From IMG/VR virus record IMGVR_UViG_2585427757_000006: a stretch of 64,000 nt of DNA, one strand, 5' to 3'. The stretch comes from a virus. Its lineage: Duplodnaviria; Heunggongvirae; Uroviricota; Caudoviricetes. A model generated the notes under the pieces. That model was given only the letters and a program-made list of their open reading frames with translations, did not search any database and was not told the DNA's origin. Positions 1-64,000 of the stretch are shown here, piece after piece. How positions within the stretch are numbered: the first letter of the stretch is position 1; the number at the start of each line of letters is the position of its first letter. The translations under genes were made by a program, and so were the position numbers.

Positions 1-1830
<1,830 letters not shown>

Positions 1831-2039
1831 TGACCAATAGCGGACATTAAAAATGGCGAAAAACGGCCAATAATCTTGGCGTTGACAGTGTTACGGGGGA
1901 TAAAATCAGGAGTTGAATAAATACGAAAAAGGAGGCGACACCCCTCCTTCCCTCCCCACTTATACATACCTGGCTTCTTCGCTATACATGTTGTGTTTTA
2001 TCTGTCTCAACCTCTCTATAGGCGTTAATGCTCACTCCT

Positions 2040-2760
2040 TCCAGAACGTTCTATACGGCGACTATTTCTGTTGGTGAATTGGGTGTGTTGTTCTCTCTGT
2101 CGGTGTATGTGGTTTCGTTCGTTTTGCGGTGGTTCTTCTATGGGGTGTTCTCGTCGTTTTGGTGATTGTTCTTCTCCGTGTATGGAGTAATGGCAGGGGG
2201 GCGATTCCTTTCGTTGTTGTGTTTGAGTTGTTTGTCTGGAGTGTGTGAAAGGCTTTTGCAGTTATTCGTGTATTGGGTAATGGCATTTCCCGTGATTGTT
2301 GTGTTTCGTGTCTTTTGGGATTGAGAGAAACCTTGCGGTTACAGGCTTCGTTGGGGTTTCAGTGATTCTGGTGTTCTTCGCTGTTTGGGGAATGGCGTGT
2401 CGTGGGTATCGCGCGTATGAATGTTTTCGGATTGCCTGTGAAAGTTAGGTTGGTTGTCCGGTAGCCTGGGGAGAAGAGGTGGGTCTTTTCGGTAGCCTGG
2501 GGAGAAGAGGTGGGTCTTTTCGGTAGCCTGCCATAAAGAGGTTGGTTGTTTTTGGAAATGGCATTTGTGTTATTTAGTTGTTTTGTTATGCCTGAAAATA
2601 AGTTGTTTATATGGTTGTGTAACGCAACGGGAGCGATTTTGAGCGTGTGTTTTTGTTGGTAGTGTGTTGGGTCGTCTGTGGTGAAAATTGGACGCTGTGG
2701 CGCTGTCTGCTGCGTAGAGTTACGGGTATAAGCAGTGATGTGTGAAAACGTCAATTTTTT
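2040..2760. repeat. GT-skewed degenerate repeat tract, non-coding
   Basis: Plus strand dominated by G and T, recurring units such as ggtaatggca; only low-complexity T/N/Q/P/K-rich ORFs. Confidence 0.5.
2459..2530. repeat. 31-bp direct tandem repeat, about 2.3 copies
   Basis: cggtagcctggggagaagaggtgggtctttt repeated exactly twice, then a partial third copy. Confidence 0.85.
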
Positions 2761-2963
2761 AGACCAAATCGGGTGAAAGCGTTGATGTTTCGTTGATCTG
2801 TTATTCAGTTGTTTTCTTGATTGTATAAACAACTATAGCTTATTGATATTTAAGGATGTGATTGCGGGTATGGAAGAAGAGTAGTGGCGATCAACGGATT
2901 CTTATAGAAAAGAATCAAATTGTGACCGCCATTATCAACTGATTGATTTGTTTACTTGTGTAG

Positions 2964-3362
2964 TCAGTTCTCGAAATGAATAGGGTCAACGTAATGCCGC
3001 TCACCGCTTTTACCATTACACAGCACTGTAACTTTCGCCTTTTCACTCCAGGCTGAGTATAGAAAGTTCCCATCAGGTTGAACATGGTAACGAGAGAAGT
3101 AAACATCGCCGACTGAGGCGTCGAACATGTTCCTATCTTTTTCACTTTGGGCAAGCGAGATGGATATCACCGAATTCCCATTTGGGGAAACGATTTTAAA
3201 TTTATTCCCTATATCCATAACAATATTGTAACCAGGTAATTGCTTGTGTGTTTCCGGATCTATTTTCATGCATCGTGGGTACACGATAGTGTTAGGCTCT
3301 TCAACTGGCGTGGCATTAGCAGAAAGCACAAAAAATATTAGTGCCAATGGTGCATATTTCAT
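2964..3362 (-). CDS. hypothetical secreted protein with N-terminal signal peptide
   Basis: 132-aa ORF, hydrophobic N-terminus MKYAPLALIFFVLSANA. Confidence 0.45.
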   Translation of the reverse strand: MKYAPLALIFFVLSANATPVEEPNTIVYPRCMKIDPETHKQLPGYNIVMDIGNKFKIVSPNGNSVISISLAQSEKDRNMFDASVGDVYFSRYHVQPDGNFLYSAWSEKAKVTVLCNGKSGERHYVDPIHFEN

Positions 3363-3656
3363 TTATCCCTCACAATTTCCAATTTTCCAGACCATCGTCT
3401 ATTTCAGCGTCAGGGTGGAATTGTACCGCATCAAATCCTACATCGAGCACCTTTCGAATGTTCTTGATGGTTTGCTATGTGACACCGTAATCACGCAGCT
3501 TTTCTTCCCTCCCCTGACTCCCCCATACTCCGTTTCTGTACCCAATTGAGTCCGAGATTGTATGGTGCTCGAAACAGATATTTGGTAGACACTCAGAGTC
3601 ATGCTGTGTAACGAGGGTAGGGCTACTAACTGTCGTCTTATACAATTTGGTGAGTT

Positions 3657-3905
3657 TCAGCATTTTACCACCCCGTTCGGAAACAACTCATTCGCCGTAG
3701 TTGATATAACCTCCCAATTAACGCCGACATCAGCGTTATGGCATTGTCTGATTTTTTGCATCACCTGTACGCATTGTTCATCAGTGAGATCTGTCCTTAC
3801 TTCAGCAATATCTTCTTTGTGCCACATAACCATGAGTAAGGGTTCGTCTTCTGGATAGTTTTTCAGTTTCTCGATGATTTCTTTTGCTGTTCCAAACATC
3901 TTCAT
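3657..3905 (-). CDS. hypothetical protein
   Basis: 82-aa ORF with SD ggag and the recurrent aaacaaNttgttttct motif directly upstream of its start. Confidence 0.5.
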   Translation of the reverse strand: MKMFGTAKEIIEKLKNYPEDEPLLMVMWHKEDIAEVRTDLTDEQCVQVMQKIRQCHNADVGVNWEVISTTANELFPNGVVKC

Positions 3906-4011
3906 CTCCTAAACAATTTGTTTTCTTATATGACTTATTATCTCAATCAACAAAAGGTAGAAAACAAATTGTTTTAGAGTTTGTTAAAGTCAGAAGGGGT
4001 TGTGTCTATAT

Positions 4012-4040
4012 GAAAATGCCCGGCGTGTTGCCGGGCATTG
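4012..4040 (-). terminator. rho-independent terminator downstream of metG
   Basis: GC hairpin gcccggc-loop-gccgggc followed by a T-run on the minus strand. Confidence 0.6.
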
Positions 4041-4058
4041 CGAAGAGAGGGTGTTTAA

Positions 4059-6092
4059 TTACTTAACCTGGTGGCCAGGTTTAGCACCAGCATCCGGGCT
4101 TAACAGGAAGATATCTTTCCCCCCGGGGCCAGCAGCCATTACCATGCCTTCGGAGATACCAAAGCGCATTTTACGCGGTGCCAGGTTGGCCACCATAATG
4201 GTGTGACGCCCGATCAGTGCCTGCGGATCTGGGTAGGCAGAACGAATACCGGAGAAGACATTGCGTTTTTCACCACCGAGATCCAGCGTCAGGCGAAGCA
4301 GTTTGTCAGAACCTTCTACAAACTCTGCGTTTTCAATCAGCGCCACGCGCAGGTCAACTTTGGCGAAGTCGTCAAAGGTGATAGTTTCCTGAATCGGGTC
4401 GTCAGCCAGTGGGCCAGTTACCGGTGCGGCTGTGGCTTTCACTTCTTCTTTGGATGCTTCCACCAGTGCTTCAACCTGCTTCATATCGATGCGGTTATAC
4501 AGTGCCTTGAACGGATTCACTTTATGGCCCAGCAGCGGTTGCTGGATACCATCCCAGGTCAGTTCTGTATTCAGGAATGCTTCTGCACGTTCAGTCAGTT
4601 TCGGCAGTACCGGTTTCAGGTACGTCATCAGCACGCGGAACAGGTTAATGCCCATAGAGCAAATCGCCTGCAGATCGGCATCGCGTCCTTCCTGCTTTGC
4701 CACCACCCACGGAGCCTGTTCATCAACATAGCGGTTAGCCAGGTCAGCCAGTGCCATGATTTCACGGATAGCTTTGCCAAATTCGCGGCTTTCCCATGCT
4801 TCGCCAATCACTTCAGCGGCATCAGTAAAGGTTTTGTACAGTTGCGGGTCAGCCAGTTCGCTTGCCAGCACGCCGTCAAAACGCTTGTTGATAAAGCCTG
4901 CATTACGGGAGGCCAGGTTAACCACTTTGTTAACGATATCGGCATTCACACGCTGAACGAAATCTTCCAGGTTGAGATCGATATCATCAATGCGCGAAGA
5001 GAGTTTCGCAGTGTAGTAGTAACGCAGGCTGTCGGCGTCAAAATGATTCAGCCAGGTGCTGGCTTTAATAAAGGTGCCGCGAGACTTGGACATCTTCGCG
5101 CCGTTCACCGTCACATAGCCGTGAACAAACAGGTTGGTCGGCTTGCGGAAGTTGCTGCCTTCCAGCATGGCAGGCCAGAACAGGCTGTGGAAGTAAACGA
5201 TATCTTTGCCGATGAAGTGGTACAGCTCGGCGGTGGAGTCTTTCTTCCAGTATTCGTCGAAGCTGGTAGTGTCGCCGCGTTTGTCGCACAGATTCTTGAA
5301 GGAACCCATGTAGCCAATCGGCGCGTCCAGCCAGACGTAGAAGTATTTGCCCGGTGCGTTCGGAATTTCAAAACCGAAGTAAGGTGCGTCACGGGAGATA
5401 TCCCACTGTTGCAGGCCAGATTCAAACCACTCCTGCATTTTGTTTGCCACCTGCTCCTGCAACGCACCGCTGCGGGTCCATGCCTGCAACATTTCGCTGA
5501 AAGAAGGCAGATCAAAGAAGAAGTGTTCGGAATCACGCATTACCGGTGTAGCGCCAGAAACCACTGATTTCGGCTCGATCAGTTCCGTCGGGCTGTATGT
5601 CGCGCCGCAGACTTCACAGTTATCGCCGTATTGATCCGGCGCTTTACATTTCGGGCATGTGCCTTTTACAAAACGGTCCGGCAGGAACATGCCTTTTTCC
5701 GGGTCGTACAGCTGAGAGATGGTGCGGTTTTTAATAAAACCGTTCTCTTTCAGGCGAGTATAGATAAGCTCGGACAACTGACGGTTCTCTTCGCTGTGCG
5801 TCGAGTGATAGTTGTCATAGCTGATGTTAAAGCCTGCGAAATCAGTCTGATGTTCCTGACTCATTTCGCCAATCATCTGTTCCGGTGTGATACCAAGCTG
5901 CTGTGCTTTCAGCATGATTGGCGTACCGTGGGCATCGTCGGCACAGATGAAATTAACCTCGTGGCCGCGCATTCGCTGGTAACGAACCCAGACATCAGCC
6001 TGGATGTGCTCCAGCATATGGCCGAGGTGGATTGAGCCGTTAGCGTACGGCAGCGCGCACGTCACCAGAATTTTCTTCGCGACTTGGGTCAT
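4059..6092 (-). CDS. metG: methionine--tRNA ligase
   Basis: 677-aa product from [40 protein letters not shown] motif, C-terminal tRNA-binding domain; start trimmed from track ORF to the conserved N-terminus. Confidence 0.95.
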
Positions 6093-6249
6093 AGTAGGCA
6101 TTACTTCTTTGTAGTGAAAAGGGGCTTGATAGTAACAAAATGGCCTTATGTCTGCCATGTGATAACAGCATTTCTCATAAATGATTAAATGTCGTAGCTG
6201 GAGTACACTACAAGGCGACAATTGCGCAAATTAAAATAAAGGAGACGGG

Positions 6250-7350
6250 ATGAGCGAGTCCAAATCGCCGGATGCCCTGAGAGCAATGGTAGCCGGTACG
6301 CTGGCTAATTTTCAGCACCCAACCCTGAAACACAACCTGACTACGCTTAAAGCGTTACACCATGTTGCGTTGATGGATGACACACTGCATGTCGAACTAA
6401 TCATGCCTTTCGTGTGGAATAAGCCTTTTGAAGACCTGAAAGAGCAATGTAGTGGTGATCTGCTCCGTATCACTGGCGCAAAGGCTATTGACTGGAAGCT
6501 GTCGTACAACATTGCCACGCTTAAGCGCGTCAAAAACCAACCAGGCATTAATGGCGTTAAGAACATTATCGCCGTCAGCTCAGGCAAGGGCGGCGTGGGT
6601 AAATCCTCCACGGCGGTAAACCTGGCACTGGCGTTGGCTGCTGAAGGTGCGAAAGTTGGTATTTTGGATGCCGATATCTATGGTCCATCAATTCCAACCA
6701 TGCTGGGCGCGGAAAACCAACGTCCAACCTCACCGGACGGTACTCACATGGCACCTATCATGTCTCATGGCCTGGCAACCAACTCTATTGGTTATCTGGT
6801 CACCGACGACAATGCAATGGTGTGGCGTGGACCGATGGCCAGCAAGGCGCTGATGCAGATGTTGCAGGAAACACTGTGGCCTGATCTGGACTATCTCGTT
6901 CTCGATATGCCACCGGGCACTGGTGATATTCAATTGACGCTGGCGCAGAACATTCCTGTAACTGGTGCGGTTGTGGTAACTACGCCGCAAGACATCGCGC
7001 TGATCGATGCGAAGAAAGGCATTGTGATGTTCGAAAAAGTCGAAGTGCCGGTACTGGGTATCGTTGAAAACATGAGTGTGCATATTTGCAGTAACTGCGG
7101 TCATCACGAGCCAATTTTTGGCACCGGTGGCGCACAGAAACTGGCCGAGAAATACAACACGCAGTTGTTAGGCCAAATGCCACTTCATATCTCTCTTCGT
7201 GAAGATCTGGATAACGGAACACCAACCGTTATTAGTCGTCCAGATAGTGAATTTACGGCTATTTATCGTGACCTCGCAGATCGCGTTGCTGCCCAAATGT
7301 ATTGGCAAGGTGAAGTAATACCTGGCGAAATCGCATTCCGCGCAGTGTGA
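6250..7350 (+). CDS. apbC: Fe-S cluster carrier ATPase ApbC/Mrp
   Basis: P-loop [16 protein letters not shown], CxxC motif CSNCGH, SD ggaga upstream; divergent from metG as in enterobacterial chromosomes. Confidence 0.93.
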
Positions 7351-7357
7351 TAAAAAG

Positions 7358-7486
7358 GTGGTGCTTTTGCCGTTACGCACCCCCCCGTCAGTAGCTGAAC
7401 AGGAGGGACAGCTGATAGAAACAGAAGCCACTGGAGCACCTCAAAAACACCATCATACACTAAATCAGTAAGTTGGCAGCATCACC
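7358..7486 (-). mobile_element. IS1 left-end remnant (inverted repeat plus first about 24 codons of insA), internally truncated
   Basis: Reverse complement reads ggtgatgctgccaacttactgatttagtgtatgatggtg, the IS1 terminal repeat; encoded [24 protein letters not shown] then breaks into apbC 3-prime flank. Confidence 0.8.
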
Positions 7487-7648
7487 GAGCGCCAGCGGCG
7501 AACATATGAGCTTCGGAAATACTAGACATTCTTAACTCCGTTGTTTTCTAGTTGTGGTTATTTTCACAAATAAGAAAAGATAGAAAACAATTTATTTAAG
7601 GCCACAACTTATGGCCTTTATTTATTCATGCCGAAGGATTTGTAGCGT

Positions 7649-8029
7649 CTAATTGCCGGATAAAATGGGGTGAGGTGCTTGCCAGTAGGCTCCACCGTTC
7701 CATGTGAACCCCATGCGAATAAGAGTGTTTATTGCGGCTTTGGTAGACTCCGATTCGACACTGGCTTTACGAAACTCTTGAACCTCTTTCGCCAACTTGT
7801 ATGTAATTGTGCAGGGGACGATTGCAGCCCAGCCTTTCTCATGACTGTTAATGACCATCTGGATGTGACCATCCAGAATAGGTTGATTAGGCATGTTATT
7901 GAAAATGTCTGCCTGTTTTTGAATGTGAAGAAAAAGCCTTGCCAGCGCCATTTGCTCACTACGAGACAAGGGATTATCAAGAGGGCTTTTTGCAAAAGCT
8001 GCTATACGCTGTGCATCAATGCCAAACAT
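7649..8029 (-). CDS. hypothetical protein
   Basis: 126-aa ORF; stop overlaps start region of upstream gene. Confidence 0.4.
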   Translation of the reverse strand: MFGIDAQRIAAFAKSPLDNPLSRSEQMALARLFLHIQKQADIFNNMPNQPILDGHIQMVINSHEKGWAAIVPCTITYKLAKEVQEFRKASVESESTKAAINTLIRMGFTWNGGAYWQAPHPILSGN

Positions 8030-8733
8030 CAGCGCACCTCACCATCTTTATGGCTGGAGTTAACTTCCGTCATTAAATGTCTGACGTAATCGACAAGAGA
8101 GCCGCCTGGTGGAATCTGGCATTCCTCAACTAACTGGAAGTAGATATCCGCTGCATTACGTGTATTGCTACCCGCGCATATTCTTTCTTCCCGAAGTGCA
8201 TGAAGCTCGTTGATCAAACGGTCACACTCTCCGTTACGCTGATCCACAACGGCCTCAAGCTCTGCGACGCGTTCACCTGGCGTCTTACCTTCTTTGCGTT
8301 GGATGGTAACGACGAAATCGCCAATTGCAGGGACGTTGTAATCCAGCTCAAGGTAGTTTTTGGCACCGCTGCGGACGAACTCACCCGCGAACATGGTGGC
8401 GAACATCGCAGAGGCCACTTCTCCGTTGAAAAGTGACTCCAGATCTAACGGAGTCCCGGCAGCAAGAGCCTCCTTTGCTGTATCCATTGCATCCATGAAC
8501 CGATCAAACTCACTAGCGCGCTTTTCCAGGTCTTTCCATTGCTCGCTCCAACGTTTGGCAACGAAGTCTATGAATGTTTTCGCGGATTCATCAAAATTCC
8601 CCTCAAACTTAACGATGCCTTTATCAATAATGATCTGGCCTACCGCATCCTCTGCATAACCTTTCAATGTAAACTTGAAAGGAAAATCGGAATGGCCTGT
8701 GACGTTAAAATGCTCTAACTGGAGGTTGCTCAT
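8029..8733 (-). CDS. hypothetical protein
   Basis: 234-aa ORF in compact operon. Confidence 0.45.
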   Translation of the reverse strand: MSNLQLEHFNVTGHSDFPFKFTLKGYAEDAVGQIIIDKGIVKFEGNFDESAKTFIDFVAKRWSEQWKDLEKRASEFDRFMDAMDTAKEALAAGTPLDLESLFNGEVASAMFATMFAGEFVRSGAKNYLELDYNVPAIGDFVVTIQRKEGKTPGERVAELEAVVDQRNGECDRLINELHALREERICAGSNTRNAADIYFQLVEECQIPPGGSLVDYVRHLMTEVNSSHKDGEVR

Positions 8734-8794
8734 GTGTTTTTCTCTTATCGTTTAGTAACTACATTCTTACATAAATTAAGTAAGCATTTACCTA

Positions 8795-10480
8795 TCATTT
8801 AACGCGTTTGAAAACGTATACGCTGACTGTGATCCCTGTGTCTTCAAACTCGTTGGTAAACGACTTCCCTCTGGCATAAACGTAATTATCCATCGTCATC
8901 CAGTCCAGTATTGGCGCAGTGCCCGGCAATACTGCTACAAGACGCCCGCCGACTTTCAGATGCCCCAGCGCAGCCAGCGTGTGCTCTCTATGACGACCAA
9001 GCGAGTACGGCGGGTTCATAACGATTTTGTCGAACTGATAACCTGCGTTGTCCTCAGACCACTTTATGAAGTCGCAGCAAATCGTGTTCGTATACCCTTT
9101 TCCACGCAGGATATCAGCGAAGAGAGGTGCGATTTCTATGCAGGTAACATCTTCCAGATCGGCGTCAATATAGGCCAGAAGATCCCCACGTCCGGCTTGA
9201 GGCTCCAACAGCTTCTCACCAGGCTTCAATTCAGTGGCTCTTGCAACGTACTCAGCAATCAAGCGTGGGGTAGGGTAGAACTGGTGTGATTTTGTATCCG
9301 GTATTAAACCGGTAGCCACAATCGTATTTAGCGTATGGCCGATGTCATACGGGAACTGCCAGTGCTTTTTCTCCTGCACGCCGCCAATGAAGCTCAGTGT
9401 GCGCTCAAGCTCTTCCACCTGCGACTTCTGGAGAGCTGAATCAGAGAAGTACCATACACCTTTGTCTTTGCTCAATCGCCCGTCACGAAGCGCAGTGCGA
9501 ACCGGCACGGAGATCGTCTTCTGGATTAAACCGAACTGCTTTGGTGCCCGTGTTTTTGGCGCAGTTCGGCATGGCGCGGGGATTGCAGCAGGCATACTGT
9601 AAGCCAGCACCTCATTCAACTTCCAGGCCACGTCAGGATGTATTTCAAAGTGAACGTTGCCGTTCTTGAACATCTTCACGCGCATCAGATTTCCATCGAC
9701 GTTCATCCAGTCACCGGTCTGGCAGTCGTTTGCCCGATACGCAGCTGATAGCACCTCAGCAGTGCGGTTGATGGTAATAAATTCTTTGTGCGCGAAGAAA
9801 TGAAGCAAGACACGCAGATCGTCGATGTAGTCCTCTTTGCGATAGTTCACGCTAACGCTGTCCCGCCAGAAATCAGAAATGCAGTCAGCGATTATCAGCC
9901 GCTCGCTGAAACCATTTGTCTTATTTGTCTTGTGCACAGGACTCAGCGCCTTAAACAAGCCATACACGCGCTCAGAGAGATATTTGTGCCTGTCATTCAG
10001 CAAATTAAGCATCGTGGGTATGACCGTTTCTGCTTTGAACTCCGGTACACCAACGAACTCTTTAACCTTCATCTGGTAGCCGGTTCTGTCAGTTTTGATG
10101 ACTTCCTGTTTGCCCTCTATAAACTGCTCGCGCCACTCATCTCGACGGGAAGCTGGCATGATCAGCAAAACGTTAGTCATGTCCGTGACCTTCCTCCAGT
10201 ACTCGGCCCAAATATTCTGTTTCACCCATTCCAGATCGACTTTATCCAACCAACCTCGATTTAAACGCGAGCGATCTTCATCTGGTCGATGGTTTAGTCT
10301 CAGCAGGCGATTAATCATGTTGTGGCGTTCGTCGCCATAAACGAAGTCGTGTACCTGATACATGAAGGCGATCTCTTTCTCGCACTCGGCCACAATTTCG
10401 TGGATAACGTTCATTTCCTGACGATAATCGATAGCAGTGTTTGAGCTGGCATCGTCGATGATGGAAAGGGCTGTATTCAT
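8795..10480 (-). CDS. putative SAM-dependent N6-adenine methyltransferase with large N-terminal domain of unknown function
   Basis: C-terminal FYPTP, LEPQAGRGDLL (motif I-like) and NPPY (motif IV) in 561-aa protein. Confidence 0.55.
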   Translation of the reverse strand: MNTALSIIDDASSNTAIDYRQEMNVIHEIVAECEKEIAFMYQVHDFVYGDERHNMINRLLRLNHRPDEDRSRLNRGWLDKVDLEWVKQNIWAEYWRKVTDMTNVLLIMPASRRDEWREQFIEGKQEVIKTDRTGYQMKVKEFVGVPEFKAETVIPTMLNLLNDRHKYLSERVYGLFKALSPVHKTNKTNGFSERLIIADCISDFWRDSVSVNYRKEDYIDDLRVLLHFFAHKEFITINRTAEVLSAAYRANDCQTGDWMNVDGNLMRVKMFKNGNVHFEIHPDVAWKLNEVLAYSMPAAIPAPCRTAPKTRAPKQFGLIQKTISVPVRTALRDGRLSKDKGVWYFSDSALQKSQVEELERTLSFIGGVQEKKHWQFPYDIGHTLNTIVATGLIPDTKSHQFYPTPRLIAEYVARATELKPGEKLLEPQAGRGDLLAYIDADLEDVTCIEIAPLFADILRGKGYTNTICCDFIKWSEDNAGYQFDKIVMNPPYSLGRHREHTLAALGHLKVGGRLVAVLPGTAPILDWMTMDNYVYARGKSFTNEFEDTGITVSVYVFKRVK

Positions 10481-10581
10481 AATTACACCATTAAATAATT
10501 TGTTTTCTGATTGGTGTAATTATCGCAAACTTGAAAAGGCATAAAAGCTGCATTCATAGGCGTTACAGCAGATTTAAGGCG

Positions 10582-10605
10582 TAAAAATGGGGGCTGTCGC
10601 CCCCT
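10582..10605 (-). terminator. rho-independent terminator
   Basis: gggggcgacagccccc hairpin followed by a T-run on the minus strand. Confidence 0.6.
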
Positions 10606-10621
10606 GTCGACTGGTGCTGTA

Positions 10622-11188
10622 TTAGAGTGCGTATTGCGTTTTGTGCGGCTGCTTATTCAAGTCATGGCGATGCGTGAGCTCCCGCATCATGTCTTCAAGG
10701 CGACTCTTTGTGTCGTCGAGCTGGTCGGCCATTGCACCTAAAAGCTGGCGAACGGCCATCGGATCGTCGCTGTTTAGTGATGGCATTTTAGAACCTGCTT
10801 TAGAAGACATAAGGTTGATTGCAGACATCAACATCGTTAGAGAGGATTTAAGCCCGGCAATTTCACGATCTTTGCTGGCAATAATCGTCTCACTTTTGTT
10901 ACCGTCATCAGTTTCTTGAGTCTCGCTCACCATATCCAAAGTCGCTTGCAACTTATCAGCTCTCTCTTTTTCAGCAAGGTAATGAACACCGAAATGGTGT
11001 GCCAAAGCTACAATCTGAGTTGGCTCTTCAAAGGTGGAATTAAAATTAAGTATTGTAAACAGTCTCTCAAATATGGAAACGTCTTCTATTCCTCGAAGAA
11101 TGGCTAACATTTTGACCAGTTCATTAGCATCCATTTCTTCGAATAAGGCGTTTTGTTCATCAGCTATTGCTTTGCATTTCTCGCACAT
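10622..11188 (-). CDS. hypothetical protein
   Basis: 188-aa ORF preceded by motif aaacaagttgttttcttat and an SD. Confidence 0.45.
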   Translation of the reverse strand: MCEKCKAIADEQNALFEEMDANELVKMLAILRGIEDVSIFERLFTILNFNSTFEEPTQIVALAHHFGVHYLAEKERADKLQATLDMVSETQETDDGNKSETIIASKDREIAGLKSSLTMLMSAINLMSSKAGSKMPSLNSDDPMAVRQLLGAMADQLDDTKSRLEDMMRELTHRHDLNKQPHKTQYAL

Positions 11189-11327
11189 GTGTTTTCCTTA
11201 ATGCTTAAACAAGTTGTTTTCTTATTGGTTTTATTGTGATGTGGCATAAAAGGGGAGCAAGCTAAACGTAAAGGTGCAAACTCTCTATTTCGGTCAACGA
11301 AACACAAGGGCCATTTGGCCCTTGTCA

Positions 11328-11486
11328 TTAACACTTTGCTTTACGAACTAACGGATAAGCGAAGTAGATCGCCAAACCAATGAGGACGCCATCAGAAATG
11401 ACAGACATCATCTTTCCCGTAAAATCCACCAACACCGCCATCACCAGAAGAGCAATGACGATCACAAGCCGGAATCTCTCAAGCAT
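11328..11486 (-). CDS. small hydrophobic membrane protein, 52 aa
   Basis: MLERFRLVIVIALLVMAVLV; start overlaps upstream stop in a TAATG arrangement; below the 60-aa track cutoff. Confidence 0.4.
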   Translation of the reverse strand: MLERFRLVIVIALLVMAVLVDFTGKMMSVISDGVLIGLAIYFAYPLVRKAKC

Positions 11487-11911
11487 TAGAGATAAGCATC
11501 CAGTGACAACTGAAGCGCCTGGGCGATCTTTTTCAGTGCCTGCTCTTCTTGTTCACCAATGCCGTCCTGATCGGCAATATCAAGGCACAGACACAGAACA
11601 TCGACCGCCTCTGGAGTACCCGCAATATCAGACAGCTCACGAATAGCCTGTGCATTAGCAGAACGAGGGGACGCTTCGTAACGAGCACGGATATTGGCGC
11701 TCATTTGGGCAATTTCACCAGCAAACGGAGAAAACGCAGGCAGAGCTGCAATTGTCTTCTCAAGAATGGCAATTTCTTTTGCGTCACATGTGCCGTCGGC
11801 ATAGGAGATCATGTACGCGCCCCACACGGTGGCCTCAACCGCATCACGGTTCTCCATTTTTTTGACTTCGATAACTGCTTTACGAGTTTTCTTTTTGAAG
11901 AAACCTAACAT
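11486..11911 (-). CDS. TerB-like domain protein
   Basis: Two DG-x-E repeats (YADGTCDAKEIAIL and IADQDGIGEQEEQALKKIA) resembling tellurite-resistance TerB. Confidence 0.45.
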   Translation of the reverse strand: MLGFFKKKTRKAVIEVKKMENRDAVEATVWGAYMISYADGTCDAKEIAILEKTIAALPAFSPFAGEIAQMSANIRARYEASPRSANAQAIRELSDIAGTPEAVDVLCLCLDIADQDGIGEQEEQALKKIAQALQLSLDAYL

Positions 11912-12004
11912 GTGTTTTCCTTTTGTTATTTGTCAAAACAAGTTGTTTTCTAGTTAAATAAATTGCTTACGCAAAGACGGTCAATGCATATGTACTAACA
12001 ACCG

Positions 12005-12193
12005 TCAGAAATAACCAAGTACCGAACCGACTGGAAAAATAAAAATCCCAACTACACGAGCCAAGGTCATGCCAGCCTGAAACTGGAGATCGCCAGAGCA
12101 AACAAGTTTTATAATGTTCGATACCCAACCGGCGGCCATGAGGGCAAGAATTGCCAGCCAAATTTTTCCAAAGTGATTTGAAAACCAGTTCAT
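12005..12193 (-). CDS. small membrane protein
   Basis: 62-aa ORF with two hydrophobic segments. Confidence 0.35.
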   Translation of the reverse strand: MNWFSNHFGKIWLAILALMAAGWVSNIIKLVCSGDLQFQAGMTLARVVGIFIFPVGSVLGYF

Positions 12194-12202
12194 ACAACCG
12201 CC

Positions 12203-12697
12203 TTAGTCACAGCATGATCCTGAGTAACTGGATGAACTTGAGGTATCGCATCCACCGCCATCCCATCCAGAGTGACAGGACGCTCCACTGGAGTGGTGGT
12301 AATTGTCGTCGACGAAGGTGTGGTGGTGGATGAATCCGGCATCAAAAGGCTCTGACCGGCTGGAACGGCTACCGTCGCCAGTGAAACTATAATGAGAACG
12401 TAGGCCATTGGTTTCAGCCTCTTTCTTTGAAAATTTTCCATTCGAACTGTCCTTGTTGTTTTTCTCCTTCACTAAAGGCCGTGCATTTTTCGCTTCGCGT
12501 GAAGAACCAGAGGCAACAATCGCCCCCATGTTCGCAACAACTGACGCTTGATTATCTAAACGTTCATTCAGCAACCGAACGGTAGTCTCTAGTTCATCAA
12601 GGCGTGACATAACACGACCGCTAAATAATTCGGCCAAAATTTGACGTAAAGAACGAGGACGTTTAGTTACAGAAGTGAAATAGGTTTGACGTGCCAT
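12203..12697 (-). CDS. hypothetical protein
   Basis: 164-aa ORF, Ser/Gly/Cys-rich C-terminus. Confidence 0.4.
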   Translation of the reverse strand: MARQTYFTSVTKRPRSLRQILAELFSGRVMSRLDELETTVRLLNERLDNQASVVANMGAIVASGSSREAKNARPLVKEKNNKDSSNGKFSKKEAETNGLRSHYSFTGDGSRSSRSEPFDAGFIHHHTFVDDNYHHSSGASCHSGWDGGGCDTSSSSSYSGSCCD

Positions 12698-12845
12698 GTG
12701 GACTCCATCCAGTGTCAGAAAGAGTTGCGGCTGGCGATTGCCAGCCGCTTTTCTCGTTCCATCCTGGAACTGTGTCTTACCGACACATTGTCATCCTGAC
12801 GCCGATAAGATACATGATTTAAAATGATAGGTAAACACTTACTTA

Positions 12846-13436
12846 CTATTTGTTATAAACAAAACCAATATCTTTCTTGTGAGGCATATCTGCTGCTGAA
12901 AAAGCTGCGATCTTCGCGAGTCGATCACATATTTCATTTTCACGATGCCCGGCGTGACCTTTAACCCACTTCCAGCGAACATTATGTCGACTTGCGGCCT
13001 CATCCAGACGCTTCCACAGATCAACATTCTTTACCGGTTTTTTGTCAGAAGTCATCCATCCATTGCGTTTCCACCATTTCATCCACTGTGTCATGCCGTT
13101 TTTCAGATACTGGCTATCAGAGTGCAAAATAACGTTGCATGGATATTTCAAACGCTCCAGCCCGATAAGTGCCCCCATCATCTCCATGCGGTTATTGGTG
13201 GTGCTATGAAAACCATCTGAGAACTCGCGTTCCTCACCACGATACTGGAGAACGATACCGTAACCGCCCGGGCCACCCGGATTTTTAAGGCAAGAGCCAT
13301 CACTAAAGATTTTCACGGTTTTAAGCTGGGGATTGAACTCTACGACAGGCGTTGTGGGATTGGTGCGGGGGGAATTTTTGTTTTTGGCTTTTTTGCGAGT
13401 TTTTGCTTGCGATCGGGCTGGTGTCTTCGTCGTCAT
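12846..13436 (-). CDS. rnhA: ribonuclease H (RnhA-like)
   Basis: [34 protein letters not shown] motifs; start set at MTTKT with SD aggag; basic N-terminal extension. Confidence 0.85.
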
Positions 13437-14018
13437 ATAAACTCCTGAATCAAGCGCCGCGCCGATTTTTCCTCGCGCGTGCGCACACGCGTGCGTGTTA
13501 ATAATTATTAAAATAAACAAATTACTTCCCAGAACAGGTTTTTATAAACCTGAACTGAACGAACGAAGTGAGTGAAGTTCACCTCGAACGAAGTGAGAGG
13601 TTGTCTTTTCAGGTAATACTCTCCCAGGGAGGTGAGTATAAAAATCTCTCACCAACCTGGTCGTTTCATAACCTGAAAAGTTATGGTCTAAGTCTACTGC
13701 CAGCTTAGACTTGGGAAGTTATGGATGACAGCACCCCAGAACCGAGATCTTCCCACACTTTATGAAGGGGAGTACTGGATTCAACCTCTCGAAACACCCC
13801 AGACTCGACAATCATAAAGTGACCCTTGTCTCTGCTCACTTTGGTTCCCCCTTCCCCGACACCTAAACGGCACCAGTTCTACGCTGGTAGTGAGCTTTTT
13901 TAAACCTGACGCCAGTGACGCTTACCCCCACCCATCAGGTCGAGTCTCCAGTCTACGACTGGAAACTATCAGATCTTAGCACTTACAATTCACTTTATGA
14001 ATAGTTTGTACTTATCTA

Positions 14019-14273
14019 TCATTGTGATTGATTATTTTCTCTACCATGTAGTTGAACATTCAAGGCAAACACCTCATTGATCAACTCACCTAAAAGCTGT
14101 TCAACAAGTTCGCGATGCTCGCCAAGATGCAAGCACTTAATTGCCCATTCGTACAAGTTGAAAGCCTGCTCACGATCTTTCATCATTTCACGAGCCTGGG
14201 CCAGAAAATCGCTCTCTACGAGCGCAACGACATTAGTCGGGTATGACATGTTGGTTTCCTTAAAGTGGTTCAT
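14019..14273 (-). CDS. hypothetical protein
   Basis: 84-aa ORF. Confidence 0.35.
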   Translation of the reverse strand: MNHFKETNMSYPTNVVALVESDFLAQAREMMKDREQAFNLYEWAIKCLHLGEHRELVEQLLGELINEVFALNVQLHGRENNQSQ

Positions 14274-14434
14274 AAAATCGATTTTAAAGCGTCTGCGAAG
14301 GGGTTCTAGTGGATTCTGTAGTTATGTTCAGGTCTGGAGTCTCTGATACAAAACAGCCTTCTTCCGTATATTAATAATTAATATGTAGTTATTTATATAT
14401 ACAGAAGCAGGCTAATTACAGACACCAGAACAAA

Positions 14435-15028
14435 CTAAGCAGCCTTCTTTGATGGTCTTTTTTTCCTGATCACATTCGCAGGATCATACCCTCCCAGACT
14501 TTTCATGACGTCCAAAGGGATCTTGCTTATAGAGTGCCCAGCGTCCTGACAGAATCCTCGAAAAACAACGAGCATACTGCCACCCGGGTTGATGTTTACT
14601 TCTACCTGACCCAGATTTACGTCAGGCTCGACAAACGCTACGCGGCCACCAGACAGAATAATCGTCTCATTCGCACACTCTGTTGCACGCTCATACCACT
14701 TTGTATCTAGGGATTGAGGAATTAGCATCACTGTTGTACCCCCGCGAGCCTGCTCACGTATAGCCGCATCAATCCAGGGGTAGATTTTGGAGTAGGGTGG
14801 ATTGAGGAAGGCAATTGTACCTGGCTGTCCCCATTCAGATTTCAAAGCATCACGCTCAACGCCTATGAAATTAGGCAGCTTTGCATTGTCCTTGTTGCAG
14901 GCAACGTCAACATCAAATGTCACTCCAAGATAACGTTGAATGGCAGAAAACAGCCAGTCAGGTGTTCTCCAGAGGTCACGAAGAGAGTTGTCACGCTTTC
15001 GCTGTTTGATTTTTTCGGCTGCAATCAT
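14435..15028 (-). CDS. phage-type N6-adenine DNA methyltransferase (Dam-like)
   Basis: WRTPDWLF and FLNPPYS motifs characteristic of the phage N6A methylase family. Confidence 0.75.
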   Translation of the reverse strand: MIAAEKIKQRKRDNSLRDLWRTPDWLFSAIQRYLGVTFDVDVACNKDNAKLPNFIGVERDALKSEWGQPGTIAFLNPPYSKIYPWIDAAIREQARGGTTVMLIPQSLDTKWYERATECANETIILSGGRVAFVEPDVNLGQVEVNINPGGSMLVVFRGFCQDAGHSISKIPLDVMKSLGGYDPANVIRKKRPSKKAA

Positions 15029-15211
15029 CTTCTTTCTCGATAGGTAAGTAAATACCTATTTTTGCATTTGATTTTATGTCTGGCAATCAAATAAAACGCG
15101 CCAGAAATGCAAACGAGAAGCTCTCTGGCGCGTTTTTGTGGTGCTGGGTATGTGATTGACTTACCCAGTACTATAAAGCTCTCTATGGGCTTTATTTTAA
15201 GTAGGGGAACG

Positions 15212-16021
15212 TCATCCAATAGTGTACTCCGCGACAAACTTCTTAACGATCGGTGATTCTTCGTTCAATGTTAGATTTCCACCGTCTCTAACGGCAATTC
15301 CTGTCGCTGGAAATACAGCCATCATTTGCCCAGCCTGAGTTGACGCAGTATTAAGCGGATACGGTTTTTCTGGATTGCTCATTAAAGCAATCTTAATACT
15401 ATTACTTGTAGCCTTCTTTTCTGTGAGAAGGTGTCTCATGGAAATTACCGTGTAAACACTAATATCTGGACCTCCGCTAAACCAATTAAGAAGGTTTAAT
15501 ATCTTATCCTTTGCTTTGACAGGCGCGTTATCGTAAGCGTCTAAGAAAATATCTTTTTCTAAGCCCGCTTTATTGAAAAACGAATCATCTTTATCACTTA
15601 AAGTAAAACGAGGACCTCTTGCAGTACGAGCTTTTTTATTTGTATTGCTATCATTTGACTGTTGAACTTTTAATTCATCATTAACCTCAACACACTCTTC
15701 AACCTCAATAAATCCCAATTGTTCTGGCTCGTTTTCGGCAGCTTCAACACTTTCAGCGTTAATTACGTTTATAGGCTCATGCGCTAACTCCAACTCATTT
15801 AAAGCAGAGCTGAAATCACCTGCTTTTTCTTCATTGAACAGTTCTTCGGCAACATCATCAGAACTCATGGCTACGCCAGCATCTAGGCCGAGCAGCAGAT
15901 CGTCAATATCATCAGTATTTTCAACCTGTGCAGCTTTTTTTACTGGTTCATCAAGTGATTGCAACATGGCTGTCAGCTCGTCCAGATCAGCATTTGTCAT
16001 TACATTTTCAACCGAACTCAT
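15212..16021 (-). CDS. hypothetical protein with highly acidic N-terminal half
   Basis: 269-aa ORF; D/E-rich first 120 residues. Confidence 0.45.
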   Translation of the reverse strand: MSSVENVMTNADLDELTAMLQSLDEPVKKAAQVENTDDIDDLLLGLDAGVAMSSDDVAEELFNEEKAGDFSSALNELELAHEPINVINAESVEAAENEPEQLGFIEVEECVEVNDELKVQQSNDSNTNKKARTARGPRFTLSDKDDSFFNKAGLEKDIFLDAYDNAPVKAKDKILNLLNWFSGGPDISVYTVISMRHLLTEKKATSNSIKIALMSNPEKPYPLNTASTQAGQMMAVFPATGIAVRDGGNLTLNEESPIVKKFVAEYTIG

Positions 16022-16179
16022 GTAAGTCTCCTTCTGTTTGGTTACATTTGCGTTTCGATGGCTGCATTTTGACTAAACCTATCAGGCGGAAAAGTATTAA
16101 ATACAGGCAGGAAATGATTGAAAGGCGACTGTTCTTTAAAAGAAAGCCTACTTTAAACTTTTTAAAGTAGGCTTTTGTT

Positions 16180-16737
16180 TTACACAATTTCAGAGGGTAA
16201 TTTAAAAAATCCGTACTTATTACGTGCCTTAAAGAAGCATTGCATCATTAAGTTTGTGTCATATAAGGCACTATGTGCTTTGGCATGATCGTATATAAAG
16301 CCAAGAGAGAAGGCCAACTCTTCAAGGCGGGGACGTTTACCGTCTTCTGTGGCCCACAATCCCGATAACATAGTATCTATAACAGGAACTTCTGGCAGTC
16401 TTACTCCATACCCTGAAAACTCGTGTCGAATAAATGGTATATCAAATGCTTCGCCGTTATGAGCAACCCACACACTACATGCCCCCATATAAGCGCCAAT
16501 TTCGCTGGCATGATTTGACAACAAAGGTTCAGCTGCGAGCTGTTCCAATGAAATGCCATGAACGGCTTGAGCTTTCGGATCTATGTTTCTGCGAGGGTTA
16601 AAACGCATCTCCAGACTATCAATATGTCTCTGTGTCTCCAGTTCATAGCGGGTAATTGCGATTTCAATAATTTTATGACCAGCAAGGAAATCCAGTCCCG
16701 TAGACTCGATATCGATGCCTGCAACAATCGTTGTCAT
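16180..16737 (-). CDS. DEDDh-type 3-prime to 5-prime exonuclease
   Basis: GIDIESTGLD, HNGEAFD, HSALYD motifs (DnaQ-like fold). Confidence 0.75.
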   Translation of the reverse strand: MTTIVAGIDIESTGLDFLAGHKIIEIAITRYELETQRHIDSLEMRFNPRRNIDPKAQAVHGISLEQLAAEPLLSNHASEIGAYMGACSVWVAHNGEAFDIPFIRHEFSGYGVRLPEVPVIDTMLSGLWATEDGKRPRLEELAFSLGFIYDHAKAHSALYDTNLMMQCFFKARNKYGFFKLPSEIV

Positions 16738-16746
16738 CAGAACTCC

Positions 16747-17166
16747 TTACAACTTCTTAGCGCCCTTAAGTAGTGCGCTACGTACAAATTGAGCCGCTTT
16801 TTTCAAAGTTTCTTCACTGGTTTCACAGACAATCGGATCTTTCCACTTACCTGACACAGTGTTGAGAATATTGATTTGGTTGCTATCCAGACAAACAGAG
16901 ATATAAAGCACCGTGCCACCAGCCAGCATCAAATGCATAGGAAACAGAGGCTTTTTACTGCCTTCACTGAACTGAGACATGGCGATGTTAATGGCTTCAC
17001 CCACTTGTGTACCAACAAGCCCCTGCGCAGTTTCGAATATGGCACGAATAGCCAGACGAGCCTCTCGATCGCTCATAAGCGACCGGGAATGTTCGTCCGC
17101 TACACGAATCAAAGCCTCTGTTGTTTTCCGATCCAGTTCATCTTCAAGCAACATTTCACTAAACAT
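16747..17166 (-). CDS. hypothetical protein
   Basis: 139-aa ORF. Confidence 0.4.
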   Translation of the reverse strand: MFSEMLLEDELDRKTTEALIRVADEHSRSLMSDREARLAIRAIFETAQGLVGTQVGEAINIAMSQFSEGSKKPLFPMHLMLAGGTVLYISVCLDSNQINILNTVSGKWKDPIVCETSEETLKKAAQFVRSALLKGAKKL

Positions 17167-17227
17167 TTTTTATCCTTAACCCATTTTGAGAGTTTTATTG
17201 TCGCAATGTCGAAGAGGCGAACAATTT

Positions 17228-17872
17228 CTAATGAACGGTCACTCGGCCACAGAACCGGTTTTCTATCTTTTCTACAGCGTTATCTAGCATTCTCATCACT
17301 GATCTGGCTCTTGCTTCAACTGTGCGATACCGGTTGGAAACGACGAAGGTTTGCAGATCTCCCCTTTGCGGATGCAGGTGAATTTTTGTCAGTTCCCCGC
17401 ACATCAACGCATCAATACGAGCGACATACAGACGGTCTAATGATGCTCGTTGTAACCGCAAGTAATCTCGCTCTGAGAGAGCGACCCCCGGGCGTAGGCC
17501 AGCAATGGCGTTAAAGTTTGAAATAGCAGTTTTGTGGCAAAACTTTTCGATATCGAGGGCTAACTCAATACACCGATCTTCATTTGTATGGCCGACCAAA
17601 TCCAACGTGTAGGCCATAACATCAGCAGGTGTGCGATCGATAACAAAGCCTTCAGCACCACGCGTAAGTAGCTCTATATGCTTTGCGATTTCCATTTGAA
17701 TCTGAAGCCGCTCATATAGAGGCATAGAATCACCTACTCGAACACCGAGGCGGCTCATCAAACTTCCGACACCAGCATCCACGTAAGGGATTCCGTAATG
17801 TTTGTCGATATATTTAGCCAGGGTTGTTTTCCCACTGCCCTGAGCACCAGTGATCCCAATCCGGTAATCCAT
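17228..17872 (-). CDS. P-loop nucleotide kinase (deoxynucleoside monophosphate kinase-like)
   Basis: Walker A GITGAQGSGKTT at N-terminus; located in nucleotide-metabolism block. Confidence 0.5.
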   Translation of the reverse strand: MDYRIGITGAQGSGKTTLAKYIDKHYGIPYVDAGVGSLMSRLGVRVGDSMPLYERLQIQMEIAKHIELLTRGAEGFVIDRTPADVMAYTLDLVGHTNEDRCIELALDIEKFCHKTAISNFNAIAGLRPGVALSERDYLRLQRASLDRLYVARIDALMCGELTKIHLHPQRGDLQTFVVSNRYRTVEARARSVMRMLDNAVEKIENRFCGRVTVH

Positions 17873-18348
17873 TACGACCTTCTGTATACGATCTGCGAAA
17901 AGCCAGGCTCTTCCTCGCTGGCTCGTTGGGTATAAGCTGTTTCAACAGGCACAAAGCCTAAATTACGCATCATGCTTGCCGGGAAGAATGCATCGGCGTT
18001 TGGCACATCAACGCCGATGTGGGAGAGCCAAATCTCTTCAACATGCGGCATGAATAGCGAGTAAATTTGTTCCCCGCCAATCACCCACACAGGCTCTGGT
18101 AATCGCAACACATCATCCACACCAGCAGGGTAGAATCCATTTGGTACAAAGCCATGAGAGCGCGTCAAAACGAGGTTATGACGCTCTGGAAGAGGGCGTT
18201 TGAGACTTTCCATCGTTTTACGCCCCATAACGACAGTGGCGTTTTTGGTGAGTCTCTTAAATAGCTTCAGATCGGTAGAACAACGCCAGGGCAGTTCGTT
18301 CGCTATGCCGATTTCATAGTTACGGCCAACAGCAGCTATCATCTTCAT
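17872..18348 (-). CDS. folA: dihydrofolate reductase
   Basis: MIAAVGRNYEIG, LPWRCSTDLKLFK, VVMGRKTMESL, VIGGEQIY resemble DHFR. Confidence 0.85.
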   Translation of the reverse strand: MKMIAAVGRNYEIGIANELPWRCSTDLKLFKRLTKNATVVMGRKTMESLKRPLPERHNLVLTRSHGFVPNGFYPAGVDDVLRLPEPVWVIGGEQIYSLFMPHVEEIWLSHIGVDVPNADAFFPASMMRNLGFVPVETAYTQRASEEEPGFSQIVYRRS

Positions 18349-18758
18349 TTGCTCACCTCATAGATGACCGGTCTATGATGAGAGTCAGCTAAAGCGGCAC
18401 GGAGTCGAGGATCGTGCACCAGCGCAGCGATAAGCAGATCGCCTTTATGCTCCGCTAATGTGCGCTTAATATGCTTCTCATAACTAGTGCTATTCGGTAC
18501 GAGGTGAAGCCAGTCGTAATCAACACCAAAATCTTTCAGCCATCGTTTAGTGGGCGCTTCAAGAGTTTCAGAGCGGCTACTGATAAGCACCACTTCAGCC
18601 CCTGAGCGAGCAAAACCACGCAACATACGGCTGGTGGGGAAAATGAGTTCATCACCGGCAATGAATTGGCCTGCATCCGAGTCAGATACAGATTTACGAT
18701 GGCTGGTATTTGCCAGCACACCTTCAATTTCGCATAAGACATACATACCTCTTGCCAT
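18345..18758 (-). CDS. HAD/5-prime-nucleotidase-like protein with atypical motif I
   Basis: VLCEIEGVLAN aligns to nucleotidase DMDGVLAD scaffold but with C-x-E in place of D-x-D; start set at MARGM, one nucleotide after thyA stop. Confidence 0.35.
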   Translation of the reverse strand: MARGMYVLCEIEGVLANTSHRKSVSDSDAGQFIAGDELIFPTSRMLRGFARSGAEVVLISSRSETLEAPTKRWLKDFGVDYDWLHLVPNSTSYEKHIKRTLAEHKGDLLIAALVHDPRLRAALADSHHRPVIYEVSK

Positions 18759-18759
18759 A

Positions 18760-19890
18760 TCACACCGCCACTGGAACCTTGATCCACGGTAGAGGGGCAT
18801 AGCCAAGAATAAGAATCTCGTCCCATTTGAAATCATCCAGCTCAGACCATTCATTAGGGAATATAACGACCGGATCTGAATGCTCTGGAGCCTGTCGTTG
18901 CATTAGCTCACACACACCTTCCATGTGGTTGTTGTACAAATGCACGTCAAAGCCAAAATGCACAAATGCACCGGCCATGTGACCCGTAATCTTCGCGAGA
19001 AAATGAGTGAGAATGCCATAGCCAGCAATATTGAATGGCATACCAACAAAAGTGTCTACGCTACGCTGTACGAGGCAGGAGTTGAGGATGCGTTTGGGGA
19101 TTCCAAGTTCATCCAGTTCAGCTTCAGTAACACTGCCGTCTATCTCCAGATCGTATAGCATCTTGGTGTAGATAGACTCGTAACCGAGGCGACTGTGTTG
19201 AAGACCAATGTCAGTTGCCATCGTTAAACGGGTTTCAAAATCCAGCTCACGACTCCACAAAGAGAAGACAAAGTGGCAAGGTGGCAGTTTCATATCCTCA
19301 AGCTCGCCTACGTTCCATGCGTTAAGCATGATGCGACGATCGGTAGGGTTCGTGCGCAGTGTATCGACAATACGCTGTAGCTGATCGATTTCACGGGACA
19401 GCACTACGCGATCTTCACTGATACCCAGGTATCCCTCGACTTTGTACCCGCGTTCACGGAAAGTAGCGATCTTGCTCAGATATTCACTATGGCTCACGAT
19501 GCGGGTATCTTCCCATCGACGCCACTGCTTACCGTAAACCGGCCCCAAATCGCCATTCTCATCGGCCCATGCATCCCAAATCTTAACGCCGTTATCCTTG
19601 AGAAATTGGATGTTGCCCGTGCCTTTCAGATACCACTCAAGTTCGACAAGCAGTGGCTTAAGATTTACCGCCTTTCCAGAAATAAGCGGCACAGTCCCAC
19701 CAGTAAGCATGTAGTAAGAGGGAACGTAGCAGGTGCTTAAAGTACCAGTGCCTGTGCGATCATCAGCCTGCACGCCGCTTTTAAGCACCGTCTCAATAAC
19801 TTTTGCATACGATGCGTTTGTTACCTGACCGTTCGTATGCTCACGATTCAAAAGGAGTGACACAAAAACCTCACAAAGATAAGTAACCAC
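18760..19890 (-). CDS. thyA: thymidylate synthase with two internal insertions; start codon uncertain
   Basis: DRTGTGTLS, WADENGDLGPVYGKQWR, RRIMLNAWNVGE, PPCH, MPFNIAGY, C-terminal PLPWIKVPVAV; track ORF begins at a GTG. Confidence 0.85.
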   Translation of the reverse strand: MVTYLCEVFVSLLLNREHTNGQVTNASYAKVIETVLKSGVQADDRTGTGTLSTCYVPSYYMLTGGTVPLISGKAVNLKPLLVELEWYLKGTGNIQFLKDNGVKIWDAWADENGDLGPVYGKQWRRWEDTRIVSHSEYLSKIATFRERGYKVEGYLGISEDRVVLSREIDQLQRIVDTLRTNPTDRRIMLNAWNVGELEDMKLPPCHFVFSLWSRELDFETRLTMATDIGLQHSRLGYESIYTKMLYDLEIDGSVTEAELDELGIPKRILNSCLVQRSVDTFVGMPFNIAGYGILTHFLAKITGHMAGAFVHFGFDVHLYNNHMEGVCELMQRQAPEHSDPVVIFPNEWSELDDFKWDEILILGYAPLPWIKVPVAV

Positions 19891-19927
19891 TTATTCATTG
19901 CGTGAGTTTACATTTATTGAGAGAACA

Positions 19928-19955
19928 AGACCAGACAGATAAAAAAATGGTGGCC
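19928..19955 (-). terminator. rho-independent terminator
   Basis: tggtggcc-loop-ggccacca hairpin followed by seven T on the minus strand. Confidence 0.6.
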
Positions 19956-20034
19956 ATAGGCCACCAAAAACGAATAGTTGTTTCAGAAATTTAACGCGCC
20001 AGCGCAATATACACAGATAGATAACTACCTACAA

Positions 20035-20904
20035 TTATTTTTTGATCATTCCGTACATTGCTGAGGCTTTAGCTTGCTCAACAAAGGAGGATAAATCGAC
20101 ATCACTATAGGTTGGAGACTTCAGAATCTTTCCATCGGAAATTCGAAAACCGATCATCTTATCGGTGCCATCAGCATGGCGAAATCCCAGGTCAGAAGAG
20201 TCGTATTTGCAGTTGGCCACAGCATGGCGACGCTCTTCGGCATCTGCAGGCCATAATTTTGTCATGTTGGACCGATGAATTTCGCCAACCAGCTCGACGA
20301 CATTGATACCGAGAAAATCAGCCAGTCGATAAGTCATCATGCACGCCACATAGATTTTGTTCATTACACGGCGCAGTTCCTGAATCAGCTCAGAATCCTT
20401 AACAGTCTTCTTCTCAAGTTTATCTGCCAGCTCTTCGAGCATACATGACGCCTCACGAGCTTCCTGAAATGGCATTGCCATATCATCGAAAACAGTGTTA
20501 CCAGGCACAAAAATTGTCTGCATAAAGCGATCAATGCTCTGTTCCTGCGTGTAATAAGTCATGCCGGTAGAAATACCACCTTTGATGGCGACCATCGTAC
20601 CAACACCAACGTATAAAAAGTCGGCCATTGCATCCAGCAGTTGCTCAATATCCCCATTCATTGCGGCTGGAATACCTTCCACTACAGCTTCTTCATGAAT
20701 CAGGCTTGCACGGAGACGAAGCAGCTCTGGTGTCGGCATAACGCGTCTCGGATGCTGGAAGAGTTCATGAAACTGATCGACCATCTTGTAAATACTTTCA
20801 GTGGCTACACCATGGCCTTCATGCAACTCATATGGTTCTGGCTTAAATCCAATGAGTCGATCGGTGGCAAGTTTCAGGTGGTCAGTCAGTTTGGTAAAGT
20901 TCAT
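20035..20904 (-). CDS. hypothetical protein, possibly MazG/HisE-like nucleotide pyrophosphohydrolase
   Basis: 289-aa ORF between thyA and nrdB; acidic helical EE-x-D pattern only weakly suggestive. Confidence 0.3.
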   Translation of the reverse strand: MNFTKLTDHLKLATDRLIGFKPEPYELHEGHGVATESIYKMVDQFHELFQHPRRVMPTPELLRLRASLIHEEAVVEGIPAAMNGDIEQLLDAMADFLYVGVGTMVAIKGGISTGMTYYTQEQSIDRFMQTIFVPGNTVFDDMAMPFQEAREASCMLEELADKLEKKTVKDSELIQELRRVMNKIYVACMMTYRLADFLGINVVELVGEIHRSNMTKLWPADAEERRHAVANCKYDSSDLGFRHADGTDKMIGFRISDGKILKSPTYSDVDLSSFVEQAKASAMYGMIKK

Positions 20905-20981
20905 GCTAGTTTTGCTCCTTCTTAATTCTTGTGATCCATTGTGGCCCAGCGTTGCCAGGCCACATAATGCTTTGTATCGGT

Positions 20982-22124
20982 TTACAGGTCTGCAAACTGG
21001 CTTAGAGAAGCCTTATCCACGGTAGAATCGATCTGACCTACCAGATATGTGCTTTGCTCTGCCTCTTGTGGTGCAATTTGCAGTGTGTCGGTTAACAACC
21101 ACTTGTTCATCCAGACCAGCGGATCAGTGGTAACTTCTGGAAATAAAGCCTTCAGGCCAAGACGATTCATAGCCAGATTGGTGCGGTATTTTACATAGGT
21201 TTTGAGAATATCCGCGTTTAAACCAATCATCGAACCGTCTTTGAAGAGATAGTCTGCCCAGTTCATTTCTTGTTCGGCGACTGATTTCATGGTGTCGTAA
21301 ATGACGTTTTCTTCATCAGCAGCAATCTCTTTCCACAATAAACCTTCGCGACCGGTACGCATGAAGCGGATCATGCGTTCAGTTCCTTCGCAATGCAGAG
21401 CTTCATCACGGGCAATAAAGCGCATAATTTTGGTGTTACCCTCAAGCAACTTCCGTTCACCAAAGGCAAACGTACATGCAAAACTTACGTAGAAACGGAT
21501 CGCCTCAAGCGCATTAATGGACACCAACGTGCGGAAAAGCTGACGATGCAAAGGGTATGGCTCCCAGCCATATTCATTTACGTACAGACGCTCAAATTCC
21601 TTCTCACCTAACGACTGGCGCTCGCAGGTCATCCCATAAAGCCTGTCATATTCAGCAGAGATACTGATCGCTCGGTTGATGATTTCTTCATCCGTAACAA
21701 TGCCGTCAAAAACAATGCTCGGATCGTCCACCATGCCACGAATAATGTGGGTGTAGCTGCGGCTATGGATAGTCTCAGAGAAAGACCACGTTTCAACCCA
21801 CGTTTCCAGTTCAGGAATAGAGATAAGCGGCAGCAGCGTTGCATTTGGACTACGTCCCTGAACTGAATCGAGTAACGTTTGATAACGGAGATTGCTCAGA
21901 AAAATGTGACGTTCGTGGTCCCGCAGCTTCGTGTTGAAGTCGATACGATCGCTCGAAATATCAACTTCTTCCGGCCGCCAGAAGAAAGACAATTGACGTT
22001 CAATCAACTTTTCAAAATCACGGTATTTTTGCTGATCGTAACGTGCCACGTTGACAGATTGTCCGAGGAACATAGGCTCTTTGGTTGCATCATTAGCACC
22101 CAAACGGAACGTTGAATATGACAT
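20982..22124 (-). CDS. nrdB: ribonucleotide reductase class Ia beta subunit
   Basis: Diiron ligand pattern incl. EAIRFYVSF and ARDEALH; C-terminal tail; 380 aa. Confidence 0.9.
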
Positions 22125-22189
22125 GTGTTTTTCCTTTTTCTTTTTTGGTGCGTTTAAACAAGTTGTTATCTTATGTGTTTAAACAAGGC

Positions 22190-22225
22190 TTACAAATCAA
22201 AGAGAAGGTGGGGATATCCCCCACC
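22190..22225 (-). terminator. rho-independent terminator between nrdA and nrdB
   Basis: ggtggggatatcccccacc hairpin followed by a T-rich run on the minus strand. Confidence 0.55.
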
Positions 22226-22230
22226 ATATG

Positions 22231-24546
22231 TCAGATTTTGCAGGCTCCGTCGCACTCATCTTCTGGCTCGACGGCTACAGCTTGCGCCAGTGGATTCTGC
22301 GGTTCGTCGTCATCACGCTTTCCTGCACCATCTCTGGTGTTGTGGTAGTAAAGCGTTTTAACTCCCATCTTGTAGGCGAGAAGCAAATCTGACAGTAGCG
22401 TCATCATTGGGACTTTATCGCCTTCAAAGCGAGAAGGGTCATAGTTGGTATTGGCTGAAATAGCCTGGTCAAAGAACTTCTGGATGATCGCCACCTTTGT
22501 CAGATAGCCGCGGTTGTCCGGCATATCCCACAGGTATTCATACTGTTCCTTCAGTTTTTCAAACTCAGGCACGACCATCTTAACGATGCCGTCCTTAGAA
22601 GATTTCACCGACACCGGGCCACGAGGCGGTTCGATGCCGTTGGTGGAATTAGTGATCTGGCTGGAAGTCTCGCATGGCATTTGTGCCGTCAGTGTGGAGT
22701 TGCGAAGGCCGTATTTTGCAATACGTTCACGCAGTTCTTCCCACGGCATCTTTAACTCAAAGTTGGTTTCGCCACTTTCGTCTAATGAAGAACGGTAATG
22801 GTCGATCGGCAACTGACCAATTGCGTATTTGGTCTGCTCAAACCAGTCACACTCACCTTTTGCTTCAGCAAGTCGGCAGCTGGCATCAAGAAGGTAATAC
22901 TGGATAGCTTCGAATGTTTCATGCACCAGTTTATTGCCAGCGGTATCAGAATAACGAACGCCATTCTTTGCCAGGTAATAAGCAAAGTTGGTTACACCAA
23001 TTCCCAAGCTACGACGAGCTTTGGCAGGCACTTCGGCTGCCTCCATCGGATAGTCTTGATAATCCAGTAACGAATCCAGTGCAGCAACGGCATAGAACGC
23101 CACCTCTTTAAGAGACTCCAGTGAACGGATGGCTCCGAGGTTAAAAGCGGATAAAGTGCATAGCGCGATCTCACCGTTCGGGTCGTCGGTAAATGCCAGT
23201 GGACGGGTGGGTAGGGTGATCTCCATACACAGGTTTGACTGGCGGACAGGTGCAAGAGCAGGAATGAAAGCGCCATGCTCATTAATATGATCGACGTTCG
23301 CAATATAAATTCGGCCCGTGGACGCTCGTTCCTGCATCAGAGATGAGAACAGCTCAATGGCAGGTACTGACTTCTTGCGAATTGAATCATCGGCTTCGTA
23401 TTTATGGTACAGCTTTTCAAACAGCTCCTGGTCTGTGAAGAAGGCTTCGTACATATCAGGCACATCATGCGGGCTGAACAGAGTGATGTTCTCGCTTCTG
23501 ACGAGTCGACGGTACATTAGACGGTTACTCATGACGCCGTAATCAAGATGGCGAACGCGGTTTTCATCAATACCACGGTTATTTTTCACCACCAGCAGAC
23601 TTTCAACTTCAAGATGCCAGATCGGGTAAAACGCTGTTGCTGCGCCACCACGAACACCACCTTGCGAACAAGATTTAACAGCCGTCTGGAAATGCTTCAG
23701 GAATGGAATAACTCCGGTATGGGTGGCTTCACCATTGCGGATCTCGCTGCCCAGCGCACGGATACGGCCAAAACCAATACCAATTCCAGCACGACGTGAA
23801 ACGTAGTCGATAATTGCGGCTGAAGCTGCACTAATCCCTTTCAGACTATCGCCAGACTCAATCAGCACACAACTGGAGAACTGACGGGTTGGAGTACGGA
23901 CGCCGGCCATGATTGGTGTGGGCAGAGACAGTTTGAACGTACTTGTAACGTCATAGAAACCTTTGACCATCTCCATACGTGTTTTGCCAGCGCAGTCGTC
24001 TTCCCAATTCTGGAACAGACACATGCCTACCAGCATATAGATATGTTGCGGCCCCTCATGAATCTCACCAGTAACACGGTTTTGAACGAGGTATTTGCTT
24101 TGCAACTGCACCGTAGCTGCATAGCCAAAAAGATCGTCACGTTTCGGCTTAATGTAATTGCCGAGTTCTTCGATCTCTTCAAACGAATAATGTGTCAGCA
24201 AATCCTTGTCATAAACGCCCTTGTTAACGTTCTTGACAATGTGTTGGTAGAAGTTCGGATAGTCGTAACGACCGAAGGCATCTTTGCGGATTTTAAAAAT
24301 GTTCAGGCGGGCAGCCACCTGTGAGTAATTTGGTGCTTCTGGTGAGATCAAATCAGCGGCAGATTTAACCAAAGCCTCATGCAACTGGCTGGTGGTCATC
24401 CCATCAAAAATGCTGGCCGCAGCTCCCATTGCTACAGCGGATGCGCTTACACCACGAATGCCTTCTACGCCATACATTACGACGCGGTTGTATTTTTCTT
24501 CGGATAACGGCTCTGTTTGGCCGTTACGTTTTACGATGCTTATCAT
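22231..24546 (-). CDS. nrdA: ribonucleotide reductase class Ia alpha subunit
   Basis: 771 aa; N-terminal ATP-cone MISIVKRNGQTEPL, catalytic NLCMEI and C-terminal CxxC tail. Confidence 0.9.
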   Translation of the reverse strand: MISIVKRNGQTEPLSEEKYNRVVMYGVEGIRGVSASAVAMGAAASIFDGMTTSQLHEALVKSAADLISPEAPNYSQVAARLNIFKIRKDAFGRYDYPNFYQHIVKNVNKGVYDKDLLTHYSFEEIEELGNYIKPKRDDLFGYAATVQLQSKYLVQNRVTGEIHEGPQHIYMLVGMCLFQNWEDDCAGKTRMEMVKGFYDVTSTFKLSLPTPIMAGVRTPTRQFSSCVLIESGDSLKGISAASAAIIDYVSRRAGIGIGFGRIRALGSEIRNGEATHTGVIPFLKHFQTAVKSCSQGGVRGGAATAFYPIWHLEVESLLVVKNNRGIDENRVRHLDYGVMSNRLMYRRLVRSENITLFSPHDVPDMYEAFFTDQELFEKLYHKYEADDSIRKKSVPAIELFSSLMQERASTGRIYIANVDHINEHGAFIPALAPVRQSNLCMEITLPTRPLAFTDDPNGEIALCTLSAFNLGAIRSLESLKEVAFYAVAALDSLLDYQDYPMEAAEVPAKARRSLGIGVTNFAYYLAKNGVRYSDTAGNKLVHETFEAIQYYLLDASCRLAEAKGECDWFEQTKYAIGQLPIDHYRSSLDESGETNFELKMPWEELRERIAKYGLRNSTLTAQMPCETSSQITNSTNGIEPPRGPVSVKSSKDGIVKMVVPEFEKLKEQYEYLWDMPDNRGYLTKVAIIQKFFDQAISANTNYDPSRFEGDKVPMMTLLSDLLLAYKMGVKTLYYHNTRDGAGKRDDDEPQNPLAQAVAVEPEDECDGACKI

Positions 24547-24619
24547 GTATCACCAAATAAAGAGGGCCACTAAATATAGTGGCCCATGTTAATAGATAAG
24601 CACTTACCTATCAATGAAA

Positions 24620-25189
24620 TCAAATGAGAGACTTAAGAACATCGCGCACCTGGCGGAACTGATCTGTTTGCATACCGGTATGGATGACAGCCACCGCATC
24701 AGCCAAATGTTCGTTTTTGTTCACGAGAACATCCTGTCCAGATTGCTTACGACGCAGCCACGGTTCTTTAGGGTGTTTTTTCGTAGCCCACTGGATAATC
24801 TCTTCTTTCGATGTAGTAAGTTTATTGCCGACAAAATGCTTGATTTCGTTTGGAGTAACCTGGATCAATGGCTTATCCACACACGCAAGTACACCGATAC
24901 AAATACCGTAAGACGTCTGCGAACGAGAGTTTTGGCTCCCAACCGGTAGCTCACAAAAAACCATATTTGCCTTATCAATGATTGGCTTCGCAACACGCCA
25001 TATTTCACTGGCTCGGCGCAGATCGTCACTGTTCACACGAACGGTCTTTTTGTTACTCCCCGCTTTAGTCTCAACAAGAGTAAGGCCGTGAATCTCAAGT
25101 TCGTCCGTCTCAAGGTCTAAAGTGCCCACAGCAAGCCCAAAGTTGCTCATTGAGGGATCAACACCAACTACGCTGATTTTTTTACTCAT
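24620..25189 (-). CDS. RuvC-like Holliday junction resolvase
   Basis: VVGVDPS, FCELP, EHLADAVAVIHTG spacing resembles the RuvC catalytic acidic residues. Confidence 0.55.
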   Translation of the reverse strand: MSKKISVVGVDPSMSNFGLAVGTLDLETDELEIHGLTLVETKAGSNKKTVRVNSDDLRRASEIWRVAKPIIDKANMVFCELPVGSQNSRSQTSYGICIGVLACVDKPLIQVTPNEIKHFVGNKLTTSKEEIIQWATKKHPKEPWLRRKQSGQDVLVNKNEHLADAVAVIHTGMQTDQFRQVRDVLKSLI

Positions 25190-25198
25190 ATAGTCTCC

Positions 25199-25942
25199 TT
25201 ACCATGTTCCCCATATAGGGTTTTCCAATAATCTCGCCTCCAACGAATTGGCTACTATTGCCGTTTGCAACGTTGGTTGGGGATAGTTTGCAAAGTCTGA
25301 ATACTCATTTTCCTGCGTGACACGTTTATCTGCGGTATGTTTAACACCACTTGCTATGAAATGACGCATGATGCCCAACAGCCTCCGACTGTCTGCACTA
25401 TCGTTTGCTAAAACATGAGGGAGCTGAAGTTCGATTTCTACCATTTCTCCATACTTACCAACAAACTGTAGTTTGTCCGCACTGTACTTTTTATCCCTCC
25501 TTTGGATAAGGAAACCAGTAAAAGCATCACCTGGCGATGCCAAACTATCCACCCGCTTATTGGCAAGTCGAATAAGGTTCGTGAAAGCCATACAGTGATG
25601 CGCACCCATTCCCCCAAAGAACCCTTCGCTATTAATGTTAAGATCTTCAGTTTCATGGGATGCAATAAACCCAGGCCCGACGTTGGGAAGATATCCCCCC
25701 TCAACAAAAGGATTAATCAGGATCGGCGCAATACATCCAGGTGGTAGTGATTTCAAACTTTGCATCAATGGTGTCTCGGATATTAGACCAAGCAACGCGG
25801 CGAATTGTACTCCGTCAATATTGTTGCTGCCCCATAGAATACGTGGAGCCGCACCATTGGAAGTATGCCCATTGATCAGTTTTATCGACTGCATCACTGC
25901 AAATACCTGCAAAAACTGCGAGCGGCTTAATTTAAACGACAT
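25199..25942 (-). CDS. hypothetical protein
   Basis: 247-aa ORF overlapping sbcC-like stop. Confidence 0.4.
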   Translation of the reverse strand: MSFKLSRSQFLQVFAVMQSIKLINGHTSNGAAPRILWGSNNIDGVQFAALLGLISETPLMQSLKSLPPGCIAPILINPFVEGGYLPNVGPGFIASHETEDLNINSEGFFGGMGAHHCMAFTNLIRLANKRVDSLASPGDAFTGFLIQRRDKKYSADKLQFVGKYGEMVEIELQLPHVLANDSADSRRLLGIMRHFIASGVKHTADKRVTQENEYSDFANYPQPTLQTAIVANSLEARLLENPIWGTW

Positions 25943-27848
25943 AGCTGCGCCCCTCTTTAACTTCCAGCGTAATAGTTTCCCGGAACCATGACTTCATCTC
26001 TTTATGGGAGATAATCAGCACAGTACCTCGCTCGCGAGCTTTGGACTCCAGAATACCCATGAGGCGTTCAAGACCGGCTGTATCGAGTGCATCGTCAATT
26101 TCGTCGCCGATAAACAAATCGATGTTTTTACTCGCCCGGTTACTAACCAGATCCTGCAATGCCAAAGAACACGCAATGCGAACCTTCCGCTTCTCACCAC
26201 CAGAGAGGGTTTGGAACGACTTACTTGAACCTTTCTTCTGCACACTAATGTTGAATTTGTCGCGATACTCACCTTTTTTAGTGACATCCATCGTCGACCA
26301 CTCAGCAGTAATATTCCCGTCAGACAACGTATTGAGATACTCGGCAGTGCGTGTATTCAGGAAAGGCGTAACAGACGTCAAAATATGAGAACGCACCCCG
26401 GCAGGAGAGTAGACCTGACGAGCTTTTTCCAATAGCAACGTTTGTTCCTGAATAGCCTTCAACTCATCTTTTAAGGACTTGAAGGTAGACTTACTGGATA
26501 CCAGGTTATCTTCGTGTCTGGCGATAAGAGCAATAAACGGATTAATCTCTTTTGATATACGATCGACCTCAGTACGAGCACGAGTCACAAGAGACTCAAT
26601 AGCAACAACCTCCTTCTCACGATGACGCAAAGATGAGAGTTGTTTCGTAAGCTCTTCAATCCGGGCAATGATAGCCGTTACATCAGGTGTCGTTTTAACA
26701 AGGGCAGACTCAATGCTTAACGCTTTCTCAAGATTCGTTTTGTGTTTAGCCATTGCCTCTGCAAGTGTCTTCGCCTGACCAATTTCCTGACGTGCTTGTT
26801 CAATGAAATTCTCCTTCACCGTTGATAGATCTTCTTCGCAGTAGGCTTTGCCACAAGTAGGGCATGGTGATCCCACTTTAGTACCAACCTCTTCTGCTTT
26901 GGTCTTAAAATTACGCGCGCGGCTCATTGCATCAGCCTGACTATTTTCTGTAGCTTTGATGCTTGCCCGAATATCAGTTATCGCACCACGAACTTTGAGC
27001 AACTTGGCGTCATGTTCTTCTTTTGAGGCTAACTTTTTGCGCTCACTTTCGATTGCCTTCTCGGTATCACGGATCTGTTCGGGAAGAGTGCGGATCTCAA
27101 GTTCAACTTCCGTTAACTCAACTTCGGCACTGGCCAGCCCAGCCAGGGCATCGTCATAACGTTTAGAACGCTCTTGCTCCCATGATTCAGAGGAGGCTTT
27201 CGCTGACTCAATTTCTGACTGTGTTGCCTCAATGGTCGAGATTGTCGACTCCAATTTGGTTTTAACCACATCCATACGTGCGGCAGCTGCATTAGCTCGC
27301 TCACGAGCAATAGCGTAGGCGCGTGTCAGTCTGTCAACGCCAGCGGCTTCTTCTACGATGGTTTTGAGGTTTTTGTCGGACATTCCAGGTAAATCTGGCA
27401 TAGCTTCTTGGCTCGCATAGATGGAAGCCATGAAAACCTCTTTAGATGCACCGATCAGACGCTCGACGAACTCTTGCGTCAGCGCATCTTTGCCTTTCGT
27501 CATATCGCCGTCTTCACCACGAACGATAAGCCGATTTTTGAACTCTTTGTGTTTACGGTGACGAATGATCGCATATCTCTTGCCTTCATCCTCGATGGTT
27601 ACTGCAACACGACAGTTCTTTTCATGGTCGGTAGACAACACATCGTCCCCCTTCACACCATGAGCTGTTTCGCCATAAAGACACCACATCAGGCTATTCA
27701 TTAGCGTTGACTTTCCAGAGCCATTACTTGATGCGGAACTATCATCACTATTAACACCCTGAATGAGCACTAAACCACGCTGATCTAACTCGACCTCCGC
27801 GCTGGCGATAGCCATAAAATTCTCAACCTGGAGCTTTAAAAACTTCAT
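25932..27848 (-). CDS. SbcC/Rad50-like recombination ATPase
   Basis: Walker A NGSGKST, long coiled-coil with CPTCG zinc hook, signature LSGGEKRKV, Walker B LFIGDEIDD. Confidence 0.8.
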   Translation of the reverse strand: MKFLKLQVENFMAIASAEVELDQRGLVLIQGVNSDDSSASSNGSGKSTLMNSLMWCLYGETAHGVKGDDVLSTDHEKNCRVAVTIEDEGKRYAIIRHRKHKEFKNRLIVRGEDGDMTKGKDALTQEFVERLIGASKEVFMASIYASQEAMPDLPGMSDKNLKTIVEEAAGVDRLTRAYAIARERANAAAARMDVVKTKLESTISTIEATQSEIESAKASSESWEQERSKRYDDALAGLASAEVELTEVELEIRTLPEQIRDTEKAIESERKKLASKEEHDAKLLKVRGAITDIRASIKATENSQADAMSRARNFKTKAEEVGTKVGSPCPTCGKAYCEEDLSTVKENFIEQARQEIGQAKTLAEAMAKHKTNLEKALSIESALVKTTPDVTAIIARIEELTKQLSSLRHREKEVVAIESLVTRARTEVDRISKEINPFIALIARHEDNLVSSKSTFKSLKDELKAIQEQTLLLEKARQVYSPAGVRSHILTSVTPFLNTRTAEYLNTLSDGNITAEWSTMDVTKKGEYRDKFNISVQKKGSSKSFQTLSGGEKRKVRIACSLALQDLVSNRASKNIDLFIGDEIDDALDTAGLERLMGILESKARERGTVLIISHKEMKSWFRETITLEVKEGRSYVV

Positions 27849-28077
27849 ATAACACCTTTGATACCGTGTGTTAGCTTTTGACCTTCTTTCAATCTGAACT
27901 CCGTATGCGCCGGGAAGGATCTGCGCCTCAATACGCCTTTTCTGGTTAACCTTCCAAGATAAAACGCTACGGGATTTCCTTGTGGCGGGTAGGGCTTGTG
28001 AAACATCACCGTCTGGCCTCGTTCAAGTCTTTTCATCGTGATGGCAAAGTCTCGAAAGCTCCCATAACGACTTTGCC

Positions 28078-29163
28078 TCACACAGCCTCCGAACTCTCCG
28101 CTTCGGTGAGGATTTCCTGACACAAAATATCCAACTTGCTCAGATCAAATCCGCCGTCAGTATCGTGGACAATCTTGCAATAAGCAGATACCGACTCTCC
28201 CAGGCTATCGATTTTGCTGGTTTCCGTTGTGCTTGCTGTCCCTTCCATCATTGATGACTTACGGATGAAGTTGCACACGACACCTTTTGCACCCATTGTT
28301 TTGAGGATGTTCTGGTACTTAATGCCTTCTTCATCGTTCTCAATTACGGCGCGGAAACGCACGTAGTTGCCGCGAATTTGGTCATCGGCAACATAATCTT
28401 CCAGGTTAATGAATTTAGGCGCACTGGTTTCGTAGTGACTGAAACTGCCGTCCGGGTTTACGATCATGTAACCAGCCAGAGATCCAACATCTCCCCAATT
28501 TTGATGGGTCAGCGCACCGACACTGATAACTCCAGGAATGACCTCTTTGTGGTTGTGGTAATGCCCACTAAGCACGAGACGAAAGCCGATATCCTTTAAC
28601 TCCTGCGCATCGATACCGACGTCAGGCATTGTTGGAATGGCTTTGTTAATGGATGTATGGATAACAACGTCATGGTTATCACCTTCTACGCTCTTACGTA
28701 ATGCTTTCAGATCGCTGATAAGCTCCGCATGATTGTTACGCCAGCTAATCAGGTGGACAGTCACATCACCAATTTTTATTGAGTGTGGGCGCTTGCCACA
28801 TACGATTACCACGCCGATAGAACTCAGCGATGCTGCTGCGTTGGCGCTATATACTGAATCGTTGGTTTCAAGATCGTGATTACCGGCCAGCATTACTACT
28901 GTCAGATCAAGCTCGTTGATAATCCACTTGTACGTTTCAGTTACGTAATGCAAAACAGAAGGGGACACAGTTCCTCGGACGTGAAATGTATCACCGGCAA
29001 CCAACATGTACTTACAACCGGCCTTCTTCATGGCGATGGCTGCTTCTTTCGTTGCTTCCAACTGTATTTCAAGTCTGGAGTTAAGCCCCTCTGCGTTCGT
29101 CGTGGAGAACGCATCCCATTTGTGGTAGTGGCAGTCAGAAATGACGCCGTATGGCAAAGTCAT
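28078..29163 (-). CDS. SbcD/Mre11-like nuclease
   Basis: Calcineurin-like phosphoesterase motifs DCHYH, GDTFH, GNHD, GHYH. Confidence 0.8.
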   Translation of the reverse strand: MTLPYGVISDCHYHKWDAFSTTNAEGLNSRLEIQLEATKEAAIAMKKAGCKYMLVAGDTFHVRGTVSPSVLHYVTETYKWIINELDLTVVMLAGNHDLETNDSVYSANAAASLSSIGVVIVCGKRPHSIKIGDVTVHLISWRNNHAELISDLKALRKSVEGDNHDVVIHTSINKAIPTMPDVGIDAQELKDIGFRLVLSGHYHNHKEVIPGVISVGALTHQNWGDVGSLAGYMIVNPDGSFSHYETSAPKFINLEDYVADDQIRGNYVRFRAVIENDEEGIKYQNILKTMGAKGVVCNFIRKSSMMEGTASTTETSKIDSLGESVSAYCKIVHDTDGGFDLSKLDILCQEILTEAESSEAV

Positions 29164-29417
29164 GTGTTTTTCCTTTGTGGTTATTTTGATACAAATTTTA
29201 AGAGCAATGAGAAGGTAAACAACTATGCATAACGGTATGTTAGGAATGAAACGAGCGTCTTAATATACAAAACTTATAAGTAAGTATATACCTATTTATT
29301 GTGGCGCAACTTTGCTTGTCTGTATGACTAAAAATAAGACAGGATCACTGTAGAACGCTATGAGAGCTATTTTGAGGAGGCGTAGATTCTATCTACGCCA
29401 ATATACGATCTGGAGGG

Positions 29418-30062
29418 TTACAGCGCGTCAGTGGGCTTTTTACGCGCTGCGTTTATGCTTATGACGCCAGCTTTTGGACGTGGGTCAACAAGGTTAAGCT
29501 CTTCTTCGCTGTGGTATTCGAGGTCGAACTCACGTTTTACATGTCTGATGTAGATTGCGGTGAGCAGGCTATCTTTGGTCAGAAAGTGTCCGTAGGATTT
29601 GCGGATCACTTCTTCTACCTTCTCGATTTTCTCACCACCCATACAGAGATGATTAAACCGGCTGTGTTTCCGCAACATTTCGTCTACTGGGCCTGAGTAA
29701 ACCTTGTCTACTTTCCCAAAACGGATGATTTTCCCTGTGTCTGCGGATACGAGGCAAATCAGCTTGTCTGGTGATAAACGATCTCGCCACGTCACACCTG
29801 AACGGAGTGTGTTGAAGTAGGGAGCATCCAATCCGATGATCGGTTTACGAAATGCGAGTAATGGAACGTACCTGATGCAACTGTTTAAATGAAAATTCAC
29901 ACCAGCCTTATCAAGTTTAATTCTGGTTTCGTAGATCGGGCACTTCGCCGCTATACCGCAGATGTCACAAAGCAACTTCTGCTTATTCAGGTTGGAATTT
30001 GATTCGATAGTGTAGGAGCCGTCTTCAAGACGACGAACCCAGCGCGTGCGTTTTAGATCCAT
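29418..30062 (-). CDS. hypothetical protein
   Basis: 214-aa ORF. Confidence 0.4.
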   Translation of the reverse strand: MDLKRTRWVRRLEDGSYTIESNSNLNKQKLLCDICGIAAKCPIYETRIKLDKAGVNFHLNSCIRYVPLLAFRKPIIGLDAPYFNTLRSGVTWRDRLSPDKLICLVSADTGKIIRFGKVDKVYSGPVDEMLRKHSRFNHLCMGGEKIEKVEEVIRKSYGHFLTKDSLLTAIYIRHVKREFDLEYHSEEELNLVDPRPKAGVISINAARKKPTDAL

Positions 30063-30140
30063 ATGTCATTTTTCTGTGATTGTTAGCCGAGGCAACGATA
30101 ACCCACCAGGTGCGCCGAAGGTAGTAAATGCCTGTTTTAA

Positions 30141-30365
30141 TTATTCACATATCCACAGGATAGATCCTAATAAAGAGATCCATAGATAGATCCTTATATA
30201 GATCAAATAAGATCCCCGATCGCTGTAAGCCGCGCCACGACTGGTCTGAAGTCATGTTCATGTATGCTGTCAGCGGTAATTGATAGTCTGTCAGCGGTTC
30301 ACCGTATGCTGCCAACTGTTTTTGGTATTCTGTCAGCGGCAAATCAAGTATGCTGTCAGCGGTTG
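30141..30365 (+). promoter_or_regulatory. plasmid replication origin (oriR-like): DnaA-box-like 9-mers, GATC cluster, five iterons
   Basis: ttattcaca and atatccaca 9-mers; six GATC within 30160-30222 in agatcc heptamers; five copies of atgctgtcagcggt-like iteron up to the repA SD. Confidence 0.75.
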
Positions 30366-30383
30366 AATGACAAAGGTGTCCAC

Positions 30384-31478
30384 ATGTCCACAAAAAATAA
30401 AAAAGGTAAAAATAACAAAGAAGTAGAAGATAACATCGACAACTTTGAAGAAGGTTCCCTTGAATTGTACACAGGGGAACTTGTCCCTAATAGCAACAAT
30501 ACAGTCCAACCAATTGCGTTGATGCGACTGGGGTTGTTCGTCCCCACGCTTAAGGGAACAAAATACAGTAAACGTAACAAGCCAAATGAGATCGATGCTT
30601 CAAAGGAGCTTGTCCAGCTCGAAGTAGCCCGTTCTGAAGGCTATTCCGATATCAAGATAACCGGTCCTCGTCTCGACATGGATCATGATTTCAAAACGTG
30701 GGTGGGCGTTGTGCGTTCGCTGGCAGAATACGGCGAACCTAACGGTCGTGTCGAGTTAAGCATCACGAAATTTGCGAAGTTTTGTGGCTATCCATCGTCA
30801 CAGATCCGCAAAACACTCCGCGACCGGCTTACAAACAGTCTTTTGAAGATCATGCGTACAACTCTGTCTTTCCAGAGAACGTATGAAGAAAAGAACGTCG
30901 ACGGCTCTAACAAGATCTCGCTTCTGATGGTGCACCTCATCAATAGCGTGGACTACAACGAGCAGAAAGATACGGTGGTGTTCTATGCAGAACCGAAGCT
31001 GGCCGAACTATATCGCTTTGACCATAAGGTTCTTTTGCAGTTAAAGGTTATCAATAAGCTACCACGCAAAGAAACAGCACAGGCTCTGTACACCTTCATC
31101 GAAAGTCTTCCAACCAAGCCTGCGCCGGTATCGCTTGCTCGATTGCGTGCGCGACTCAATTTGAGTAGCAGGAATGTCAGCTCGCAGAATCAGACTATAC
31201 GTAACGGCTTAAAAGCTCTCCAAGATTTGGGCTATCTCGAATACAGCGAGATTAAGCGTGGGCGGTCGATCTATATCCAGATTCACAGCCGCAATCCAAA
31301 ACTCAAAGTCGCACCGCCAAAACCTGAAGACATCGAACCCAAAAAACCAGATGAGAAAGCCGGGGAAATTGATGCCAAACAGAACATTATCAATAAGATA
31401 ACCGAACTTTCGCAGAATTTGACGCCTGAAAATATCAAGATGATTGAGATCCTTTCCAATAGTCTCAAACTGCTTTGA
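30384..31478 (+). CDS. repA: iteron-binding replication initiator RepA (P1/RepFIB-like)
   Basis: NSNNTVQPIALMRLGLFVP, GYSDIKITGPRLDMDHDFKTW, YTFIESLP, HSRNPKLK resemble P1-type RepA; start set at MSTKN with SD aggtg; track ORF 5-prime part is read-through of iterons. Confidence 0.85.
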   Translation: MSTKNKKGKNNKEVEDNIDNFEEGSLELYTGELVPNSNNTVQPIALMRLGLFVPTLKGTKYSKRNKPNEIDASKELVQLEVARSEGYSDIKITGPRLDMDHDFKTWVGVVRSLAEYGEPNGRVELSITKFAKFCGYPSSQIRKTLRDRLTNSLLKIMRTTLSFQRTYEEKNVDGSNKISLLMVHLINSVDYNEQKDTVVFYAEPKLAELYRFDHKVLLQLKVINKLPRKETAQALYTFIESLPTKPAPVSLARLRARLNLSSRNVSSQNQTIRNGLKALQDLGYLEYSEIKRGRSIYIQIHSRNPKLKVAPPKPEDIEPKKPDEKAGEIDAKQNIINKITELSQNLTPENIKMIEILSNSLKLL

Positions 31479-32010
31479 TATGCTGTCAGCGGTGAAATGT
31501 ATGCTATCAGCGGCTATTTTTCTGAAAAGTATGCTGTGAACGGTTAAAGATATGCTACCAGCGGTATAGTGAGATGAACGTATGCTGTGAGCGGTAAATC
31601 ATCTATCACCACTCAATGCTCTGCCATACCTCCCCAGTGGTTACTAACCTCGAAGAGTGCATTCCATATAGGTTTGCGCTCACTAACATTCTATTGCTAT
31701 TGCGCTGATTGCTTGTAGTGAAAGGCATTTATTGCCTGCTACTCCCTGATAGAATGTATGCTGTCAGCGGTGTTTTATTGAGGAATTTTTGTTTGGATAT
31801 GCTATCAGCGGTAATTAATGGTATATGTCAGACCTTCGTATGCTGCCAGCGGTAATTTTGTTCTGGTTATACCCATACCGGGACACATTATTCATGCAAT
31901 GTCTTAAGTATGCTGTCAGCGGTAAAAAATCGAGTAAAGTATGCTGTGAGCGGTGAGATAGACTCTCGATATGCTATCAGCGGTAGTTGATTGTGTATGC
32001 TGTCAGCGGT
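31478..32010 (+). repeat. incA-like iteron array downstream of repA, about 12 copies in two clusters
   Basis: Repeated tatgctgtcagcggt and variants (gctatcagcgg, gctgtgagcgg, gctgccagcgg) with a 150-bp spacer. Confidence 0.85.
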
Positions 32011-32057
32011 GACGACTATGAAATATGACTGCGGAACGTGCCGCAGTCAGTTTGCAT

Positions 32058-32270
32058 TTAGTGTATTTTCTTTAACAGACCCCAAAGTGTTCCGGCTTTT
32101 GTAGTCAGTTTTCCTGTTTCTGGATCGTACATACGCCATTCACGCCGCTGGTGGACGATATACCCATCTTCACGTTCCAGACGCTCAAGAATGCCAGGCT
32201 GCTTGAAACCCTTAGCACGCCAGTAGCCGCTTGTTTTCTCGATTTCCAGACCTGCCAGTGTTAATGCCAT
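32058..32270 (-). CDS. hypothetical protein
   Basis: 70-aa ORF; start overlaps upstream stop. Confidence 0.35.
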   Translation of the reverse strand: MALTLAGLEIEKTSGYWRAKGFKQPGILERLEREDGYIVHQRREWRMYDPETGKLTTKAGTLWGLLKKIH

Positions 32271-32605
32271 TACCCAACCTCCTTGCAGTCATCGAAAAGG
32301 TAGCTGTCGTTCTTCGCGTGAACGCCGTATACATCACCCGATTTGTTGTAAACGAACCTATCTTTACCTACGCCAGATAGTTCGCCGTTACGTTTAGTGA
32401 GAAACGGGGAAGACAGGACGCGATCATCGCGTACCACATAAAACTGTTCGCCACGGTCCACAACCATCGCGCCGTAATTAGCTTTAACGGCGTTGCGGAT
32501 CAGGCCGTTTTTCGCTTCGACCACAAACATTTCGCACTCATAGACATGTGTGTCCGCAAAGACGGGGAGAGTGAGCAGCGCCAGTACCAGGGCTGTTTTC
32601 TTCAT
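32270..32605 (-). CDS. hypothetical secreted protein
   Basis: Signal peptide MKKTALVLALLTLPVFA; 111 aa. Confidence 0.45.
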   Translation of the reverse strand: MKKTALVLALLTLPVFADTHVYECEMFVVEAKNGLIRNAVKANYGAMVVDRGEQFYVVRDDRVLSSPFLTKRNGELSGVGKDRFVYNKSGDVYGVHAKNDSYLFDDCKEVG

Positions 32606-32781
32606 GCCACGACTCCTTTGAAAACGCCTAATGCTGAGTCGAAGACCAGTACTACGGCCAGCGCATTGATCATCACATCATTAACAGGCGCCAGCGCTTT
32701 ACGGATTGCCCCTGTGAAGATGCAGTCGAGCACAAAGGCTATCGAGATAATAAGTAACGTGATATCTAATAAAATTTTCAC
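32602..32781 (-). CDS. small hydrophobic protein, 59 aa, non-ATG start
   Basis: Hydrophobic ORF whose stop overlaps the next start (ATGA); no clear SD. Confidence 0.3.
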   Translation of the reverse strand: MKILLDITLLIISIAFVLDCIFTGAIRKALAPVNDVMINALAVVLVFDSALGVFKGVVA

Positions 32782-32820
32782 GATAGGTAAATGCTAACTT
32801 ATATATTTTTGCTGTAAATA

Positions 32821-33098
32821 TCACTCAAAAGTGCTGATACCCAAAATGCGCTCAAGATGGGCCGCGTCTTCATCGCTTACCAGCATTGTGTCGTCTACGT
32901 ACCAGCAGCTACCGTTGTGCCAACAAACACCGTCATCATCGATATAAATAGAATCCGCATCCATTCCTGTGTATTCAACTAGATTGCGTTCAATTGCCGC
33001 TTGAATTTCTTCATCGTTCAGCCCGTCGCACTTGATCATGAACAACGGGTAAACGTCATAGTCGGTACTAGATGAAATGCGAACCAAAGTCTTCATGT
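32821..33098 (-). CDS. hypothetical protein
   Basis: Start set at MKTLVR with SD aaggag; recurrent tacttatctatc motif just upstream. Confidence 0.4.
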
Positions 33099-33159
33099 GT
33101 TTTCTCCTTGTTGGTAAGTACTTATCTATCTTAATGGACGCTATAAGGCGCACAATCAT

Positions 33160-36994
<3,835 letters not shown>

Positions 36995-37008
36995 AATTGT
37001 AAATTCCC

Positions 37009-38172
37009 TTAATCAAAATTCTTCTGTTTCATTGCCTCAGCCGCTTTTTGCAGCGGTCCTTTCAAGGCTTTTTCTAACTTTGTCATCTGCTCTAAGTGCC
37101 ACGCAACCGCTTGGGGCCACGTCTCTTTATTAAACCCATCAGCTTTGGTCGAAAACTGAATACGGCAAGATTTCTTCTCATCCAGCCTCATCCACTCAAG
37201 TTCTGCACCAAAAGCATGTTCAATGTCCTGTTTGGACTGACTCAACAAGTCAAAAAGGTATTTATTCTCTTCGGTAACCCCACGGCTGATCCAAAGCTCT
37301 ACTCGAAGCTCTTTTTGCAGAAATATCAGGTTATACGGACACCCACTTAACCCTGAGCCTGCTGATAACCAGTGATCTTTGCTTGGGCTAATGTTGTTAT
37401 AGAGTTGGCAAACGCTTTTCTGAAACGCCTCTAAGGCACGCTCCCAGTACTCGCGACGCACCGTATGGCGGTTTTTAAGGACCACTTCGGTGGTTTTTTC
37501 TTCCGCTTCCTTGGCATTAATGCCGATCATCAACTCTTTCGCTTCTGGCGTTGGAATGATCTGGTCAATATTAATCAGTAGCTGTTCACCCAGTGAATAA
37601 GGCGTGATTTTGAAGCAGGCAATGCTAATGCCTTGACCCAATAACCACAGCGCGGTGCTGGTCACTTCTTTGCGAAAGTTTGCCGCAACTAGCATAATAC
37701 GCTGGCTGTTACCCAGGTTGAGCTTTAACTCATCCAGATCGGGCGCATCCAAAAATTCACATATTCTCGCCGAAGCACTTGCAGGGGCATTTAACAGGTC
37801 AACCTCTGCTGTTACAGGCTCATAGCGATCTAAGTACTGCTGGTAAATGTCAACTATTTGTGCTTTGGTTAAACTGGCACAGTAAGAGGCATATTTAAGG
37901 GCCTGCCACACCACATCTCGGCCACTGTCGTCCAGCTTATTTTCAATAATGACCAAGTTGCCATCTTTATCCAGTGCCAGTAAATCTAATCGTTCACGGG
38001 TGTCATCAAAGCCATCGAACTCTTTTTGAATAATCAACAACTCTTCACCCAATGCGGAAGGTTCGTGTGCCAACCACTCCTGAAGATGCTTGCGCTCAGT
38101 AAAGCCCAACTCACTGAACTTCTTTGTCCTAACAGGACTAATCCTGTTAGTTTGATGATTTACCGTGAACAT
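37009..38172 (-). CDS. PD-(D/E)xK nuclease-fold protein of unknown function embedded in type I R-M operon
   Basis: N-terminal D-x(n)-E-x-K pattern LDLLALDKDGNLVIIENKLD; 387 aa; tightly packed between hsdS and hsdR. Confidence 0.45.
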   Translation of the reverse strand: MFTVNHQTNRISPVRTKKFSELGFTERKHLQEWLAHEPSALGEELLIIQKEFDGFDDTRERLDLLALDKDGNLVIIENKLDDSGRDVVWQALKYASYCASLTKAQIVDIYQQYLDRYEPVTAEVDLLNAPASASARICEFLDAPDLDELKLNLGNSQRIMLVAANFRKEVTSTALWLLGQGISIACFKITPYSLGEQLLINIDQIIPTPEAKELMIGINAKEAEEKTTEVVLKNRHTVRREYWERALEAFQKSVCQLYNNISPSKDHWLSAGSGLSGCPYNLIFLQKELRVELWISRGVTEENKYLFDLLSQSKQDIEHAFGAELEWMRLDEKKSCRIQFSTKADGFNKETWPQAVAWHLEQMTKLEKALKGPLQKAAEAMKQKNFD

Positions 38173-38181
38173 ATTCGCGTC

Positions 38182-39462
38182 CTATTGCTCAACCATTTCT
38201 GGGGTGATTTTTATTTTTCCTGTCACGGCGCTGTTGATCAGGGTGGTTTTGTATTCTTTAAGCTTTTCAATCTGCGACTTTTGGATATCAATCGTGCGAT
38301 TCAGATCTGGCTCAATTCCTTCAATGAACGAAATTATTTCTTGAATTTCATCTTTTGGTGGCACTGGAACCAATACACTTGCAAGACGATCCCTTGTTAA
38401 TTTTGGCTGTGCCGCACCAGAAATATATACCGTATAGTCCAATCCGCTTAATAATTCGGCCCAGTATTTAAAACCATGAAATTTTGGCTTAATAATATGT
38501 GCATGGTTATTCACCCAATACTTTCCAGTTGCAACAAAAGCCAATGGTGTTGACTTGCTTAGCAAATTCGCGCCATCTTCAGCGATCAAGATTAAATCTT
38601 CATCAAAGATGTAGTCATCAACATAATCGATAACACCACTTGCTCCGTAATACGGATATACGCCCTGTCTCGACTCTCTCTCAACTGCGCTTATTGGAAC
38701 TCTTCTACTGTTAAGAAACTCAAACGCATATCTCAATGACATTAAGTTCCAATGCGCTGGAATCTTACCAATCCAATCCACACCGGAGTCTTTCATTGGC
38801 ACATTGGGATCAAGCCCTTGGGTCACCGCCTGTTGGATGATGATCTGCTTACGCTCTTTCAGCAGGCTAATTTGCTGCTCTTTGATCGAAATCGCTTCGT
38901 CGATTAGAGCGGTTTTCTTGTCGAGAAAATTTGCAATTAGGGACTGCTCTTCTTCTGAAGGCAGAACAAAAGGAATCACCTTCATCCGTGCTTTTGAAAG
39001 GTCCCACTGACCAATCCTTACACCATCTGATGCACTACCAAAAAACGATACATATAACTTACTGCGTATCGCCCAATTGAAAAACTCAGGATTTATTGCC
39101 TTTGTAAAATCAAAAATAAAATACGCAGGACTTACAATTCCAGTGAACTTTGATACACCGTAAGAACCCTGCCACGCTTTCATTTTATTCATTCCAAATT
39201 GACCTTTCTCAAGCTTTTTATAGCCGCTAAGATCATCTGGTATAAAATTGTGATTTGACTCTTGATTATCCACGTCTCTCTCGATAACACCTTGTTCGCG
39301 TGTTATCGAAAGTAGTGGCAATTCAGGGCAGTTTTTGACCGACACCGGAGATAGGCACGAGCCTAACTTAACCAAGTCCCAATGCTCTGGAATCTCGCCA
39401 ATCCACTCATAACCAGAGTCACTATATTGATCATACTTTAGCGTTGAGGTAATGCTTTCCAT
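38182..39462 (-). CDS. hsdS: type I restriction-modification specificity subunit
   Basis: 426 aa, two-repeat architecture with conserved central and C-terminal helical spacers; 1-nt overlap with hsdM stop. Confidence 0.8.
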   Translation of the reverse strand: MESITSTLKYDQYSDSGYEWIGEIPEHWDLVKLGSCLSPVSVKNCPELPLLSITREQGVIERDVDNQESNHNFIPDDLSGYKKLEKGQFGMNKMKAWQGSYGVSKFTGIVSPAYFIFDFTKAINPEFFNWAIRSKLYVSFFGSASDGVRIGQWDLSKARMKVIPFVLPSEEEQSLIANFLDKKTALIDEAISIKEQQISLLKERKQIIIQQAVTQGLDPNVPMKDSGVDWIGKIPAHWNLMSLRYAFEFLNSRRVPISAVERESRQGVYPYYGASGVIDYVDDYIFDEDLILIAEDGANLLSKSTPLAFVATGKYWVNNHAHIIKPKFHGFKYWAELLSGLDYTVYISGAAQPKLTRDRLASVLVPVPPKDEIQEIISFIEGIEPDLNRTIDIQKSQIEKLKEYKTTLINSAVTGKIKITPEMVEQ

Positions 39463-41891
39463 TAGGCTTCTCCCTGAACTTCCGCCACTTTCACGCCTAA
39501 TATTTGTGCAATCAAACCATCAGCCTTCTGCTCTAGATTGATAATGTCAGTTGCTACTTCTTCAAGACTACGTAATGGCTTATGCAGATAGAAATACTTA
39601 TTGAAGCTGATTTCATAGCCAATTTTTACCGTATCTAGGTTTATCCATGCTTCATCGACATGAGGCTTCACTTCATCTAGGAAGTACTGGTAAATGCTTT
39701 GCTTTAATGGAACAGATTCTGTATCTCGCAGGTCTGAATTGGTCTCGTAAGTGATATACTCGCCTTTTTTACCGCCTTCTGCTGAAGGAACGGGGTAATA
39801 ACCAAAATCTGGCAAGTCAGCGACTTCACACTCATAGCGCTCCAGCAGGTCGTTTAATTTATCACCCGTTAATTTAACTACCTTTTTAACCACTTTCTTG
39901 GCGGTTTCGTCATACCAGCTCACCGCGTGAAGAATGGCATTTTTCTCAGGTGCTGAAAGCTTAATAGCATGGGCTTTTAGCGATTTATCAACTTGGGTTT
40001 TAAAGCTATTGAAGTCATCAAATTCAATGCTACCGATGTCAGCCATCAGCGTTTGTGCAGTTTCAAGCAATGCTTTTAGCGCCAGCCAGTGTTTCACATC
40101 AAGCAGTTTGGCCTTAGCCTTAGCATTGAGACTGATGTCGTTATCTTCACACCAAGAAAGAATGTCTTTCTCGATGGATTTTAAGAAGCTCTTTTTCTGA
40201 TCTGACCCGTAGCCAGTTTTTTCGTAAACACGTTCGCCGTGCTCTGCGTACACGTACTCCATCACTTCACTAAGTTGCTTATCAAAACGCAGTGGGGCTA
40301 TGGCATCTTGAGTAAACTTGGCTTTGCGGCGATCTGGGCGCTCGATAGTGACTTTGTAGTAGCCAAAATCGTCATTGCTGAATACCTTACTGGCGATGCC
40401 AACAGGATCATTGTTTGCATCCAGTGCTCTTTCAACATCCTTACACGCGAGGTAAGTATCGGTAATTTCCGTGATGTGCTCAGGCGCAAATTCGCAGTTT
40501 TTGTTACCTAAGTTCTTGCGCAACTTACGGTAGAGCAAGCTGGCATCAATTAATTGCACCTTACCTTTACGCGCCTCAGGTTTATTGTTGCTCAACACCC
40601 AAATGTAAGTGGTAATGCCAGTGTTATAGAACAGGTTATTAGGTAACTGAACGATGGCATCTAGCATGTCGTTTTCAATGATGAAGCGACGAATATTACT
40701 TTCACCACCGCCCGCATCTCCGGTAAAGAGCGATGAGCCGTTATGAACAGAGGCAATCCGGCTGCCTAATGGACTTACGCTCGGATCTTTCATCTTGTTG
40801 ACCATCTCCATTAAGAAAAGCAGCTGGCCATCACTCGAACGTGGCGTGGCATCCACCACTTCGAGATTTCCCCAATAGTCTTTCAGGCTAACCTTAAAAC
40901 GCGGGTCAATCACATCACTGCCGTCTTTAATGTACTTCTGTTCAGACGCCCAACTCTTACCGTATGGCGGGGTAGACAACATAAAGTCAAAGCGTGAAGC
41001 CGCAAACTCGTCGGTAGACAAGGTTGAGCCTACCTTGATGTTCTCAGGGTTGTTACCTTTGATCATCATGTCCGATTTACAAATCGCGTAGGTCTCGTCA
41101 TTGATCTCTTTGCCGTAAAGGTAAATATCTCGGCTGTCGTTCGGGTATTTCTCTTCAATGAAGTTTTGAGATTCAGTGAGCATACCACCGCTACCACACG
41201 CAGGGTCGTAAACGGTCATGGTCAATGGTAGCTGCTCTTTCACTGGGTCAAAAACCAAGTGTGTCATCAGCTCAATCACTTCCCTAGGTGTAAAGTGCTC
41301 ACCGGCTTCTTCGTTATTCTCCTCGTTGAACTTACGGATCAACTCTTCGAACACGTACCCCATACCCAGGTTAGTAAGGGCTGGCATCTTGTTGCCATCT
41401 GGGTCTTCGATCGTTTCATGAGTTAAGTTGATGTAAGGGGAAACAAACTTTTCGACGACATCAAGAAGGACTTGCTTTGAGGCCATGTGACGAATTTGCG
41501 ACTTGAGGTTAAAGCATTCAATGATTTCTTTAACATTATCGCTAAAGCTAAGCAGGTACTCTTCAAAGTTGGCGAGTAATATCTGTTGGTTATTCGTTGC
41601 GGTGTTGAACAGGGATTTCAGGGTCCATTTAGATGTATTGTAAAAAACATAACCACTAGCCGCCTTCAATGGTTCATCATCAAGCTCCGTGGCTTGCATC
41701 TCTTCTTTTTGGAACTTGACCTCTTCAAGCACGGCTTCTTTGGTGGGTTCAAGTAACGTATCTAAACGTCGTAATACCACCATAGGTAAAATCACATCGC
41801 GGTACTTACCGCGAACGTACACATCACGTAAACAGTCGTCGGCAATGTTCCATATAAATGAGATGAGCTTGTTATGTACACTATGATCCAT
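39462..41891 (-). CDS. hsdM: type I restriction-modification N6-adenine DNA methyltransferase
   Basis: N-terminal FIWNIADD, motif I PACGSGGML, motif IV LSTPPYG; start set at MDHSVHN. Confidence 0.85.
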   Translation of the reverse strand: MDHSVHNKLISFIWNIADDCLRDVYVRGKYRDVILPMVVLRRLDTLLEPTKEAVLEEVKFQKEEMQATELDDEPLKAASGYVFYNTSKWTLKSLFNTATNNQQILLANFEEYLLSFSDNVKEIIECFNLKSQIRHMASKQVLLDVVEKFVSPYINLTHETIEDPDGNKMPALTNLGMGYVFEELIRKFNEENNEEAGEHFTPREVIELMTHLVFDPVKEQLPLTMTVYDPACGSGGMLTESQNFIEEKYPNDSRDIYLYGKEINDETYAICKSDMMIKGNNPENIKVGSTLSTDEFAASRFDFMLSTPPYGKSWASEQKYIKDGSDVIDPRFKVSLKDYWGNLEVVDATPRSSDGQLLFLMEMVNKMKDPSVSPLGSRIASVHNGSSLFTGDAGGGESNIRRFIIENDMLDAIVQLPNNLFYNTGITTYIWVLSNNKPEARKGKVQLIDASLLYRKLRKNLGNKNCEFAPEHITEITDTYLACKDVERALDANNDPVGIASKVFSNDDFGYYKVTIERPDRRKAKFTQDAIAPLRFDKQLSEVMEYVYAEHGERVYEKTGYGSDQKKSFLKSIEKDILSWCEDNDISLNAKAKAKLLDVKHWLALKALLETAQTLMADIGSIEFDDFNSFKTQVDKSLKAHAIKLSAPEKNAILHAVSWYDETAKKVVKKVVKLTGDKLNDLLERYECEVADLPDFGYYPVPSAEGGKKGEYITYETNSDLRDTESVPLKQSIYQYFLDEVKPHVDEAWINLDTVKIGYEISFNKYFYLHKPLRSLEEVATDIINLEQKADGLIAQILGVKVAEVQGEA

Positions 41892-42123
41892 TTTCTTTTC
41901 CTGTTCAGTGTTGGTTGCACCCCACAAAGTTGCTGCAACGGCTTCACTATAAATTTAAAATTCTGTTCTTTCTGTAACGCCTAAATGGCCTCTACATCGT
42001 TCGATTAACTTGTTCTACCCGGCGCTAGATTTAAGTTTATGACACCATAAAGTGAATCGCCACAGGTTTAATAGACTGAATCGCCACAGGTTTAACAGAC
42101 ACCTCAGAGTCATTTAAGATGAC

Positions 42124-42315
42124 TTAAAGAGAGGTGTACAGCTCGGTATTCAGACCAGTCCACTGACGGCCAACGCCGACAACTTCACCGATACCTTTGT
42201 CTTCACCCAATTTGTTTACTTTGATGCCAACGTACCCAGGCTCAACACGATCGCAGCCTGTAAGACCCATTGTGCAAACAGCAGCCACGATCACTGCCAG
42301 TAAACCTTTCTTCAT
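42124..42315 (-). CDS. small lipoprotein
   Basis: Lipobox MGLTGC after a signal peptide; 63 aa. Confidence 0.45.
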   Translation of the reverse strand: MKKGLLAVIVAAVCTMGLTGCDRVEPGYVGIKVNKLGEDKGIGEVVGVGRQWTGLNTELYTSL

Positions 42316-42318
42316 TAC

Positions 42319-42519
42319 TTACTTCCCCTTCGAATTAATTAGTGACTTCAGAAAGTTACGACCAACATTAAAGCCGATAACAGGAGCGCCAAAAGCAACA
42401 ATGATTCCAAGCATTACGGCAATATCGCTTTTAGCCGAGATCAGCGACGGAACCAGCAAACAGTAGATGAAAACTACAGATATACCTGTAGCCACTGCCA
42501 TCAGATAGAGTTTGATCAT
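42319..42519 (-). CDS. small two-helix membrane protein
   Basis: 66-aa hydrophobic ORF. Confidence 0.4.
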   Translation of the reverse strand: MIKLYLMAVATGISVVFIYCLLVPSLISAKSDIAVMLGIIVAFGAPVIGFNVGRNFLKSLINSKGK

Positions 42520-42609
42520 GTGTTTTCCTATGTGGCTATTGTGTGTAGATGGTGAGTAAGTGTTTATATATTTTCAAGGTATAAAGGCGTCCATTCGGAC
42601 GCCTGAAAA

Positions 42610-43683
42610 TTAATCTTCTAATTCATCTGTCGGTGATGTCTTCTCGCGCCTGTCATCTATTGCCTGTAACGCAGCAATGATTTCAGCTAATGGCTTCTCC
42701 CGGTACATCTCGACGATCTGTGATTTGGTGTATTTCTTCTCGCCAATTTCCACACGCCCGCTGGCGCTCTTGGGCAGGTATCCTTCCTCCAGCATGTATT
42801 CAACCAGAGACTCGACGACGTCCAGCCCGCGAGTCGGGTCGAAGTAGAATTTCCATGAGCATTTGCCAAACGGAGGCGCGACTTTGTTTTTAATGCACTC
42901 GGCGCCAACGTCCTGTCCGATCTTCTCTTTGCCATCCTTCATGACGGATGCACCCAGACGGATGCGCACCGACGCGTAGAACTTCGGAGAGTCGCCACCC
43001 GGAGACGTAGTCGGATCGCCAAACATCACACCAATTTTGGTACGCACCTGGTTCAAGAAGATGATGCACGCGTTGTACTTACGCGCCCAAAGCGCCAGAG
43101 TAGGGAAGTTCGCACTTGTCGCGCGCGCCAGCGCCGTGTTGTCGTTCATGTTCAGCTGATCTTTGTCTTTCGCAGTGCCTTCTGCCATCTTGTCGAACTT
43201 CTCAGCCTTCGAGTTCGGAACCATCGACGCCAGAGAGTCGGCTACGATGCAGATAGGGGCTGTTTCCGGAATAAGCTCTTCGTCGCGCACCAGCTTGAGG
43301 ATTGTGCCGATCAGCTCTACGGAGTCTTCGAAGGTATCCGGCTGTTTGTAGACCCACTGACCGTCATCCTCATCTGCGTTCAGGCCATTGGCTACAGCCA
43401 GGCCAACGTCAAAACTGTTTTCATGATCGAGGAATACCGCCAGACCATCTTGTTTTTGAGCGGAGATCATCGCTGCTGTTGCAAGGAACGTTTTCCCTGC
43501 ACTTGGAGGACCGAATACTTCGACGATACGACCACATGGGAAGCCGCCATCGTAACGACCAGAAATAGCTTTGTTTAACGGTGGAAAGCCTGTATCAATC
43601 CAATGAGTTACTTTCTGAATTTCGTCGTTGCTACCGATTTTCTTTTTCAGAGCAAGTGCCAGTGCGGATTTTCCTTTTGCCAT
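42610..43683 (-). CDS. RecA/UvsX-like recombinase
   Basis: Walker A GPPSAGKT, RecA-like core, acidic C-terminal tail. Confidence 0.7.
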   Translation of the reverse strand: MAKGKSALALALKKKIGSNDEIQKVTHWIDTGFPPLNKAISGRYDGGFPCGRIVEVFGPPSAGKTFLATAAMISAQKQDGLAVFLDHENSFDVGLAVANGLNADEDDGQWVYKQPDTFEDSVELIGTILKLVRDEELIPETAPICIVADSLASMVPNSKAEKFDKMAEGTAKDKDQLNMNDNTALARATSANFPTLALWARKYNACIIFLNQVRTKIGVMFGDPTTSPGGDSPKFYASVRIRLGASVMKDGKEKIGQDVGAECIKNKVAPPFGKCSWKFYFDPTRGLDVVESLVEYMLEEGYLPKSASGRVEIGEKKYTKSQIVEMYREKPLAEIIAALQAIDDRREKTSPTDELED

Positions 43684-43685
43684 GA

Positions 43686-43958
43686 TCAGGCTCCTTTTGT
43701 TTCGTTGATTCGTTTTAAAGCGGCGGATTCGTCGAATACAATCGCATCGTGGTTAAGGAGTCTGGATACACGAGCGAGGATTTTTACGACCTGCTCGCTG
43801 ACTAATCCAAACTCGCGATCTGTCGCTTTCATTCCGGCAGCGCCTAGAATTGACGGCAGTGCGATGACAGCGTACTCACCGTGATAAAAGACAATCTCTT
43901 TTGCCAGTTGGGCAGGGGTGGTTGTAGCGCCATTGATAATCGATTTAAGCATTAGCAA
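43686..43958 (-). CDS. hypothetical protein
   Basis: 90-aa ORF in operon. Confidence 0.35.
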   Translation of the reverse strand: MLMLKSIINGATTTPAQLAKEIVFYHGEYAVIALPSILGAAGMKATDREFGLVSEQVVKILARVSRLLNHDAIVFDESAALKRINETKGA

Positions 43959-44947
43959 TACCTTTCGAATGGAAGAACAAACACTTCAAGGTCTTCAAGG
44001 AACGAACGGAAATTCAGCTCGTAGCACAGTTGCTCGAATGCTTTCACGTCACGATTGCCTTTGATTGTTTCGATTTCGGTAGGCGGAAACTTCGTCTCAA
44101 TCAGGTTCATTAGCGTGATGTTTCTCTTGAACGCTTCGAGCATTCGACAGCCTGTTTTCTCGTTGAAGGCATTCTTCGCTAGTTTGTTGAAGGCGGTCTT
44201 ATGGCGTCCTTTGTCAACCACGATTGAGCCGTCGTTGATGCCGCGTACCATCGTTGCGACACTTCCCCATTCATGCAGCAGCTCTTTCGCACCGCCAGCA
44301 CCAATGCCACCAACACCGCTAATGTTGTCCGATTTATCGCCTTGTAATGCTTTTGCTTCCAAAAATGCGCGAGGAGTAGCGAATCCTGTCAGCTCCGCAA
44401 ATTGCTCAAAATTAACCTGCTTGTTTTTGGCGTCTTCGCGCAGGCTTACCCAGCTTACGTTTTCGCGAACTAACTGAAGCCAGTCGCTATCGCCTGTTAA
44501 CAGATAGATGTGTTCAACGATTGGCTGCGGTGCAATGCTGGCTACCAGCAGCCCGGCCAGATCATCCGCTTCTGCATCTTTTGCAATGAGTTGGGTAACT
44601 CCAAGCGCGGTCATCATTTTGAGGATGTATGGCTTCTGGATAGCAAAGCCTTCCTTCATCTTTTTCATATCAGGATCGTCGTCGCGATTTGCTTTGTAGT
44701 CCGGGTAAAAGTCGCGACGCTTGTCACTAAATCCATCCCAAAGAATCATAGGTCGGGCATGGAGGATGGAGGCATAACGACGGACGTTCTTAACAAAGCC
44801 GAAAGCAGCCTGTACTTCCATTTCGCCGTTGTGCAATTTGTCAGATTGTTGGTGGTAATAACCCAGGCTATTGCCATCTACGAAGAGATAATTCACCGGT
44901 ACATTCCTTCCAAAAAGTAAGGCGTCCGTAGACGCCTTACTGGTCAC
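43952..44947 (-). CDS. 5-prime to 3-prime exonuclease / flap endonuclease
   Basis: Acidic clusters VDGNSLGY, AEADDL, LTGDSDW and helix-hairpin-helix LQGDKSDNISGVGGIG. Confidence 0.8.
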   Translation of the reverse strand: MTSKASTDALLFGRNVPVNYLFVDGNSLGYYHQQSDKLHNGEMEVQAAFGFVKNVRRYASILHARPMILWDGFSDKRRDFYPDYKANRDDDPDMKKMKEGFAIQKPYILKMMTALGVTQLIAKDAEADDLAGLLVASIAPQPIVEHIYLLTGDSDWLQLVRENVSWVSLREDAKNKQVNFEQFAELTGFATPRAFLEAKALQGDKSDNISGVGGIGAGGAKELLHEWGSVATMVRGINDGSIVVDKGRHKTAFNKLAKNAFNEKTGCRMLEAFKRNITLMNLIETKFPPTEIETIKGNRDVKAFEQLCYELNFRSFLEDLEVFVLPFERYC

Positions 44948-44956
44948 GTAATGGGA

Positions 44957-45985
44957 TTACAGAGAGTCCAGCTCTCTCAGTAGGTCATCCAGACCTTCAT
45001 CTTCCGTCGCAGATGCGGCTGCTACAGATGTCGCTGCGACTGCTTCAGACTCTTTGACTGATACTGCAACGGCAGCGGGACTTGCTTCTGGTTTAAATTC
45101 AGTTTCAACGGCACGGAGGATTTCTTCATCAACCAGACTGGTTGGTTCAGAAGCTGGGGTATGAGCGGTAGCTACAGCAGTCGCACCCTCCGTATGACCA
45201 GTGACAGAGCCAAATCCAGGTAGTGCCGCAGCCGATGTTTTCGCGGTTGAGGAAATTGCTGGTGCAGATGCTGCGGCAGTTGGTGCAGCGATGCCAATCA
45301 GACGACCCATAGTGCGAACTGTCGACAGAAGACGAGTTTCATCAGCCTGATTTGCGTATGCGATCAGATCATGCTGGGTGTTCCAGAATTTATCTTCGAT
45401 ATCGCCTTTGTAGACTTTACGCTTAGGCGAGACGTCATATTTGGTATCGCGACCAGAGCCAGTACGTTTAATCAGGAATGCGTAGCCTTCCTCTTTGCTC
45501 AGTGGATTGCCGATATCATCAGCGATGTCTTCGGTGATTGCTTTGCAGATATCATCGAATACAGTAGACGGCAGCTCGATTAACTGGCATTTCTCAGCAT
45601 CTGCGAAATCCTCACGAGCAGAAAGAATGCCGTTGACCAGGTAGCGAGGAGTGGCACGCATTTGACCGATGCGTTCTTCCATTGCTTTGTTACCCTTGTG
45701 ACGAGCGCGACCTTCCATCACCATTTCGCATAGCTGACAAGCGCGACCGTGAGTATGTTGCTCACAAATATAAGCGTTGGTTGCTTCTTTACCTTCCTCG
45801 TTCTGATACTTAACGTAGTGCATACCGAAAGTCTGGAAGAACTTACCGTTTGGGTCGTCTTTATTCGGGAAGATGCGGATATAGTTGACGCCGTCTTTTA
45901 AGCGAGTCAGATCAACGTTGTTACCACGTTTGGCGGCAATGTCTTCACGAGTTTTGTTAAGCAAATCAAGTAATGTCTTAGACAT
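44957..45985 (-). CDS. putative single-stranded DNA-binding protein with zinc motif and acidic tail
   Basis: CEQHTHGRACQLC zinc-like motif, A/S/T-rich linker, acidic C-terminus EDEGLDDLLRELDSL. Confidence 0.5.
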   Translation of the reverse strand: MSKTLLDLLNKTREDIAAKRGNNVDLTRLKDGVNYIRIFPNKDDPNGKFFQTFGMHYVKYQNEEGKEATNAYICEQHTHGRACQLCEMVMEGRARHKGNKAMEERIGQMRATPRYLVNGILSAREDFADAEKCQLIELPSTVFDDICKAITEDIADDIGNPLSKEEGYAFLIKRTGSGRDTKYDVSPKRKVYKGDIEDKFWNTQHDLIAYANQADETRLLSTVRTMGRLIGIAAPTAAASAPAISSTAKTSAAALPGFGSVTGHTEGATAVATAHTPASEPTSLVDEEILRAVETEFKPEASPAAVAVSVKESEAVAATSVAAASATEDEGLDDLLRELDSL

Positions 45986-46102
45986 GTGTTTCTCCTTGTT
46001 GTGATTTGGCCGATGGCGCTATGCGCGTTGGGCTTTCGTTCATTCGTGGCTCTTTCGAGCTGTTAAATGATAGATCAGTACTTACTTATTATCTATCAAA
46101 AA

Positions 46103-46558
46103 TCAACGGGGAGTAATAAAGCGTTCAGAGCCTAATCGCTCTAATTCAACGATGGCCATCTTTGACGCCTGAACGATCATGTCTCGGCGATGCGAAAAGG
46201 CGGCGACAGCATGTTTGTATATGTCTGCGATGTGCCGTGCTTCATCCAACTTCTGCCTTTTAGACAGATACTGTGGGTTTGTTTTAACCTTAGCGTCCAG
46301 TACAGATTCGTTGAACTTAATGCCGTTCATACTCAAGTTCTTACGCTCTGTGTCGTATAGCTTTGCTTCAACAGCTTCAAGGTTAAGTTTTGCCTCTGCG
46401 ACACTTCTTTCTGCATGAGCGAGTTTTGAGCCATACTCCATTAAAAGGCGGGGTTGTCTACGCCAGACTTCCTCCAGATTGTCTCGGTCAAACTCGAGAT
46501 CAGACATTATTTTCTCGTAAATATCGGCGATCATGCACATTTCCTTATCACTTATCAT
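46103..46558 (-). CDS. hypothetical protein, possibly UvsY-like recombination mediator
   Basis: 151-aa coiled-coil protein adjacent to the SSB-like and RecA-like genes; similarity only suggestive. Confidence 0.3.
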   Translation of the reverse strand: MISDKEMCMIADIYEKIMSDLEFDRDNLEEVWRRQPRLLMEYGSKLAHAERSVAEAKLNLEAVEAKLYDTERKNLSMNGIKFNESVLDAKVKTNPQYLSKRQKLDEARHIADIYKHAVAAFSHRRDMIVQASKMAIVELERLGSERFITPR

Positions 46559-46660
46559 TTTGTATTGATTATATCATTGTAATGATGAGGCAATGAGCTT
46601 GAAGATAGGGGGGGTGAGGGGATAAGGGAAAACATGGCCTTTATGGCCATGTTTATTGGA

Positions 46661-47830
46661 TCACGTCTTAATAGTTTCTGCTACGTCGGCTAATATCGCT
46701 TCTAGTCGTTCTCCCTCTTCAGGTCTGAAGTAAAGAATGTTGGGGTTAAACCCGTAAAAGACAGTAACGTCAAGGTCTGGAAGATACTCCTTCCTGCCGA
46801 CCAAATCGGATGGCTTGTTTTTGTTGTTAAACAATGAAGTTGCCCGGCTGCCACACGTCAGCACATAGGTCGGACGCACCAGATTGATCTCTTCACGCAT
46901 AAAGTCGGTGAACTGGCCGATCTCGTCTTTGGTGTAGTCTTTTTCTTTGTCTTTAACCTTCTTGCAAACACCTGTGACATAGAGATCGCCCATGCGTAAA
47001 TCTCCAGCCGTCAATAGCTTGGCCTTAAAGTCGTCGTATCCGTTCTCCATAAAGTAACCGGTTCGAGCATCATTGCCGTTCGCATTGTCCAGAATGATCA
47101 TGATTTTCGGCTTAATACCAATGCTGGGGCGGATTAGTTCATCACCTAAGCCCATTTCAGCCGCCATCCGCGTCATGAGTACGTTAATTTCAGCCGAACG
47201 TTTGGGGTTCATCTCAAACGGACGTGAGGCTTTAACTGCGTCTATGACAAGGTTTCCCATCAATTCAGCCTGGTCGCGTAGGCGCTCTGGATCAGTTGCT
47301 GGCAGACTGCCTGGCTCGATGGATGCAAACGCCCCTACTTTTTGCAGCGATTCGCGCACTCGACTATTACAGGCACGTTTCTCGACAGCTTCTTCGAATT
47401 GCGCCAGTGACTCGAATTTGCCGCCAACTTTTTCTCGCGCTCTCATGATGGCTTGGCAGCCATTCTCAGAACACCCCTTCACAGCAGAGAAGGGCGCATA
47501 CAGCACCTGGCTGCCATCTTCAAGCGTGCGGATCTCGATTCGGTTAGATGACACGTTAACGTCTGGTGGCAATACGCGAATGCCATAGGTCAGCGCATCT
47601 TTAACCAGCCCCTGGTGTTTATCTTCGCCAAGAATAGTGAGAGCAGCAGCGAAAAACTCTGCGGGATAATGAGTTTTCAACCACATAGATTGATAACTGA
47701 TTAAGGAGTAAGCAACAGAGTGTGATTTGTTGAAGGCATACGCGCCGGATTTCTCAAACATATTCCAGATTTCTTCGGCTCGTTCGTGCGTCAGGCCATT
47801 GCTCTCTTCGACAACACCGGTAATTTTCAT
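46661..47830 (-). CDS. dnaE: DNA polymerase III alpha (DnaE-like) C-terminal fragment
   Basis: AYAFNKSHSVAYSLISYQSMWLKTHYPAEFFAAAL matches the DnaE finger region; own start codon overlapping the HNH gene stop. Confidence 0.75.
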   Translation of the reverse strand: MKITGVVEESNGLTHERAEEIWNMFEKSGAYAFNKSHSVAYSLISYQSMWLKTHYPAEFFAAALTILGEDKHQGLVKDALTYGIRVLPPDVNVSSNRIEIRTLEDGSQVLYAPFSAVKGCSENGCQAIMRAREKVGGKFESLAQFEEAVEKRACNSRVRESLQKVGAFASIEPGSLPATDPERLRDQAELMGNLVIDAVKASRPFEMNPKRSAEINVLMTRMAAEMGLGDELIRPSIGIKPKIMIILDNANGNDARTGYFMENGYDDFKAKLLTAGDLRMGDLYVTGVCKKVKDKEKDYTKDEIGQFTDFMREEINLVRPTYVLTCGSRATSLFNNKNKPSDLVGRKEYLPDLDVTVFYGFNPNILYFRPEEGERLEAILADVAETIKT

Positions 47831-48561
47831 GCAGTCACCTCATCAATCTTCACGAACTCATCCCCATTGGAGGCCAGCCAGTTCCGTTGGCGCTCCCAGC
47901 TCCATATCTCTTCACGCATTTCACTATGCAGGCGAATGTGGGCGTCTTCTGGAAGTGCTACAAGATTCCCAGGGGCGTTATCTATCGTATCGCGGTTAAT
48001 ATGGTGGACATGTTCATCGTCACGTAGCTCCCGACCGAGACGTTCTTTCGCTATCAATCGATGAACGTATTCGTATTGCGAAACGCCATTGTTACCAACC
48101 AGCTGCATCATGTAGCCGTTGGTTTTTACGATGATGCCACCTTTGTAGTTGTTCGCTTCTTCTCCGATCTTTCCGCGTTTGGCAGCCGCCAGCTTTTCCT
48201 TCGTCTCCGCGCGGATTGTTCTGCCGGTTAGCTTTTTCGAAACGGTGGCCACTCGCTCATCGATATCAGCACGCAGACCGGCATTCCACGAGGTTTTCCC
48301 ATACATAGGGTTGCCAGTGCCAGTCCGGGCTTCGGAGAGACGCTTCATACGTTCGTCATTATTTTTGTTTTTGCCACGATTCCAGGCTGGGGTAGCGGAG
48401 ATCCGCGCGCTTCCGCGCCTGATCCCCCATTTGGCTAATAAGCGGTCAATATTTGCCTTGCTGCAACCAGCTTCGGCGGCAATGTCTTCTTTTCTCATCA
48501 GGTCAACCATGTAACGCTGACGTAACCATTCTTCTGTGATTTTGTACTTCGTACTCGGCAT
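47827..48561 (-). CDS. HNH homing endonuclease with NUMOD-like repeats
   Basis: EHVHHINRDTIDNAPGNLVALPEDAHIRLH HNH motif; NPMYGKTSWNAG repeats; own promoter-proximal motif. Confidence 0.8.
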   Translation of the reverse strand: MPSTKYKITEEWLRQRYMVDLMRKEDIAAEAGCSKANIDRLLAKWGIRRGSARISATPAWNRGKNKNNDERMKRLSEARTGTGNPMYGKTSWNAGLRADIDERVATVSKKLTGRTIRAETKEKLAAAKRGKIGEEANNYKGGIIVKTNGYMMQLVGNNGVSQYEYVHRLIAKERLGRELRDDEHVHHINRDTIDNAPGNLVALPEDAHIRLHSEMREEIWSWERQRNWLASNGDEFVKIDEVTA

Positions 48562-48609
48562 TTCTAAGACTCACTAAACAAATTGTTTTCTTATCTTATA
48601 AATTAATTC

Positions 48610-50973
48610 TCAAATATCGAAGCTCGTTATGTCGGCATTTATTGCCATTGCTTCGGCATAAGTGCGACGCTCACCATCAGCACAAAGTAGGCGTGCTGCT
48701 TTATGGATTTTTCTCGTAGAACCATCATCCAGTGACACTGTCACCCAGCCTTCCTCCGCTCGCTTAATGAAGTCGCCGCCAATGGATTTCATTTTCTCCA
48801 TATCTTTTTTCCCGATCGCTTTCCTGACCGAGTCTGCTTCCGCCATTGAGAACCCCGCCAAGATTCGCGTAGCAGCCATGATCTGTTCCTGATAAATCAG
48901 AACTCCGTTTGTGTCGCGAGAGATGTCGTCCAGCATTGGGTGTAAGGAATGTGGGGCCATGAAGCCTTTGGCCACGGACACATAATCGTCCAACATGCCG
49001 GATTGAATCGGGCCAGGTCGGAAGAGCGCAGTTGTAGCGACGACCGTTTTAAAGCTCATTGGCTCAATTCCACCACCTAAATCTTTAAGCAGCTTGCGCA
49101 TTGGGCCTGATTCAAGCTGGAATACGCCCTGTGTATACCCTGCAGCAAAACCATCCAGCACCTTGCGATCTTCAAGAGAAATGGCATCAAGATTGATATC
49201 TTCACCTGTGTTCTCTTTTATGTAGCGTTTTGCACTATCGAGCAAATCGAGAGTTGCCAGGCCAAGCACGTCCAGCTTAATTAGGCCCATAGCCTCGCAG
49301 TAACGCTTGTCAAATGCGATACAACGCGCGTCACCACGGCGTTCAACCGGTGTACGTTCTGTCAGAGGAACACCTGCTACGATCATCCCTGCCGCATGTC
49401 TACCAAAGCCACGCATAAGGCTTTGTAACTTGCAGGCTGCATTGAATGCATCAGGATATTTTGTTGCGTATTTGTCGAGACTTGCCAGTTGTTCGCGCAG
49501 CTCTTCCAATGGAAGGCTATCATCCTCGACGTTCTTCAGTTCTTTTGATACCGCCATATCTGCGGACTCCACACCATAAATACGAGCGGTGTCACGTAGT
49601 GCAGAGGCTGCGCCCAGGTAGGTGAAGTTCGGAATGCCTGCAACGTAATCTTCGCCGTAGCGTTCATTCAGATACTCGATCACCTCATGGCGACGTGCCT
49701 GGCTGAAGTCCAAGTCCGCATCCGGCAAGTCGAGACGCTCAGGGTTGATGAAACGCTCAAACAGAAGACCGTGACGGATTGGGTCGACGTTGGTTATGCC
49801 TATGCACCACGCCACCAGAGAACCGGCAGAGGAACCACGACCAGGCCCAACGGGAATGCCAGTTTCACGACTATGATTCATCAGATCGCGCACCATCAGG
49901 AAGTAACCACAGAATCCCAGGCGAGTCAGCGTGTCCATTTCGTACTTTAGCCGCTCAACATAAACCCTGTTCTCAGAAGCAGGTGGTGTGTATCCAAACT
50001 CTTTTGTGGTAAGACGTTTACGCAGCCCTGCAACAGCCAGTTTCATCAGCGTTGCAGGTTCGTCGTCTGCCATCTTGGGCAGTGCTGGTGGCAATTCATG
50101 CCAGCGCCATGTGCAGGCATCGATAATGGAGTCCTGCGTTGTTGAGGCCATTGCAGCTGTTACCGGCACATCCATGCGAACGGAGAAGGCTTTAAGCGCC
50201 TCAAGGAGATGGCGACGACCATTGATGGCGTTATCTCGCTGGTGGGGGATACGCAGACGATGCGGCTGGTCGATTTTTATGTTGTTCGTAACCATGTGCG
50301 CAATGTCTTTAATGTCTGCATCGTCGATCGATTCGTAATAAGCGGGATAGAACGCCACTGGCTCTATTTTCAATGCGCTGGCGACTTTCATCGCCCGGAC
50401 GTTAATCTGGTCGTAGAATGGGGTAGGGTGCGGATAAACCACACTATAGAAGTTGTCTTTTCCACCCGCTGTAATCAGTGTGCTTATGATTTTTGCAAAA
50501 TCGTTGCGTTGGAACACGCTACCGATGTCGGAAGTAAGCAGGATGATGTTGCCTTTGGCATATGTAGAAACCAACTGTTCGAGCGAGAGACGCGGCACAA
50601 AGTAGAACTGTTCTCGTGTGTTGGCCACCGTCATTAGTTCGCAGATGTCGCGATATCCTTGCTCATTTTTAATTAGAGCGGTAAACGAGTAGTTACGTCC
50701 CCGCTCTAATGATTCCATACATCTCATAGATTCTTTAGCAAGTTTAGCCCGGTGCTCGTATGTGGGATCATCAACAATGTTTAGTTTCACACCACAAATA
50801 ACCGCCATGTCGTCACCAGCGGCACGTTGTAGTGGAATAACGCTCGCAATATTCATGCTATCTGCTGAAATTACAGCGGTGTAGCCAGCTTCTCTGGCAA
50901 TCTTCACCGCGTTTTCAGCTTTTAGAGCCGACTCCCCAAGTGAGAAGTCAGTTCGAACCATCAGTGCCTTCAT
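48610..50973 (-). CDS. dnaE: DNA polymerase III alpha (DnaE-like) N-terminal fragment (PHP and polymerase core)
   Basis: GIPVGPGRGSSAGSLVAWCIGIT, DADLDF, KLDVLGLATLD, ALFRPGP; homology ends 44 codons before the stop. Confidence 0.8.
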   Translation of the reverse strand: MKALMVRTDFSLGESALKAENAVKIAREAGYTAVISADSMNIASVIPLQRAAGDDMAVICGVKLNIVDDPTYEHRAKLAKESMRCMESLERGRNYSFTALIKNEQGYRDICELMTVANTREQFYFVPRLSLEQLVSTYAKGNIILLTSDIGSVFQRNDFAKIISTLITAGGKDNFYSVVYPHPTPFYDQINVRAMKVASALKIEPVAFYPAYYESIDDADIKDIAHMVTNNIKIDQPHRLRIPHQRDNAINGRRHLLEALKAFSVRMDVPVTAAMASTTQDSIIDACTWRWHELPPALPKMADDEPATLMKLAVAGLRKRLTTKEFGYTPPASENRVYVERLKYEMDTLTRLGFCGYFLMVRDLMNHSRETGIPVGPGRGSSAGSLVAWCIGITNVDPIRHGLLFERFINPERLDLPDADLDFSQARRHEVIEYLNERYGEDYVAGIPNFTYLGAASALRDTARIYGVESADMAVSKELKNVEDDSLPLEELREQLASLDKYATKYPDAFNAACKLQSLMRGFGRHAAGMIVAGVPLTERTPVERRGDARCIAFDKRYCEAMGLIKLDVLGLATLDLLDSAKRYIKENTGEDINLDAISLEDRKVLDGFAAGYTQGVFQLESGPMRKLLKDLGGGIEPMSFKTVVATTALFRPGPIQSGMLDDYVSVAKGFMAPHSLHPMLDDISRDTNGVLIYQEQIMAATRILAGFSMAEADSVRKAIGKKDMEKMKSIGGDFIKRAEEGWVTVSLDDGSTRKIHKAARLLCADGERRTYAEAMAINADITSFDI

Positions 50974-51151
50974 GTGTTTTTACCTTTCTGGTTTTTTTGA
51001 TTTTGTCATTGGGGAAGCCTACGAACTTCCCATGCATCGAAATCGCAACTTCTTTTGCTGATTGGTGACAATCGGGCTTGTCTGGACACACCAGACAAGC
51101 CTTACCAGTTTCAGAAGCAGCGATAAGAGAGCCGAAACATCCTTTACGCAC
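50948..51151 (-). CDS. small cysteine-containing protein
   Basis: 67-aa ORF with CLVCPDKPDC. Confidence 0.3.
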   Translation of the reverse strand: MRKGCFGSLIAASETGKACLVCPDKPDCHQSAKEVAISMHGKFVGFPNDKIKKTRKVKTHEGTDGSN

Positions 51152-51153
51152 GA

Positions 51154-52389
51154 TTAACCAAATATTTTTTGAACAACTTCACGAGCCGCTTGTGCAGAAG
51201 CTGAAGGGAGTTTGTTAATGAAAGAACGCTCAATACCTGTCACAAAGTCGCCTCGCATCATTCCAATCTTGGCCGACAACAAAAGTTCACGAGGGCCAAT
51301 TGGCTGACTAATAAGGTGTTCTTCGTATCCATCGCGAACGATACCGGCAAACTTAACCATCTTTTCAGCGTATTCATCCACGATGCCTGCATTTGTCAAC
51401 ATGTTGATCTCTGCGTCTTTGCTCATGTATTTCACATTCGAAACGATGCCAAAACGCGAAAAGTTCGCGGCGTTCTGGATGTTTGTACCCTGGTACAAGC
51501 CGGTTTCATCACCAGATCCGTTCGTGTTGCCAGTGCCAATGAAAGCAAACCGTTCATGCGGAGTAATGCGACGCCATTCTGGAGTTGCCTCTTTGATGAC
51601 CAACGCTTCACCTTCCAGCACTGGCTGATACACGCCAAGAATTTGTGGAAACGCAAAGTCGTATTCATCCGCGAGGTAAACCCAGCCATGCTTCATTGCG
51701 AGCGCAAGCAAGCCAGGTTCGAAATACGTAGAGCCATCACGCGCCAGAATTTGCCCCGTAACATGTGCCTCTTCCATTGATGCTGTATGTTGGGCACGGA
51801 TCAACGGACGATTGAGCAAAGCACATAGCTGTGTAGGCAATGACGATTTGCCTGTTCCTGCATGACCCCACAAATAGCCAGGTATGCCAAGTTCAAGCAT
51901 CATGAAAATATCTTTGATCAGTTCGAAGTCGCCATATACGTAGCCTTTCTTCACTTCGGGAACGAACTCTGGATACGGCGTATTGACGTTGACGCTAACC
52001 ATGAGCGGCGTCCCACGTTTTGTTCCGAGTTCTTCCACCGTTACGTTTAGCAGTTCGTGAGCTGCGACCAGATCTGTCTTGTACTCAACTGTGCCTGTGT
52101 AGCCAGGGCTACTGGTCAAGCCAGAAGATTTGGCCATTTCGCTTTTTTGCTCGGCACGTTTAGCTTGAATTGCATCAAGTGCCTTTTTCGATAGCGTTGG
52201 TTCATCTGGAAACTGCGTTGTGTACATTTTCAGTACGGTGTCAGGATCGGCATCTTTTACTGACTCAGGAATGCCCTCGCAATTACCATTGGCTACATGG
52301 GACTTAAAATAGTGAAATGATTTGCCGCACCACTTGCAAACAAGGTAATCAGAAGGATTTTTTTCATTTTGCAGTGCAGTAGTCGTCAT
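51154..52389 (-). CDS. AAA+ ATPase, CobS/MoxR-like, with N-terminal zinc-finger-like motif
   Basis: CKWCGKSFHY, Walker A LWGHAGTGKSS, Walker B YLADEYD. Confidence 0.65.
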   Translation of the reverse strand: MTTTALQNEKNPSDYLVCKWCGKSFHYFKSHVANGNCEGIPESVKDADPDTVLKMYTTQFPDEPTLSKKALDAIQAKRAEQKSEMAKSSGLTSSPGYTGTVEYKTDLVAAHELLNVTVEELGTKRGTPLMVSVNVNTPYPEFVPEVKKGYVYGDFELIKDIFMMLELGIPGYLWGHAGTGKSSLPTQLCALLNRPLIRAQHTASMEEAHVTGQILARDGSTYFEPGLLALAMKHGWVYLADEYDFAFPQILGVYQPVLEGEALVIKEATPEWRRITPHERFAFIGTGNTNGSGDETGLYQGTNIQNAANFSRFGIVSNVKYMSKDAEINMLTNAGIVDEYAEKMVKFAGIVRDGYEEHLISQPIGPRELLLSAKIGMMRGDFVTGIERSFINKLPSASAQAAREVVQKIFG

Positions 52390-52484
52390 GCGTTTTTCCT
52401 TTGTTCTCTAATGAGCGTTCAACTTCTTATATAAATATATCATCATCTATCGTAAGTAGTTACTTATCGTTAAGGCTGTTTTGT

Positions 52485-54593
52485 TCACTTTAAAATGATA
52501 CGAGATAGTTCAGTAACTACAGATGAACCAAGACTATCAACGCTCGTTACCAGGGCATGATTTGAGTAAAATCTCTCCGGTGCGTCAGTCATGATGCCAA
52601 TTGCCATCAAATCAATATCAGTCTGCGTTTCAATTTGCTTCGCAACTGAACGCAAATGAGCGTCAAAACCTCTCCCAACAGCCCACGGCGCGCCATCACT
52701 CAGAACAAGCATGATCTTCCTGTCCTCCATGCGACCGGAAAATAACGATGCAAGGCTGGCTATGCTTTCACCATCCACGTTATTAAGAAGTGGGAATGTG
52801 TAGCCTACGCACCCCATACGTGAGCGAACTTCGCGAGAATTTACCTTTTCATTCCAATTTTTGATGATAGGTAGCATTAAAGATTCAAAGCGAGAGAACT
52901 CATACTTGACAGCCTTAAGTTCTCCTGCCGCCATATGACTACCAAATGTAGTGAAGCCGGTGATAATGTTGGGAACATTTATTCGATCAAGGGCATCGGC
53001 GATGGTATATGCACTTGCAAGAGCCAGTTTAATCGTTATACCACTCATTGAACCTGATAAATCAATCACTTGTTGAACACAGGCGTTAACGGCTTTAGAT
53101 TCTTCTTTTTTACGAAACACGCGAGCATCATTCATTGCTAATCTGTAGATACTAGAACCATGAATGCGCCCCCGACGCTGGCCCGGTATAAACTGAACTC
53201 TGTTTCTGCTTGCTATTGCTCGCTCCAGGTCTTTTGCCAGCGTCGACGAAACACCTGACGAAAGATGCTTTTCAATATATTTGTCGAAGAGCTGGTTGCC
53301 TTCAGGAACGATGCGATAGCGGCTGATTGGATATCCTCCCAAATCAATATCGGAGAATGTTTTAATAAGCCGTTTGATATGGGCTTCTGCCTGATCAATG
53401 GAGCCGATGAAGTCGTATGAGCGATTGTATGGCCTGTATTCGCTTTTCGAGCTTTCTGTTAACTCGCTTTTAATCGTTTCGGATAGCGCATCTTCTGTCA
53501 TGCCTCCGACTTCATCTTCCATGCTATCCAACTCCTCTAAAGCCTCTTCCAGACTCATTTTTGACGGAGTTGGGATATCTGAAGAGCCGTCTTCTGTCGT
53601 TTTTCTTTTTTCGTGGTCAGCGGTTAATGATTCTGACGCCGCGTTATCAGAAGCATCAGAATCTGATACCTCTTTATCATTTTCTGTATCATCGAATATT
53701 GTTTCTGATGATTCAGAATTATCTGAATCATCACTGTCGTTATTATCATGTTTGTGCTTACTATGTGATTCTGATTTGATAGATTTGTGGTTATCTAACA
53801 CTGAGGGTGTCTCATGATCTTCGTTGTCTTCACTGTTTTCTCCAGAGGCATCCGTCTGGTCAGCGTCTGAAGGATCGGAAGTTTTTCCCGGAGCTGACTC
53901 CTTACCTTTGCTTTCACTTTCAGTGTCTTTGAGGATCTTAGCTATGGTCGCAGCCACCTTTACACAATCCTCGGTGCAAGACATGTTACGCACGGCCACA
54001 TCGATACCATGTTCTTTTAATAATGAAATTGGTTTCTCAATGACAGGCCAATATTCATCCATGAAATCTACGAACGGTGCTTGGCCATCCCAGGCTCTTA
54101 CAACCGGACAGAGAAAGAAGTTTAGAAAAAGCGCGCGCTGATCTTTGCCACAATAAGCAATAGCCTCTGAAGCCTTTGGTTTAAAGACTTTTTCGATTAT
54201 AAGGCGCTGAGTTGCCATCAGATTACGTCTTGTTCCGTTAAAGACCTGACCCATTTTTCGCTCGATGAACACGTCTTCTAAGGCATTCCATAGCGACCAG
54301 GAAGGAACGCGTCCTTTTTCTCTCATTTTGTTGGACACACGAATATCGGTAAACAAAATGTGAGCAACCTCATGATCGAGAAATCCGCGCACAGCATTCA
54401 TCAATGCCGGTGTTGCGTTATCCGGGATTGATGGGATGTTTACGAGAATTGGCTCTCCATCATCGTTATAGCGTACATAAGCGTCGTCCCCTCGTTCTGC
54501 AACAGGGATGTTTTTACCTGAAAGGAGAGCGACTACTCGTTTTACACTGTCACGGAAGTCCTGAACCTCTTTGATGGAACGTTTTTTAGACAT
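52485..54593 (-). CDS. von Willebrand factor A domain protein (CobT-like partner of the AAA+ ATPase)
   Basis: MIDAS motif VIDLSGSMSG; long acidic Ser/Asp-rich low-complexity linker. Confidence 0.65.
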   Translation of the reverse strand: MSKKRSIKEVQDFRDSVKRVVALLSGKNIPVAERGDDAYVRYNDDGEPILVNIPSIPDNATPALMNAVRGFLDHEVAHILFTDIRVSNKMREKGRVPSWSLWNALEDVFIERKMGQVFNGTRRNLMATQRLIIEKVFKPKASEAIAYCGKDQRALFLNFFLCPVVRAWDGQAPFVDFMDEYWPVIEKPISLLKEHGIDVAVRNMSCTEDCVKVAATIAKILKDTESESKGKESAPGKTSDPSDADQTDASGENSEDNEDHETPSVLDNHKSIKSESHSKHKHDNNDSDDSDNSESSETIFDDTENDKEVSDSDASDNAASESLTADHEKRKTTEDGSSDIPTPSKMSLEEALEELDSMEDEVGGMTEDALSETIKSELTESSKSEYRPYNRSYDFIGSIDQAEAHIKRLIKTFSDIDLGGYPISRYRIVPEGNQLFDKYIEKHLSSGVSSTLAKDLERAIASRNRVQFIPGQRRGRIHGSSIYRLAMNDARVFRKKEESKAVNACVQQVIDLSGSMSGITIKLALASAYTIADALDRINVPNIITGFTTFGSHMAAGELKAVKYEFSRFESLMLPIIKNWNEKVNSREVRSRMGCVGYTFPLLNNVDGESIASLASLFSGRMEDRKIMLVLSDGAPWAVGRGFDAHLRSVAKQIETQTDIDLMAIGIMTDAPERFYSNHALVTSVDSLGSSVVTELSRIILK

Positions 54594-54691
54594 GGCTAAT
54601 CCTTTGTTATGAAAACAAATTATTTACTAGTGTGTTTAATGTAGCACTGCGCGAACAGGGAACTAAGCCATTCGCGCAGGGAGAAGAGGGG

Positions 54692-54904
54692 TTAACAGAT
54701 TCTGACGGCTAAAGACCCGGAGCCGATATTGAGAAGCGTGAAGCGTTTGTTGTTAAGTTCGAATATAAAGCCAGTTGTGTCATTCACACCAACCTGAATC
54801 TGCTCATTCGGTAGATCGGTGAGGATGTCAGCTACACACTCATCAGCTAATTTCTGTACGTGTCCGATCTCAAGAGCGATTAGGCTGGAAATAGTGGTGT
54901 TCAT
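54692..54904 (-). CDS. hypothetical protein
   Basis: 70-aa ORF. Confidence 0.3.
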   Translation of the reverse strand: MNTTISSLIALEIGHVQKLADECVADILTDLPNEQIQVGVNDTTGFIFELNNKRFTLLNIGSGSLAVRIC

Positions 54905-55154
54905 TCAATCAATCCATTCTAACTTATACTATGGTAAGGAATACTACTAAAATTTATATCAATACTGAATACATTCATATCATATGCAAGTTAATTTTCT
55001 TACCTGTTTTGGGCTAATTTTTCTCCGTGCAATGGCCTTTAACCGGTCTTTTAAGTGTCTATCGAAAAAATGATAATAGCTTTACAACCCTAACCTTTGA
55101 TGTAATATCGGTAAGCACTTACCAGAGAGAATTGAACGCGCAAAGGTTGTAACA

Positions 55155-55541
55155 ATGTCTGACAACAAGATTGAATTTATAGAAAGTCGCTATGCTGCTT
55201 TTATCGCAGGGCTGATTGAATCCTCACCTATGAGTCAGGCCCAAATAGCCAGACTTATTGGTTATAAAAATGCCAACAACCTTTCTTTAATTAAAAGTGG
55301 CAAAATTCCTTTGCCTATCGATAAGGTTCGTCCGTTGGCGCTGGCGCTGGGTATTGAGCCAAGTCGTCTTATGATGATGGTGCTGGAAGAACGCCAACCT
55401 GAACTCGCAGCATTTTTATACAAAGAAGGCACCGCTCCTCTTAACGAGGACGAAAAACAGGTTCTTGCTGCATATAACGAGCGATTCGGTAAAGAGAAAG
55501 GCGCATCACAAAAGGTTGTTGAGGCTATAAAGTCTCTATGA
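55155..55541 (+). CDS. helix-turn-helix transcriptional regulator (XRE-like)
   Basis: MSQAQIARLIGYKNANNLSLIKSGK HTH; one of few plus-strand genes, convergent with the recombinase. Confidence 0.6.
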   Translation: MSDNKIEFIESRYAAFIAGLIESSPMSQAQIARLIGYKNANNLSLIKSGKIPLPIDKVRPLALALGIEPSRLMMMVLEERQPELAAFLYKEGTAPLNEDEKQVLAAYNERFGKEKGASQKVVEAIKSL

Positions 55542-56639
55542 AAAATTTACACGAATAAGCTCTGTTGATAGACGATCTCCCTTAAATTTGTGGTCAATTT
55601 CGTCTAAATCCGGTTGCTCTACGATTGATGCGATGTACGTCGAGAAACTTTCTAAGGCGTCTCGCATCTCGTCCATATAATCGTGCCGGTCGTAGACCCG
55701 ATCTATCCCCTCAAGACTGTGGTTCATGATTTTACGTGATACCTCCTGGCTTATGCCTAATGCTGGGAAGTAACTACGCGCAGTACGGCGCAAATCTCGG
55801 GGTGTAAATGGCTCAAGCTCCATCAGTTCTGGTCGTTCCAGAATACGACGTAATGCCTGGGCTATTGCCACTTTAGACATAGGAAGGTCTTTCCCGATTT
55901 TTTTATTCGAAGGCACGAGCCACTGGCTGTCTTTACCATATTCGAACAACTCTTCAATACAAGTGCGCATTAATGAGCTTAAAGGCAGAGAATGCTCACG
56001 GGCAGATTTGTTCCTCTTGCCTTGATTCCAAACCCCACGCTTAAGATTGAACTCACTTTTTTTAGCCCGCAGTACTTCGTCAGGTCGTCTTGCGGATACA
56101 AGACATAGCCTGGCCGCCCATTTTGTACCAGCACACACATTGAAGTAGTCCCATATATTCCAGAACACCCATACCTCTGCGTCGGTCAGCTTCCGCTCGC
56201 GAGGTGTGGGCTTTGCGCCACCGGCAACTTTGTTTAGTGACATATCGTTTAACGGTGACACGTCTATCATCCCCTGGAAGGCGCACCAGCTAAGGAACTG
56301 CTTCATCAGAGAGAAAACGCGGCGGCCCATAACAATTTTGCCATCCAGTATTAGTGGGTTGACCAGTTGGTTCACCATGAACCTATTAATGTCACTTACT
56401 TTTACATCGGCAATGTGCGGCAAAACATGTATCAAAATACAATGAACAGCGATCTCTGGCCGACGTCTGGTTATCAGCAGAGATAAGCGAGTGAATAACA
56501 TGAATGCGTCCGAGAATCTCATGTCATTGCTGACCTGGGAGATCATAACGGCCTGCATTTGAGATGCTCTTTCGAGATACTCTATCGCCTCTTTTGAGGT
56601 GTTCTCCGCAGCGCGTGCTCTGTCAAAGCTATTTTTCAT
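55536..56639 (-). CDS. tyrosine site-specific recombinase
   Basis: C-terminal R...H-x-x-R...Y pattern: LRRTARSYF, HSLEGIDRVYDRHDY. Confidence 0.75.
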   Translation of the reverse strand: MKNSFDRARAAENTSKEAIEYLERASQMQAVMISQVSNDMRFSDAFMLFTRLSLLITRRRPEIAVHCILIHVLPHIADVKVSDINRFMVNQLVNPLILDGKIVMGRRVFSLMKQFLSWCAFQGMIDVSPLNDMSLNKVAGGAKPTPRERKLTDAEVWVFWNIWDYFNVCAGTKWAARLCLVSARRPDEVLRAKKSEFNLKRGVWNQGKRNKSAREHSLPLSSLMRTCIEELFEYGKDSQWLVPSNKKIGKDLPMSKVAIAQALRRILERPELMELEPFTPRDLRRTARSYFPALGISQEVSRKIMNHSLEGIDRVYDRHDYMDEMRDALESFSTYIASIVEQPDLDEIDHKFKGDRLSTELIRVNFS

Positions 56640-56737
56640 ATGACAATCACCGAGTTACGCCGATTCACTGTATAAGTAAACAGTATATTAGGCATAGATT
56701 CTTATAGGATCAAGAGTAAAAGTAACTCATTTTCAGT

Positions 56738-56770
56738 AATGATTCCATACATAGTAGGTATGGAATCATT
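56738..56770. other. lox/dif-like recombination site candidate: perfect 13-bp inverted repeats around a 7-bp spacer
   Basis: aatgattccatac-atagtag-gtatggaatcatt, 100 bp upstream of the tyrosine recombinase start. Confidence 0.5.
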
Positions 56771-56889
56771 GTGGGCCTTTTTTATAAAATCTGTGATTCT
56801 TCTCAGGATAAATTATCTAAACTAAAAATTGTGTTTTGTGTTGGCATCTGCTTGAATAGACGCATGTTTATTCAGATATGGAATAATCA

Positions 56890-57426
56890 GTGAACAACCA
56901 AATTCATTGGGACTACCCATTCTCAGAAGAATTCGGCAGTGGGATGGTACACAGACAATTCACTGTGGGAAGCACTATTTATGCCGTTGGGTTTGAACAA
57001 ATATTGACGATGGATGATTTCACACGTAAGGGAGTTGATATCCTAAATGTACATCCAACATTCCGGTTTCCTCTGAGTGGTGTATGGGGAGTGATTTTTG
57101 ACGAAATTGACCCTGTAGAAATGGATTTCAAAGGATTTCGGCATATCCAACATCAAGGCTTGGCAGGTGGTCAAGTGCTTTTGAATGTTGCAAGTATAAT
57201 CTTTGACCATTATACTGTTTGTAACGCAGGAGCTTATGTCTTCTCCGCCGCAGACGACCATCAGCATTTACGCAGAACTGACTTGGTTGACATTTACTGT
57301 AAGATACTAGGTCTAAATGGAAAACGTAAAAGTAGATTGTTCGCCAATGGTTTTCCTGGATGGGAGGCATACTGTGATGTACCAACAGGAGGAAGAGGCT
57401 ATGTCGTCACGACTGAAAGTTATTAA
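56890..57426 (+). CDS. hypothetical protein, GTG start
   Basis: 178-aa ORF; no clear SD. Confidence 0.35.
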   Translation: MNNQIHWDYPFSEEFGSGMVHRQFTVGSTIYAVGFEQILTMDDFTRKGVDILNVHPTFRFPLSGVWGVIFDEIDPVEMDFKGFRHIQHQGLAGGQVLLNVASIIFDHYTVCNAGAYVFSAADDHQHLRRTDLVDIYCKILGLNGKRKSRLFANGFPGWEAYCDVPTGGRGYVVTTESY

Positions 57427-57628
57427 TTATTACCCCACCTCTGCAGAACGTTTGAGCCTTGAAATGGGCGAAAGACTACAGAAAGCTGCTGGTCAGGATT
57501 TAAAGAACAAGTTGGGTTCAGGGGAAATTAAACTGATTAACGGTAAATATGTAGGTGAAAGCCTGAAAGTTAATAGCACCTCTATGCTAAAAGCGCGGTT
57601 GCGTAAAGCGTATATCCCCGCTAAATGA
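57401..57628 (+). CDS. hypothetical small protein
   Basis: 75-aa ORF starting MSSRLKV with SD aggagg; overlaps previous ORF in another frame. Confidence 0.4.
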   Translation: MSSRLKVINYYPTSAERLSLEMGERLQKAAGQDLKNKLGSGEIKLINGKYVGESLKVNSTSMLKARLRKAYIPAK

Positions 57629-57630
57629 AA

Positions 57631-57656
57631 AGGCCTATATGGGCCTTTTCATTTTT
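57631..57656. terminator. bidirectional rho-independent terminator between convergent genes
   Basis: aggcc-tatat-ggcct hairpin flanked by A-run and T-run. Confidence 0.6.
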
Positions 57657-57900
57657 ATAGTGTACTCACCAGCGCCGCAAATTCCGTATACCCCCCAATA
57701 TGCTCTCCATGTATGAATATCTGAGGTATGGTATCCACTGGTTTACCAACCAGGTTGCTCAACGTTTCTTTGTTGATCCCCGCAGATGTAATATCTATAT
57801 ACTCATAATCACCGTAGCCATGTCCCTTTAGTTGCTTCGCCAACTCGACCGCACGTTTGCAGTATGAGCAGTTATCTCGTCCGTAGATAGTGATCGTCAT
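57655..57900 (-). CDS. glutaredoxin (NrdH/NrdC-like redoxin)
   Basis: CSYC active site, TIPQIFI, GG motif; 81 aa. Confidence 0.8.
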   Translation of the reverse strand: MTITIYGRDNCSYCKRAVELAKQLKGHGYGDYEYIDITSAGINKETLSNLVGKPVDTIPQIFIHGEHIGGYTEFAALVSTL

Positions 57901-58073
57901 AACTTAACAAATACCTTTATAAATATTGATTCGAACATATCAGACTATACTACAAACAGATTTTTTTGATAAGTATGTAGTAACTTATTGATTGACTAGT
58001 AAACAATTGAAGTGATTACGACAATAGATTACAGTAAGGATTGCCTTGAAATGTACATTTTATAGAGGTTTTA

Positions 58074-58982
58074 ATGATTGGTAAGTTGTCTGATTCTTTG
58101 ATTGAAAATAAATACAACGAATTTAGAGAAGAAATATCTTTACTTTTTGACTATTTAAATCAGATAAATGATACAACAAAGAAAAATATAAAACGTCTTC
58201 TTAAAGAAGTGGAGTATGCACAAAATCCAGATACTATTATTAATATTAATGAAACTATTAAGATTAAGTGTGGCACAACGTTAGCTCGCCATTTATGTTC
58301 AAACCCATATACAGGTTCAACATTAGAGATAGGTAACAGCGCCATTGATTTAGAAGAAAAGATAAGATTGTGTAATACTTTGAAAAATAAACAATATCAG
58401 TGGGTTATTACTGAAGCCTATGAGTTACTGGAAGACTATATTGAGGCAATATATGTCTATACTGTATGTGTTCGAAATGATTTATGGTCCTCAAGTGATT
58501 TTGGTAAGGTTGAAGATGATGAAATTGGGAAAAGGGAAGTTTATTACAGATTATTAAAAGCAAAAAGTAACCCATCGAAAAAAATAACTAAAATTTTCAG
58601 AAATAAAATACCTGGCTTCAAAGAGATAGAAACAAACAACAAGATTGGCAAAAACTATCGCTTTAACATCAAGCTAATTGAACTACTAAGACATACAATA
58701 GTACACAATAGTGGACGATTCAATGATACAGAAAAATTTATAAATAAGGTTTTAGATGAATCTGAAATAAACGGTAAGAAAAGAGTTATTGGAGAAAGAG
58801 CTGTTAGAAGTTACATTACTAAAGTGCAAGAAGATGATATTGTGATGCTCTTAGAAAGACCATCTGAAATTTTAGGTTCTTTTGGTGGGTATTTTAACAG
58901 AGCAAAATTTTTACTAAGTGATATTTTAGAATACTCACTAATCATTAAAGAAGAACTAAAATCATATCTAGGCAATCATTAA
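58074..58982 (+). CDS. AT-rich hypothetical protein with HEPN-like R-x4-H motif; candidate abortive-infection protein
   Basis: 302-aa ORF visibly AT-rich versus its neighbours; LLRHTIVHNSG; strong terminator downstream. Confidence 0.45.
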   Translation: MIGKLSDSLIENKYNEFREEISLLFDYLNQINDTTKKNIKRLLKEVEYAQNPDTIININETIKIKCGTTLARHLCSNPYTGSTLEIGNSAIDLEEKIRLCNTLKNKQYQWVITEAYELLEDYIEAIYVYTVCVRNDLWSSSDFGKVEDDEIGKREVYYRLLKAKSNPSKKITKIFRNKIPGFKEIETNNKIGKNYRFNIKLIELLRHTIVHNSGRFNDTEKFINKVLDESEINGKKRVIGERAVRSYITKVQEDDIVMLLERPSEILGSFGGYFNRAKFLLSDILEYSLIIKEELKSYLGNH

Positions 58983-58987
58983 CAAAA

Positions 58988-59013
58988 AAGGGGCCGAAGC
59001 CCCTTTGGATTTT
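58988..59013. terminator. bidirectional rho-independent terminator
   Basis: aggggc-cgaa-gcccct hairpin flanked by A6 and T-rich runs; sits between the plus-strand gene and the minus-strand tRNA cluster. Confidence 0.7.
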
Positions 59014-59160
59014 GCGCTTAAAAAAGTGTTGCTAGGATGTTAGCAAGCTATGGTTAAGAACGTCTGCCGTAATTGTCTATCACAGCGTTGAGCGGTCTGG
59101 TTTATGTTAGCGGAGTCTTAATCTGGGTGATTAAAAGGCCAAACCGCTCAACGCTGTGTC

Positions 59161-59247
59161 TGGCGGAGAGTAATGGAATCGAACCATCATCGCTTGCGCA
59201 ATGGGACGGTTTTCAAGACCGCTTGAGCACCATGCTCCCTACTCTCC
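59161..59247 (-). tRNA. tRNA-Ser(UGA), type II with long variable arm, CCA encoded
   Basis: Acceptor ggagagt/actctcc, anticodon loop cttgaaa, T-loop ttcgatt; D-loop unusually short. Confidence 0.6.
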
Positions 59248-59471
59248 GGCCGTTGTGGTGGCCGGTACTGAATCTCCGGCATACGGTGCAGCCAATTAGG
59301 ACTACGGACGATCACCGCTCGCGAAAGGGAAGATTTGCGGCCGCATTTCCCTAACATCCAAGAAAGCTATCGCATCAGTCTGCGAATCCACCACAACGGT
59401 AAGATCACTACCTTTCGACCAGTCATTGTGCACATGAACGACGATTAACCGTAATGATCTTATCGTTGTAT

Positions 59472-59547
59472 TGGTGCCGGTTAGCGGACTCGAACCGCTG
59501 ACATCCTGCTTACAAGGCAGGCGCTCTACCAACTGAGCTAAACCGGC
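59472..59547 (-). tRNA. tRNA-Thr(UGU), CCA encoded
   Basis: gccggtttagctcagttggtagagc D-arm, anticodon loop cttgtaa, T-loop ttcgagt. Confidence 0.75.
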
Positions 59548-59551
59548 AATT

Positions 59552-59638
59552 TGGTGGGGAGTGATGGAGTCGAACCACCCGAGTCGCAATGACAGTAGAT
59601 TTACAGTCTACCCCGCTGCCCCTACGGACTAACTCCCC
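59552..59638 (-). tRNA. tRNA-Tyr(GUA), long variable arm, CCA encoded
   Basis: Acceptor ggggagt/actcccc, anticodon stem gtaga/tctac with loop ctgtaaa, T-loop ttcgact. Confidence 0.65.
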
Positions 59639-59643
59639 TAAAT

Positions 59644-59718
59644 TGGCGATGGTGGGTGGATTCGAACCACCGACCAGTTGGTTAACAGCCAACTGCTCTA
59701 CCGCTGAGCTACACCATC
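59644..59718 (-). tRNA. tRNA-Asn(GUU), CCA encoded
   Basis: Acceptor gatggtg/caccatc, D-arm gctcagcggtagagc, anticodon loop ctgttaa, T-loop ttcgaat. Confidence 0.75.
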
Positions 59719-60470
59719 AATTCAGCACTGCCAGTATTTATTACTCAACAGTGCCAATCGCGACGGTTTAGTTTCTGCCAGGAAACGCACCGCTACTTGC
59801 ACTTTTCGTTTGTGCCAGACGCTTTCGACTTCGCTCAATAGTAGAAGGCAAAATCTTTAAGTAGATGATGTTTCTGAGGACAGCACCTACTTTGTAATTT
59901 ATACAATGTGATGTATGGAATCATTTGTTGTGAAAACAGGCACCAATGGCAACAGTGGTTAAACCTACACAACAATCCTGTCTTCACAACGTTGAGGCCA
60001 CTACTCCGATTGAATGTTTGCCCAACATGTTACATATCAACGCTCGCCGGTATCTCTGTGAATAGAACCTTAGAATTGATAAAAATGTAATGGCCTCAAC
60101 GTTGTGTGCTGGCTAACCATACCAGCCGGGCTACGTCGCCGCTTTTTAACCCAGTATAAACGACATAATTGAACAAAATGACGTAACAGGATGGGCGGTC
60201 AGTGGCTAAGAATCCGGGAGTCATATGGAGTTGAAAATATACCAACCGCCCATTCTGTTCCCTCCTGCGTTCTGCAATCACACTCGCTCAGTGTGTCCCA
60301 TTTCGGTAACGAGGCTGGAAACTGACCTCGCTGGTGTTTGGCTTATTAGGCTACTGCCAGATAGACTTCTTCGTTTGCACTTGTATTTAAGTTCAAACAG
60401 TCGCGTCTCAACGAAAACAAAGTCATCTTATACATAAAAGATAAGTAAGTAAATACTTATCAATATGTTT

Positions 60471-60761
60471 TTATTCGGTTGTGACTTTTTTGATCAAGGC
60501 CACTCTACGACTAGGTGTTCTTGTAATGGTGGCAGTGAATCGTTTCGCTTGGATAGTAATGGTTTCGTTCTCCTTAAGTTGCCCGTAGCGAGTTTCCACC
60601 AGGGTGCCAAGACGCCACAGACCATCATCGATACGTTTATGACTAGCAAATTTAATCAGCAACAGTTTTACGACTAACTGACCTACGTAAAAGGCGAATG
60701 CGACTCCGGCCGCTAAGAAATAGGTGGCCAACCACCATTCCCAAGAAGTTAAATTGCTCAT
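60471..60761 (-). CDS. membrane protein, N-terminal transmembrane helix
   Basis: 96-aa ORF; WWLATYFLAAGVAFAFYVG. Confidence 0.4.
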   Translation of the reverse strand: MSNLTSWEWWLATYFLAAGVAFAFYVGQLVVKLLLIKFASHKRIDDGLWRLGTLVETRYGQLKENETITIQAKRFTATITRTPSRRVALIKKVTTE

Positions 60762-60910
60762 TTTTTCACCTTTGTTTCATGAACTACCCGATACACACGC
60801 TTTCCGATGCACAGTGTTTTGGTTTTAAGTTCCTGCTTAATTAAATCACGACAGATGCCGAAGCCGATAAGGAAGCCACCCATAAAAGCTAATGAGATGT
60901 ATGGAATCAT
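60758..60910 (-). CDS. small membrane protein, 50 aa
   Basis: MIPYISLAFMGGFLIGFGIC; SD aggag; stop overlaps next start (ATGA); below track cutoff. Confidence 0.4.
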   Translation of the reverse strand: MIPYISLAFMGGFLIGFGICRDLIKQELKTKTLCIGKRVYRVVHETKVKK

Positions 60911-61122
60911 TTTAACACTCCTGATTCTACTAATTGCTGTAGCAATACTTTCCCTTTATCAGTTAACTGGTAGTTGGCCGAACACCACGTTTCAGAAACG
61001 TTTGCAACCAACCCTAAACGCTCTAACTTAGCTCGCGTTTTAGGCTTCCAGTACTCAGGGAACTCCGGCCACTTACTGATTTCATGAAGCGTTTCCTTCT
61101 CCCGTTTACTTAATACGATCAT
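60907..61122 (-). CDS. hypothetical protein
   Basis: 71-aa ORF, overlapping starts and stops with neighbours. Confidence 0.4.
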   Translation of the reverse strand: MIVLSKREKETLHEISKWPEFPEYWKPKTRAKLERLGLVANVSETWCSANYQLTDKGKVLLQQLVESGVLK

Positions 61123-61285
61123 CCTTAATCTCCTTCAGGGTGTTGGTTATTTCTACAATGCGATAAATACGACCGCGTCTTTCTATAACACCGCTTTTAA
61201 TGTAGTCATTGATGCAACTGGACATCACCACAATACCTATGAAAAAACCAACTGCTAAAAATGCAATCATCCAGCCGAGCATCAT
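61106..61285 (-). CDS. small membrane protein, 59 aa
   Basis: MMLGWMIAFLAVGFFIGIVVM; start overlaps ligase stop; below track cutoff. Confidence 0.35.
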   Translation of the reverse strand: MMLGWMIAFLAVGFFIGIVVMSSCINDYIKSGVIERRGRIYRIVEITNTLKEIKDDRIK

Positions 61286-62604
61286 TCTTTATCTCCGATT
61301 CGATCTTCTGTATCGCGTAAGCAACGCGGCCATTTCAGTCGGGGGTGGCGTAAGCTGCCATCCGGTGTTTTCTCGTGACAATGAACCTCAACAATACGAC
61401 CACGGTACTTCTCTTTGTTGTTCCAGATCTCGTCCAGATATTTATGCTTAATACCGCTCGCACGAACGATGACGCCGTTTTCAAGACGAATAACAATTTT
61501 TCCAAGTGTGTTGGCAAAACCAGAGTCCGGGTCGCCCGGCTCAAAGTCGATAATTTCACCATCTTCTGAATCTTCGTCTTTTAACTTCCACCAGCTGCGG
61601 GTACGTTTAAACTCGTAAACAGAGTTCGGATCTTTGCCCATCTCCCCTTCTTCGTTATCGTCCAGGCGTTTCATGAAGCGTTCGATGAAGTCTTCGTGGC
61701 TATGGATGATATAGAACGGATGCAGGTGAATATCTTGTGTGTAGCCTTCACTGCGATCGTTTTTGAACAACGCCACCAGCATAGCCAGGCGCTCTTTCAG
61801 CTTCATACCTGTCTTTGCATACTCTTTGGATTTAGCCTGTGCTCGCCATTCCGGTAGGAAGAAGTCGAAAACATGATAAATAGCGCCAATTGCCTGCACG
61901 TTCTTTTTGCGCAATGCAGATACGGACTGGTTAAATGAACCGGCAGTTCCTTCACCATCGAAGAAGATGTGTTTGTGGCCTGAAAGTTTGCCTAATTCGA
62001 GCATGGCTGGCTTTAGGTGATCGAGAGACGTGATTGGATTACCAGTACGAGAAAGGAAGTTAACCTCTTCCTCGTCAACAATAACCTCGCAAATTACTCG
62101 CAAACCATCGAGCTTAAGACTGCCAATCATTGGCCATTTTGCTTTAGGATTTGGCTTGAAGGGGTATTTGTCGCCTTTTTCTTTATACGGTGACGCCAGC
62201 TGCACCTCGAATTTCGGAATGGGATTTTCAAAAACCTTGTTGCATAGGCTAATCCCAACGCCAGCTTTCGGGTCTTTTAAGAGGAAACGACGGAACACGT
62301 CCTGCCCATCGGCGCACATTGACGCCACGATAGACTCAACAGCTGCTATTGCTGCGTTCCCCGTTAGCTCGCGAGAGGCCAGCTTGTTCAGTACATCAAT
62401 GGCTTTTTCGTCACTTGGGATGGACTCACTAAGCGGCTCTGCCACTTTGTATTTCTTTACCCCAAAACGGATGAAAGGGTTGAGCATCAATGAAACCATG
62501 CTTTGCTCGAAGTCATCCATGTTGGCCAATGCCTCTTTTTTTGCATTGGTTCCCATAGCTTTCATTTCGTCCAGCTTATGCTTAAGTGCGATCAACTTTT
62601 TCAT
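61282..62604 (-). CDS. ATP-dependent DNA ligase
   Basis: Adenylation lysine motif KLDGLR; 440 aa; OB-fold-like C-terminus. Confidence 0.75.
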   Translation of the reverse strand: MKKLIALKHKLDEMKAMGTNAKKEALANMDDFEQSMVSLMLNPFIRFGVKKYKVAEPLSESIPSDEKAIDVLNKLASRELTGNAAIAAVESIVASMCADGQDVFRRFLLKDPKAGVGISLCNKVFENPIPKFEVQLASPYKEKGDKYPFKPNPKAKWPMIGSLKLDGLRVICEVIVDEEEVNFLSRTGNPITSLDHLKPAMLELGKLSGHKHIFFDGEGTAGSFNQSVSALRKKNVQAIGAIYHVFDFFLPEWRAQAKSKEYAKTGMKLKERLAMLVALFKNDRSEGYTQDIHLHPFYIIHSHEDFIERFMKRLDDNEEGEMGKDPNSVYEFKRTRSWWKLKDEDSEDGEIIDFEPGDPDSGFANTLGKIVIRLENGVIVRASGIKHKYLDEIWNNKEKYRGRIVEVHCHEKTPDGSLRHPRLKWPRCLRDTEDRIGDKE

Positions 62605-63083
62605 TGTTGTTTTACCTCCATATGTTGATCGATTTGCTCATGTGTTTCTTTTGTTGTTTCTTCAAGCAACGCCGCATACACGTCAGTGATCGCTGTTTGT
62701 GATGTGGTGCTCTTCTTAACCATGCTATTAATCGTTACACTGTCACGTTTTCGTTTTAAAGTTCTGGCTTGTTTATTCCGTTCTTCAACCTCCTTAATGA
62801 GCGCGGTCATATCTTCGAAATACAGAGATTCTCCTTTACGAATCTCTTCAACCATCATTTTTAACGCCTTGCATTTGCCTGCTTTGATAGCGGTTGCGCA
62901 CGACTGGAATGAAGTTCGAGGAAGACGGTTTTCTTTGAAGGCAAGAATGGTGTGCTGGCAAACGGAGTAGCTGCAATATGCCGACTCACCGTTTATCTTT
63001 ACTTCCTCACAACGAAGTGAATAACCATTATTTCCTGAAATAGAGGGGATTTTTGACAAATCAGCTTTCACAATTACCGCCAA
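62601..63083 (-). CDS. hypothetical protein with N-terminal Cys/His cluster
   Basis: 160-aa ORF; ATGA overlap with ligase start. Confidence 0.4.
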   Translation of the reverse strand: MAVIVKADLSKIPSISGNNGYSLRCEEVKINGESAYCSYSVCQHTILAFKENRLPRTSFQSCATAIKAGKCKALKMMVEEIRKGESLYFEDMTALIKEVEERNKQARTLKRKRDSVTINSMVKKSTTSQTAITDVYAALLEETTKETHEQIDQHMEVKQQ

Positions 63084-63138
63084 AAATAATCTTGTGCTTA
63101 CCTATCATTATTTGCGTAAAAAACGACACACTGAGAGC

Positions 63139-63915
63139 TTACCAACTTCCCCAGCTAATCATCTTGCGCTGATCGCTTTCTAAGCGATAGGGGACAAGAA
63201 GCTCTGTGACATGATTGGTGGCGTATGATTTAGCCTCTTGCTCTATCATCGGTAATTCGTTAGCAATCCTGACCATCTTCCCAGCAAACTCCGCCATTAC
63301 GCCATCACATGCCTTCCCAGCATCAATAACGATATGCACCAGATCCAACTGGCTTTTGCACATGTCGCAAAGAGACGCATACTCACTCTCTCTGATTACA
63401 TTTACGGCATCATTGGCCCCTTTATTAAGCAAGACTTCCAACAGGTTTGTCGGGGTAACGAAATCTGCTTTCAGAGATAATGTCTTTTCACCACTTATCG
63501 AACGCAAGTACTCTTCGTAGTTATTCTTCATCAAACCGCTGCTGCGCATTGCTAGAACTGCTTCTTGAATGGCCGCTTCAATAGTTTCGTCGTTTGAAAG
63601 ACAAAAAACGGTATTTGTGTAGATCACTCTGCCATCAAGCCATGCTCCAACCTGCACTTTAAGACTGAGCGGGTTTTCTTTGCTAATAAAAACAACTAAT
63701 GCAGAACGCCGTGCACAAGAAGGTTCGCCCCATACGTGTAACTCAACTTTCAGATAAGGCAACCCTGGTAGCGGGATCTCGTCCATACGAGCAGCGATAT
63801 GATTCATTGCTGTATTGACGGCCTTTCCAATGATGTCTAGTCGACTGCCCTCGCTGATTTCTAAACCTGTTTTATCAATGATGTCACAGGCCAATTTCTG
63901 AATTTCGTCTTTCAT
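63139..63915 (-). CDS. hypothetical protein
   Basis: 258-aa ORF with SD upstream. Confidence 0.45.
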   Translation of the reverse strand: MKDEIQKLACDIIDKTGLEISEGSRLDIIGKAVNTAMNHIAARMDEIPLPGLPYLKVELHVWGEPSCARRSALVVFISKENPLSLKVQVGAWLDGRVIYTNTVFCLSNDETIEAAIQEAVLAMRSSGLMKNNYEEYLRSISGEKTLSLKADFVTPTNLLEVLLNKGANDAVNVIRESEYASLCDMCKSQLDLVHIVIDAGKACDGVMAEFAGKMVRIANELPMIEQEAKSYATNHVTELLVPYRLESDQRKMISWGSW

Positions 63916-64000
63916 ACCAACTCCTAGCTAACAGATGAAAGTATTCTTACAAAAAACTAAGTATGTATCTACTTATCATTTTAGGCGCAATAGTTCCCTA

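Follow-up and report, generated by a model that had tools for sequence, protein, structure and literature searches.

A conserved gene-free module with strand-asymmetric base composition in SSU5/pHCM2-type phage-plasmids

Why would a phage-plasmid keep a gene-free stretch whose two strands differ so strongly in base composition? The question arises from a 64,000-nt stretch of DNA (IMG/VR record IMGVR_UViG_2585427757_000006), referred to here as the window, in which an earlier note made from the letters alone had picked out a GT-rich, C-depleted repeat tract at 2040-2760. Resistance and accessory genes are carried by phage-plasmids of the SSU5/pHCM2 type, which are frequent in clinical E. coli, Klebsiella, Salmonella and Enterobacter. 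The island of ~1-1.5 kb that contains the tract is the largest conserved gene-free region of this group.

Extent and composition of the tract

The plus strand of 2040-2760 consists of 15.1% A, 12.9% C, 33.3% G and 38.7% T; C makes up 23.9% of the whole window. The C-depleted, GT-rich tract of the earlier note is real, and skew plots place its edges wider, at ~1960-2930. Plus-strand G+T is 72-74% across this zone, ~7 sd over the window mean. In 500-nt windows G+T peaks at 0.742 at position 2069 (mean 0.504, sd 0.035), and no 500-nt window of the 64 kb other than the tract exceeds 0.66. Between ~2000 and 2900 the GC skew is +0.43 to +0.58 and the AT skew is -0.3 to -0.6, and the overall G+C of the tract is 45%. 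In the intact 113-kb relative NZ_CP022167.1, G+T is 0.746 at the tract and 0.606 at the next highest position anywhere; the tract is unique as a G+T-rich stretch in both the window and this reference plasmid. A periodicity scan of the tract at 3, 10.5, 31, 45 and 90 nt gave nothing above background.

Conservation among phage-plasmids

Phage-plasmid homology starts at 1888, directly after the end of the IS21-family element at 1887, and a gene-free module of ~1 kb (window 1888-2960), retained in every SSU5/pHCM2-type phage-plasmid, is colinear in relatives. Judged by alignment, the tract is the core of this conserved non-coding module of SSU5/pHCM2-type phage-plasmids. Within the group, the tract occurs in 839 plasmids of PLSDB and in 13 phage records. 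The E. coli, Salmonella, Enterobacter, Citrobacter and Klebsiella types are 67-70% identical to one another, colinear and alike in length. Intact relatives carry the module without any IS, and large Klebsiella IncFIB/HI1B plasmids have acquired 760 bp of the tract at 93-95% identity. The records examined leave the module unannotated save for inconsistent small ORF calls, and a literature search found no published description of the region. Rfam covariance models gave no match in the window or in the related loci L002 and L003 (best E 0.37-3.2, far below gathering scores), and a 15-base pattern scan of genome contigs returned chance matches only, in unrelated phyla.

An alignment of nine sequences from five genera contains 279 invariant columns among the 719 of the body (39%). 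Read on the minus strand, the invariant columns are 75% A+C and the variable columns are 64% A+C (60-72% per lineage), and the commonest difference between aligned tracts is an exchange of A and C. The survival of the A/C bias at variable positions means that one strand, as RNA or single-stranded DNA, is under constraint. This points to selection on single-strand base composition, with the minus strand as the sense strand; almost every gene of the element has the same sense strand. Under any reading of its function, the tract is a clean case of such selection.

Coding potential

ORFs do occur in the tract; one of them (2359-2832, minus strand) has a TTG start and encodes 157 aa. The earlier note saw no credible ORF in the tract, and comparison of the relatives agrees: no reading frame is conserved on either strand, and stop-free stretches differ in frame and position in every relative. 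Indels are not multiples of three, and some of 1-2 nt occur within conserved blocks. The tract never underlies a consistently annotated gene, since records call ORFs on different strands. Small hydrophobic plus-strand ORFs starting from a conserved GGGTAATGGC were also rejected, because lineages such as the Klebsiella type keep neither frame nor stop.

These data bear on whether the tract is a decayed repeat-protein gene or neutral junk beside an IS element. Long stop-free minus-strand stretches, such as the 157 codons in the window, and the hypothetical protein annotated in some records would suit a decayed gene, but the open stretches shift by lineage, the small indels interrupt conserved blocks and the annotated ORFs lie on different strands. 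The unconserved frame, the indels that are not multiples of three and the colinear tract, its length kept across five genera, show that it is not a gene remnant, and the remnant of a repeat-containing gene suggested in the earlier note is not supported. Neutral junk is countered by the retention of the module across genera, IS-free in intact elements. We regard both ideas as almost certainly wrong.

Organization of the module

The features of the module are collected in Table 1.

Table 1. Features of the module and its flanks in window coordinates
Feature	Position	Strand	Details
IS21-family insertion sequence	1..1887	+	IstA 17-1036, IstB 1033-1830; Pfam rve/Mu-transpos_C_2, IstB_IS21
Conserved module tail, ..CGTATTTATTCAA..TTTTATCCCCCGTAAC	1888..1923	-	Alignments
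Polypurine run GTGGGGAGGGAAGGAGGGG, then hairpin and U-run	1924..1959	-	Terminator scan: window, L002, L011
A/C-rich, G/U-poor body	1960..2720	-	Minus sense A 39%, C 31%, G 14%, T 15.5%
Lineage-specific segment, main E. coli type	1966..2044	-	Unalignable to pHCM2, Enterobacter, Klebsiella types
Best-conserved 170 nt of the A/C-rich body	2045..2215	-	Repeated AGAAGAAC elements and core copy 1
GCCATTAC core copy 1, long form GCCATTACTCCATACACGGAGAAGAAC	2187..2194	-	
GCCATTAC core copy 2	2277..2284	-	
GCCATTCC core copy 3	2389..2396	-	
Three 31-nt units, [CAGGCTACCGA-N4-ACC(C/A)ACCTC-N7]	2459..2551	-	Most relatives: two
GCCATTTC core copy 4	2555..2562	-	
Conserved AT-rich block (CGCTCCCGTTGCGTTA .. 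TAAACAAnTTnTTTT .. AAAACAA)	2577..2640	-	
Invariant block AAAAA(G/A)TTGACGTTTT..CTTATACC	2724..2760	-	
Two TCAACG sites, 11 nt apart (2780-2786, 2791-2797), and AAGAAAACAA box (2809-2818)	2780..2818	-	
Boundary block, 55 nt, almost invariant	2884..2938	-	Just past the cargo gene's stop codon
Variable cargo slot	2964..3362	-	Here a 132-aa protein with signal-peptide-like N-terminus

The IS21-family neighbour named in the earlier note is confirmed by Pfam rve and IstB_IS21 matches, and its right end at 1887 severs the non-coding island. The ~25 bp around the module tail have received two IS21-family insertions in opposite orientations (the window and related locus L009) and one IS26 (L008). Plasmids with these junction insertions show clear degradation as phages: one is a 52-kb deletion derivative and one a 170-kb IS26 cointegrate. 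The adjoining segment, 1924-1959, has the layout of an intrinsic terminator that would act on leftward (minus-sense) transcripts. Its purine-arm/pyrimidine-arm hairpin is present in 24 of 24 distinct variants, and its U-tail is weak in the pHCM2 type.

The boundary block at the other end carries an inverted repeat, TGGCGGTCA (2931-2923) and TGATCGCCA (2893-2885), around TTTCTATAAGA (2910-2900) and is probably the terminator of the cargo gene, or an operator. The 9-bp stem is present in 9 of 9 sequences without covariation, a test that is uninformative here because the stem is invariant. Across 11 loci the cargo slot holds at least seven unrelated genes, and at all 11 the cargo gene lies on the minus strand and reads into the tract. 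The flank adjoining the tract is a hot spot of gene replacement. The pHCM2, SSU5, Enterobacter and Citrobacter types have a small plus-strand gene directed into the island.

Repeats and motifs within the tract

Tandem Repeats Finder recovers the exact 31-bp repeat of 2.3 copies described in the earlier note (2459-2530, period 31, 100% matches, score 144) and extends it to 2546 as 2.8 copies at 89%. Two of the 31-nt units are identical (2459-2520), the third is 74% identical, and the units are spaced at three helical turns. Length polymorphism, which that note had proposed as a check, is found: 67 related loci have two units and nine have three. The exact 31-bp repeat therefore arose recently, by slippage that duplicated one conserved unit, and does not count as a separate functional feature. 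As a ToxI-like type III antitoxin array the repeat fails, with two or three units only and no ORF after them on either strand.

The recurring GGTAATGGC-like cores of the earlier note are also present, as four plus-strand copies of G(G/T/A)AATGGC at 2187, 2277, 2389 and 2555; their spacings are 90, 112 and 166 nt, and similarity extends over 20-25 nt of flanking sequence. Read on the minus strand, the GCCATTAC cores number four to six copies and are not helically phased. The segment at 2045-2215 is the only part still matched in phage SSU5 itself by megablast. In the pHCM2 and Klebsiella types, the AT content of the island over 40 nt is highest in the conserved block at 2577-2640. The invariant block at 2724-2760 contains a weak promoter-like site on the minus strand (TTGACG at 2754-2749, an 18-nt spacer and TATACC at 2730-2725) and a short hairpin plus T-run on the plus strand. 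The module holds five CGTTGA sites, and its AAGAAAACAA box also occurs in the 5' leaders of neighbouring small genes. Long-range pairing of the 31-nt units with the 3' polypurine block was no better than composition controls.

Properties and expression of the minus-sense RNA

Folding calculations predict that no other part of the 64 kb would give an RNA with as little structure as the minus-sense RNA of the tract. In 200-nt windows, this RNA has folding energies of -14.5 to -23.7 kcal/mol compared to -49.9 ± 9.6 kcal/mol for the whole window, and the two weakest-folding of 639 such windows are both in the tract. Plus-sense 200-nt windows of the tract fold ordinarily, at -42 to -56 kcal/mol. 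The complete 761-nt minus-sense body folds at -111.8 kcal/mol. Start codons occur at 10.5 per kb in the minus-sense tract compared to 54.2 ± 10.4, and the minus-sense tract contains no SD-plus-start combination. Over 801 nt, the minus-sense body is 31.3% C and 14.2% G. Rut-like windows were defined as 100 nt with C at least twice G and C at least 28%, and 59 of the 103 such minus-sense windows in the 64 kb fall in the tract. As minus-sense RNA, the body resembles a rut site in three expected features: C well over G across at least ~80 nt, a lack of structure, and no translation, with few start codons.

Expression was taken from E. coli LF82 with the phage-plasmid Cyrano, as gene-level, minus-strand counts in LB and macrophage samples. 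CYRAN_103, an ORF call inside the tract on the sense strand, has a log2(FPKM+5) of 2.32, equal to 0 FPKM, in both LB replicates (PMC9928086, S1 Table). Its value in any condition is at most 4.27, corresponding to ≤14 FPKM in macrophage samples, and the Cyrano capsid gene reaches ~160-220 FPKM while CYRAN_103 stays at that level (PMC9928086). The adjacent upstream gene, CYRAN_102, is at 57 FPKM in LB with log2 values up to 9.2, and CYRAN_105 and CYRAN_107 downstream reach log2 values of ~7 (PMC9928086). The sense RNA is lost in the lysogen, with expression down to 0 FPKM no more than ~200 nt past the stop codon of the cargo gene.

A possible Rho-loading transcription stop

Unstructured, untranslated, C-rich, G-poor RNA is the textbook loading substrate for Rho. 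The best explanation that we can offer is that the tract is a Rho-loading, untranslatable transcription stop or insulator, a tentative proposal that we rate well below an even chance. The working form of the module would be the minus strand. RNA polymerase would arrive either from the upstream cargo gene expressed in lysogeny or from the weak promoter-like site of the module itself, and the resulting RNA, almost all A and C, would be unfoldable, nearly devoid of starts and C-rich and G-poor over ~760 nt. Through Rho, the tract could then act as a long transcription stop, insulator or attenuator that spares the rest of the island and the early genes beyond from read-through, whichever cargo lies upstream. 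We infer Rho as the agent and insulation as the purpose. The stop is supported by the orientation of the upstream gene, which lies on the same strand at all 11 loci, and by the terminator-like hairpin at the end of the tract on that strand. A true insulator would explain the swapping of varied cargo beside early lytic genes without activating them.

The rut regions of phage lambda tR1 (rutA and rutB around nutR) are, like the tract, untranslated and unstructured RNA that is C-rich and G-poor. A rut of the lambda tR1 type also lies on the sense strand, 3' of an expressed gene, at a boundary between gene sets in a temperate phage, with RNA lost across it. The tract is ~10 times the length of a typical rut site and, unlike rut, has 39% invariant sequence, repeated motif families and bracketing hairpins. 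Its resemblance to boxA is weak (CTCTTATA compared to GCTCTTA), and Rho dependence is putative.

Several observations run against Rho. A rut site requires no conserved primary sequence, yet 39% of the body is invariant, and the motif families (GCCATTAC cores, 31-nt units at three turns and five CGTTGA sites) are left unexplained. A value of 0 FPKM could arise without Rho, from RNA instability or from the hairpin block at 2884-2938, and intrinsic-terminator-like hairpins already stand on both flanks. No comparable zone follows any other cargo gene of the element.

A possible cis-acting DNA island

The motif families are what would be expected if the tract were part of a cis-acting DNA island, most plausibly a lytic origin or another protein-binding array, the main rival explanation, which we rate somewhat lower than the Rho stop. 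The motifs would bind proteins of the element, and the asymmetry would reflect strand-specific loading on single-stranded DNA or a frequently single-stranded plus strand. Nothing else in the genome resembles the island, which is non-coding and conserved and lies between variable genes. It contains several direct-repeat families, with the 31-nt units at three helical turns, but the GCCATTAC cores lack helical phasing. Intact relatives have five or six copies of GGGAAA(A/C)GGCTGG, 21-22 or 31-32 bp apart, located 40-100 bp past the left end; this 22-bp-phased, iteron-like GGGAAAAGGCTGG array is found in the relatives only and is absent here, cut off by the IS21 element. A conserved 40-mer of 80% AT lies within the tract, which at 45% G+C overall is not an AT-rich unwinding element. 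The near lack of sense-strand transcription even with late genes partly induced, and the location of the junction IS insertions in phage-degraded plasmids, also fit a DNA island.

The element encodes a DnaB-like helicase, a primase, Pol III alpha, a ligase and RNase HI, but these replication genes are tens of kb distant and the 10 island-flanking proteins in L002 have no initiator-like domain. DnaA boxes and IHF sites are inconsistent between lineages. Apart from the jump at the tract itself, the cumulative skew is monotonic, since nearly all genes share a strand, and it shows no turning point of the kind that marks an origin. Binding of proteins to double-stranded DNA would also leave the A/C bias at non-conserved positions unaccounted for. 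The binding array that the earlier note had proposed is a candidate reading: the 31-nt units and GCCATTAC cores would be its motif families, and the A/C versus G/T bias is left unexplained. A literature search, which was not exhaustive, found no mapped lytic origin or lysis-lysogeny control for the SSU5/pHCM2 group.

Iteron origins (lambda ori, P1 incA and the RepA iterons of the element) have in common with the tract a non-coding island with several direct-repeat families, and their spacing in whole helical turns recurs in the tract (31 bp) and in the adjacent array of the relatives (22 bp). Both lambda ori and the tract have a strongly strand-asymmetric segment beside repeats, ~40 bp of A/T in lambda ori and ~800 bp at 45% G+C in the tract. 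Unlike iteron origins, the tract has no adjacent initiator gene and no DnaA boxes, and its sequence is unrelated to the RepA iterons. A RepA iteron or handcuffing array was rejected as an identity for the tract: the Rep3 initiator RepA (Rep3_N, 30264-31478) and its 11 TATGCTGTCAGCGGT iterons (31478-32015) occupy 30.2-32.0 kb.

The module may alternatively be an undescribed cis element, in which an ~800-nt single-strand zone in an A/C alphabet, with recognition motifs embedded in it, and the 22-bp-phased array would together form a lytic replication or regulatory centre. We consider this unlikely. In one version the structure-free strand would serve as a loading site for the helicase, the primase or an RNA-binding (FljA/Hfq-like) protein of the element, and IS insertions at the edge, as in the window, would uncouple the plasmid and phage lifestyles. 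A lytic origin or control centre would provide a handle to separate active phages from domesticated plasmids, including IS-disrupted copies.

Possible trans-acting and antisense RNAs

The promoter-like site, leader box and terminator-like hairpin on one strand could delimit a structure-free, A/C-rich lytic RNA that acts in trans as a decoy or sponge for the GU-rich GcvB seed, Hfq or an FljA/Hfq-like protein. The gcvB sequence used for the duplexes was confirmed by its location at the gcvA locus. In composition alone, an A/C-rich RNA is complementary to GcvB R1. The mean duplex energy with GcvB R1 is -21.7 kcal/mol compared to a window mean of -17.8 kcal/mol, and CACAACA occurs three times compared to 0.83 expected. 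The pairing equals that of dinucleotide shuffles (minimum -29.3 compared to -30.3 ± 2.5, mean -21.7 compared to -22.0 ± 0.65), and a GcvB sponge was rejected on this basis. Neither Hfq A-R-N runs (4 compared to 5.0 expected) nor the GGA motifs of CsrB/RsmZ-type CsrA binding (6 compared to 6.3 ± 2.4 expected) are enriched. The element encodes a PF03614 (FljA) protein (E = 1.5e-84), and the A/C-rich AAGAAAACAA style is common to the 5' leaders of its genes. The FljA family binds the fliC mRNA leader (PMC2652032). Similarity of the tract to the fliC 5' leader is 18-21 compared to 19 ± 2.4 in shuffles, and the common 9-mers ACCCAATAC and ATCAACGA are within chance, which removes leader mimicry as a candidate. 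With no sense RNA in the lysogen, a ceiling of 14 FPKM alongside ~160-220 FPKM for the induced capsid gene (PMC9928086), and no Rfam family matched, a trans-acting RNA is improbable.

Known sponge RNAs (prophage AgvB and SroC for GcvB, CsrB, and Pseudomonas CrcZ) have, like the tract, repeated short motifs on a non-coding strand and a terminator-like 3' end. The tract further resembles such RNAs in its place on a mobile element and its A/C-rich sequence of the GcvB-target type. Unlike sponges, the tract RNA is not abundant where measured, its complementarity and motifs are at the level expected from composition, it is 10 times the length of AgvB or SroC and it has no Rfam match.

A plus-strand transcript offers a further candidate: a GU-rich antisense RNA ending at ~2724-2760, where a 6-bp hairpin is followed by T5-6. 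Such an RNA might form R-loops because it would be G-rich on a C-rich template, and the positive GC skew of 0.4-0.6 favours R-loops if the plus strand is the sense strand. Lineage changes keep the hairpin pairs via G-U wobbles (TGATGT or TGGCGT against ACGTCA), yet this weak hairpin pairs imperfectly in the Klebsiella and Shigella-plasmid variants, and terminator-like matches are near chance on this T-rich strand (4 compared to 2.8 ± 1.6). The published counts concern the other strand, and the small plus-strand gene of the pHCM2, SSU5, Enterobacter and Citrobacter types faces the island. No conserved plus-strand promoter was found, and plus-sense folding equals that of shuffles (z = +0.42). 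A functional plus-strand RNA appears quite improbable.

A possible role in recombination and gene exchange

The preference of RecA for GT-rich DNA is established. The tract could be a recombination hot spot that promotes exchange of cargo genes between phage-plasmids because RecA/Chi-type recombination favours GT-rich single strands. The slot with its at least seven unrelated genes in 11 loci and the 760-bp piece transferred to Klebsiella IncFIB/HI1B plasmids are consistent with such exchange, but the tract contains 0 Chi sites, and a hot spot needs neither 39% invariant columns nor ordered motif blocks. The variable genes also lie outside the tract, past the boundary block, which is not skewed. 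We judge a recombination function highly improbable. The hot spot of the earlier note would match the gene replacement at the flank and does not account for the base bias at non-conserved positions.

The setting of the tract has a parallel in the PeSL-type repeated promoter/stem-loop cassettes in the hyperplastic regions of T4-like phages. The small accessory genes around the tract each have a near-identical promoter/leader cassette (TTGCGATAATAACACC..AAGAAAACA). PeSLs are intergenic cassettes of ~50 nt, and the tract is a 1-kb gene-free block of skewed composition. In PeSL-like fashion, the leader box is present twice in the tract, one of its units is found again in a different intergenic gap, and gene replacement adjoins it.

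A conserved gene-free module in SSU5-type phage-plasmids

The window belongs to an SSU5/pHCM2-type phage-plasmid. Its closest match is E. coli plasmid NZ_CP080257.1 (99.6% identity), and it is also matched by phages Cyrano (a phage-plasmid of E. coli LF82, OV696614.1), CMS-2020a, PhiR41_1 and SSU5. A distant BLAST search found the region in 839 PLSDB plasmids (Klebsiella 431, Escherichia 224, Enterobacter 90, Salmonella 49, Citrobacter 25, Cronobacter 9, plus others) and 13 phage records, all SSU5-like. Positions 1888-2950 are colinear at 67-70% identity between the E. coli type and the pHCM2, Enterobacter, Citrobacter and Klebsiella types, the flanking genes are not the same between types, and the Cyrano copy of the tract is 93.5% identical. 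By these alignments the tract is a conserved module, not debris. No description of it was found in the literature searched, Rfam has no match to it, and database annotation is either empty or consists of short ORFs whose strand is inconsistent between records. The tract is a widespread, unannotated and strongly constrained non-coding module. Large IncFIB/IncHI1B Klebsiella plasmids also carry 760 bp of the Klebsiella-type tract at 93-95% identity (L006:3717-4462 and L012:3718-4475), in a 3-kb stretch free of genes that is bounded by a diguanylate cyclase gene and a DUF262/type I restriction-modification island.

The earlier note had described a C-poor, GT-rich plus strand with recurring cores and no credible ORF beside an IS21-family element, and each of these points holds. 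The plus strand of 2040-2760 is G 33%, T 39%, A 15% and C 13%. Its peak G+T content in 500 nt is 0.742 versus 0.504 ± 0.035 for the window, a peak that no other stretch of the window or of the 113-kb intact relative L002 (NZ_CP022167.1) approaches, the next highest value in that relative being 0.606. Four GGTAATGGC-like cores lie at 2187, 2277, 2389 and 2555, and the neighboring element encodes IstA and IstB and ends at 1887. Stop-free stretches result only from the scarcity of T and G on the minus strand; their frame and position differ in each lineage, and 1-2-nt indels fall inside conserved blocks. These properties and the colinearity of the module argue against the suggested remnant of a repeat-containing gene. 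Small plus-strand ORFs from the conserved ATG of the core were rejected on the same grounds, their frames and stops not being kept between lineages.

Tandem Repeats Finder located the exact 31-bp array of 2.3 copies at 2459-2530. The unit, CAGGCTACCGA-N4-ACC(C/A)ACCTC-N7, is kept in all lineages, and the length polymorphism predicted for it is real: 67 of 76 related loci carry two phased copies and nine carry three. Since the alignment of most E. coli plasmids to the window also shows a 31-bp gap, the perfect duplicate is, on these alignments, a recent slippage event. Elsewhere in the element, another intergenic gap holds a diverged set of the unit (L005:60-260 and L002:5400-5470, minus strand), after a terminator hairpin that contains a Chi sequence (GCTGGTGG) in the Klebsiella type. 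The tract shows no enrichment of Hfq-type, CsrA-type or Chi motifs, and a RecA-type recombination hot spot is a slim possibility.

The minus strand is the sense strand for nearly all genes of the element, and the module is described along it. The AAGAAAACAA box recurs in the 5′ leaders of neighboring small genes, the block with the promoter-like site reads on the plus strand as a short hairpin followed by a T-run, and the final 170 nt of the A/C-rich body are highly conserved. Many small minus-strand genes share a near-identical promoter/leader cassette, a pattern reminiscent of T4-like phages, in which repeated promoter cassettes mediate the shuffling of genes.

Features of the module and the element. 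Coordinates are those of the window unless a locus is named; L001-L012 and L081 are related loci.
Feature	Position	Strand	Description
Boundary block	2938-2884	-	55 nt, almost invariant; 9-bp inverted repeat; directly 3′ of the upstream gene's stop codon
Leader-like stretch	after boundary block	-	AAGAAAACAA box and two TCAACG sites 11 nt apart
Promoter-like site, weak	2754-2725	-	invariant TTGACG-18 nt-TATACC
A/C-rich body	~2720 to 1960	-	AT-rich conserved block, two or three 31-nt units, four to six GCCATTAC cores
Polypurine run and hairpin with U-run	1959-1924	-	terminator-like
GGGAAA(A/C)GGCTGG array	L002:7700-7950 (NZ_CP022167.1 84.7-85.0 kb); L003:2195-2330; L011:2380-2440	-	
IS at junction	1887/1888; L009:388-2499; L008:1731-2500		IS21-family; IS100; IS26, respectively
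Cargo slot	2964-3362; L001, L003-L005, L007-L011, L081	-	gene-replacement hot spot
Promoter/leader cassette	3919-3927, 11215-11223, 48584-48592; L002:5290-5345, 7440-7495	-	TTGCGATAATAACACCAnnAAGAAAACAnnTTGTT
RepA iterons	31478-32015		eleven 21-bp, (G/A)TATGCT(G/A)TCAGCGGT; directly downstream of Rep3-family repA (30264-31478)
Methionyl-tRNA synthetase gene	4059-6221	-	
ApbC/Mrp-type ATPase gene	6250-7350	+	

Constraint on one strand and transcription

An alignment of the body from nine sequences in five genera has 719 columns, of which 279 are invariant, with a minus-strand A+C content of 75%. A+C still makes up 64% of the 440 variable ones (60-72% per lineage), where A↔C is the commonest difference, so the composition holds even at positions that vary. 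Recognition of double-stranded DNA by proteins would need no such constraint, which points to RNA or single-stranded DNA as the constrained form. Of the two possible RNAs, unusual features are confined to the minus-sense one. The folding energies of its 200-nt windows are -14.5 to -23.7 kcal/mol versus -49.9 ± 9.6, with the two weakest-folding windows in 64 kb among them, its start codons number 10.5 per kb versus 54 ± 10, and no Shine-Dalgarno-plus-start combination occurs in it. Its C:G ratio is ~2.2, and 59 of the 103 rut-like 100-nt windows in the whole window fall in the tract. Folding of the plus-sense RNA is average, and a functional plus-strand RNA is improbable.

A Rho loading (rut) region is expected to be C-rich, G-poor, structure-free and untranslated RNA, in sense orientation to incoming transcription, with RNA lost across it. 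The combined features of the tract match this expectation, and a long Rho-dependent stop, insulator or attenuator is tentatively ranked first. Rut regions are the nearest to the tract in its proposed mode of working, and the computable rut properties are present. Transcription from the upstream cargo gene would enter the tract in sense orientation, the untranslatable RNA would load Rho, and transcription would stop. A stop of this kind, independent of sequence, would allow unrelated cargo genes to be swapped safely. At least 7 unrelated genes, for proteins of 61-399 aa, occupy the slot in the 11 loci compared, and every one of them is read towards the tract.

Published counts for Cyrano in LF82 cover the minus-sense strand of the tract; the plus strand is not reported (PMC9928086). 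CYRAN_103, a spurious minus-sense ORF inside the tract, registers zero FPKM in both LB replicates (log2(FPKM+5) = 2.32) and a log2 maximum of 4.27 in macrophage samples, where the capsid gene climbs to log2 7.4-7.8 (PMC9928086, S1 Table). Upstream CYRAN_102, which fills the cargo slot in Cyrano, is expressed in the lysogen, at 57 FPKM in LB, and rises in macrophages, reaching log2 9.2, and downstream CYRAN_105 and CYRAN_107 reach log2 of about 7 (PMC9928086). On its sense strand, then, the tract is nearly silent between expressed neighbors. Against a Rho stop, this silence may arise without Rho, rut function requires neither 39% invariant sequence nor motif arrays, such a zone follows no other cargo gene, and the tract is already flanked by hairpins.

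Sponge RNAs resemble the tract in composition, and AgvB, a prophage anti-sRNA, is a precedent for a GcvB sponge. This candidate was rejected: predicted pairing with GcvB is no better than for shuffled sequence, and no accumulation of the RNA is seen in the LB and macrophage samples. Similarity to the fliC leader is within chance, and mimicry of it was likewise rejected. Outside the window, the gene at L002:1886-2410 (plus strand; CYRAN_114) codes for a full-length member of the RNA-binding FljA family (PF03614, repressor of phase-1 flagellin; E = 1.5e-84) that also matches Hfq-like proteins weakly. Through it, the phage-plasmid may repress host flagellin post-transcriptionally.

An iteron-like array at the left edge

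Homology to intact elements starts at 1888, right after the IS21-family end. In intact relatives the non-coding island extends ~450 bp past the 1959-1924 hairpin and holds five or six minus-strand direct repeats, GGGAAA(A/C)GGCTGG, whose 21-22 or 31-32 bp spacing is iteron geometry. The array lies 40-100 bp beyond the terminator-like hairpin in every intact relative, and in the Cyrano record a spurious ORF, CYRAN_104, is drawn over it. The window lacks the array because the IS21 insertion cut it off; its expected place is left of 1888, behind that element. Three independent IS insertions lie within ~25 bp of this one tract/array junction; two are IS21-family in opposite orientations and the third is IS26. 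Of the three host elements, two are phage-plasmids with visible degradation: one is a 52-kb deletion derivative, the other a 170-kb cointegrate.

The main rival, held somewhat less likely than the Rho stop, is that the island as a whole forms an origin-like, cis-acting DNA center. The island is unique, gene-free and conserved, it contains an AT-rich block and several direct-repeat families, two of them spaced in whole helical turns, and its layout is similar to that of iteron origins. The element has genes for RNase HI and for replisome parts of its own, and no mapped lytic origin was found in the literature searched. However, the composition constraint reaches non-conserved positions, the tract is 45% G+C, its skew has no turning point, it shows no DnaA or IHF sites consistent between lineages, and no initiator domain was found among ten neighboring proteins in L002. 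The Rho stop is compatible with such a center, since a transcription stop could protect an origin-like array. Identity with the RepA iterons was rejected; these lie elsewhere, are unrelated in sequence and serve the plasmid mode as its origin and control array. Near them, at 33276-33962 (minus strand), lies a second fragment of a transposase (IS3-like, rve integrase core). A full methionyl-tRNA synthetase gene and a gene for an ApbC/Mrp-type iron-sulfur carrier ATPase are located ~1-4 kb from the tract.

Follow-up and report, generated by a model that had tools for sequence, protein, structure and literature searches.

Aminoacyl-tRNA synthetases are encoded by viruses and by huge phages, the methionyl-tRNA synthetase (MetRS) of mimivirus being one example. 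The IleRS genes mupA and mupB are mobile second aminoacyl-tRNA synthetase genes and confer inhibitor resistance. Among the relatives of the DNA described here, Cyrano is SSU5-like and makes virions (PMC9928086). Its apbC homologue, CYRAN_99, was transcribed 9-fold over the prophage background in an LF82 lysogen and was scored as a moron; metG is not among the Cyrano morons listed in the published transcriptomes (PMC9928086). The metG-apbC pair is already annotated in hundreds of public records. No discussion of the pair, or of metG on SSU5/pHCM2-like plasmids, was found in the searchable open-access literature.

The window, the whole stretch of 64,000 nucleotides of viral DNA that was analysed, matched pSTEC388_1 at 99.8% and is assigned by its sequence to an Escherichia SSU5-like phage-plasmid. 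Its backbone is syntenic with the SSU5/pHCM2-like elements: the HD, Eaa-like and DUF4942 region has an unchanged order and is 74-87% identical in DNA. Unlike the window, SSU5 is without metG-apbC and has other small genes in that slot. The pair is confined to the Escherichia/Shigella branch. It is very probably (about 0.85) a long-kept, working cargo module of the Escherichia SSU5-like phage-plasmid family.

The metG-apbC block and its borders

The features of the locus are collected in Table 1. Both family scores exceed the NCBIfam equivalog cut-offs, which are 587 for metG and 348 for apbC, and both products are full length (residues 4-677 in MetRS). The class I motifs of MetRS are intact, with the HIGH motif as HLGH at 21-24 and KMSKS at 333, as is the zinc knuckle (CPKC...CEVC). 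The C-terminal tRNA-binding domain is present (TIGR00399, 163 bits). ApbC has an intact deviant Walker A motif, GKGGVGKS, at residue 112 and a CxxC motif, CSNC, at 280. These scores and motifs bear out the earlier note, which had described metG and apbC as canonical, divergent enterobacterial housekeeping genes.

Table 1. Features of the metG-apbC locus in window coordinates, with the basis of each assignment
Feature	Position	Strand	Basis or remark
DUF1380-family gene	3657..3905	-	ORF and annotation; variable neighbour directly downstream of the metG block
Backbone promoter/operator cassette (predicted)	3906..3978	-	Exact motif matches and SSU5 homology
Intrinsic-terminator-like hairpin after metG, element-specific	4012..4040	-	Folding and homology
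metG, methionine-tRNA ligase, 677 aa	4059..6092	-	NF001100 equivalog, 1019.8 bits
Divergent metG/apbC regulatory region, 157 bp	6093..6249	.	Identical in 13/14 phage-plasmid copies
apbC (mrp), iron-sulfur cluster carrier ATPase, 366 aa	6250..7350	+	NF008669 equivalog, 759.3 bits
Deletion junction, 8-bp overlap AGGTGGTG	7357..7364	.	Alignment of three sequences
IS1 stump: left inverted repeat, promoter region, first ~24 codons of insA	7357..7486	-	98.5% to P1 IS1
HD-domain gene 5' remnant, 14 codons (guanosine polyphosphate pyrophosphohydrolase-like), cut by IS1	7487..7529	-	L006 match
Promoter/operator cassette of truncated HD gene (predicted)	7538..7597	-	Homologous to cassette upstream of HD gene in L006 and SSU5
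Hairpin ending 126-aa gene	7598..7618	. (ends minus-strand gene)	Terminator-like site

Compared with E. coli the metG product is 99.1% identical in amino acids and the gene about 94.4% in nucleotides (dN 0.005, dS 0.28, omega ~0.02). The values for apbC are 95% and 83.2%, respectively (dN 0.030, dS 1.40, omega ~0.02). Within the element clade the omega of metG is 0.005-0.014 and the dN of apbC is 0-0.002 against a dS of 0.03-0.11. On these rates both genes are under strong purifying selection. The 99% amino acid identity of MetRS to the E. coli enzyme, together with an omega of ~0.01-0.02, suggests that the element enzyme would be active in aminoacylation.

The block from 3906 to 7364 was found with identical ends and 96-98% identity in Cyrano (pLF82), pDETEC87 and pM-199-4197, none of which has IS1 at the apbC border. 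Some records that were submitted as phage genomes contain it too, among them PhiR41_1, propagated on K-12. The apbC allele was found at 95% identity or more in 189 PLSDB plasmids, from E. coli, E. albertii, E. fergusonii, E. marmotae and Shigella, and the next PLSDB matches were at 83% or below. Homology with Cyrano and pM-199-4197 starts exactly at 3906, and in both of them the DUF1380-family gene is swapped for a different 300-bp gene. Region 2500-3975 matched the phage-plasmid relatives and not the chromosome, which settles in favour of the element a check that the earlier note had set on the left flank. In the 5,426 complete E. coli genomes searched, chromosomal metG was 93.6-94.6% identical to element metG throughout. 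The same genomes held 5,424 chromosomal metG places, which rules out an essential-gene addiction through loss of chromosomal metG in carriers.

The recurrent motif reported at the borders is real, and the pair does lie between element-specific cassettes. The palindrome AAACAANTTGTTTTCT had 14 matches at up to 2 mismatches in the window, at 10 loci, against 0.34 expected. Most of them precede a start codon on the minus strand by 10-35 nt, and the same operator-like motif is enriched in SSU5 (14 hits in 18 kb). The motif is predicted to mark a backbone promoter/operator cassette. In the left cassette two inverted copies (3911-3926 and 3959-3974) surround a putative sigma-70-like promoter, TTGTTG-17-TATAAG, after which come the next gene's RBS and ATG. 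This cassette is 87-89% identical to its SSU5 counterpart (L087, 5505-5572). On the right the copy placed at 7583-7598 stands as a full distal site (7582-7597), and the one at 7538-7553 is only a proximal half-site (TTGTTTTCT at 7541). Neither is orphaned as had been thought, since the 14-codon HD-gene remnant adjoins them and they belong to the truncated HD gene.

The hairpin after metG has a 10-bp stem (-19.1 kcal/mol, z = -5.2) followed by UUUUCAU and is kept in the phage-plasmid relatives. The 165 nt downstream of metG, compared with E. coli, E. albertii, Citrobacter and 80 Enterobacteriaceae loci, gave element matches only. The hairpin seen earlier was thus confirmed, and its reading as the chromosomal metG terminator was ruled out because there is no homology downstream of the metG stop. 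The divergent regulatory region resembles that of Escherichia in the 50 bp next to metG. Towards apbC it takes a 'long form' that Escherichia lacks and that is also seen in the Citrobacter freundii complex and S. diarizonae. The invariance of this region gives indirect support for a putative moron-type expression. Transcription of metG and apbC is probably driven by promoters of their own. As canonical enzymes by family score and motif, the two products would, at the copy number of the plasmid, add to MetRS and Fe-S carrier capacity.

The IS1 stump at the right border

The IS1 left-end remnant described after apbC was recovered in alignment to a complete IS1A in sequence L004, and begins 4-8 bp past the TGA-TAA stops of apbC. 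Its outer end faces right, with the terminal inverted repeat, including GGTGATGCTGCCAACTTACTGAT, at the right end. There is a private A-to-C change at 7382. Only ~130 of 768 bp remain, without the right repeat and insB and with insA-insB' incomplete. The stump is a remnant and not an active IS.

At the inner end the 8-bp overlap belongs both to the apbC terminator stem, in its left arm, and to the interior of IS1, with IS1 homology from 7357 and phage-plasmid homology up to 7364. At the outer end the window from 7487 onward corresponds to L006 from 8055 onward, inside the HD gene of L006 (7456-8097, minus strand). This gene is intact in more than 50 relatives and in SSU5 (SSU5_099). The stump replaces ~3.1 kb present in relatives, namely an S24 peptidase gene, three unnamed genes and most of the HD-domain gene. 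The deletion scar which the earlier note had offered as an alternative is what was found. The stump is the scar of a later ~3-kb deletion that is confined to a small sub-lineage and is unrelated to the acquisition of the pair.

The order of events may be reconstructed from the two junctions. IS1 would have inserted into codon ~14 of the HD-domain gene in a minor sub-lineage. The IS1 interior would then have been joined to the apbC terminator stem by a deletion across the 8-bp overlap, with loss of ~640 bp of IS1 and the ~3.1 kb of element DNA. An intermediate with full IS1 in the HD gene was not found. As in IS1-associated deletions, a genuine IS1 left end is joined to loss of adjacent DNA. 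The classical adjacent deletions start at the IS end and leave the IS whole, whereas here the breakpoint is ~130 bp inside IS1. An interior breakpoint with an 8-bp overlap would fit illegitimate (microhomology) recombination rather than transposase action. The native apbC terminator was destroyed by the deletion, and for this reason the hairpin at 7598-7618 is probably the first terminator-like site for plus-strand apbC read-through in the stump lineage.

Origin and age of the pair

Trees were constructed by neighbour joining only. Element metG fell inside Escherichia (100%), its clade being sister to one non-coli Escherichia allele, E69 (86%). Element apbC was a long-branch sister of all Escherichia (96%), a grouping that dropped to 56% on codon positions 1+2. 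The GC3 of apbC is down from 0.63 to 0.52, and that of metG is un-ameliorated at 0.61. In a relative-rate comparison the element branch of apbC had a non-synonymous rate ~3 times that of the chromosomal lineage. When ApbC was searched against 100,044 species genomes, 80 Enterobacteriaceae loci were recovered; none of them exceeded 83.2% nucleotide identity, and no apbC donor was found.

Exact-identity tracts to chromosomal metG alleles, of 527 and 245 bp, were present in pM199 and pDETEC87 and were reached in 0 of 5000 shuffles. They indicate gene conversion in these relatives. For the metG of the window no identity tract was significant in a comparison with a small number of chromosomal alleles, so conversion is shown for relatives and not for the window copy.

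A recent IS1-mediated capture, as claimed in the earlier note, would have moved ~3.3 kb of host chromosome by transposition or cointegrate resolution and left the stump at the right border. The IS1 end so close to the apbC stop would fit such an event, as would a pair that is chromosomal in type with the same synteny as the chromosome. It is nevertheless highly improbable, and is already refuted by the relatives that have this block, with identical ends, but no IS1. The apbC-IS1 junction was found in only 8 of the 5,426 complete E. coli genomes (the stump in 7 plasmids), compared with ~220 plasmid-borne metG copies. There is no IS1 to the left of metG, no second IS1 copy and no flanking target duplication, and the left border is an element cassette kept in SSU5. 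The outer IS1 end adjoins the element HD gene and not chromosomal DNA, and the inner end is a break within IS1, which is not a product of transposition. The pair is also not host-identical: the E. coli chromosome is at 94.3% in metG and 83.2% in apbC, and every E. coli chromosome is at or below 94.6% in metG and at ~83% in apbC. What survives is the ultimate origin of the pair from an enterobacterial chromosome. An assembly artefact, with the block or its junctions as chimeric joins through repeated metG or IS1, has practically no likelihood. In the draft contigs L088, L091 and L096 the chromosomal DUF4132 gene and element apbC are linked through a hybrid metG, and these contigs show that metG can lead assemblers astray or bring about true cointegration. 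As real metG cointegrates these hybrids were rejected, being present in three draft or metagenome assemblies and in 0 of 5,426 complete genomes; they are probably chimeras or rare events. The window arrangement turns up again in circular plasmids, complete and ~107-115 kb long, that come from many hosts and countries. Misassembly, which had been raised as a concern, is excluded, since both stump junctions are repeated in 7-8 complete plasmids that were assembled independently and belong to different hosts. The element allele is distinct from every chromosome and is therefore not a mis-placed chromosomal read pile.

The pair might also owe its retention to recombination with the chromosome, as a patch of homology used in integration, Hfr-like mobilisation or allele shuttling, and not to its enzymes. 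This is improbable. It would explain the identity tracts with chromosomal alleles, the crossover of the hybrid contigs in the most conserved part of metG, and a few element copies on chromosome-sized contigs, such as the 5.6-Mb record NZ_CP043541.1. The strong purifying selection on both proteins in the element clade, the invariant promoter region and the intact reading frames everywhere argue against it, as does the absence of the hybrid junction from the 5,426 complete genomes. With 83% identity apbC is poorly suited to recombination, and it is nevertheless the better conserved protein. An origin in two steps is possible, if on the unlikely side. Here apbC and its proximal promoter would be an old capture, from a stem-Escherichia or an unsampled Citrobacter-like donor, and metG with its proximal promoter would later have been replaced wholesale from crown Escherichia by homologous recombination, with no steady small-patch conversion. 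Divergence shifts abruptly within 6093-6249, from 94% up to 6143 to unalignable to Escherichia beyond it. The 'long form' common with Citrobacter, the un-ameliorated GC3 of metG compared with apbC and the affinity of the metG clade to E69 point the same way. Against this, apbC groups with Escherichia and not with Citrobacter, the 'long form' may be simply ancestral, and the mosaic tracts of pM199 and pDETEC87 show that patchwise exchange occurs. The two-step origin overlaps the best explanation instead of excluding it.

The best explanation is that of a long-kept cargo module. The pair would have been captured once, with its shared divergent promoter region, from an Escherichia-lineage chromosome at or before the radiation of the genus, an age that is confounded with rate since the donor genome was not found and apbC dS is near saturation. 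It would then have been trimmed to two genes, gained element-specific terminators and lodged in a variable-cargo slot bounded by the promoter/operator cassettes of the family. Of the two genes, apbC has drifted and metG has stayed within the allele range of the genus, to which the recombination with resident chromosomal metG seen in some relatives may have contributed.

Consequences and comparison with known systems

An IS end beside host-like genes does not by itself imply IS-mediated capture. About 1 in 25 complete E. coli genomes has a second, phage-plasmid-borne metG and apbC. The second metG is relevant to metG-based typing, read mapping and assembly, where hybrid metG contigs occur, and to studies tying MetRS activity to persistence or inhibitors. 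The block sets a metG inside the genus, with conversion tracts, against an apbC outside the genus which is compositionally ameliorated. This one 3.3-kb block is a natural example of how divergence may gate recombination between element and host.

A wider reading is tentative. The phage-plasmid lineage may have carried the pair since about the origin of Escherichia, with metG in continuing conversion with the resident chromosome. It could then act as a shuttle of metG sequence between Escherichia species and raise MetRS/ApbC dosage in ~4% of E. coli strains. If so, dosage could possibly affect MetRS-dependent traits such as antibiotic persistence and MetRS-inhibitor sensitivity, and the pair might buffer the element's own tRNA-acetylating toxin. 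Element-to-chromosome exchange and the phenotypes are hypothetical parts of this reading.

The locus resembles viral synthetase genes in that MetRS lies in a viral genome beside tRNA genes. In the window these are tRNA-Ser, Thr, Tyr and Asn, and an Rfam scan found nothing beyond tRNAs. It differs in that the enzyme is a near-copy of that of the host genus, is carried by a ~110-kb temperate phage-plasmid, and has no tRNA-Met partner in the window. metG travels with apbC because of chromosomal synteny only. As with mupA and mupB, an extra synthetase gene is found on a mobile element besides the chromosomal copy. Unlike mupA and mupB, there are no element-specific substitutions in MetRS when compared with the Escherichia chromosomal enzymes. 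A resistant-variant MetRS was thereby ruled out, and any effect would come from dosage and not from an insensitive variant. The locus also resembles prophage morons. The pair is host-derived and lies between phage transcription units with its own promoter region and terminators, and relatives also have host-like nrdAB, thyA, dfrA51 dihydrofolate reductase, rnhA and grxA. Unlike those of prophage morons, the cargo here is an essential aminoacyl-tRNA synthetase, 99% identical in amino acids to that of the host, rather than a factor for virulence, defence or a niche. Retention of the pair apparently goes back to about the time when the host genus arose.

Identity and features of the element

Over 3000-8600 the window was 99.8% identical to E. 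coli plasmid pSTEC388_1 and 97-98% identical to many non-mobilizable E. coli plasmids of 107-115 kb. The same interval was matched in Escherichia phages Cyrano (the pLF82 phage-plasmid of strain LF82), CMS-2020a, and PhiR41_1. Backbone genes kept the gene order of Salmonella phage SSU5 and were 74-87% identical to it. On the basis of these matches and this synteny the window is assigned to an Escherichia SSU5-like phage-plasmid. It was not identical to pSTEC388_1, with 21 substitutions over 2500-9000 and a rearranged distal part. The nearest complete plasmid was NZ_CP041426.1, against which the window was rearranged or inverted past ~44.6 kb. NZ_CP041426.1 has been heavily invaded by insertion sequences, including an IS5 splitting DNA ligase, an IS100 cutting the 5'-3' exonuclease, and an IS911 remnant. 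It carried dfrA51, nrdAB, thyA, rnhA, grxA, and a type I restriction-modification system.

Features located in the window
Feature	Coordinates	Strand	Remarks
31-bp tandem repeat, 2.3-2.8 copies	2459-2546		Within ORF-poor stretch, ~1900-2900
metG	4059-6092	-	Intact; NCBIfam equivalog far over cut-off; every signature motif present
apbC	6250-7350	+	Intact; NCBIfam equivalog far over cut-off; every signature motif present
IS1 left-end remnant	7357-7486		IS1 homology; terminal repeat at right end
CRISPR-annotated match	9773-9805		In DUF4942 gene; 33 bp, 100% identical to E. coli AST85 chromosome, NZ_AP043644.1 2998337-2998369
26-bp and 42-bp tandem repeats	30151-30363		Just upstream of RepB-family replication initiator gene, overlapping its start
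tRNA cluster (Ser-tga, Thr-tgt, Tyr-gta, Asn-gtt)	59161-59718	-	Four genes, three reported by Rfam

The AST85 match is likely a spacer against the phage-plasmid family of the window. The 26-bp and 42-bp repeats look like iterons; the RepB-family gene was placed by position in a related record. The ORF-poor stretch had a strong GC skew of 0.37 and an AT skew of -0.34. No tRNA-Met partner for metG was found in a tRNA/Rfam scan of the 64-kb window.

The metG-apbC block, the IS1 remnant and the promoter cassettes

The description of metG and apbC as canonical divergent genes in the earlier note was confirmed. The hairpin assigned to the metG terminator (4012-4040) does exist (-19.1 kcal/mol, z = -5.2), but the chromosomal metG terminator is unlike it. 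Sequence 3' of the metG stop had no likeness to terminators of E. coli, E. albertii, Citrobacter, or 80 enterobacterial loci. Chromosomal homology was trimmed nearly exactly to the two genes (4058-6143 at 94.3%, 6257-7343 at 83.2%).

The earlier note had proposed that IS1 captured the pair from a chromosome, with a deletion scar as an alternative. The block 3906-7364 aligned to Cyrano, p88COLEC-2, pDETEC87, and pM-199-4197 at 96-97.5% with the same end points. In these four relatives an S24-peptidase gene directly follows apbC and IS1 is absent, which argues against IS1-mediated capture. In PLSDB the intergenic-plus-apbC allele was present at ≥95% in 189 plasmids, from E. coli, E. albertii, E. 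fergusonii, E. marmotae, and Shigella, with next matches at ≤83%. The 5,426 complete E. coli genomes held 5,424 chromosomal and 220 plasmid metG places, and every chromosomal metG was 93.6-94.6% identical to that of the window. The pair is absent from SSU5. The block is family-wide and independent of IS1. The features of the earlier note are real, but its interpretation is to be replaced: metG-apbC is an old and conserved module of host origin, carried by a phage-plasmid family that is common.

The IS1 remnant was real. To its right, 7487 onward corresponds to pM-199-4197 from 8055 onward, at codon ~14 of an HD-domain (guanosine polyphosphate pyrophosphohydrolase-like) gene which is whole in >50 relatives and SSU5. 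To its left, element homology stops at 7364 and IS1 homology starts at 7357, so that 8 bp belong both to the interior of IS1 and to the left arm of the stem of the apbC terminator, which reads GGCGGTGC-ATT-GCACCGCC in relatives. From these borders, the remnant stands in place of pM-199-4197 4960-8054, which takes in the gene for the S24 peptidase, three genes without names, and the greater part of the HD-domain gene. The 7 PLSDB plasmids with one junction were the same 7 that had the other, and the apbC-IS1 junction was in 8 of 5,426 complete genomes. The junction searches of PLSDB and the complete genomes found no intermediate with a whole IS1. IS1 would have inserted into the HD-domain gene, and a microhomology deletion would have followed. 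The remnant is best read as the mark of a deletion that came later and is confined to a rare sub-lineage, in line with the deletion scar of the earlier note.

Within 7351-7618, the bidirectional terminator that relatives have between apbC and the S24 gene was lost through the deletion, and apbC transcripts would run on through the remnant until they meet the hairpin at 7598-7618. This sub-lineage lacks the S24 (LexA-like) peptidase gene, a loss which might alter SOS induction. The remnant retains the start of insA and, on the minus strand, a site resembling a promoter (CTGCCA-16-TATGAT). The result is a 65-aa ORF that runs from 7460 to 7263, antisense into the apbC 3' end (region 7263-7479). 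Antisense transcription could occur in this sub-lineage.

The recurrent motif of the earlier note, AAACAANTTGTTTTCT, was enriched, with 14 matches against 0.34 expected (≤2 mismatches) at ten loci, most of them preceding start codons on the minus strand by 10-35 nt. At 7538-7553 there is just a half-site, and the right-hand copies are not orphaned, being the promoter cassette of the truncated HD-domain gene. Enrichment of the motif was just as strong in SSU5, where 18 kb gave 14 hits (0.08 expected), and the cassette at 3906-3978 was ~88% identical to an SSU5 cassette. On the gene strand the order is distal palindrome, 32 bp with TTGTTG-17-TATAAG, proximal palindrome, RBS, and ATG. This anatomy suggests an operator-flanked promoter at the head of each small transcription unit. 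Mosaic breakpoints among relatives coincide with cassettes (3906, 7555), indicating that cassettes bound cargo slots, one of which metG-apbC fills.

Origin of the pair and exchange with chromosomal metG

A donor scan that took a single genome for each of 100,044 species gave 80 Enterobacteriaceae loci, among which the best apbC identity was 83.2% (nucleotide) and 95% (amino acid). Between element and E. coli, Nei-Gojobori dS and dN were 0.28 and 0.005 for metG and 1.40 and 0.030 for apbC. The E. coli-Salmonella dS values were 0.93 and 1.38, respectively. In NJ trees the element metG clade (94%) was nested in Escherichia (100%). The element apbC clade (100%) was a long-branch sister to all Escherichia, supported at 96% with all sites and 56% with codon positions 1+2. 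The apbC dN to outgroups was 0.057-0.060 for the element compared to 0.040-0.044 for E. coli. These values make the element branch ~three times faster and put the split close to the base of the genus, not at the Salmonella split. GC3 was 0.52 (element) and 0.63 (E. coli) for apbC, and 0.61 and 0.63 for metG. In the intergenic region, the half nearer apbC contains a ~25-nt "long form", ~71% identical to the Citrobacter freundii complex and S. diarizonae and absent in Escherichia. The unannotated record of Pseudomonas phage Y5 (OQ572407.1, 21501-22133) matched mid-metG over 636 bp at 76.5% and may be a further phage-borne metG.

The metG of pM-199-4197 matched the allele of a non-coli Escherichia genome, E69, without a difference over a 527-bp tract, and next to it came a 245-bp tract identical to an E. 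coli allele. A 245-bp tract was also present in pDETEC87. Over 5000 trials, codon shuffling produced tracts as long as these 0, 0, and 2 times. The window metG had no such tract against the chromosomal alleles tested. The longest apbC tract was 80 bp, in Cyrano. This pattern fits recombination being possible at ~6% divergence and not at ~17%.

Three draft or metagenome contigs of 370-570 kb ran from the chromosomal DUF4132 gene through a hybrid metG (3810-5843 of each locus) into apbC and further genes of the element. The 5' end of the hybrid resembles the element copy and its 3' end the chromosomal one, with a crossover at ~nt 1000-1100, where metG is most conserved. This join was found in 0 of 5,426 complete genomes. 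The exact element ApbC protein was present on three chromosome-sized records: a 4.89-Mb contig, CP043541.1 (5.57 Mb), and a 2.7-Mb contig with lambda-like tail genes and a 770-aa ORF at the expected place of metG. Possible explanations are integration or recombination of the element, or contigs wrongly joined in assembly.

Expression and function

Omega was ~0.02 against chromosomes and 0-0.02 between element copies. Across 11 metG copies 174 codons varied synonymously and 13 in amino acid. The 157-bp intergenic region was the same in 13 of 14 copies, while flanking genes varied at 7-10% of sites. Judged from this conservation the module is probably functional. In published LF82 transcriptomes the Cyrano apbC homologue was scored as a moron, 9-fold over background, and metG was not among the morons; Cyrano is present at 5.5 copies per chromosome (PMC9928086). 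Comparison with chromosomal MetRS found no element-specific substitutions. ApbC had 17, mostly terminal. The likeliest role would be extra MetRS and Fe-S-carrier capacity, which would fit the host-like nrdAB, thyA, dfrA51, rnhA, and grxA on related plasmids.

Follow-up and report, generated by a model that had tools for sequence, protein, structure and literature searches.

Motif A, a palindromic operator-like element in a reusable promoter cassette of SSU5-like phage-plasmids, and a ParA partner as its candidate binder

Type Ib partition systems, such as omega of pSM19035 and ParG of TP228, pair a small Walker ParA with a small DNA-binding protein, encoded after it, by which the par promoter is repressed; arrays of repeats on the upstream side of parA usually serve as their centromeres. 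The RHH protein omega of pSM19035 also represses several further promoters via 7-bp units that double as centromeres. A tie between partition and global silencing is likewise found in the KorB/KorA regulon of IncP plasmids, where the sites are 13-bp 6-1-6 palindromes with a free centre, located near around a dozen promoters. A different precedent is lacO1, a palindromic operator near +11 to +14 which blocks RNA polymerase and has an auxiliary operator at a helical-repeat distance. In the phage-plasmid N15, partition-protein sites scattered near phage promoters reportedly influence phage gene expression, a result attributed to Ravin, Rech and Lane in 2008. Here, a recurrent element termed motif A is described in a 64-kb window (the whole stretch of DNA analysed), an E. 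coli phage-plasmid of the SSU5/pHCM2/Cyrano type whose genes lie mostly on the minus strand. No description of motif A was found in the literature searched. The element looks like the site at which one common regulator binds, and the plasmid's own partition protein may be that regulator.

Motif A is a 13-base palindrome with a 6-1-6 layout (gene-sense form AGAAAACAAnTTGTTTA). A search of the 64 kb with AAACAAnTTGTTT, allowing at most one mismatch, gives 10 matches against 0.54 expected (100 dinucleotide shuffles; sd 0.69, max 3), and the cores that conform to AAACAANTTGTTT within one mismatch are those listed in Table 1. Nine or all ten copies are intergenic; a dyad sequence that recurs so far above chance between genes has the character of an operator. 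At 3908, 3954 and 11204 a crude gene model gave 'coding' labels owing to short ORFs that are spurious, and the same regions are intergenic in the annotated Cyrano. The 2596 copy is the sole one within an annotated hypothetical CDS (CYRAN_103 homologue); it occurs at the same place in Cyrano and SSU5, and the SSU5 annotation there is intergenic. All seven sense copies face minus-strand genes, with 11-31 nt from the core to the start codon.

A preliminary description had reported a recurrent palindrome near start codons and had proposed a computational count of its density in coding sequence and its positional bias, and both the recurrence and the bias are borne out by these numbers. The coordinates that it gave all hold, with the qualification that 3959-3975 and 7583-7598 are complete inverted copies, each 51 bp upstream of the sense copy that belongs to the same promoter, and do not stand before a start codon. 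Furthermore, 7538-7553 is not a full copy and consists of the left arm only (TAGAAAACAAcgg), and the list omitted the one-mismatch copy at 2596. With regard to the genes said to be marked as co-regulated, the motif does precede nrdB, the HNH gene, the cobT-like gene, the DUF4942 methylase gene, the tciA-like gene and small early genes, which are presumably regulated together.

Table 1. Copies of motif A and associated promoter elements in the window, in order of position
Feature	Span	Core	Strand	Context
Weak copy, 1 mismatch, AAATAAGTTGTTT	2593..2616	2596-2608	+	Inside ORF 2359-2832; status uncertain
Sense copy ATATAAGAAAACAAATTGTTTAGG	3908..3931	3911-3923	-	Precedes 82-aa gene 3657-3905; core end 11 nt from likely ATG
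Extended -10 TGaGATAAT	3937..3945		-	Promoter of 3911 copy; 10 nt to AGAAAACAA
Inverted upstream copy	3954..3977	3962-3974	+	Centre 51 bp from 3911 copy; on -35 side of same promoter
Left half-site only, CTAGAAAACAAcgg	7531..7554		-	Downstream of TGtGAAAAT; gene behind cut by IS1 remnant
Inverted upstream copy, 1 mismatch	7577..7600	7585-7597	+	Abuts terminator hairpin 7598-7618
Sense copy AAACAAATTATTT	10490..10513	10493-10505	-	Precedes DUF4942 methylase gene 8795-10480; -10 TGcGATAAT 10519-10527
Sense copy	11204..11227	11207-11219	-	Precedes 188-aa gene 10622-11188; -10 CACAAT 11233-11238
Sense copy	11933..11956	11936-11948	-	Precedes TciA/TerB-like gene 11486-11911; weak -10
Sense copy AAGATAACAACTTGTTT	22153..22176	22156-22168	-	Between nrdA and nrdB, past nrdA terminator hairpin
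Sense copy	48573..48596	48576-48588	-	Precedes 244-aa ORF 47827-48561 interrupting dnaE frame
Degenerate sense copy AAATAATTTGTTT	54610..54633	54613-54625	-	Precedes cobT-like gene 52485-54593; -10 TGcTACATT 54638-54646

The position of motif A is fixed relative to the promoter. The motif starts 10-11 nt past a -10 hexamer that often reads TGnGATAAT; in 43 of the 119 non-redundant family sites the best -10 has this distance to the motif, and the 10-nt spacing of the 3911 copy is the mode among them. In the family promoters GATAAT is the commonest -10 hexamer and the TG extension is present in 26 of 46, with poor matches to the -35; a simple -35/-10 scan did not call the cassette promoters. Of the seven sense copies in the window, five have a -10 that can be recognised 8-10 nt away, and those at 11936 and 22156 are without a convincing one (no good -10 was seen at the latter). 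We infer a transcription start about 7 nt past the -10, from which motif A would cover about +4 to +20; such a constant placement with respect to the core promoter elements is usual for operators. The preliminary description was right to tie the motif to the promoter, with the correction that the site lies downstream of the -10 and not over the -35/-10. In the window, two promoters also have an inverted partner copy, at a distance of exactly 51 bp on the upstream side. The same spacing occurs in 14 distinct family sequences, and family pairs are spaced by 25 or 51 bp only, bar one pair at 105. Terminators lie just upstream of several cassettes (10604-10589 directly upstream of the 10493 copy, 11325-11304 upstream of the 11207 copy), so that a new promoter is needed there. 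The cassette may be read, in order, as the terminator of the previous gene, a weak -35 (gCCTTTT), an extended -10 (TGnGATAAT), 10 nt, the palindrome, the SD and the ATG. A dimer or dimer of dimers bound at +4 to +20 would block RNA polymerase, as LacI does at lacO1, and at some promoters the second inverted copy 51 bp upstream (around -38) could make binding cooperative or let the DNA loop across the core promoter.

Among the 119 family sites, the central base is unconstrained (A40 T28 G27 C24, 0.0 bits), the palindrome carries 1.3-2.0 bits per position, far above the remainder of the cassette, and none of about 60 single-arm substitutions is compensated in the other arm. In its free centre, the uncompensated arm changes, the fixed distance to the -10 and the paired copies 51 bp apart, motif A resembles an operator for a DNA-binding protein that acts as a dimer and not an RNA hairpin, which agrees with the dimeric-regulator character initially assigned to it. 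An RNA hairpin, terminator or attenuator would here have a 1-nt loop, when at least 3 nt are needed, and would be expected to show compensatory changes.

It is very unlikely that motif A acts instead in the mRNA leader, either as the target of an RNA-binding protein (a translational repressor similar to T4 RegA, or an Hfq/FljA-like protein) or by tuning stability or translation. Such a role would suit the main copies, which are always in the sense orientation between the likely transcription start and the SD at a short distance from the ATG, and the asymmetric flanks (AGA on one side, A on the other). The motif also joins an A-rich half to a U-rich half, part of it resembling the T4 RegA SELEX consensus, AAAAUUGUUAUG, and the family encodes a full-length FljA-type post-transcriptional repressor (Pfam Flag1_repress, 1e-80), with a weak Hfq-like match. 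Nevertheless, reverse-complement symmetry around a free centre has no rationale in the recognition of single-stranded RNA, the inverted copies lie upstream of the -35 and hence outside the mRNA, and the motif keeps a fixed distance to the -10 and a variable one to the SD and ATG. A search with an approximate RegA query gave no homologue, and the site ends 11-31 nt before the ATG, not over the initiation codon. Motif A was not found in the E. coli fliC leader, a known FljA target, and no Rfam family matches.

Homology between the window and Cyrano breaks at or next to cassettes (3906, immediately beyond the 3911 copy; 7555; 10545), the whole module from -35 to +22 is similar among paralogues, and the ORF interrupting dnaE carries its own copy of the motif. 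This ORF, a putative HNH gene by the label of the preliminary description and by analogy to relatives, is absent from Cyrano together with its promoter region, dnaE being continuous there, and a NUMOD4 gene occupies the same dnaE place in Acinetobacter and Aeromonas relatives. These features could suggest that motif A has no dedicated binder and is just the constant portion of a promoter cassette that spread by duplication and recombination, serving mainly as a homology patch for gene-cassette exchange. This is hardly plausible, since the motif persists where its flanks have diverged, and its high-information mirror-image half-sites around a free centre, in a cassette that is otherwise lower in information, point to selection on the dyad site and not to simple shared ancestry.

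Of 120 exact matches to motif A in IMG/VR viral contigs, 103 are in SSU5-like elements, and no other enterobacterial phage group among these matches uses it. In relatives from E. coli, Salmonella and Klebsiella, among them Cyrano, SSU5, pJN2-26 and the distant pB-KP1118-1 (CobT 46% identical), orthologous promoters carry motif A. The copy between nrdA and nrdB is kept in Cyrano, SSU5 and pJN2-26 with a variable spacer to the SD, orthologous copies precede cobT in SSU5, pJN2-26 and pMT1, and SSU5, which has about 20 perfect copies, has the same half-site as the window at 7531..7554, before an HD-phosphohydrolase gene. The Cyrano methylase promoter retains the left half-site only, and CYRAN_93 and CYRAN_108 have the upstream inverted copy only. 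At the late-operon promoter of relatives, a strong terminator hairpin comes after one or two copies.

In the LF82 (Cyrano) lysogen, genes placed first behind motif A are at background, reading 5.7-25 against a median of 9.8. The Cyrano methylase, CYRAN_93 and CYRAN_108 genes, whose downstream copy is broken or missing, are also silent, which means either that motif A is not the sole cause of silence or that these promoters need an activator. The second option bears on the proposal that motif A binds a positive or non-repressing factor (a lytic activator, antiterminator loading, lytic ParB-like proteins) or an Enterobacterales-specific host factor. The cassette promoters are without a -35 and may therefore need activation, and the layout of the late-operon promoter is in the style of antitermination. 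A ParB-like protein is 87-88% conserved among enteric lineages, and KorB operators share the 6-1-6 form; the motif is furthermore invariant across hosts and missing from non-enteric relatives. We nonetheless judge this proposal improbable, as activation from +14 is rare for activators, the terminator follows the late promoter only, and the ParB-like genes read no higher than background in the lysogen and also occur in Acinetobacter and Aeromonas relatives without dispersed motif A. The confinement to SSU5-like elements among the IMG/VR matches does not favour a host factor, and we know of no E. coli regulator with this consensus.

The binder originally suggested was the HTH regulator at 55155-55541 (CYRAN_45 homologue), a CI-like XRE-family protein that would act directly on motif A as the prophage master repressor. 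Its gene is expressed in the lysogen of LF82, with a reading of 96, the predicted recognition helix hardly varies among the four motif-bearing enteric lineages and is different in Acinetobacter and Aeromonas, and ACAA/TTGT half-sites are typical of 434-type HTH repressors. The integrase-HTH module is absent from the plaque-forming SSU5 and present in the plasmid pHCM2, which fits a lysogeny repressor. However, the divergent promoter region of the HTH gene itself contains no motif A and carries a different conserved block, GGTAAGTGCTTACC followed by GATATT (motif B). Moreover, relatives from Acinetobacter, Aeromonas and Moellerella carry an orthologue at the equivalent position and have no motif A in their cobT and helicase promoters, and SSU5 keeps its perfect copies without the HTH gene. 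The suggestion thus appears unlikely.

The balance tips slightly towards motif A being a protein-binding operator, in a reusable promoter cassette of SSU5-like phage-plasmids, for which the ParA partner is the likeliest candidate binder. On comparative evidence, this is most likely the protein of 117-119 aa encoded directly after a small Walker-type parA (CYRAN_29; pLAU-OXA1 29439-29792). Both genes are outside the window, the partner gene 4-5 kb past its right end. ParA has 222 aa with GGTKGGPGKST and no N-terminal HTH; the partner has 117-124 aa with an Arg/Pro-rich tail, and the two genes follow each other as in type Ib systems. Among enteric lineages the partner shows 91-98% identity and keeps SRTMS..EDE and RSDVIRAAI as an invariant block; it is found only on Enterobacterales elements of roughly 100-115 kb.

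Motif A co-occurs with this par module. It is present in the parA promoter in E. coli, Salmonella and both Klebsiella lineages (Cyrano, SSU5, pJN2-26, pB-KP1118-1, pLAU-OXA1), and conservation of that promoter in the distant Klebsiella lineage is limited to one island, the motif with the -10. In Moellerella, the only exact AAGAAAACAA (left arm) in 34.5 kb is at the parA promoter, and the region upstream of the Acinetobacter par genes contains AAACATTTTGTTT, the variant also present at the par site of pB-KP1118. A site in the parA promoter is what type Ib autoregulation calls for, and the partner would probably bind there. In the LF82 lysogen the parA operon reads 50-89, with 89 for the partner, as autoregulation would predict. 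The par promoter has a single palindrome with no repeat array, the copies being dispersed over the genome. Y. pestis pMT1 keeps motif A and is missing this par module, which is explicable by recent divergence and lends no support to the binder.

With the ParA partner as the binder, motif A sites would double as partition-protein sites. One lineage-specific protein could hold about 10 promoters in the window, and about 15-20 per genome, off together, silencing early genes, genes of nucleotide metabolism, the parA operon and the first late-operon promoter. More tentatively, and with somewhat less than an even chance, the partition adaptor after a type Ib parA doubles as a global repressor of phage early and late-operon promoters, its operator having been copied from the par promoter to about 20 lytic promoters.

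Compared with described systems, motif A resembles the P1 C1 operators in that a phage living as a plasmid has one operator scattered at promoters of separate operons, some of the sites being paired, and P1 Ossb is likewise directly downstream of a -10. The P1 operator, however, is an asymmetric 17-mer (ATTGCTCTAAT...) and motif A a 6-1-6 palindrome; no copy of motif A occurs in the 48 kb of P1 examined, and tblastn found no C1, Coi or Lpa homologue in SSU5-like genomes (best E-value 0.7 or worse), which does not fit a C1-type network. With lacO1 the likeness is in geometry only, as the sequence and the protein family are unrelated. KorB sites share the 13-bp 6-1-6 layout with a free centre but are unrelated in sequence (TTTAGCSGCTAAA); KorB is a ParB-family HTH protein, whereas the ParB-like genes of SSU5-like elements are silent in the lysogen and present in relatives without motif A, and ParB-family presence does not track the sites. 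In N15, four sopC sites and a type Ia SopAB system are reported to help late expression, while the roughly 20 motif A sites are centred at +14 of early-type promoters, with a link to partition that we infer. There is a likeness to omega and ParG, since motif A equals two inverted 7-bp units and stands at the parA promoter in five lineages; the difference from omega is that it forms single palindromes over about 20 phage-gene promoters, not heptad arrays, with the partner as a candidate binder. The motif A network would belong with the dispersed operator regulons, a known kind of system. If the partition adaptor is indeed also the global repressor, one protein and one site would run both plasmid segregation and prophage silencing, and the dispersed operators would act as centromeres too.

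Motif A, a recurrent 13-base palindrome (6-1-6) found at promoters (AAACAAnTTGTTT; the two copies of one promoter, 3911 and 3962, lie within 3900-3985), is strongly over-represented in the window. Allowing up to one mismatch, AAACAANTTGTTT is matched 10 times, against 0.54 expected matches and a maximum of 3 in 100 shuffles, and the same sites stand clearly apart at the top of a position-weight scan. The preliminary description, which had proposed an operator for a dimeric regulator, was correct in its coordinates and count, with the refinements that two copies are inverted, one is a left half-site and a weak one falls within an ORF. The seven sense copies, which face minus-strand genes, have cores that end 11-31 nt upstream of the start codon. 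No description of motif A, of its promoter cassette or of its regulon was found in the literature searched, including searches with spelled-out versions of the motif, SSU5, operators and promoters, and an Rfam-type search for known RNA families returned tRNAs alone.

Features of the window and of compared elements (window coordinates unless stated)
Feature	Position	Remark
Motif A, seven sense copies	3911, 10493, 11207, 11936, 22156, 48576, 54613	minus strand
Motif A, two inverted copies	3962, 7585	51 bp upstream of the same promoter's other copy or half-site
Motif A, left half-site alone	7538	
Motif A, weak copy	2596	within hypothetical ORF
TGnGATAAT elements	3937-3945, 10519-10527	
Motif B copies	8780-8791, 12831-12842, 24596-24607, 33114-33125, 52452-52463, 55111-55122	
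XRE-type HTH protein	55155-55541	binder suggested in the preliminary description
Integrase-HTH module comparison	SSU5 42525-42761 vs pHCM2 69176-71886	
IS21-family element	1-1830	istA cut by window edge, istB complete
IS1 fragment	7357-7490	98.5% identical
repA gene	30264-31478	flanked by iterons
About 17 iterons (TATGCTGTCAGCGGT)	30242-30383, 31479-32030	both sides of repA
CYRAN_43 homologue	56890-57426	no domain match

The conserved unit exceeds the palindrome: in the sense of the gene it reads gCCTTTT, ~13 nt, TGnGATAAT, 10 nt (aAcaCCAAcA) and AGAAAACAAnTTGTTTA, followed by the Shine-Dalgarno sequence and ATG. Pooling the copies of 103 IMG/VR loci with those of five relatives (four complete, one partial) gave 334 unique contexts in 119 clusters, and in 43 of these 10-11 nt separate the best upstream -10 hexamer from AGAAAACAA; a second mode, at 17 nt, corresponds to the inverted copies. 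Within the promoter-type subset, 22 of 46 have GATAAT, more than any other hexamer, and a TG extension is present in 26 of 46. Matches to the -35 element are poor, which is why a generic -35/-10 scanner did not call these promoters. A -10 can be recognised 8-10 nt upstream of five of the seven sense copies of the window, the exceptions being 11936 and 22156. Intrinsic terminators of the preceding gene lie directly upstream of several cassettes, so that a fresh promoter is needed there. If transcription starts, as inferred, some 7 nt after the -10, the palindrome would cover roughly +8 to +20, within a conserved block that in full would reach from about +4 to +21.

Motif A could act at the RNA level, as an element of the leader, or in the DNA. 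Each palindrome position carries 1.3-2.0 bits and the centre 0.0 (A40, T28, G27, C24), none of the ~60 single-arm substitutions in the 6+6 core is compensated in the opposite arm, and hairpin formation is impossible for a 6-1-6 palindrome. The centre-to-centre distance of paired copies is 25 bp in 6 distinct sequences and 51 bp in 14, with a single exception at 105 bp, and the upstream partner falls outside the transcribed region. Furthermore, the distance to the -10 is fixed, whereas the distance to the start codon varies. The free centre, the uncompensated changes, the untranscribed partners and the -10-fixed distance all argue against a leader-RNA element, for which the best argument is the asymmetry of the flanks (AGA on the promoter side; A rather than T on the other), attributed here to the initially transcribed sequence. 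Together with the impossible hairpin and the fixed pair spacing, these four observations make motif A look like the operator of a dimeric protein that binds duplex DNA. Control of the T4 RegA type was considered, and no RegA homologue was found. The FljA-like CYRAN_114 was rejected as a binder, as the E. coli fliC leader, the known target of FljA, lacks motif A; this genuine member of the Flag1_repress family is treated as an unrelated accessory gene. Its product (Cyrano 100780-101301) is a full-length ‘repressor of phase-1 flagellin’ of the FljA type (Pfam 1e-80), has a weak Hfq-like match and may silence host flagellin translation.

Salmonella phage SSU5 carries about 20 copies of motif A in the same architecture, preceding parA, dnaB, cobT, a ninX-like gene, nrdB, the DUF4942 methylase and a run of small early genes, with two further copies 25 bp apart at the promoter before the small terminase gene. 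The pattern recurs in Cyrano (pLF82) and in the Klebsiella elements pJN2-26 and pB-KP1118-1, the latter with a CobT of only 46% identity, and alignments of orthologous intergenic regions show that the motif persists where the spacer to the Shine-Dalgarno sequence has changed. Exact AAGAAAACAANTTGTTTA occurs at no fewer than 120 loci of IMG/VR; among the matches listed, 103 are SSU5-like by BLAST and the other 17 appear to be isolated chance matches in coding or AT-rich DNA. No dispersed copies were found in phage-plasmids of Acinetobacter and Aeromonas, whose backbone shares ~30% protein identity. Since the exact matches listed are mostly SSU5-like and these non-enteric relatives lack dispersed copies, motif A is, as far as these comparisons reach, specific to the enterobacterial SSU5 lineage and not common to other enterobacterial phages.

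With moderate confidence, we propose that motif A is a candidate operator, through which a lineage-specific DNA-binding protein, bound near +14, would keep a family of extended -10 promoters off together; at some of these promoters there would also be a helper site near -38. Per-gene RNA-seq values for Cyrano in the LF82 lysogen (supplementary table of PMC9928086) bear on this proposal. The first genes behind motif A stand at 7.1, 21.1, 7.8, 5.7, 12.9, 7.0, 7.1, 7.5, 12.8, 12.2, 6.7 and 25.5, the median of the element being 9.8, with the exception of the parA operon (50, 89 and 55). Silence of near-consensus extended -10 promoters in the plasmid state is consistent with active repression. It is a weak test, because silence extends to promoters with a broken or missing downstream copy, namely those of the Cyrano methylase (left half-site alone) and of CYRAN_93 and CYRAN_108 (upstream inverted copy alone). 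The LF82 study reports induction of Cyrano by ciprofloxacin (PMC9928086).

A positive or antitermination role, or occupation by a host factor, would compete with joint repression. The late-operon promoter before the small terminase gene (Cyrano 1-135, SSU5 1-134, pJN2-26 38560-38683) contains one or two copies of motif A, 25 bp apart, and directly after them, 5’ of terS, lies a strong terminator-like hairpin (AGAGCGC..GCGCTCT, then a T-rich run), a layout that suggests antitermination control of the late operon. As for host factors, to our knowledge none of the consensus sequences of KdgR, PurR, NrdR, PhoP, RcsB, TyrR, Fis, LexA and the sigma-28 promoter fits motif A; the closest is presumably that of KdgR, whose half-sites are 2 bp closer together.

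A further rival, an improbable one, regards motif A as purely a recombination patch. Beyond ~3900, the window matches E. coli phage-plasmids of the SSU5 group (Escherichia phage CMS-2020a and Cyrano) at 97-99% identity, and SSU5 and the Klebsiella relatives at ~78%; between its CobT-like protein and that of plasmid pLAU-OXA1 the identity is 100%. Breakpoints of homology with Cyrano coincide with motif A cassettes at 3906, 7555 and 10545, and also at 48562-48730: identity stops 5 nt beyond the 3911 copy; at 7555 it breaks off between half-site and -10, and at 10545 immediately upstream of the methylase promoter. The cassettes seem to serve as joints for the exchange of gene modules between relatives, which would be compatible with the patch reading. 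The dnaE-type polymerase gene is interrupted (46661-50973; fragments 48610-50973 and 46661-47830) by a 244-aa ORF (47827-48561) with its own motif A cassette, for which the HNH identity given in the preliminary description is kept as a putative label; Cyrano dnaE is continuous. In the Acinetobacter and Aeromonas relatives the place of the ORF is taken by a NUMOD4 (homing-endonuclease-type) gene, preceded in Acinetobacter by AAACAGGTTGTTT, 2 nt from its ATG.

Most genes of the window lie on the minus strand. The IS21-family element has a G+C content of 0.54, above that of the rest. CYRAN_93-98 (eae/ea22-like genes and a LexA-like S24 peptidase) are absent near the IS1 fragment when compared with Cyrano, and the 7538 half-site is followed by a 15-codon stub of the HD-phosphohydrolase gene. 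The repA gene with its iterons is the plasmid replicon, and the iteron is unrelated to motif A. Four clustered tRNA genes (59161-59718, minus strand; Ser-TGA, Thr-TGT, Tyr-GTA and Asn-GTT) occupy a position with three tRNA genes in Cyrano and one in SSU5. No other Cyrano gene comes near the expression of CYRAN_43 in the LF82 lysogen (7084, against the median of 9.8; PMC9928086). Its homologue in the window has no domain match, and relatives occur in a scattered way on Dickeya, Yersinia and Erwinia chromosomes, which makes it a probable cargo gene of the accessory or defence type.

With regard to the binder, the small protein encoded directly after the 222-aa Walker-type ParA (ParA partner; 117-124 aa; CYRAN_29; pLAU-OXA1 29439-29792), just outside the window, is the leading candidate, although the assignment is tentative. 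Motif A is found at the parA promoter in every enteric lineage compared, and in the distant Klebsiella lineage motif A and the -10 form the sole conserved island of that promoter. In a Moellerella plasmid that encodes homologues of ParA and its partner, exact AAGAAAACAA occurs once in 34.5 kb, at the parA promoter, and not at the cobT and helicase promoters. The Acinetobacter element has three one-mismatch matches in 42 kb, one of them within the 200-bp par upstream region, where the variant AAACATTTTGTTT is identical to the par site of pB-KP1118; its repeat AACGGTACAAAAACTCCG was rejected as an analogue of motif A, being iterons that adjoin repM. Across E. coli, Salmonella and Klebsiella the partner shows 91-98% identity, which falls to 51-54% against the distant Klebsiella form, and it has the invariant blocks QGRPTRGK..I.SRTMS.EDE and RSDVIRAAI; its family occurs solely on Enterobacterales elements of roughly 100-115 kb, and it is expressed in the LF82 lysogen. 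In type Ib partition (ParF/ParG of TP228, delta/omega of pSM19035), autorepression is exerted by the small partner from sites upstream of parA, and omega also represses other promoters via 7-bp units that double as centromeres. Y. pestis pMT1 has naturally lost the par module and retains motif A, but its divergence is too recent for an informative test.

The ParA partner appears better correlated with motif A than the HTH protein, the binder suggested in the preliminary description, which we consider an unlikely one. The divergent promoter region of the HTH gene lacks motif A, its conserved block being another palindrome, GGTAAGTGCTTACC, followed by GATATT, and orthologues occupy the same position in Acinetobacter, Aeromonas and Moellerella elements, all devoid of dispersed motif A. 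A sequence search of the PDB found no relatives that would suggest its specificity, and none of the small early proteins behind motif A promoters shows a DNA-binding domain. The HTH protein, which is expressed in the LF82 lysogen, is probably a lysogeny regulator. The module of integrase, HTH regulator and a 70-aa gene, between the tRNA region and cobT, is present in pHCM2, a plasmid, and in Cyrano, pJN2-26 and pMT1, and is missing in the plaque-forming SSU5, which may be a repressor-less, obligately lytic derivative.

A second palindrome, motif B (full form GATAGGTAAGTGCTTACCTATC, core GTAAGnnCTTAC; 7 matches in the window against 1.23 expected, that at 45835 probably due to chance), precedes other minus-strand genes (nrdA, cobS, ead-like and others) and also lies in the HTH gene promoter region, usually with a TAnnnT hexamer immediately after it. 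Some 12-25 copies each are found in SSU5, Cyrano and pJN2-26, including before portal, tail-fibre and holin genes, and the motif extends to the Acinetobacter (TAGTAAGCGCTTACTATAAT) and Aeromonas relatives. It resembles the late promoters of P1 (AAGTGACTT, 4 nt, TAnnAT), and no homologue of the P1 late activator Lpa was found in SSU5-like genomes.

Phage-plasmids of the SSU5/pHCM2 type occur commonly among clinical E. coli, Salmonella Typhi, Klebsiella and Enterobacter and carry resistance genes; PLSDB holds ~800 records with the SSU5-type par module, and nothing on switching between plasmid life and lytic growth was found in the literature searched. A single 17-bp site at +14 of ~20 promoters would offer a direct experimental handle on that switch, and would define which genes make up the co-regulated early set. 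If the partition protein were the binder, partition and prophage repression would be compactly fused in one regulator.

Dispersed operator regulons are a well-known kind of system, while motif A, its cassette and its regulon appear undescribed for this clinically widespread family. In function, motif A resembles the scattered C1 operators of the phage-plasmid P1, but the P1 operator differs and SSU5-like genomes have no C1, Lpa or Coi homologues. Similarly, it recalls the KorA/KorB regulon of IncP plasmids, with membership of the KorB type not supported, and the dispersed sopC sites of N15. For type Ib partition, two of the four testable features were found and the repeat array was not; the functional likeness here is with the omega regulon, motif A consisting of two inverted 7-bp units.

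What the first reader, a model, noticed from the sequence alone, without database searches (positions are those of the whole stretch)
8778..63977. Second intergenic motif family: palindromic GATAGGTAAGTA ... TACTTA(C/T)CTATC
Copies at about 8778-8797, 12825-12846, 14007-14020, 15039-15059, 24595-24612, 29276-29295, 33113-33130, 46069-46097, 52444-52469, 57968-57988, 60440-61461 and 63958-63977, the 60440 copy being a clear inverted pair gataagta-N6-tacttatc that ends at 60461. All are intergenic, mostly 15-100 bp upstream of gene starts including nrdA, the SSB-like gene and the CobS-like gene. This looks like a second regulon or promoter class, possibly a temporal class.
Basis: seen in the sequence. 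Interest (0 to 1): 0.5.

Follow-up and report, generated by a model that had tools for sequence, protein, structure and literature searches.

The report
Dispersed palindromic repressor operators, phage-plasmid
The repeated 22-base palindrome is real and is most likely the binding site of the phage-plasmid's own helix-turn-helix repressor, scattered at about 20 gene boundaries so that one protein can keep the whole virus-production programme silent while the element lives as a plasmid.

Summary
The window is an SSU5-like phage-plasmid of E. coli (pSLy3/Cyrano type). The motif is a 22-bp palindrome, ideal form GATAGGTAAGTACTTACCTATC. There are 17-20 copies in the window, against about 0 expected by chance. 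Related whole genomes carry 24-33 copies.

The copies are almost all intergenic. They occur only in the co-directional lytic block, structural and lysis genes included, so this is not an early or temporal promoter class. The two halves match a consensus independently, with no covariation and no strand bias, so an RNA hairpin is unlikely. The distance to -10 boxes, ribosome-binding sites and terminators varies, so a fixed promoter element is unlikely.

The only perfect core in the window (GGTAAGCACTTACC, 55110-55123) lies on the predicted transcription start of an Xre-type HTH gene (55155-55541). That promoter-plus-core island is invariant in pHCM2, pMT1 and Klebsiella relatives. Acinetobacter and Cupriavidus relatives carry their own versions of the palindrome, again also next to their diverged HTH gene.

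In published Cyrano lysogen RNA-seq the HTH gene is expressed and the lytic block is silent.

Best reading: dispersed operators of the immunity repressor, resembling P1 C1 operators and mycobacteriophage stoperators. Binding itself is untested. I class it as a new member of a known kind.

The parts
8775..8796 (.). Palindrome copy (24.4 bits). It overlaps the stop codon of the DUF4942 gene and lies 41 nt upstream of the Ead/Ea22-like gene. On the - strand an extended -10 box, TGTAAGAAT, follows 3 nt downstream.
   Evidence: The palindrome plus -10 box is conserved in Cyrano, SSU5 and pJN2-26.
12826..12847 (.). Palindrome copy (25.0 bits). It overlaps the RNase H gene stop codon. A conserved TGTATCTTA -10-like box lies 11 nt downstream on the - strand.
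13999..14020 (.). Palindrome copy (20.4 bits) with a degenerate right half. It lies upstream of the small gene that is CYRAN_81 in Cyrano.
14376..14397 (.). Doubtful member (20.8 bits, AT-rich). It lies in the loop of a long terminator-like hairpin.
15039..15060 (.). Palindrome copy (26.3 bits), 10 nt upstream of the adenine-methyltransferase start codon. It abuts the ribosome-binding site and lies downstream of a terminator.
19878..19899 (.). Palindrome copy (22.9 bits) abutting the thyX ribosome-binding site, after the terminator at 19966-19948.
20016..20037 (.). Weak copy (14.0 bits) overlapping the mazG stop codon, upstream of the terminator.
24591..24612 (.). Palindrome copy (28.2 bits) between ruvC and nrdA. 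It lies exactly between the TTGATA and TAACAT hexamers of a predicted - strand promoter. The terminator hairpin at 24585-24564 follows immediately.
   Evidence: conserved in SSU5 and pJN2-26
29275..29296 (.). Palindrome copy (25.9 bits) upstream of sbcD. The extended -10 box TGTATATT lies 5 nt downstream on the - strand.
32782..32803 (.). Palindrome copy (24.0 bits) abutting the start codon of the CYRAN_60 homologue. A predicted promoter, TTTACA-16-TAGCAT, places its -10 box inside the palindrome.
33109..33130 (.). Palindrome copy (23.7 bits), 13 nt upstream of the ATG of the CYRAN_59 homologue. It abuts the ribosome-binding site.
42551..42572 (.). Palindrome copy (16.9 bits) after the recA-like gene and its terminator, 31 nt upstream of a small membrane-protein gene.
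46069..46097 (.). Palindrome copy (25.5 bits) with an extra overlapping half-site, between the uvsY-like gene and the gp32-like SSB gene.
52447..52468 (.). Degenerate copy (8.0 bits) between cobT-like and cobS-like genes. The orthologous position holds a 13-16 bit site in relatives.
53778..53799 (.). Intragenic copy (18.6 bits) inside the cobT-like gene. It is conserved at the same place in Cyrano, SSU5 and pJN2-26.
55106..55127 (.). Core copy. GGTAAGCACTTACC (55110-55123) is the only perfect core in the window. It starts 2 nt after the -10 box of the HTH gene promoter and covers the predicted transcription start.
   Evidence: The island is invariant in pHCM2, pMT1 and pJN2-26.
55081..55108 (+). 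Predicted sigma-70 promoter of the HTH gene, TTTACA-N16-TAATAT.
55155..55541 (+). Xre/CI-type HTH protein of 128 aa, the homologue of CYRAN_45. It is the proposed binder of the palindromes and lies next to the integrase gene (55536-56639, - strand).
   Evidence: It is expressed at about 10 times background in the Cyrano lysogen.
54692..54904 (-). Small divergent gene (70 aa, PHROG 2627, homologue of CYRAN_46). It is the first gene of the leftward cobT-cobS-dnaE unit, and a conserved half-site lies in its upstream region.
   Evidence: It rises from log2 4.3 to 10.8 in macrophage-grown lysogens.
57968..57989 (.). Palindrome copy (25.6 bits) in the divergent region between the glutaredoxin gene (- strand) and a 302-aa gene (+ strand).
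60440..60461 (.). Palindrome copy (27.4 bits) with perfect 8-bp arms. The extended -10 box TGTATAAGAT lies 5 nt downstream on the - strand, and the copy is upstream of the tRNA cluster.
63085..63106 (.). Palindrome copy (16.5 bits, right half degenerate) abutting the start of the CYRAN_35 homologue.
63956..63977 (.). Palindrome copy (20.2 bits) after the primase gene. The extended -10 box TGTAAGAAT lies 4 nt downstream on the - strand.

Best explanation
The palindromes are operator sites for a dimeric, sequence-specific double-stranded-DNA-binding protein encoded by the phage-plasmid. The most likely binder is the Xre/CI-type HTH protein encoded at 55155-55541.

In the plasmid-prophage state this repressor would occupy about 20 sites in this window and 25-30 in the whole element, at gene boundaries of the co-directional lytic block. 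Where a site overlaps a promoter (over the -35 region, between -35 and -10, or over the -10 box and transcription start), the bound protein would stop initiation. Where a site lies after a promoter, against a ribosome-binding site, or between a stop codon and a terminator, it would act as a roadblock to read-through transcription. Together these would keep replication, nucleotide-metabolism, structural and lysis genes silent.

A weaker, core-only site on the repressor gene's own transcription start would give negative autoregulation.

Shown here: the sites exist, are enriched, are intergenic, are restricted to the lytic block, are conserved as islands, behave as independent half-sites, and sit at the HTH promoter in every lineage examined.

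Inferred: which protein binds, that binding represses, and the roadblock action.
For: 1. Enrichment and location.
2. The two halves match the consensus independently. Pairing between halves is no higher than when halves are shuffled among sites. On the transcribed strand G.U and A.C counts are equal: 19/24, 29/24 and 20/26. This is the behaviour expected of a two-fold symmetric DNA-binding protein.
3. Geometry relative to -10 boxes, ribosome-binding sites and terminators is variable. That is compatible with repression and not with one activation mechanism.
4. Sites occur only in the lytic block: 22 of 56 intergenic gaps there, against 0 of 20 in the accessory region.
5. Phylogenetic footprint: identity is 82% inside the palindrome and 51-54% in the adjacent 22 bp, over 30 orthologous pairs.
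6. The only perfect core in 64 kb lies on the predicted start of the HTH gene promoter. That island is invariant in E. coli, S. Typhi pHCM2, Y. pestis pMT1 and Klebsiella elements, whose HTH proteins are only 57-66% identical.
7. Co-variation: the Acinetobacter relative (HTH 38% identical) has about 33 dispersed copies of TATTAGTAAGCGCTTACTAATA, plus two weak copies beside its HTH gene. The Cupriavidus relative has about 24 copies per 50 kb of AGTCAGT-N4-ACTGACT, with three in the HTH/small-gene divergent region.
8. The protein is of the Xre/CI type.
9. Published LF82/Cyrano lysogen RNA-seq: HTH gene 95.8 against a median of 9.8. The lytic block is at background. Expression steps down across sites: 54.6 to 6.2, 43.7 to 8.8, and 31.5 to 7.5 (PMC9928086 S1 Table).
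10. The near-perfect motif is essentially absent from 185,579 species' genomes apart from roughly 100-kb contigs of Kluyvera. This argues against a host regulon.
Against: - No binding or repression experiment exists. The identity of the binder is inferred.
- SSU5 itself lacks the HTH-integrase segment yet keeps 24 good sites. That fits a recent deletion derivative, as D29 is among L5-like phages, but it also shows that the sites can persist without this protein.
- The E. coli copy at the HTH promoter has only the 14-bp core and scores below 5 bits on the 22-bp matrix.
- One promoter with the palindrome at about -30, upstream of CYRAN_34, is still active in the lysogen (43.7).
- Expression step-downs also occur at palindrome-free terminators, so the RNA-seq data are consistent with the model but not discriminating.
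- The negative trend between site strength and induction in macrophages is not significant (rho -0.33, p 0.13).
Confidence: 0.6

Rival explanations
1. The palindrome is the recognition element of a positively controlled lytic promoter class. A phage activator, or a Cro-like lytic regulator, would bind it and recruit host RNA polymerase to promoters that lack a -35 box. The analogy is to T4 MotA boxes centred at -30, or to P1 Lpa-dependent late promoters.
For: At least four orthologous site groups have a conserved extended -10 box (TGTAAGAAT, TGTATAAGAT or TGnCATAAT) 3-5 nt after the palindrome and no recognisable -35 box. Transcription units that begin directly after some sites (CYRAN_12, 56 and 60) are induced in macrophage-grown lysogens.
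Against: No -10 box lies at a fixed distance across sites. The palindrome centre lies anywhere from about -24 to -42, or downstream of a conserved TTCCAA-N17-TATGAT promoter, or 0-16 nt from start codons. -10-like hexamers at the palindrome edge are as frequent on the mirrored strand. One copy covers the transcription start of the HTH gene. The genes downstream of the eight best-matching sites stay silent in all conditions, the opposite of what an activator site predicts. No sigma-factor homologue is found in the enteric elements.
Confidence: 0.15
2. The sites are operators, but the binder is another element-encoded protein. Candidates are one of the two ParB_N-domain proteins (a KorB/OB-like global silencer), the FljA-like regulator, or the small divergent gene product.
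For: A site lies 16-17 nt upstream of the first parB-like gene in the Cyrano, Klebsiella and Acinetobacter elements. Palindromic dispersed sites are typical of KorB on plasmid RK2 (own knowledge). A FljA-family regulator is conserved in the enteric elements examined.
Against: In the Cyrano lysogen the parB-like genes are at the detection floor (5.0 and 9.5) and the FljA-like gene is at 18, while the HTH gene is at 95.8. No site lies at the FljA-like gene promoter. The HTH gene is the one regulator with a site at its own promoter in all lineages examined.
Confidence: 0.1
3. The palindromes act in RNA as hairpins: processing or stabilising elements, attenuators, or nut-like antitermination signals.
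For: All sites are transcribed in one direction and could fold into 8-10 bp AU-rich stems. Several lie directly before intrinsic terminators.
Against: There are no compensatory changes, and pairing is no better than for shuffled halves. G.U is not favoured over A.C on the transcribed strand. The same asymmetric variants occur in both orientations. Only about 60-70% of positions pair. No Rfam family matches.
Confidence: 0.03
4. The sites are bound by a host factor, or they are recombination or module-boundary sequences with no regulatory role.
For: The sites lie at gene boundaries, and some sit at junctions of variable segments, such as 57968. The Acinetobacter core GTAAGCGCTTAC resembles LacI-family operators (own knowledge).
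Against: The near-perfect motif is absent from representative host chromosomes. The sequence differs between element lineages in step with the element's own HTH protein. Sites are conserved in place where both flanking genes are conserved. They are absent from the most variable accessory region.
Confidence: 0.05

Closest known systems
Phage P1 C1 repressor and its dispersed operators (own knowledge; Lobocka et al. 2004 could not be read)
   Same: Both are plasmid prophages of enterobacteria. In both, one repressor is thought to control many separate transcription units through more than 15 copies of one operator sequence scattered over a roughly 100-kb genome, including a copy at the repressor's own gene.
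   Different: P1 operators are asymmetric 17-bp sites bound by a C1 monomer, and C1 is a 283-aa protein unrelated to Xre-type HTH proteins. P1 operators are not reported in the late structural operons. Here the sites are 22-bp palindromes that also lie between late genes. No sequence homology to C1 was seen or sought.
Stoperators of mycobacteriophage L5 and Cluster A phages, bound by the gp71-type immunity repressor (PMC9283540)
   Same: Both have more than 20 copies of one repressor site spread through the genome, in short intergenic spaces as well as at promoters. These are proposed to stop both initiation and elongation and so silence the prophage. A repressor-less lytic derivative keeps the sites: D29 there (PMC5712189) and SSU5 here.
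   Different: L5 sites are 13-bp, asymmetric, bound by a monomer through two domains, and work in only one orientation relative to transcription. Here the sites are symmetric 22-mers with no significant orientation bias, and the predicted binder is a small Xre-type protein. Roadblock activity is untested here.
KorB and its OB operators on IncP plasmid RK2 (own knowledge)
   Same: A palindromic operator occurs in a dozen copies across a plasmid, at variable distances from promoters, and gives global silencing.
   Different: KorB is a ParB-family protein. Here the ParB-like genes are not expressed in the lysogen, and the sites track an Xre-type HTH gene.
22-bp intergenic repeats of phage T1 and Citrobacter phage Stevie (PMC4319613)
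   Same: A 22-bp repeat occurs in 16-20 copies, predominantly intergenic, in a siphovirus rich in terminators.
   Different: Those repeats are asymmetric, lie in one orientation, occur in virulent phages, and have an unknown role. The sequence is unrelated.

Membership tests
Multi-operator immunity repressor regulon (P1 C1-like logic) | One specific sequence is repeated at many transcription-unit boundaries of the element, far above chance. | tested here: met
Multi-operator immunity repressor regulon (P1 C1-like logic) | The cognate DNA-binding protein is encoded by the element and expressed in the lysogen. | tested here: inconclusive
   An Xre-type HTH gene is present. Its Cyrano homologue is expressed at about 10 times background. 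That it is the cognate binder is inferred, not shown.
Multi-operator immunity repressor regulon (P1 C1-like logic) | An operator lies at the repressor gene's own promoter (autoregulation). | tested here: met
   The core sits on the predicted transcription start and is invariant in four enteric lineages. Lineage-specific copies lie in the same region in Acinetobacter and Cupriavidus elements.
Multi-operator immunity repressor regulon (P1 C1-like logic) | Direct binding, and repression of the adjacent promoters. | not testable with these tools
   This needs EMSA, footprinting, ChIP or reporter assays.
Stoperators (L5 gp71 type) | More than 20 sites across the genome in short intergenic spaces, in addition to promoter operators. 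| tested here: met
   Non-promoter positions include sites against a ribosome-binding site and sites between a stop codon and a terminator.
Stoperators (L5 gp71 type) | An asymmetric site bound by a monomer. | tested here: not met
   The site is a symmetric 22-bp palindrome with equivalent halves.
Stoperators (L5 gp71 type) | Site orientation correlates with the direction of transcription. | tested here: not met
   Upstream and downstream half scores do not differ significantly (p 0.06-0.99 in six genomes).
Stoperators (L5 gp71 type) | Repressor-dependent block of transcription elongation. | not testable with these tools
   Only consistent expression step-downs across sites are available from lysogen RNA-seq.
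Activator-dependent phage promoters (T4 MotA box, P1 Lpa type) | The element lies at a fixed distance upstream of a -10 box, on the coding strand. | tested here: not met
Structured RNA element (hairpin) | Base-pair covariation, and a strand-specific excess of G.U over A.C. | tested here: not met
   no Rfam match
ParB-parS / KorB-OB | The binder is a ParB-family protein produced in the plasmid state. | tested here: not met
   ParB_N-domain proteins exist, but their genes are at the expression floor in the Cyrano lysogen.

The most novel reading that the evidence does not exclude
A stoperator-like, genome-wide silencing system exists in Gram-negative phage-plasmids. A small dimeric Xre-type repressor would bind 25-33 palindromic sites, blocking both initiation and elongation across an 85-kb lytic super-operon. 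Repressor and operator specificity would have co-diverged from Enterobacteriaceae (including S. Typhi pHCM2 and Y. pestis pMT1) to Acinetobacter and Cupriavidus, so that the palindrome sequence defines the immunity groups of this very large plasmid family.
Probability: 0.35. Interest if true: 0.65.

Novelty: new member of a known kind. Interest (0 to 1): 0.5.

Why it matters
SSU5-supergroup phage-plasmids are among the commonest large plasmids of clinical Enterobacteriaceae. An HTH homologue is found in about 1,000 PLSDB records, including pHCM2 of S. Typhi and pMT1 of Y. pestis. Reviews and the papers I could search give no account of how their lysogeny is controlled.

If the palindromes are the repressor's operators, they provide:
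- a sequence-readable map of the lytic regulon;
- a way to predict immunity groups from the operator variant;
- an explanation for SSU5 behaving as a lytic phage, through loss of the repressor segment while the operators remain;
- a simple handle, the HTH gene, for inducing or curing these elements.

It would also show that dispersed silencing sites are not peculiar to P1 or to actinobacteriophages.

Tried and rejected
- RNA-hairpin reading: tested by G.U/A.C strand asymmetry and by shuffling halves among sites. Rejected.
- Fixed promoter geometry: an information-content profile of the flanks and a directional -10 scan showed nothing beyond a symmetric AT extension of the palindrome.
- Orientation bias of the half-sites: only non-significant trends.
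- Phage sigma factor: the Acinetobacter element encodes one, but tblastn finds no homologue in the enteric elements.
- Initial argument that SSU5's lack of the HTH gene excludes it as the binder: withdrawn. pHCM2, of the same group, has the gene, so SSU5 looks like a deletion derivative.
- PDB sequence search with the HTH protein: no hits. Foldseek on a single-sequence AF2 model (pLDDT 73) gave only weak hits (E > 0.1), although all were Xre/CI-type repressors.
- Correlation of site strength with induction in the LF82 RNA-seq: the sign fits a repressor but is not significant.
- Papers that could not be read: P1 genome, Gilcrease & Casjens 2018, the SSU5 genome note, and a 2026 preprint on phage-plasmid heteroresistance.
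- Matches at 40447, 52504 and 58076 are chance or lone half-sites and are not counted as members.


Full report
**What the window is.** Megablast places the window in an SSU5-like phage-plasmid of E. coli. It is 97-98% identical to Escherichia phage CMS-2020a, Cyrano (pLF82) and PhiR41_1. It is about 80% identical to Salmonella phage SSU5 and about 78% identical to Klebsiella elements such as pJN2-26. From about 8.7 kb to 64 kb almost all genes lie on the - strand. By comparison with the Cyrano annotation they form the replication, recombination and nucleotide-metabolism part of the lytic block: nrdAB, thyX, sbcCD, recA-like, gp32-like SSB, dnaE, cobS/cobT-like, ligase and primase.

**Checking the observation.**
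- GATAGGTAAGTA with up to two mismatches occurs 18 times against 3.0 expected.
- TACTTAYCTATC with up to one mismatch occurs 8 times against 0.32 expected.
- Aligning the copies shows a 22-bp palindrome with the ideal form GATAGGTAAGTACTTACCTATC.
- A symmetric weight matrix finds 17 sites of at least 16 bits and 14 of at least 20 bits. Dinucleotide shuffles give 0.05 and 0.
- The matrix was trained on the window, so I also applied it to whole related genomes. It finds 28 sites in Cyrano, 24 in the first 100 kb of SSU5 and 24 in the first 100 kb of pJN2-26.
The hit at 14376 is doubtful.

**Where the sites are.**
- In Cyrano, whose annotation is the authors' own, 26 of 28 sites lie outside CDS although 86.8% of the genome is coding (P about 4e-21).
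- Sites occupy 22 of 56 intergenic gaps of at least 30 nt in the block that runs from the parB-like gene through the terminase, head, tail and lysis genes to the replication and nucleotide genes. They occupy 0 of 20 gaps in the accessory segment at 84.7-105 kb.
- Sites follow terL, the major capsid gene, tail genes M and J, and the tail fibre gene, and precede the holin gene. The family therefore marks the whole lytic programme and not an early or temporal class.
- Many sites begin -5 to +13 nt from the upstream stop codon. The distance to the next start codon ranges from 0 to several hundred nt.

**DNA site or RNA structure.**
- On the transcribed strand G.U and A.C oppositions are equally frequent: 19/24 in the window, 29/24 in Cyrano and 20/26 in SSU5.
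- Pairing between the two halves of a site is no better than when right halves are shuffled among sites, in all four genomes.
- Near-identical asymmetric variants occur in opposite orientations. An example is 8775 on the - strand and 12826 on the + strand.
- Rfam finds only the tRNAs.
- Each half therefore matches a consensus on its own. That is what a two-fold symmetric protein binding double-stranded DNA produces, and it argues against selection for a hairpin or cruciform.

**Promoter element or operator.** An information-content profile of the flanks shows no box at a fixed distance downstream. -10-like hexamers at the palindrome edge are as common on the mirrored strand, so they are only an AT extension of the palindrome. 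Comparing orthologous regions in three lineages shows several different arrangements.
- An extended -10 box (TGTAAGAAT, TGTATAAGAT or TGnCATAAT) lies 3-5 nt after the palindrome, which puts the palindrome centre near -30. This applies to the sites at 8775, 29275, 60440 and 63956.
- The -10 box lies 11-16 nt further downstream, as at the RNase H site and the holin site.
- The palindrome fills the spacer between TTGATA and TAACAT at nrdA. The predicted start then falls in the left arm of the terminator hairpin that follows, which would explain why a promoter can sit just before a terminator.
- The palindrome lies 13-14 nt downstream of a conserved TTCCAA-N17-TATGAT promoter, ahead of the helicase-primase unit in Cyrano.
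- The palindrome abuts the ribosome-binding site or the start codon. This applies to 15039, 19878, 32782, 33109 and 63085.
- The palindrome lies between a stop codon and an intrinsic terminator, as after the major capsid gene and after tail genes.

No single activation geometry fits all of these. All are compatible with a protein that blocks RNA polymerase binding or passage.

**Conservation.** In 30 orthologous pairs (Cyrano against SSU5 or pJN2-26), ungapped identity is 82% inside the palindrome, 51-54% in the adjacent 22 bp and 44-46% beyond that. Two intragenic copies, in the portal gene and in cobT, are conserved in place.

**The likely binder.**
- The pattern GGTAAGNNCTTACC occurs perfectly only once in the window, at 55110-55123. 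Three matches with up to one mismatch are found against 0.02 expected.
- That copy starts 2 nt after the -10 box of a predicted TTTACA-N16-TAATAT promoter. It lies 32 nt upstream of the start codon of a 128-aa helix-turn-helix protein (55155-55541). The protein gives a weak Pfam HTH_19 match and hits PHROG 8, 'transcriptional regulator'.
- The gene lies next to an integrase gene. It is divergent from a 70-aa gene that heads the cobT-cobS-dnaE unit.
- An alignment of this regulatory region from the window, S. Typhi pHCM2, Y. pestis pMT1 and Klebsiella pJN2-26 has 71% mean column identity. The block CTTTACAA...TGTAATATC(G/A)GTAAG(C/T)ACTTACCA is essentially invariant, although the proteins are only 57-66% identical.
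- tblastn finds this protein in about 1,000 PLSDB plasmids. Those listed are mostly 100-120 kb, and most of the closer hits lie beside an integrase gene.

**Co-variation in distant relatives.**
- The Acinetobacter baumannii element p5388_2 keeps the synteny HTH / small gene / cobT-like / MoxR. Its HTH is 38% identical.
- It carries about 33 dispersed copies of TATTAGTAAGCGCTTACTAATA at the same kinds of position: after terL, after the capsid gene ahead of a terminator, and 17 nt before parB. Two weaker copies lie in the HTH divergent region.
- A Cupriavidus metallidurans element with the same synteny carries about 24 copies per 50 kb of AGTCAGT-N4-ACTGACT. Three of them lie between its HTH gene and the small divergent gene.
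- Three lineages therefore have three versions of the palindrome, and each version also sits at that lineage's HTH gene.
- The near-perfect enteric motif has only five exact matches in one genome from each of 185,579 species. Two are in roughly 100-kb Kluyvera contigs and one is in a Klebsiella pneumoniae chromosomal-scale scaffold. The other two, in Flavobacterium and Sodaliphilus, are at the chance level. A host regulon is therefore unlikely.

**Published expression data.** Source: LF82 carrying Cyrano, PMC9928086 Table 1 and S1 Table. In overnight LB lysogens the median Cyrano gene is at 9.8 normalised counts.
- The HTH gene CYRAN_45 is at 95.8.
- The two ParB-like genes are at 5.0 and 9.5.
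- The FljA-family regulator CYRAN_114 (Pfam PF03614) is at 18.
- The whole lytic block is at background.
- Where a gene upstream of a site is expressed, the level drops across the site: CYRAN_30 to 31, 54.6 to 6.2; CYRAN_34 to 35, 43.7 to 8.8; CYRAN_64 to 65, 31.5 to 7.5.

Similar drops occur at terminators that have no palindrome, so this evidence is consistent with the model but not decisive.

In macrophage-grown bacteria the small divergent gene CYRAN_46 rises from log2 4.3 to 10.8. Units that begin just after mid-scoring sites (CYRAN_12, 56, 60) also rise. None of the genes downstream of the eight best sites exceeds log2 5.9 at 6 h in macrophages (6.2 in any condition). The overall rank correlation is -0.33, p 0.13, which is not significant. 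One exception is the promoter of CYRAN_34, which has the palindrome at about -30 and is still active in the lysogen.

**SSU5.** SSU5 lacks the whole segment from the tRNA to cobT, which includes the integrase, HTH and small genes, but it keeps 24 sites. pHCM2, of the same group, has the segment. The simplest reading is that SSU5 is a deletion derivative. This matches mycobacteriophage D29, a lytic derivative that lacks the repressor (PMC5712189). It remains a caveat, because it shows the sites can persist without this protein.

**Mechanism proposed.** A dimer of the HTH protein binds the palindromes. It occludes promoters where the sites overlap them and blocks read-through where they do not. 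The result is silencing of the lytic block during plasmid maintenance. The weaker core-only site on its own transcription start would give autoregulation. The protein has no S24 peptidase domain. Induction by ciprofloxacin, reported for Cyrano, would therefore need an antirepressor or a similar route; this is inference. A single-sequence AF2 model is all-helical (pLDDT 73). Its Foldseek matches are weak (E > 0.1), and most of the top matches are Xre/CI-type regulators: SaPI Stl, a Salmonella phage repressor, C.AhdI and the lambda cI N-terminal domain.

**Comparison with known systems.** In logic this resembles three systems.
- P1 C1 and its dispersed operators (own knowledge).
- The operator and stoperator sites of L5-type mycobacteriophages (PMC9283540).
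- KorB/OB on plasmid RK2 (own knowledge).

It is not a member of the stoperator family as defined. Those sites are 13-bp, asymmetric, monomer-bound and orientation-dependent. These are symmetric 22-mers without orientation bias. T1 and Stevie carry unrelated asymmetric 22-bp repeats of unknown role. I found no paper describing operators or the repressor of SSU5-group elements, but several relevant papers could not be read.

**Verdict.** The best explanation is dispersed operators of the element's Xre-type repressor, with confidence 0.6. I class it as a new member of a known kind. Interest is moderate, because the element family is very common and clinically relevant and the prediction is directly testable.

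Noticed in passing
window 33276-41927: A palindrome-free 9-kb cargo segment lies inside the lytic block. It holds a type I restriction-modification system: HsdM (821 aa), HsdS (426 aa), a DUF4268 protein (387 aa) and HsdR (1005 aa). It also holds an rve-family transposase fragment (228 aa). Cyrano has stomatin-like and hypothetical genes at this position.
   Followed up: partly
window 46661-50973: The dnaE (Pol III alpha) gene is in two ORFs, 48610-50973 and 46661-47830. They are separated by an HNH/NUMOD3 homing-endonuclease-like ORF (47827-48561). In Cyrano the gene is one 3.5-kb ORF.
   Followed up: partly
window about 60350-60440 (- strand), downstream of the site at 60440: After the palindrome and its -10 box comes a non-coding stretch, tttgttttcgttgagacgcgactgtttgaac. 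It is identical in Cyrano, SSU5 and pJN2-26 although the surrounding sequence diverges. It could be a leader or small RNA ahead of the tRNA cluster (tRNAs Asn, Tyr, Thr and Ser at 59161-59718).
   Followed up: no
window 14360-14420; Cyrano 31150-31230 (locus L001): Two related long hairpins, (C)CTGCTTCTGTATA ... CAGAAGCAGG(C/T), each enclose an AT-rich loop and end in a T-run. They look like a separate repeated terminator element. Their loops produce false or doubtful matrix hits.
   Followed up: no
Cyrano 100780-101301 (L003:20780-21301, - strand), outside the window: The gene annotated as 'transcriptional regulator' belongs to the FljA family, the repressor of phase-1 flagellin (PF03614, E 1e-80). 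Counterparts are annotated in SSU5 and pJN2-26 but were not tested here. Its role in a phage-plasmid is unknown.
   Followed up: partly
L069:9298-9963 (Acinetobacter p5388_2, 109298-109963): The Acinetobacter relative encodes a sigma-70-family sigma factor directly after its MoxR/CobS-like gene. tblastn finds no homologue in the enteric elements.
   Followed up: partly
window 56736-56772: A 15-bp-stem inverted repeat, GTAATGATTCCATAC ... GTATGGAATCATT, lies just upstream of the integrase gene start (56639). It may be a recombination site or a terminator.
   Followed up: no
window 1-1888: The first 1.9 kb (GC 54%) has no megablast match in the closest phage-plasmid relatives, which align only from position 1888 onward.
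   Followed up: no
L072 (Y. pestis pMT1, 64290-67521): In pMT1 the conserved HTH-integrase switch region lies directly beside the caf1 (F1 capsule) operon.
   Followed up: no
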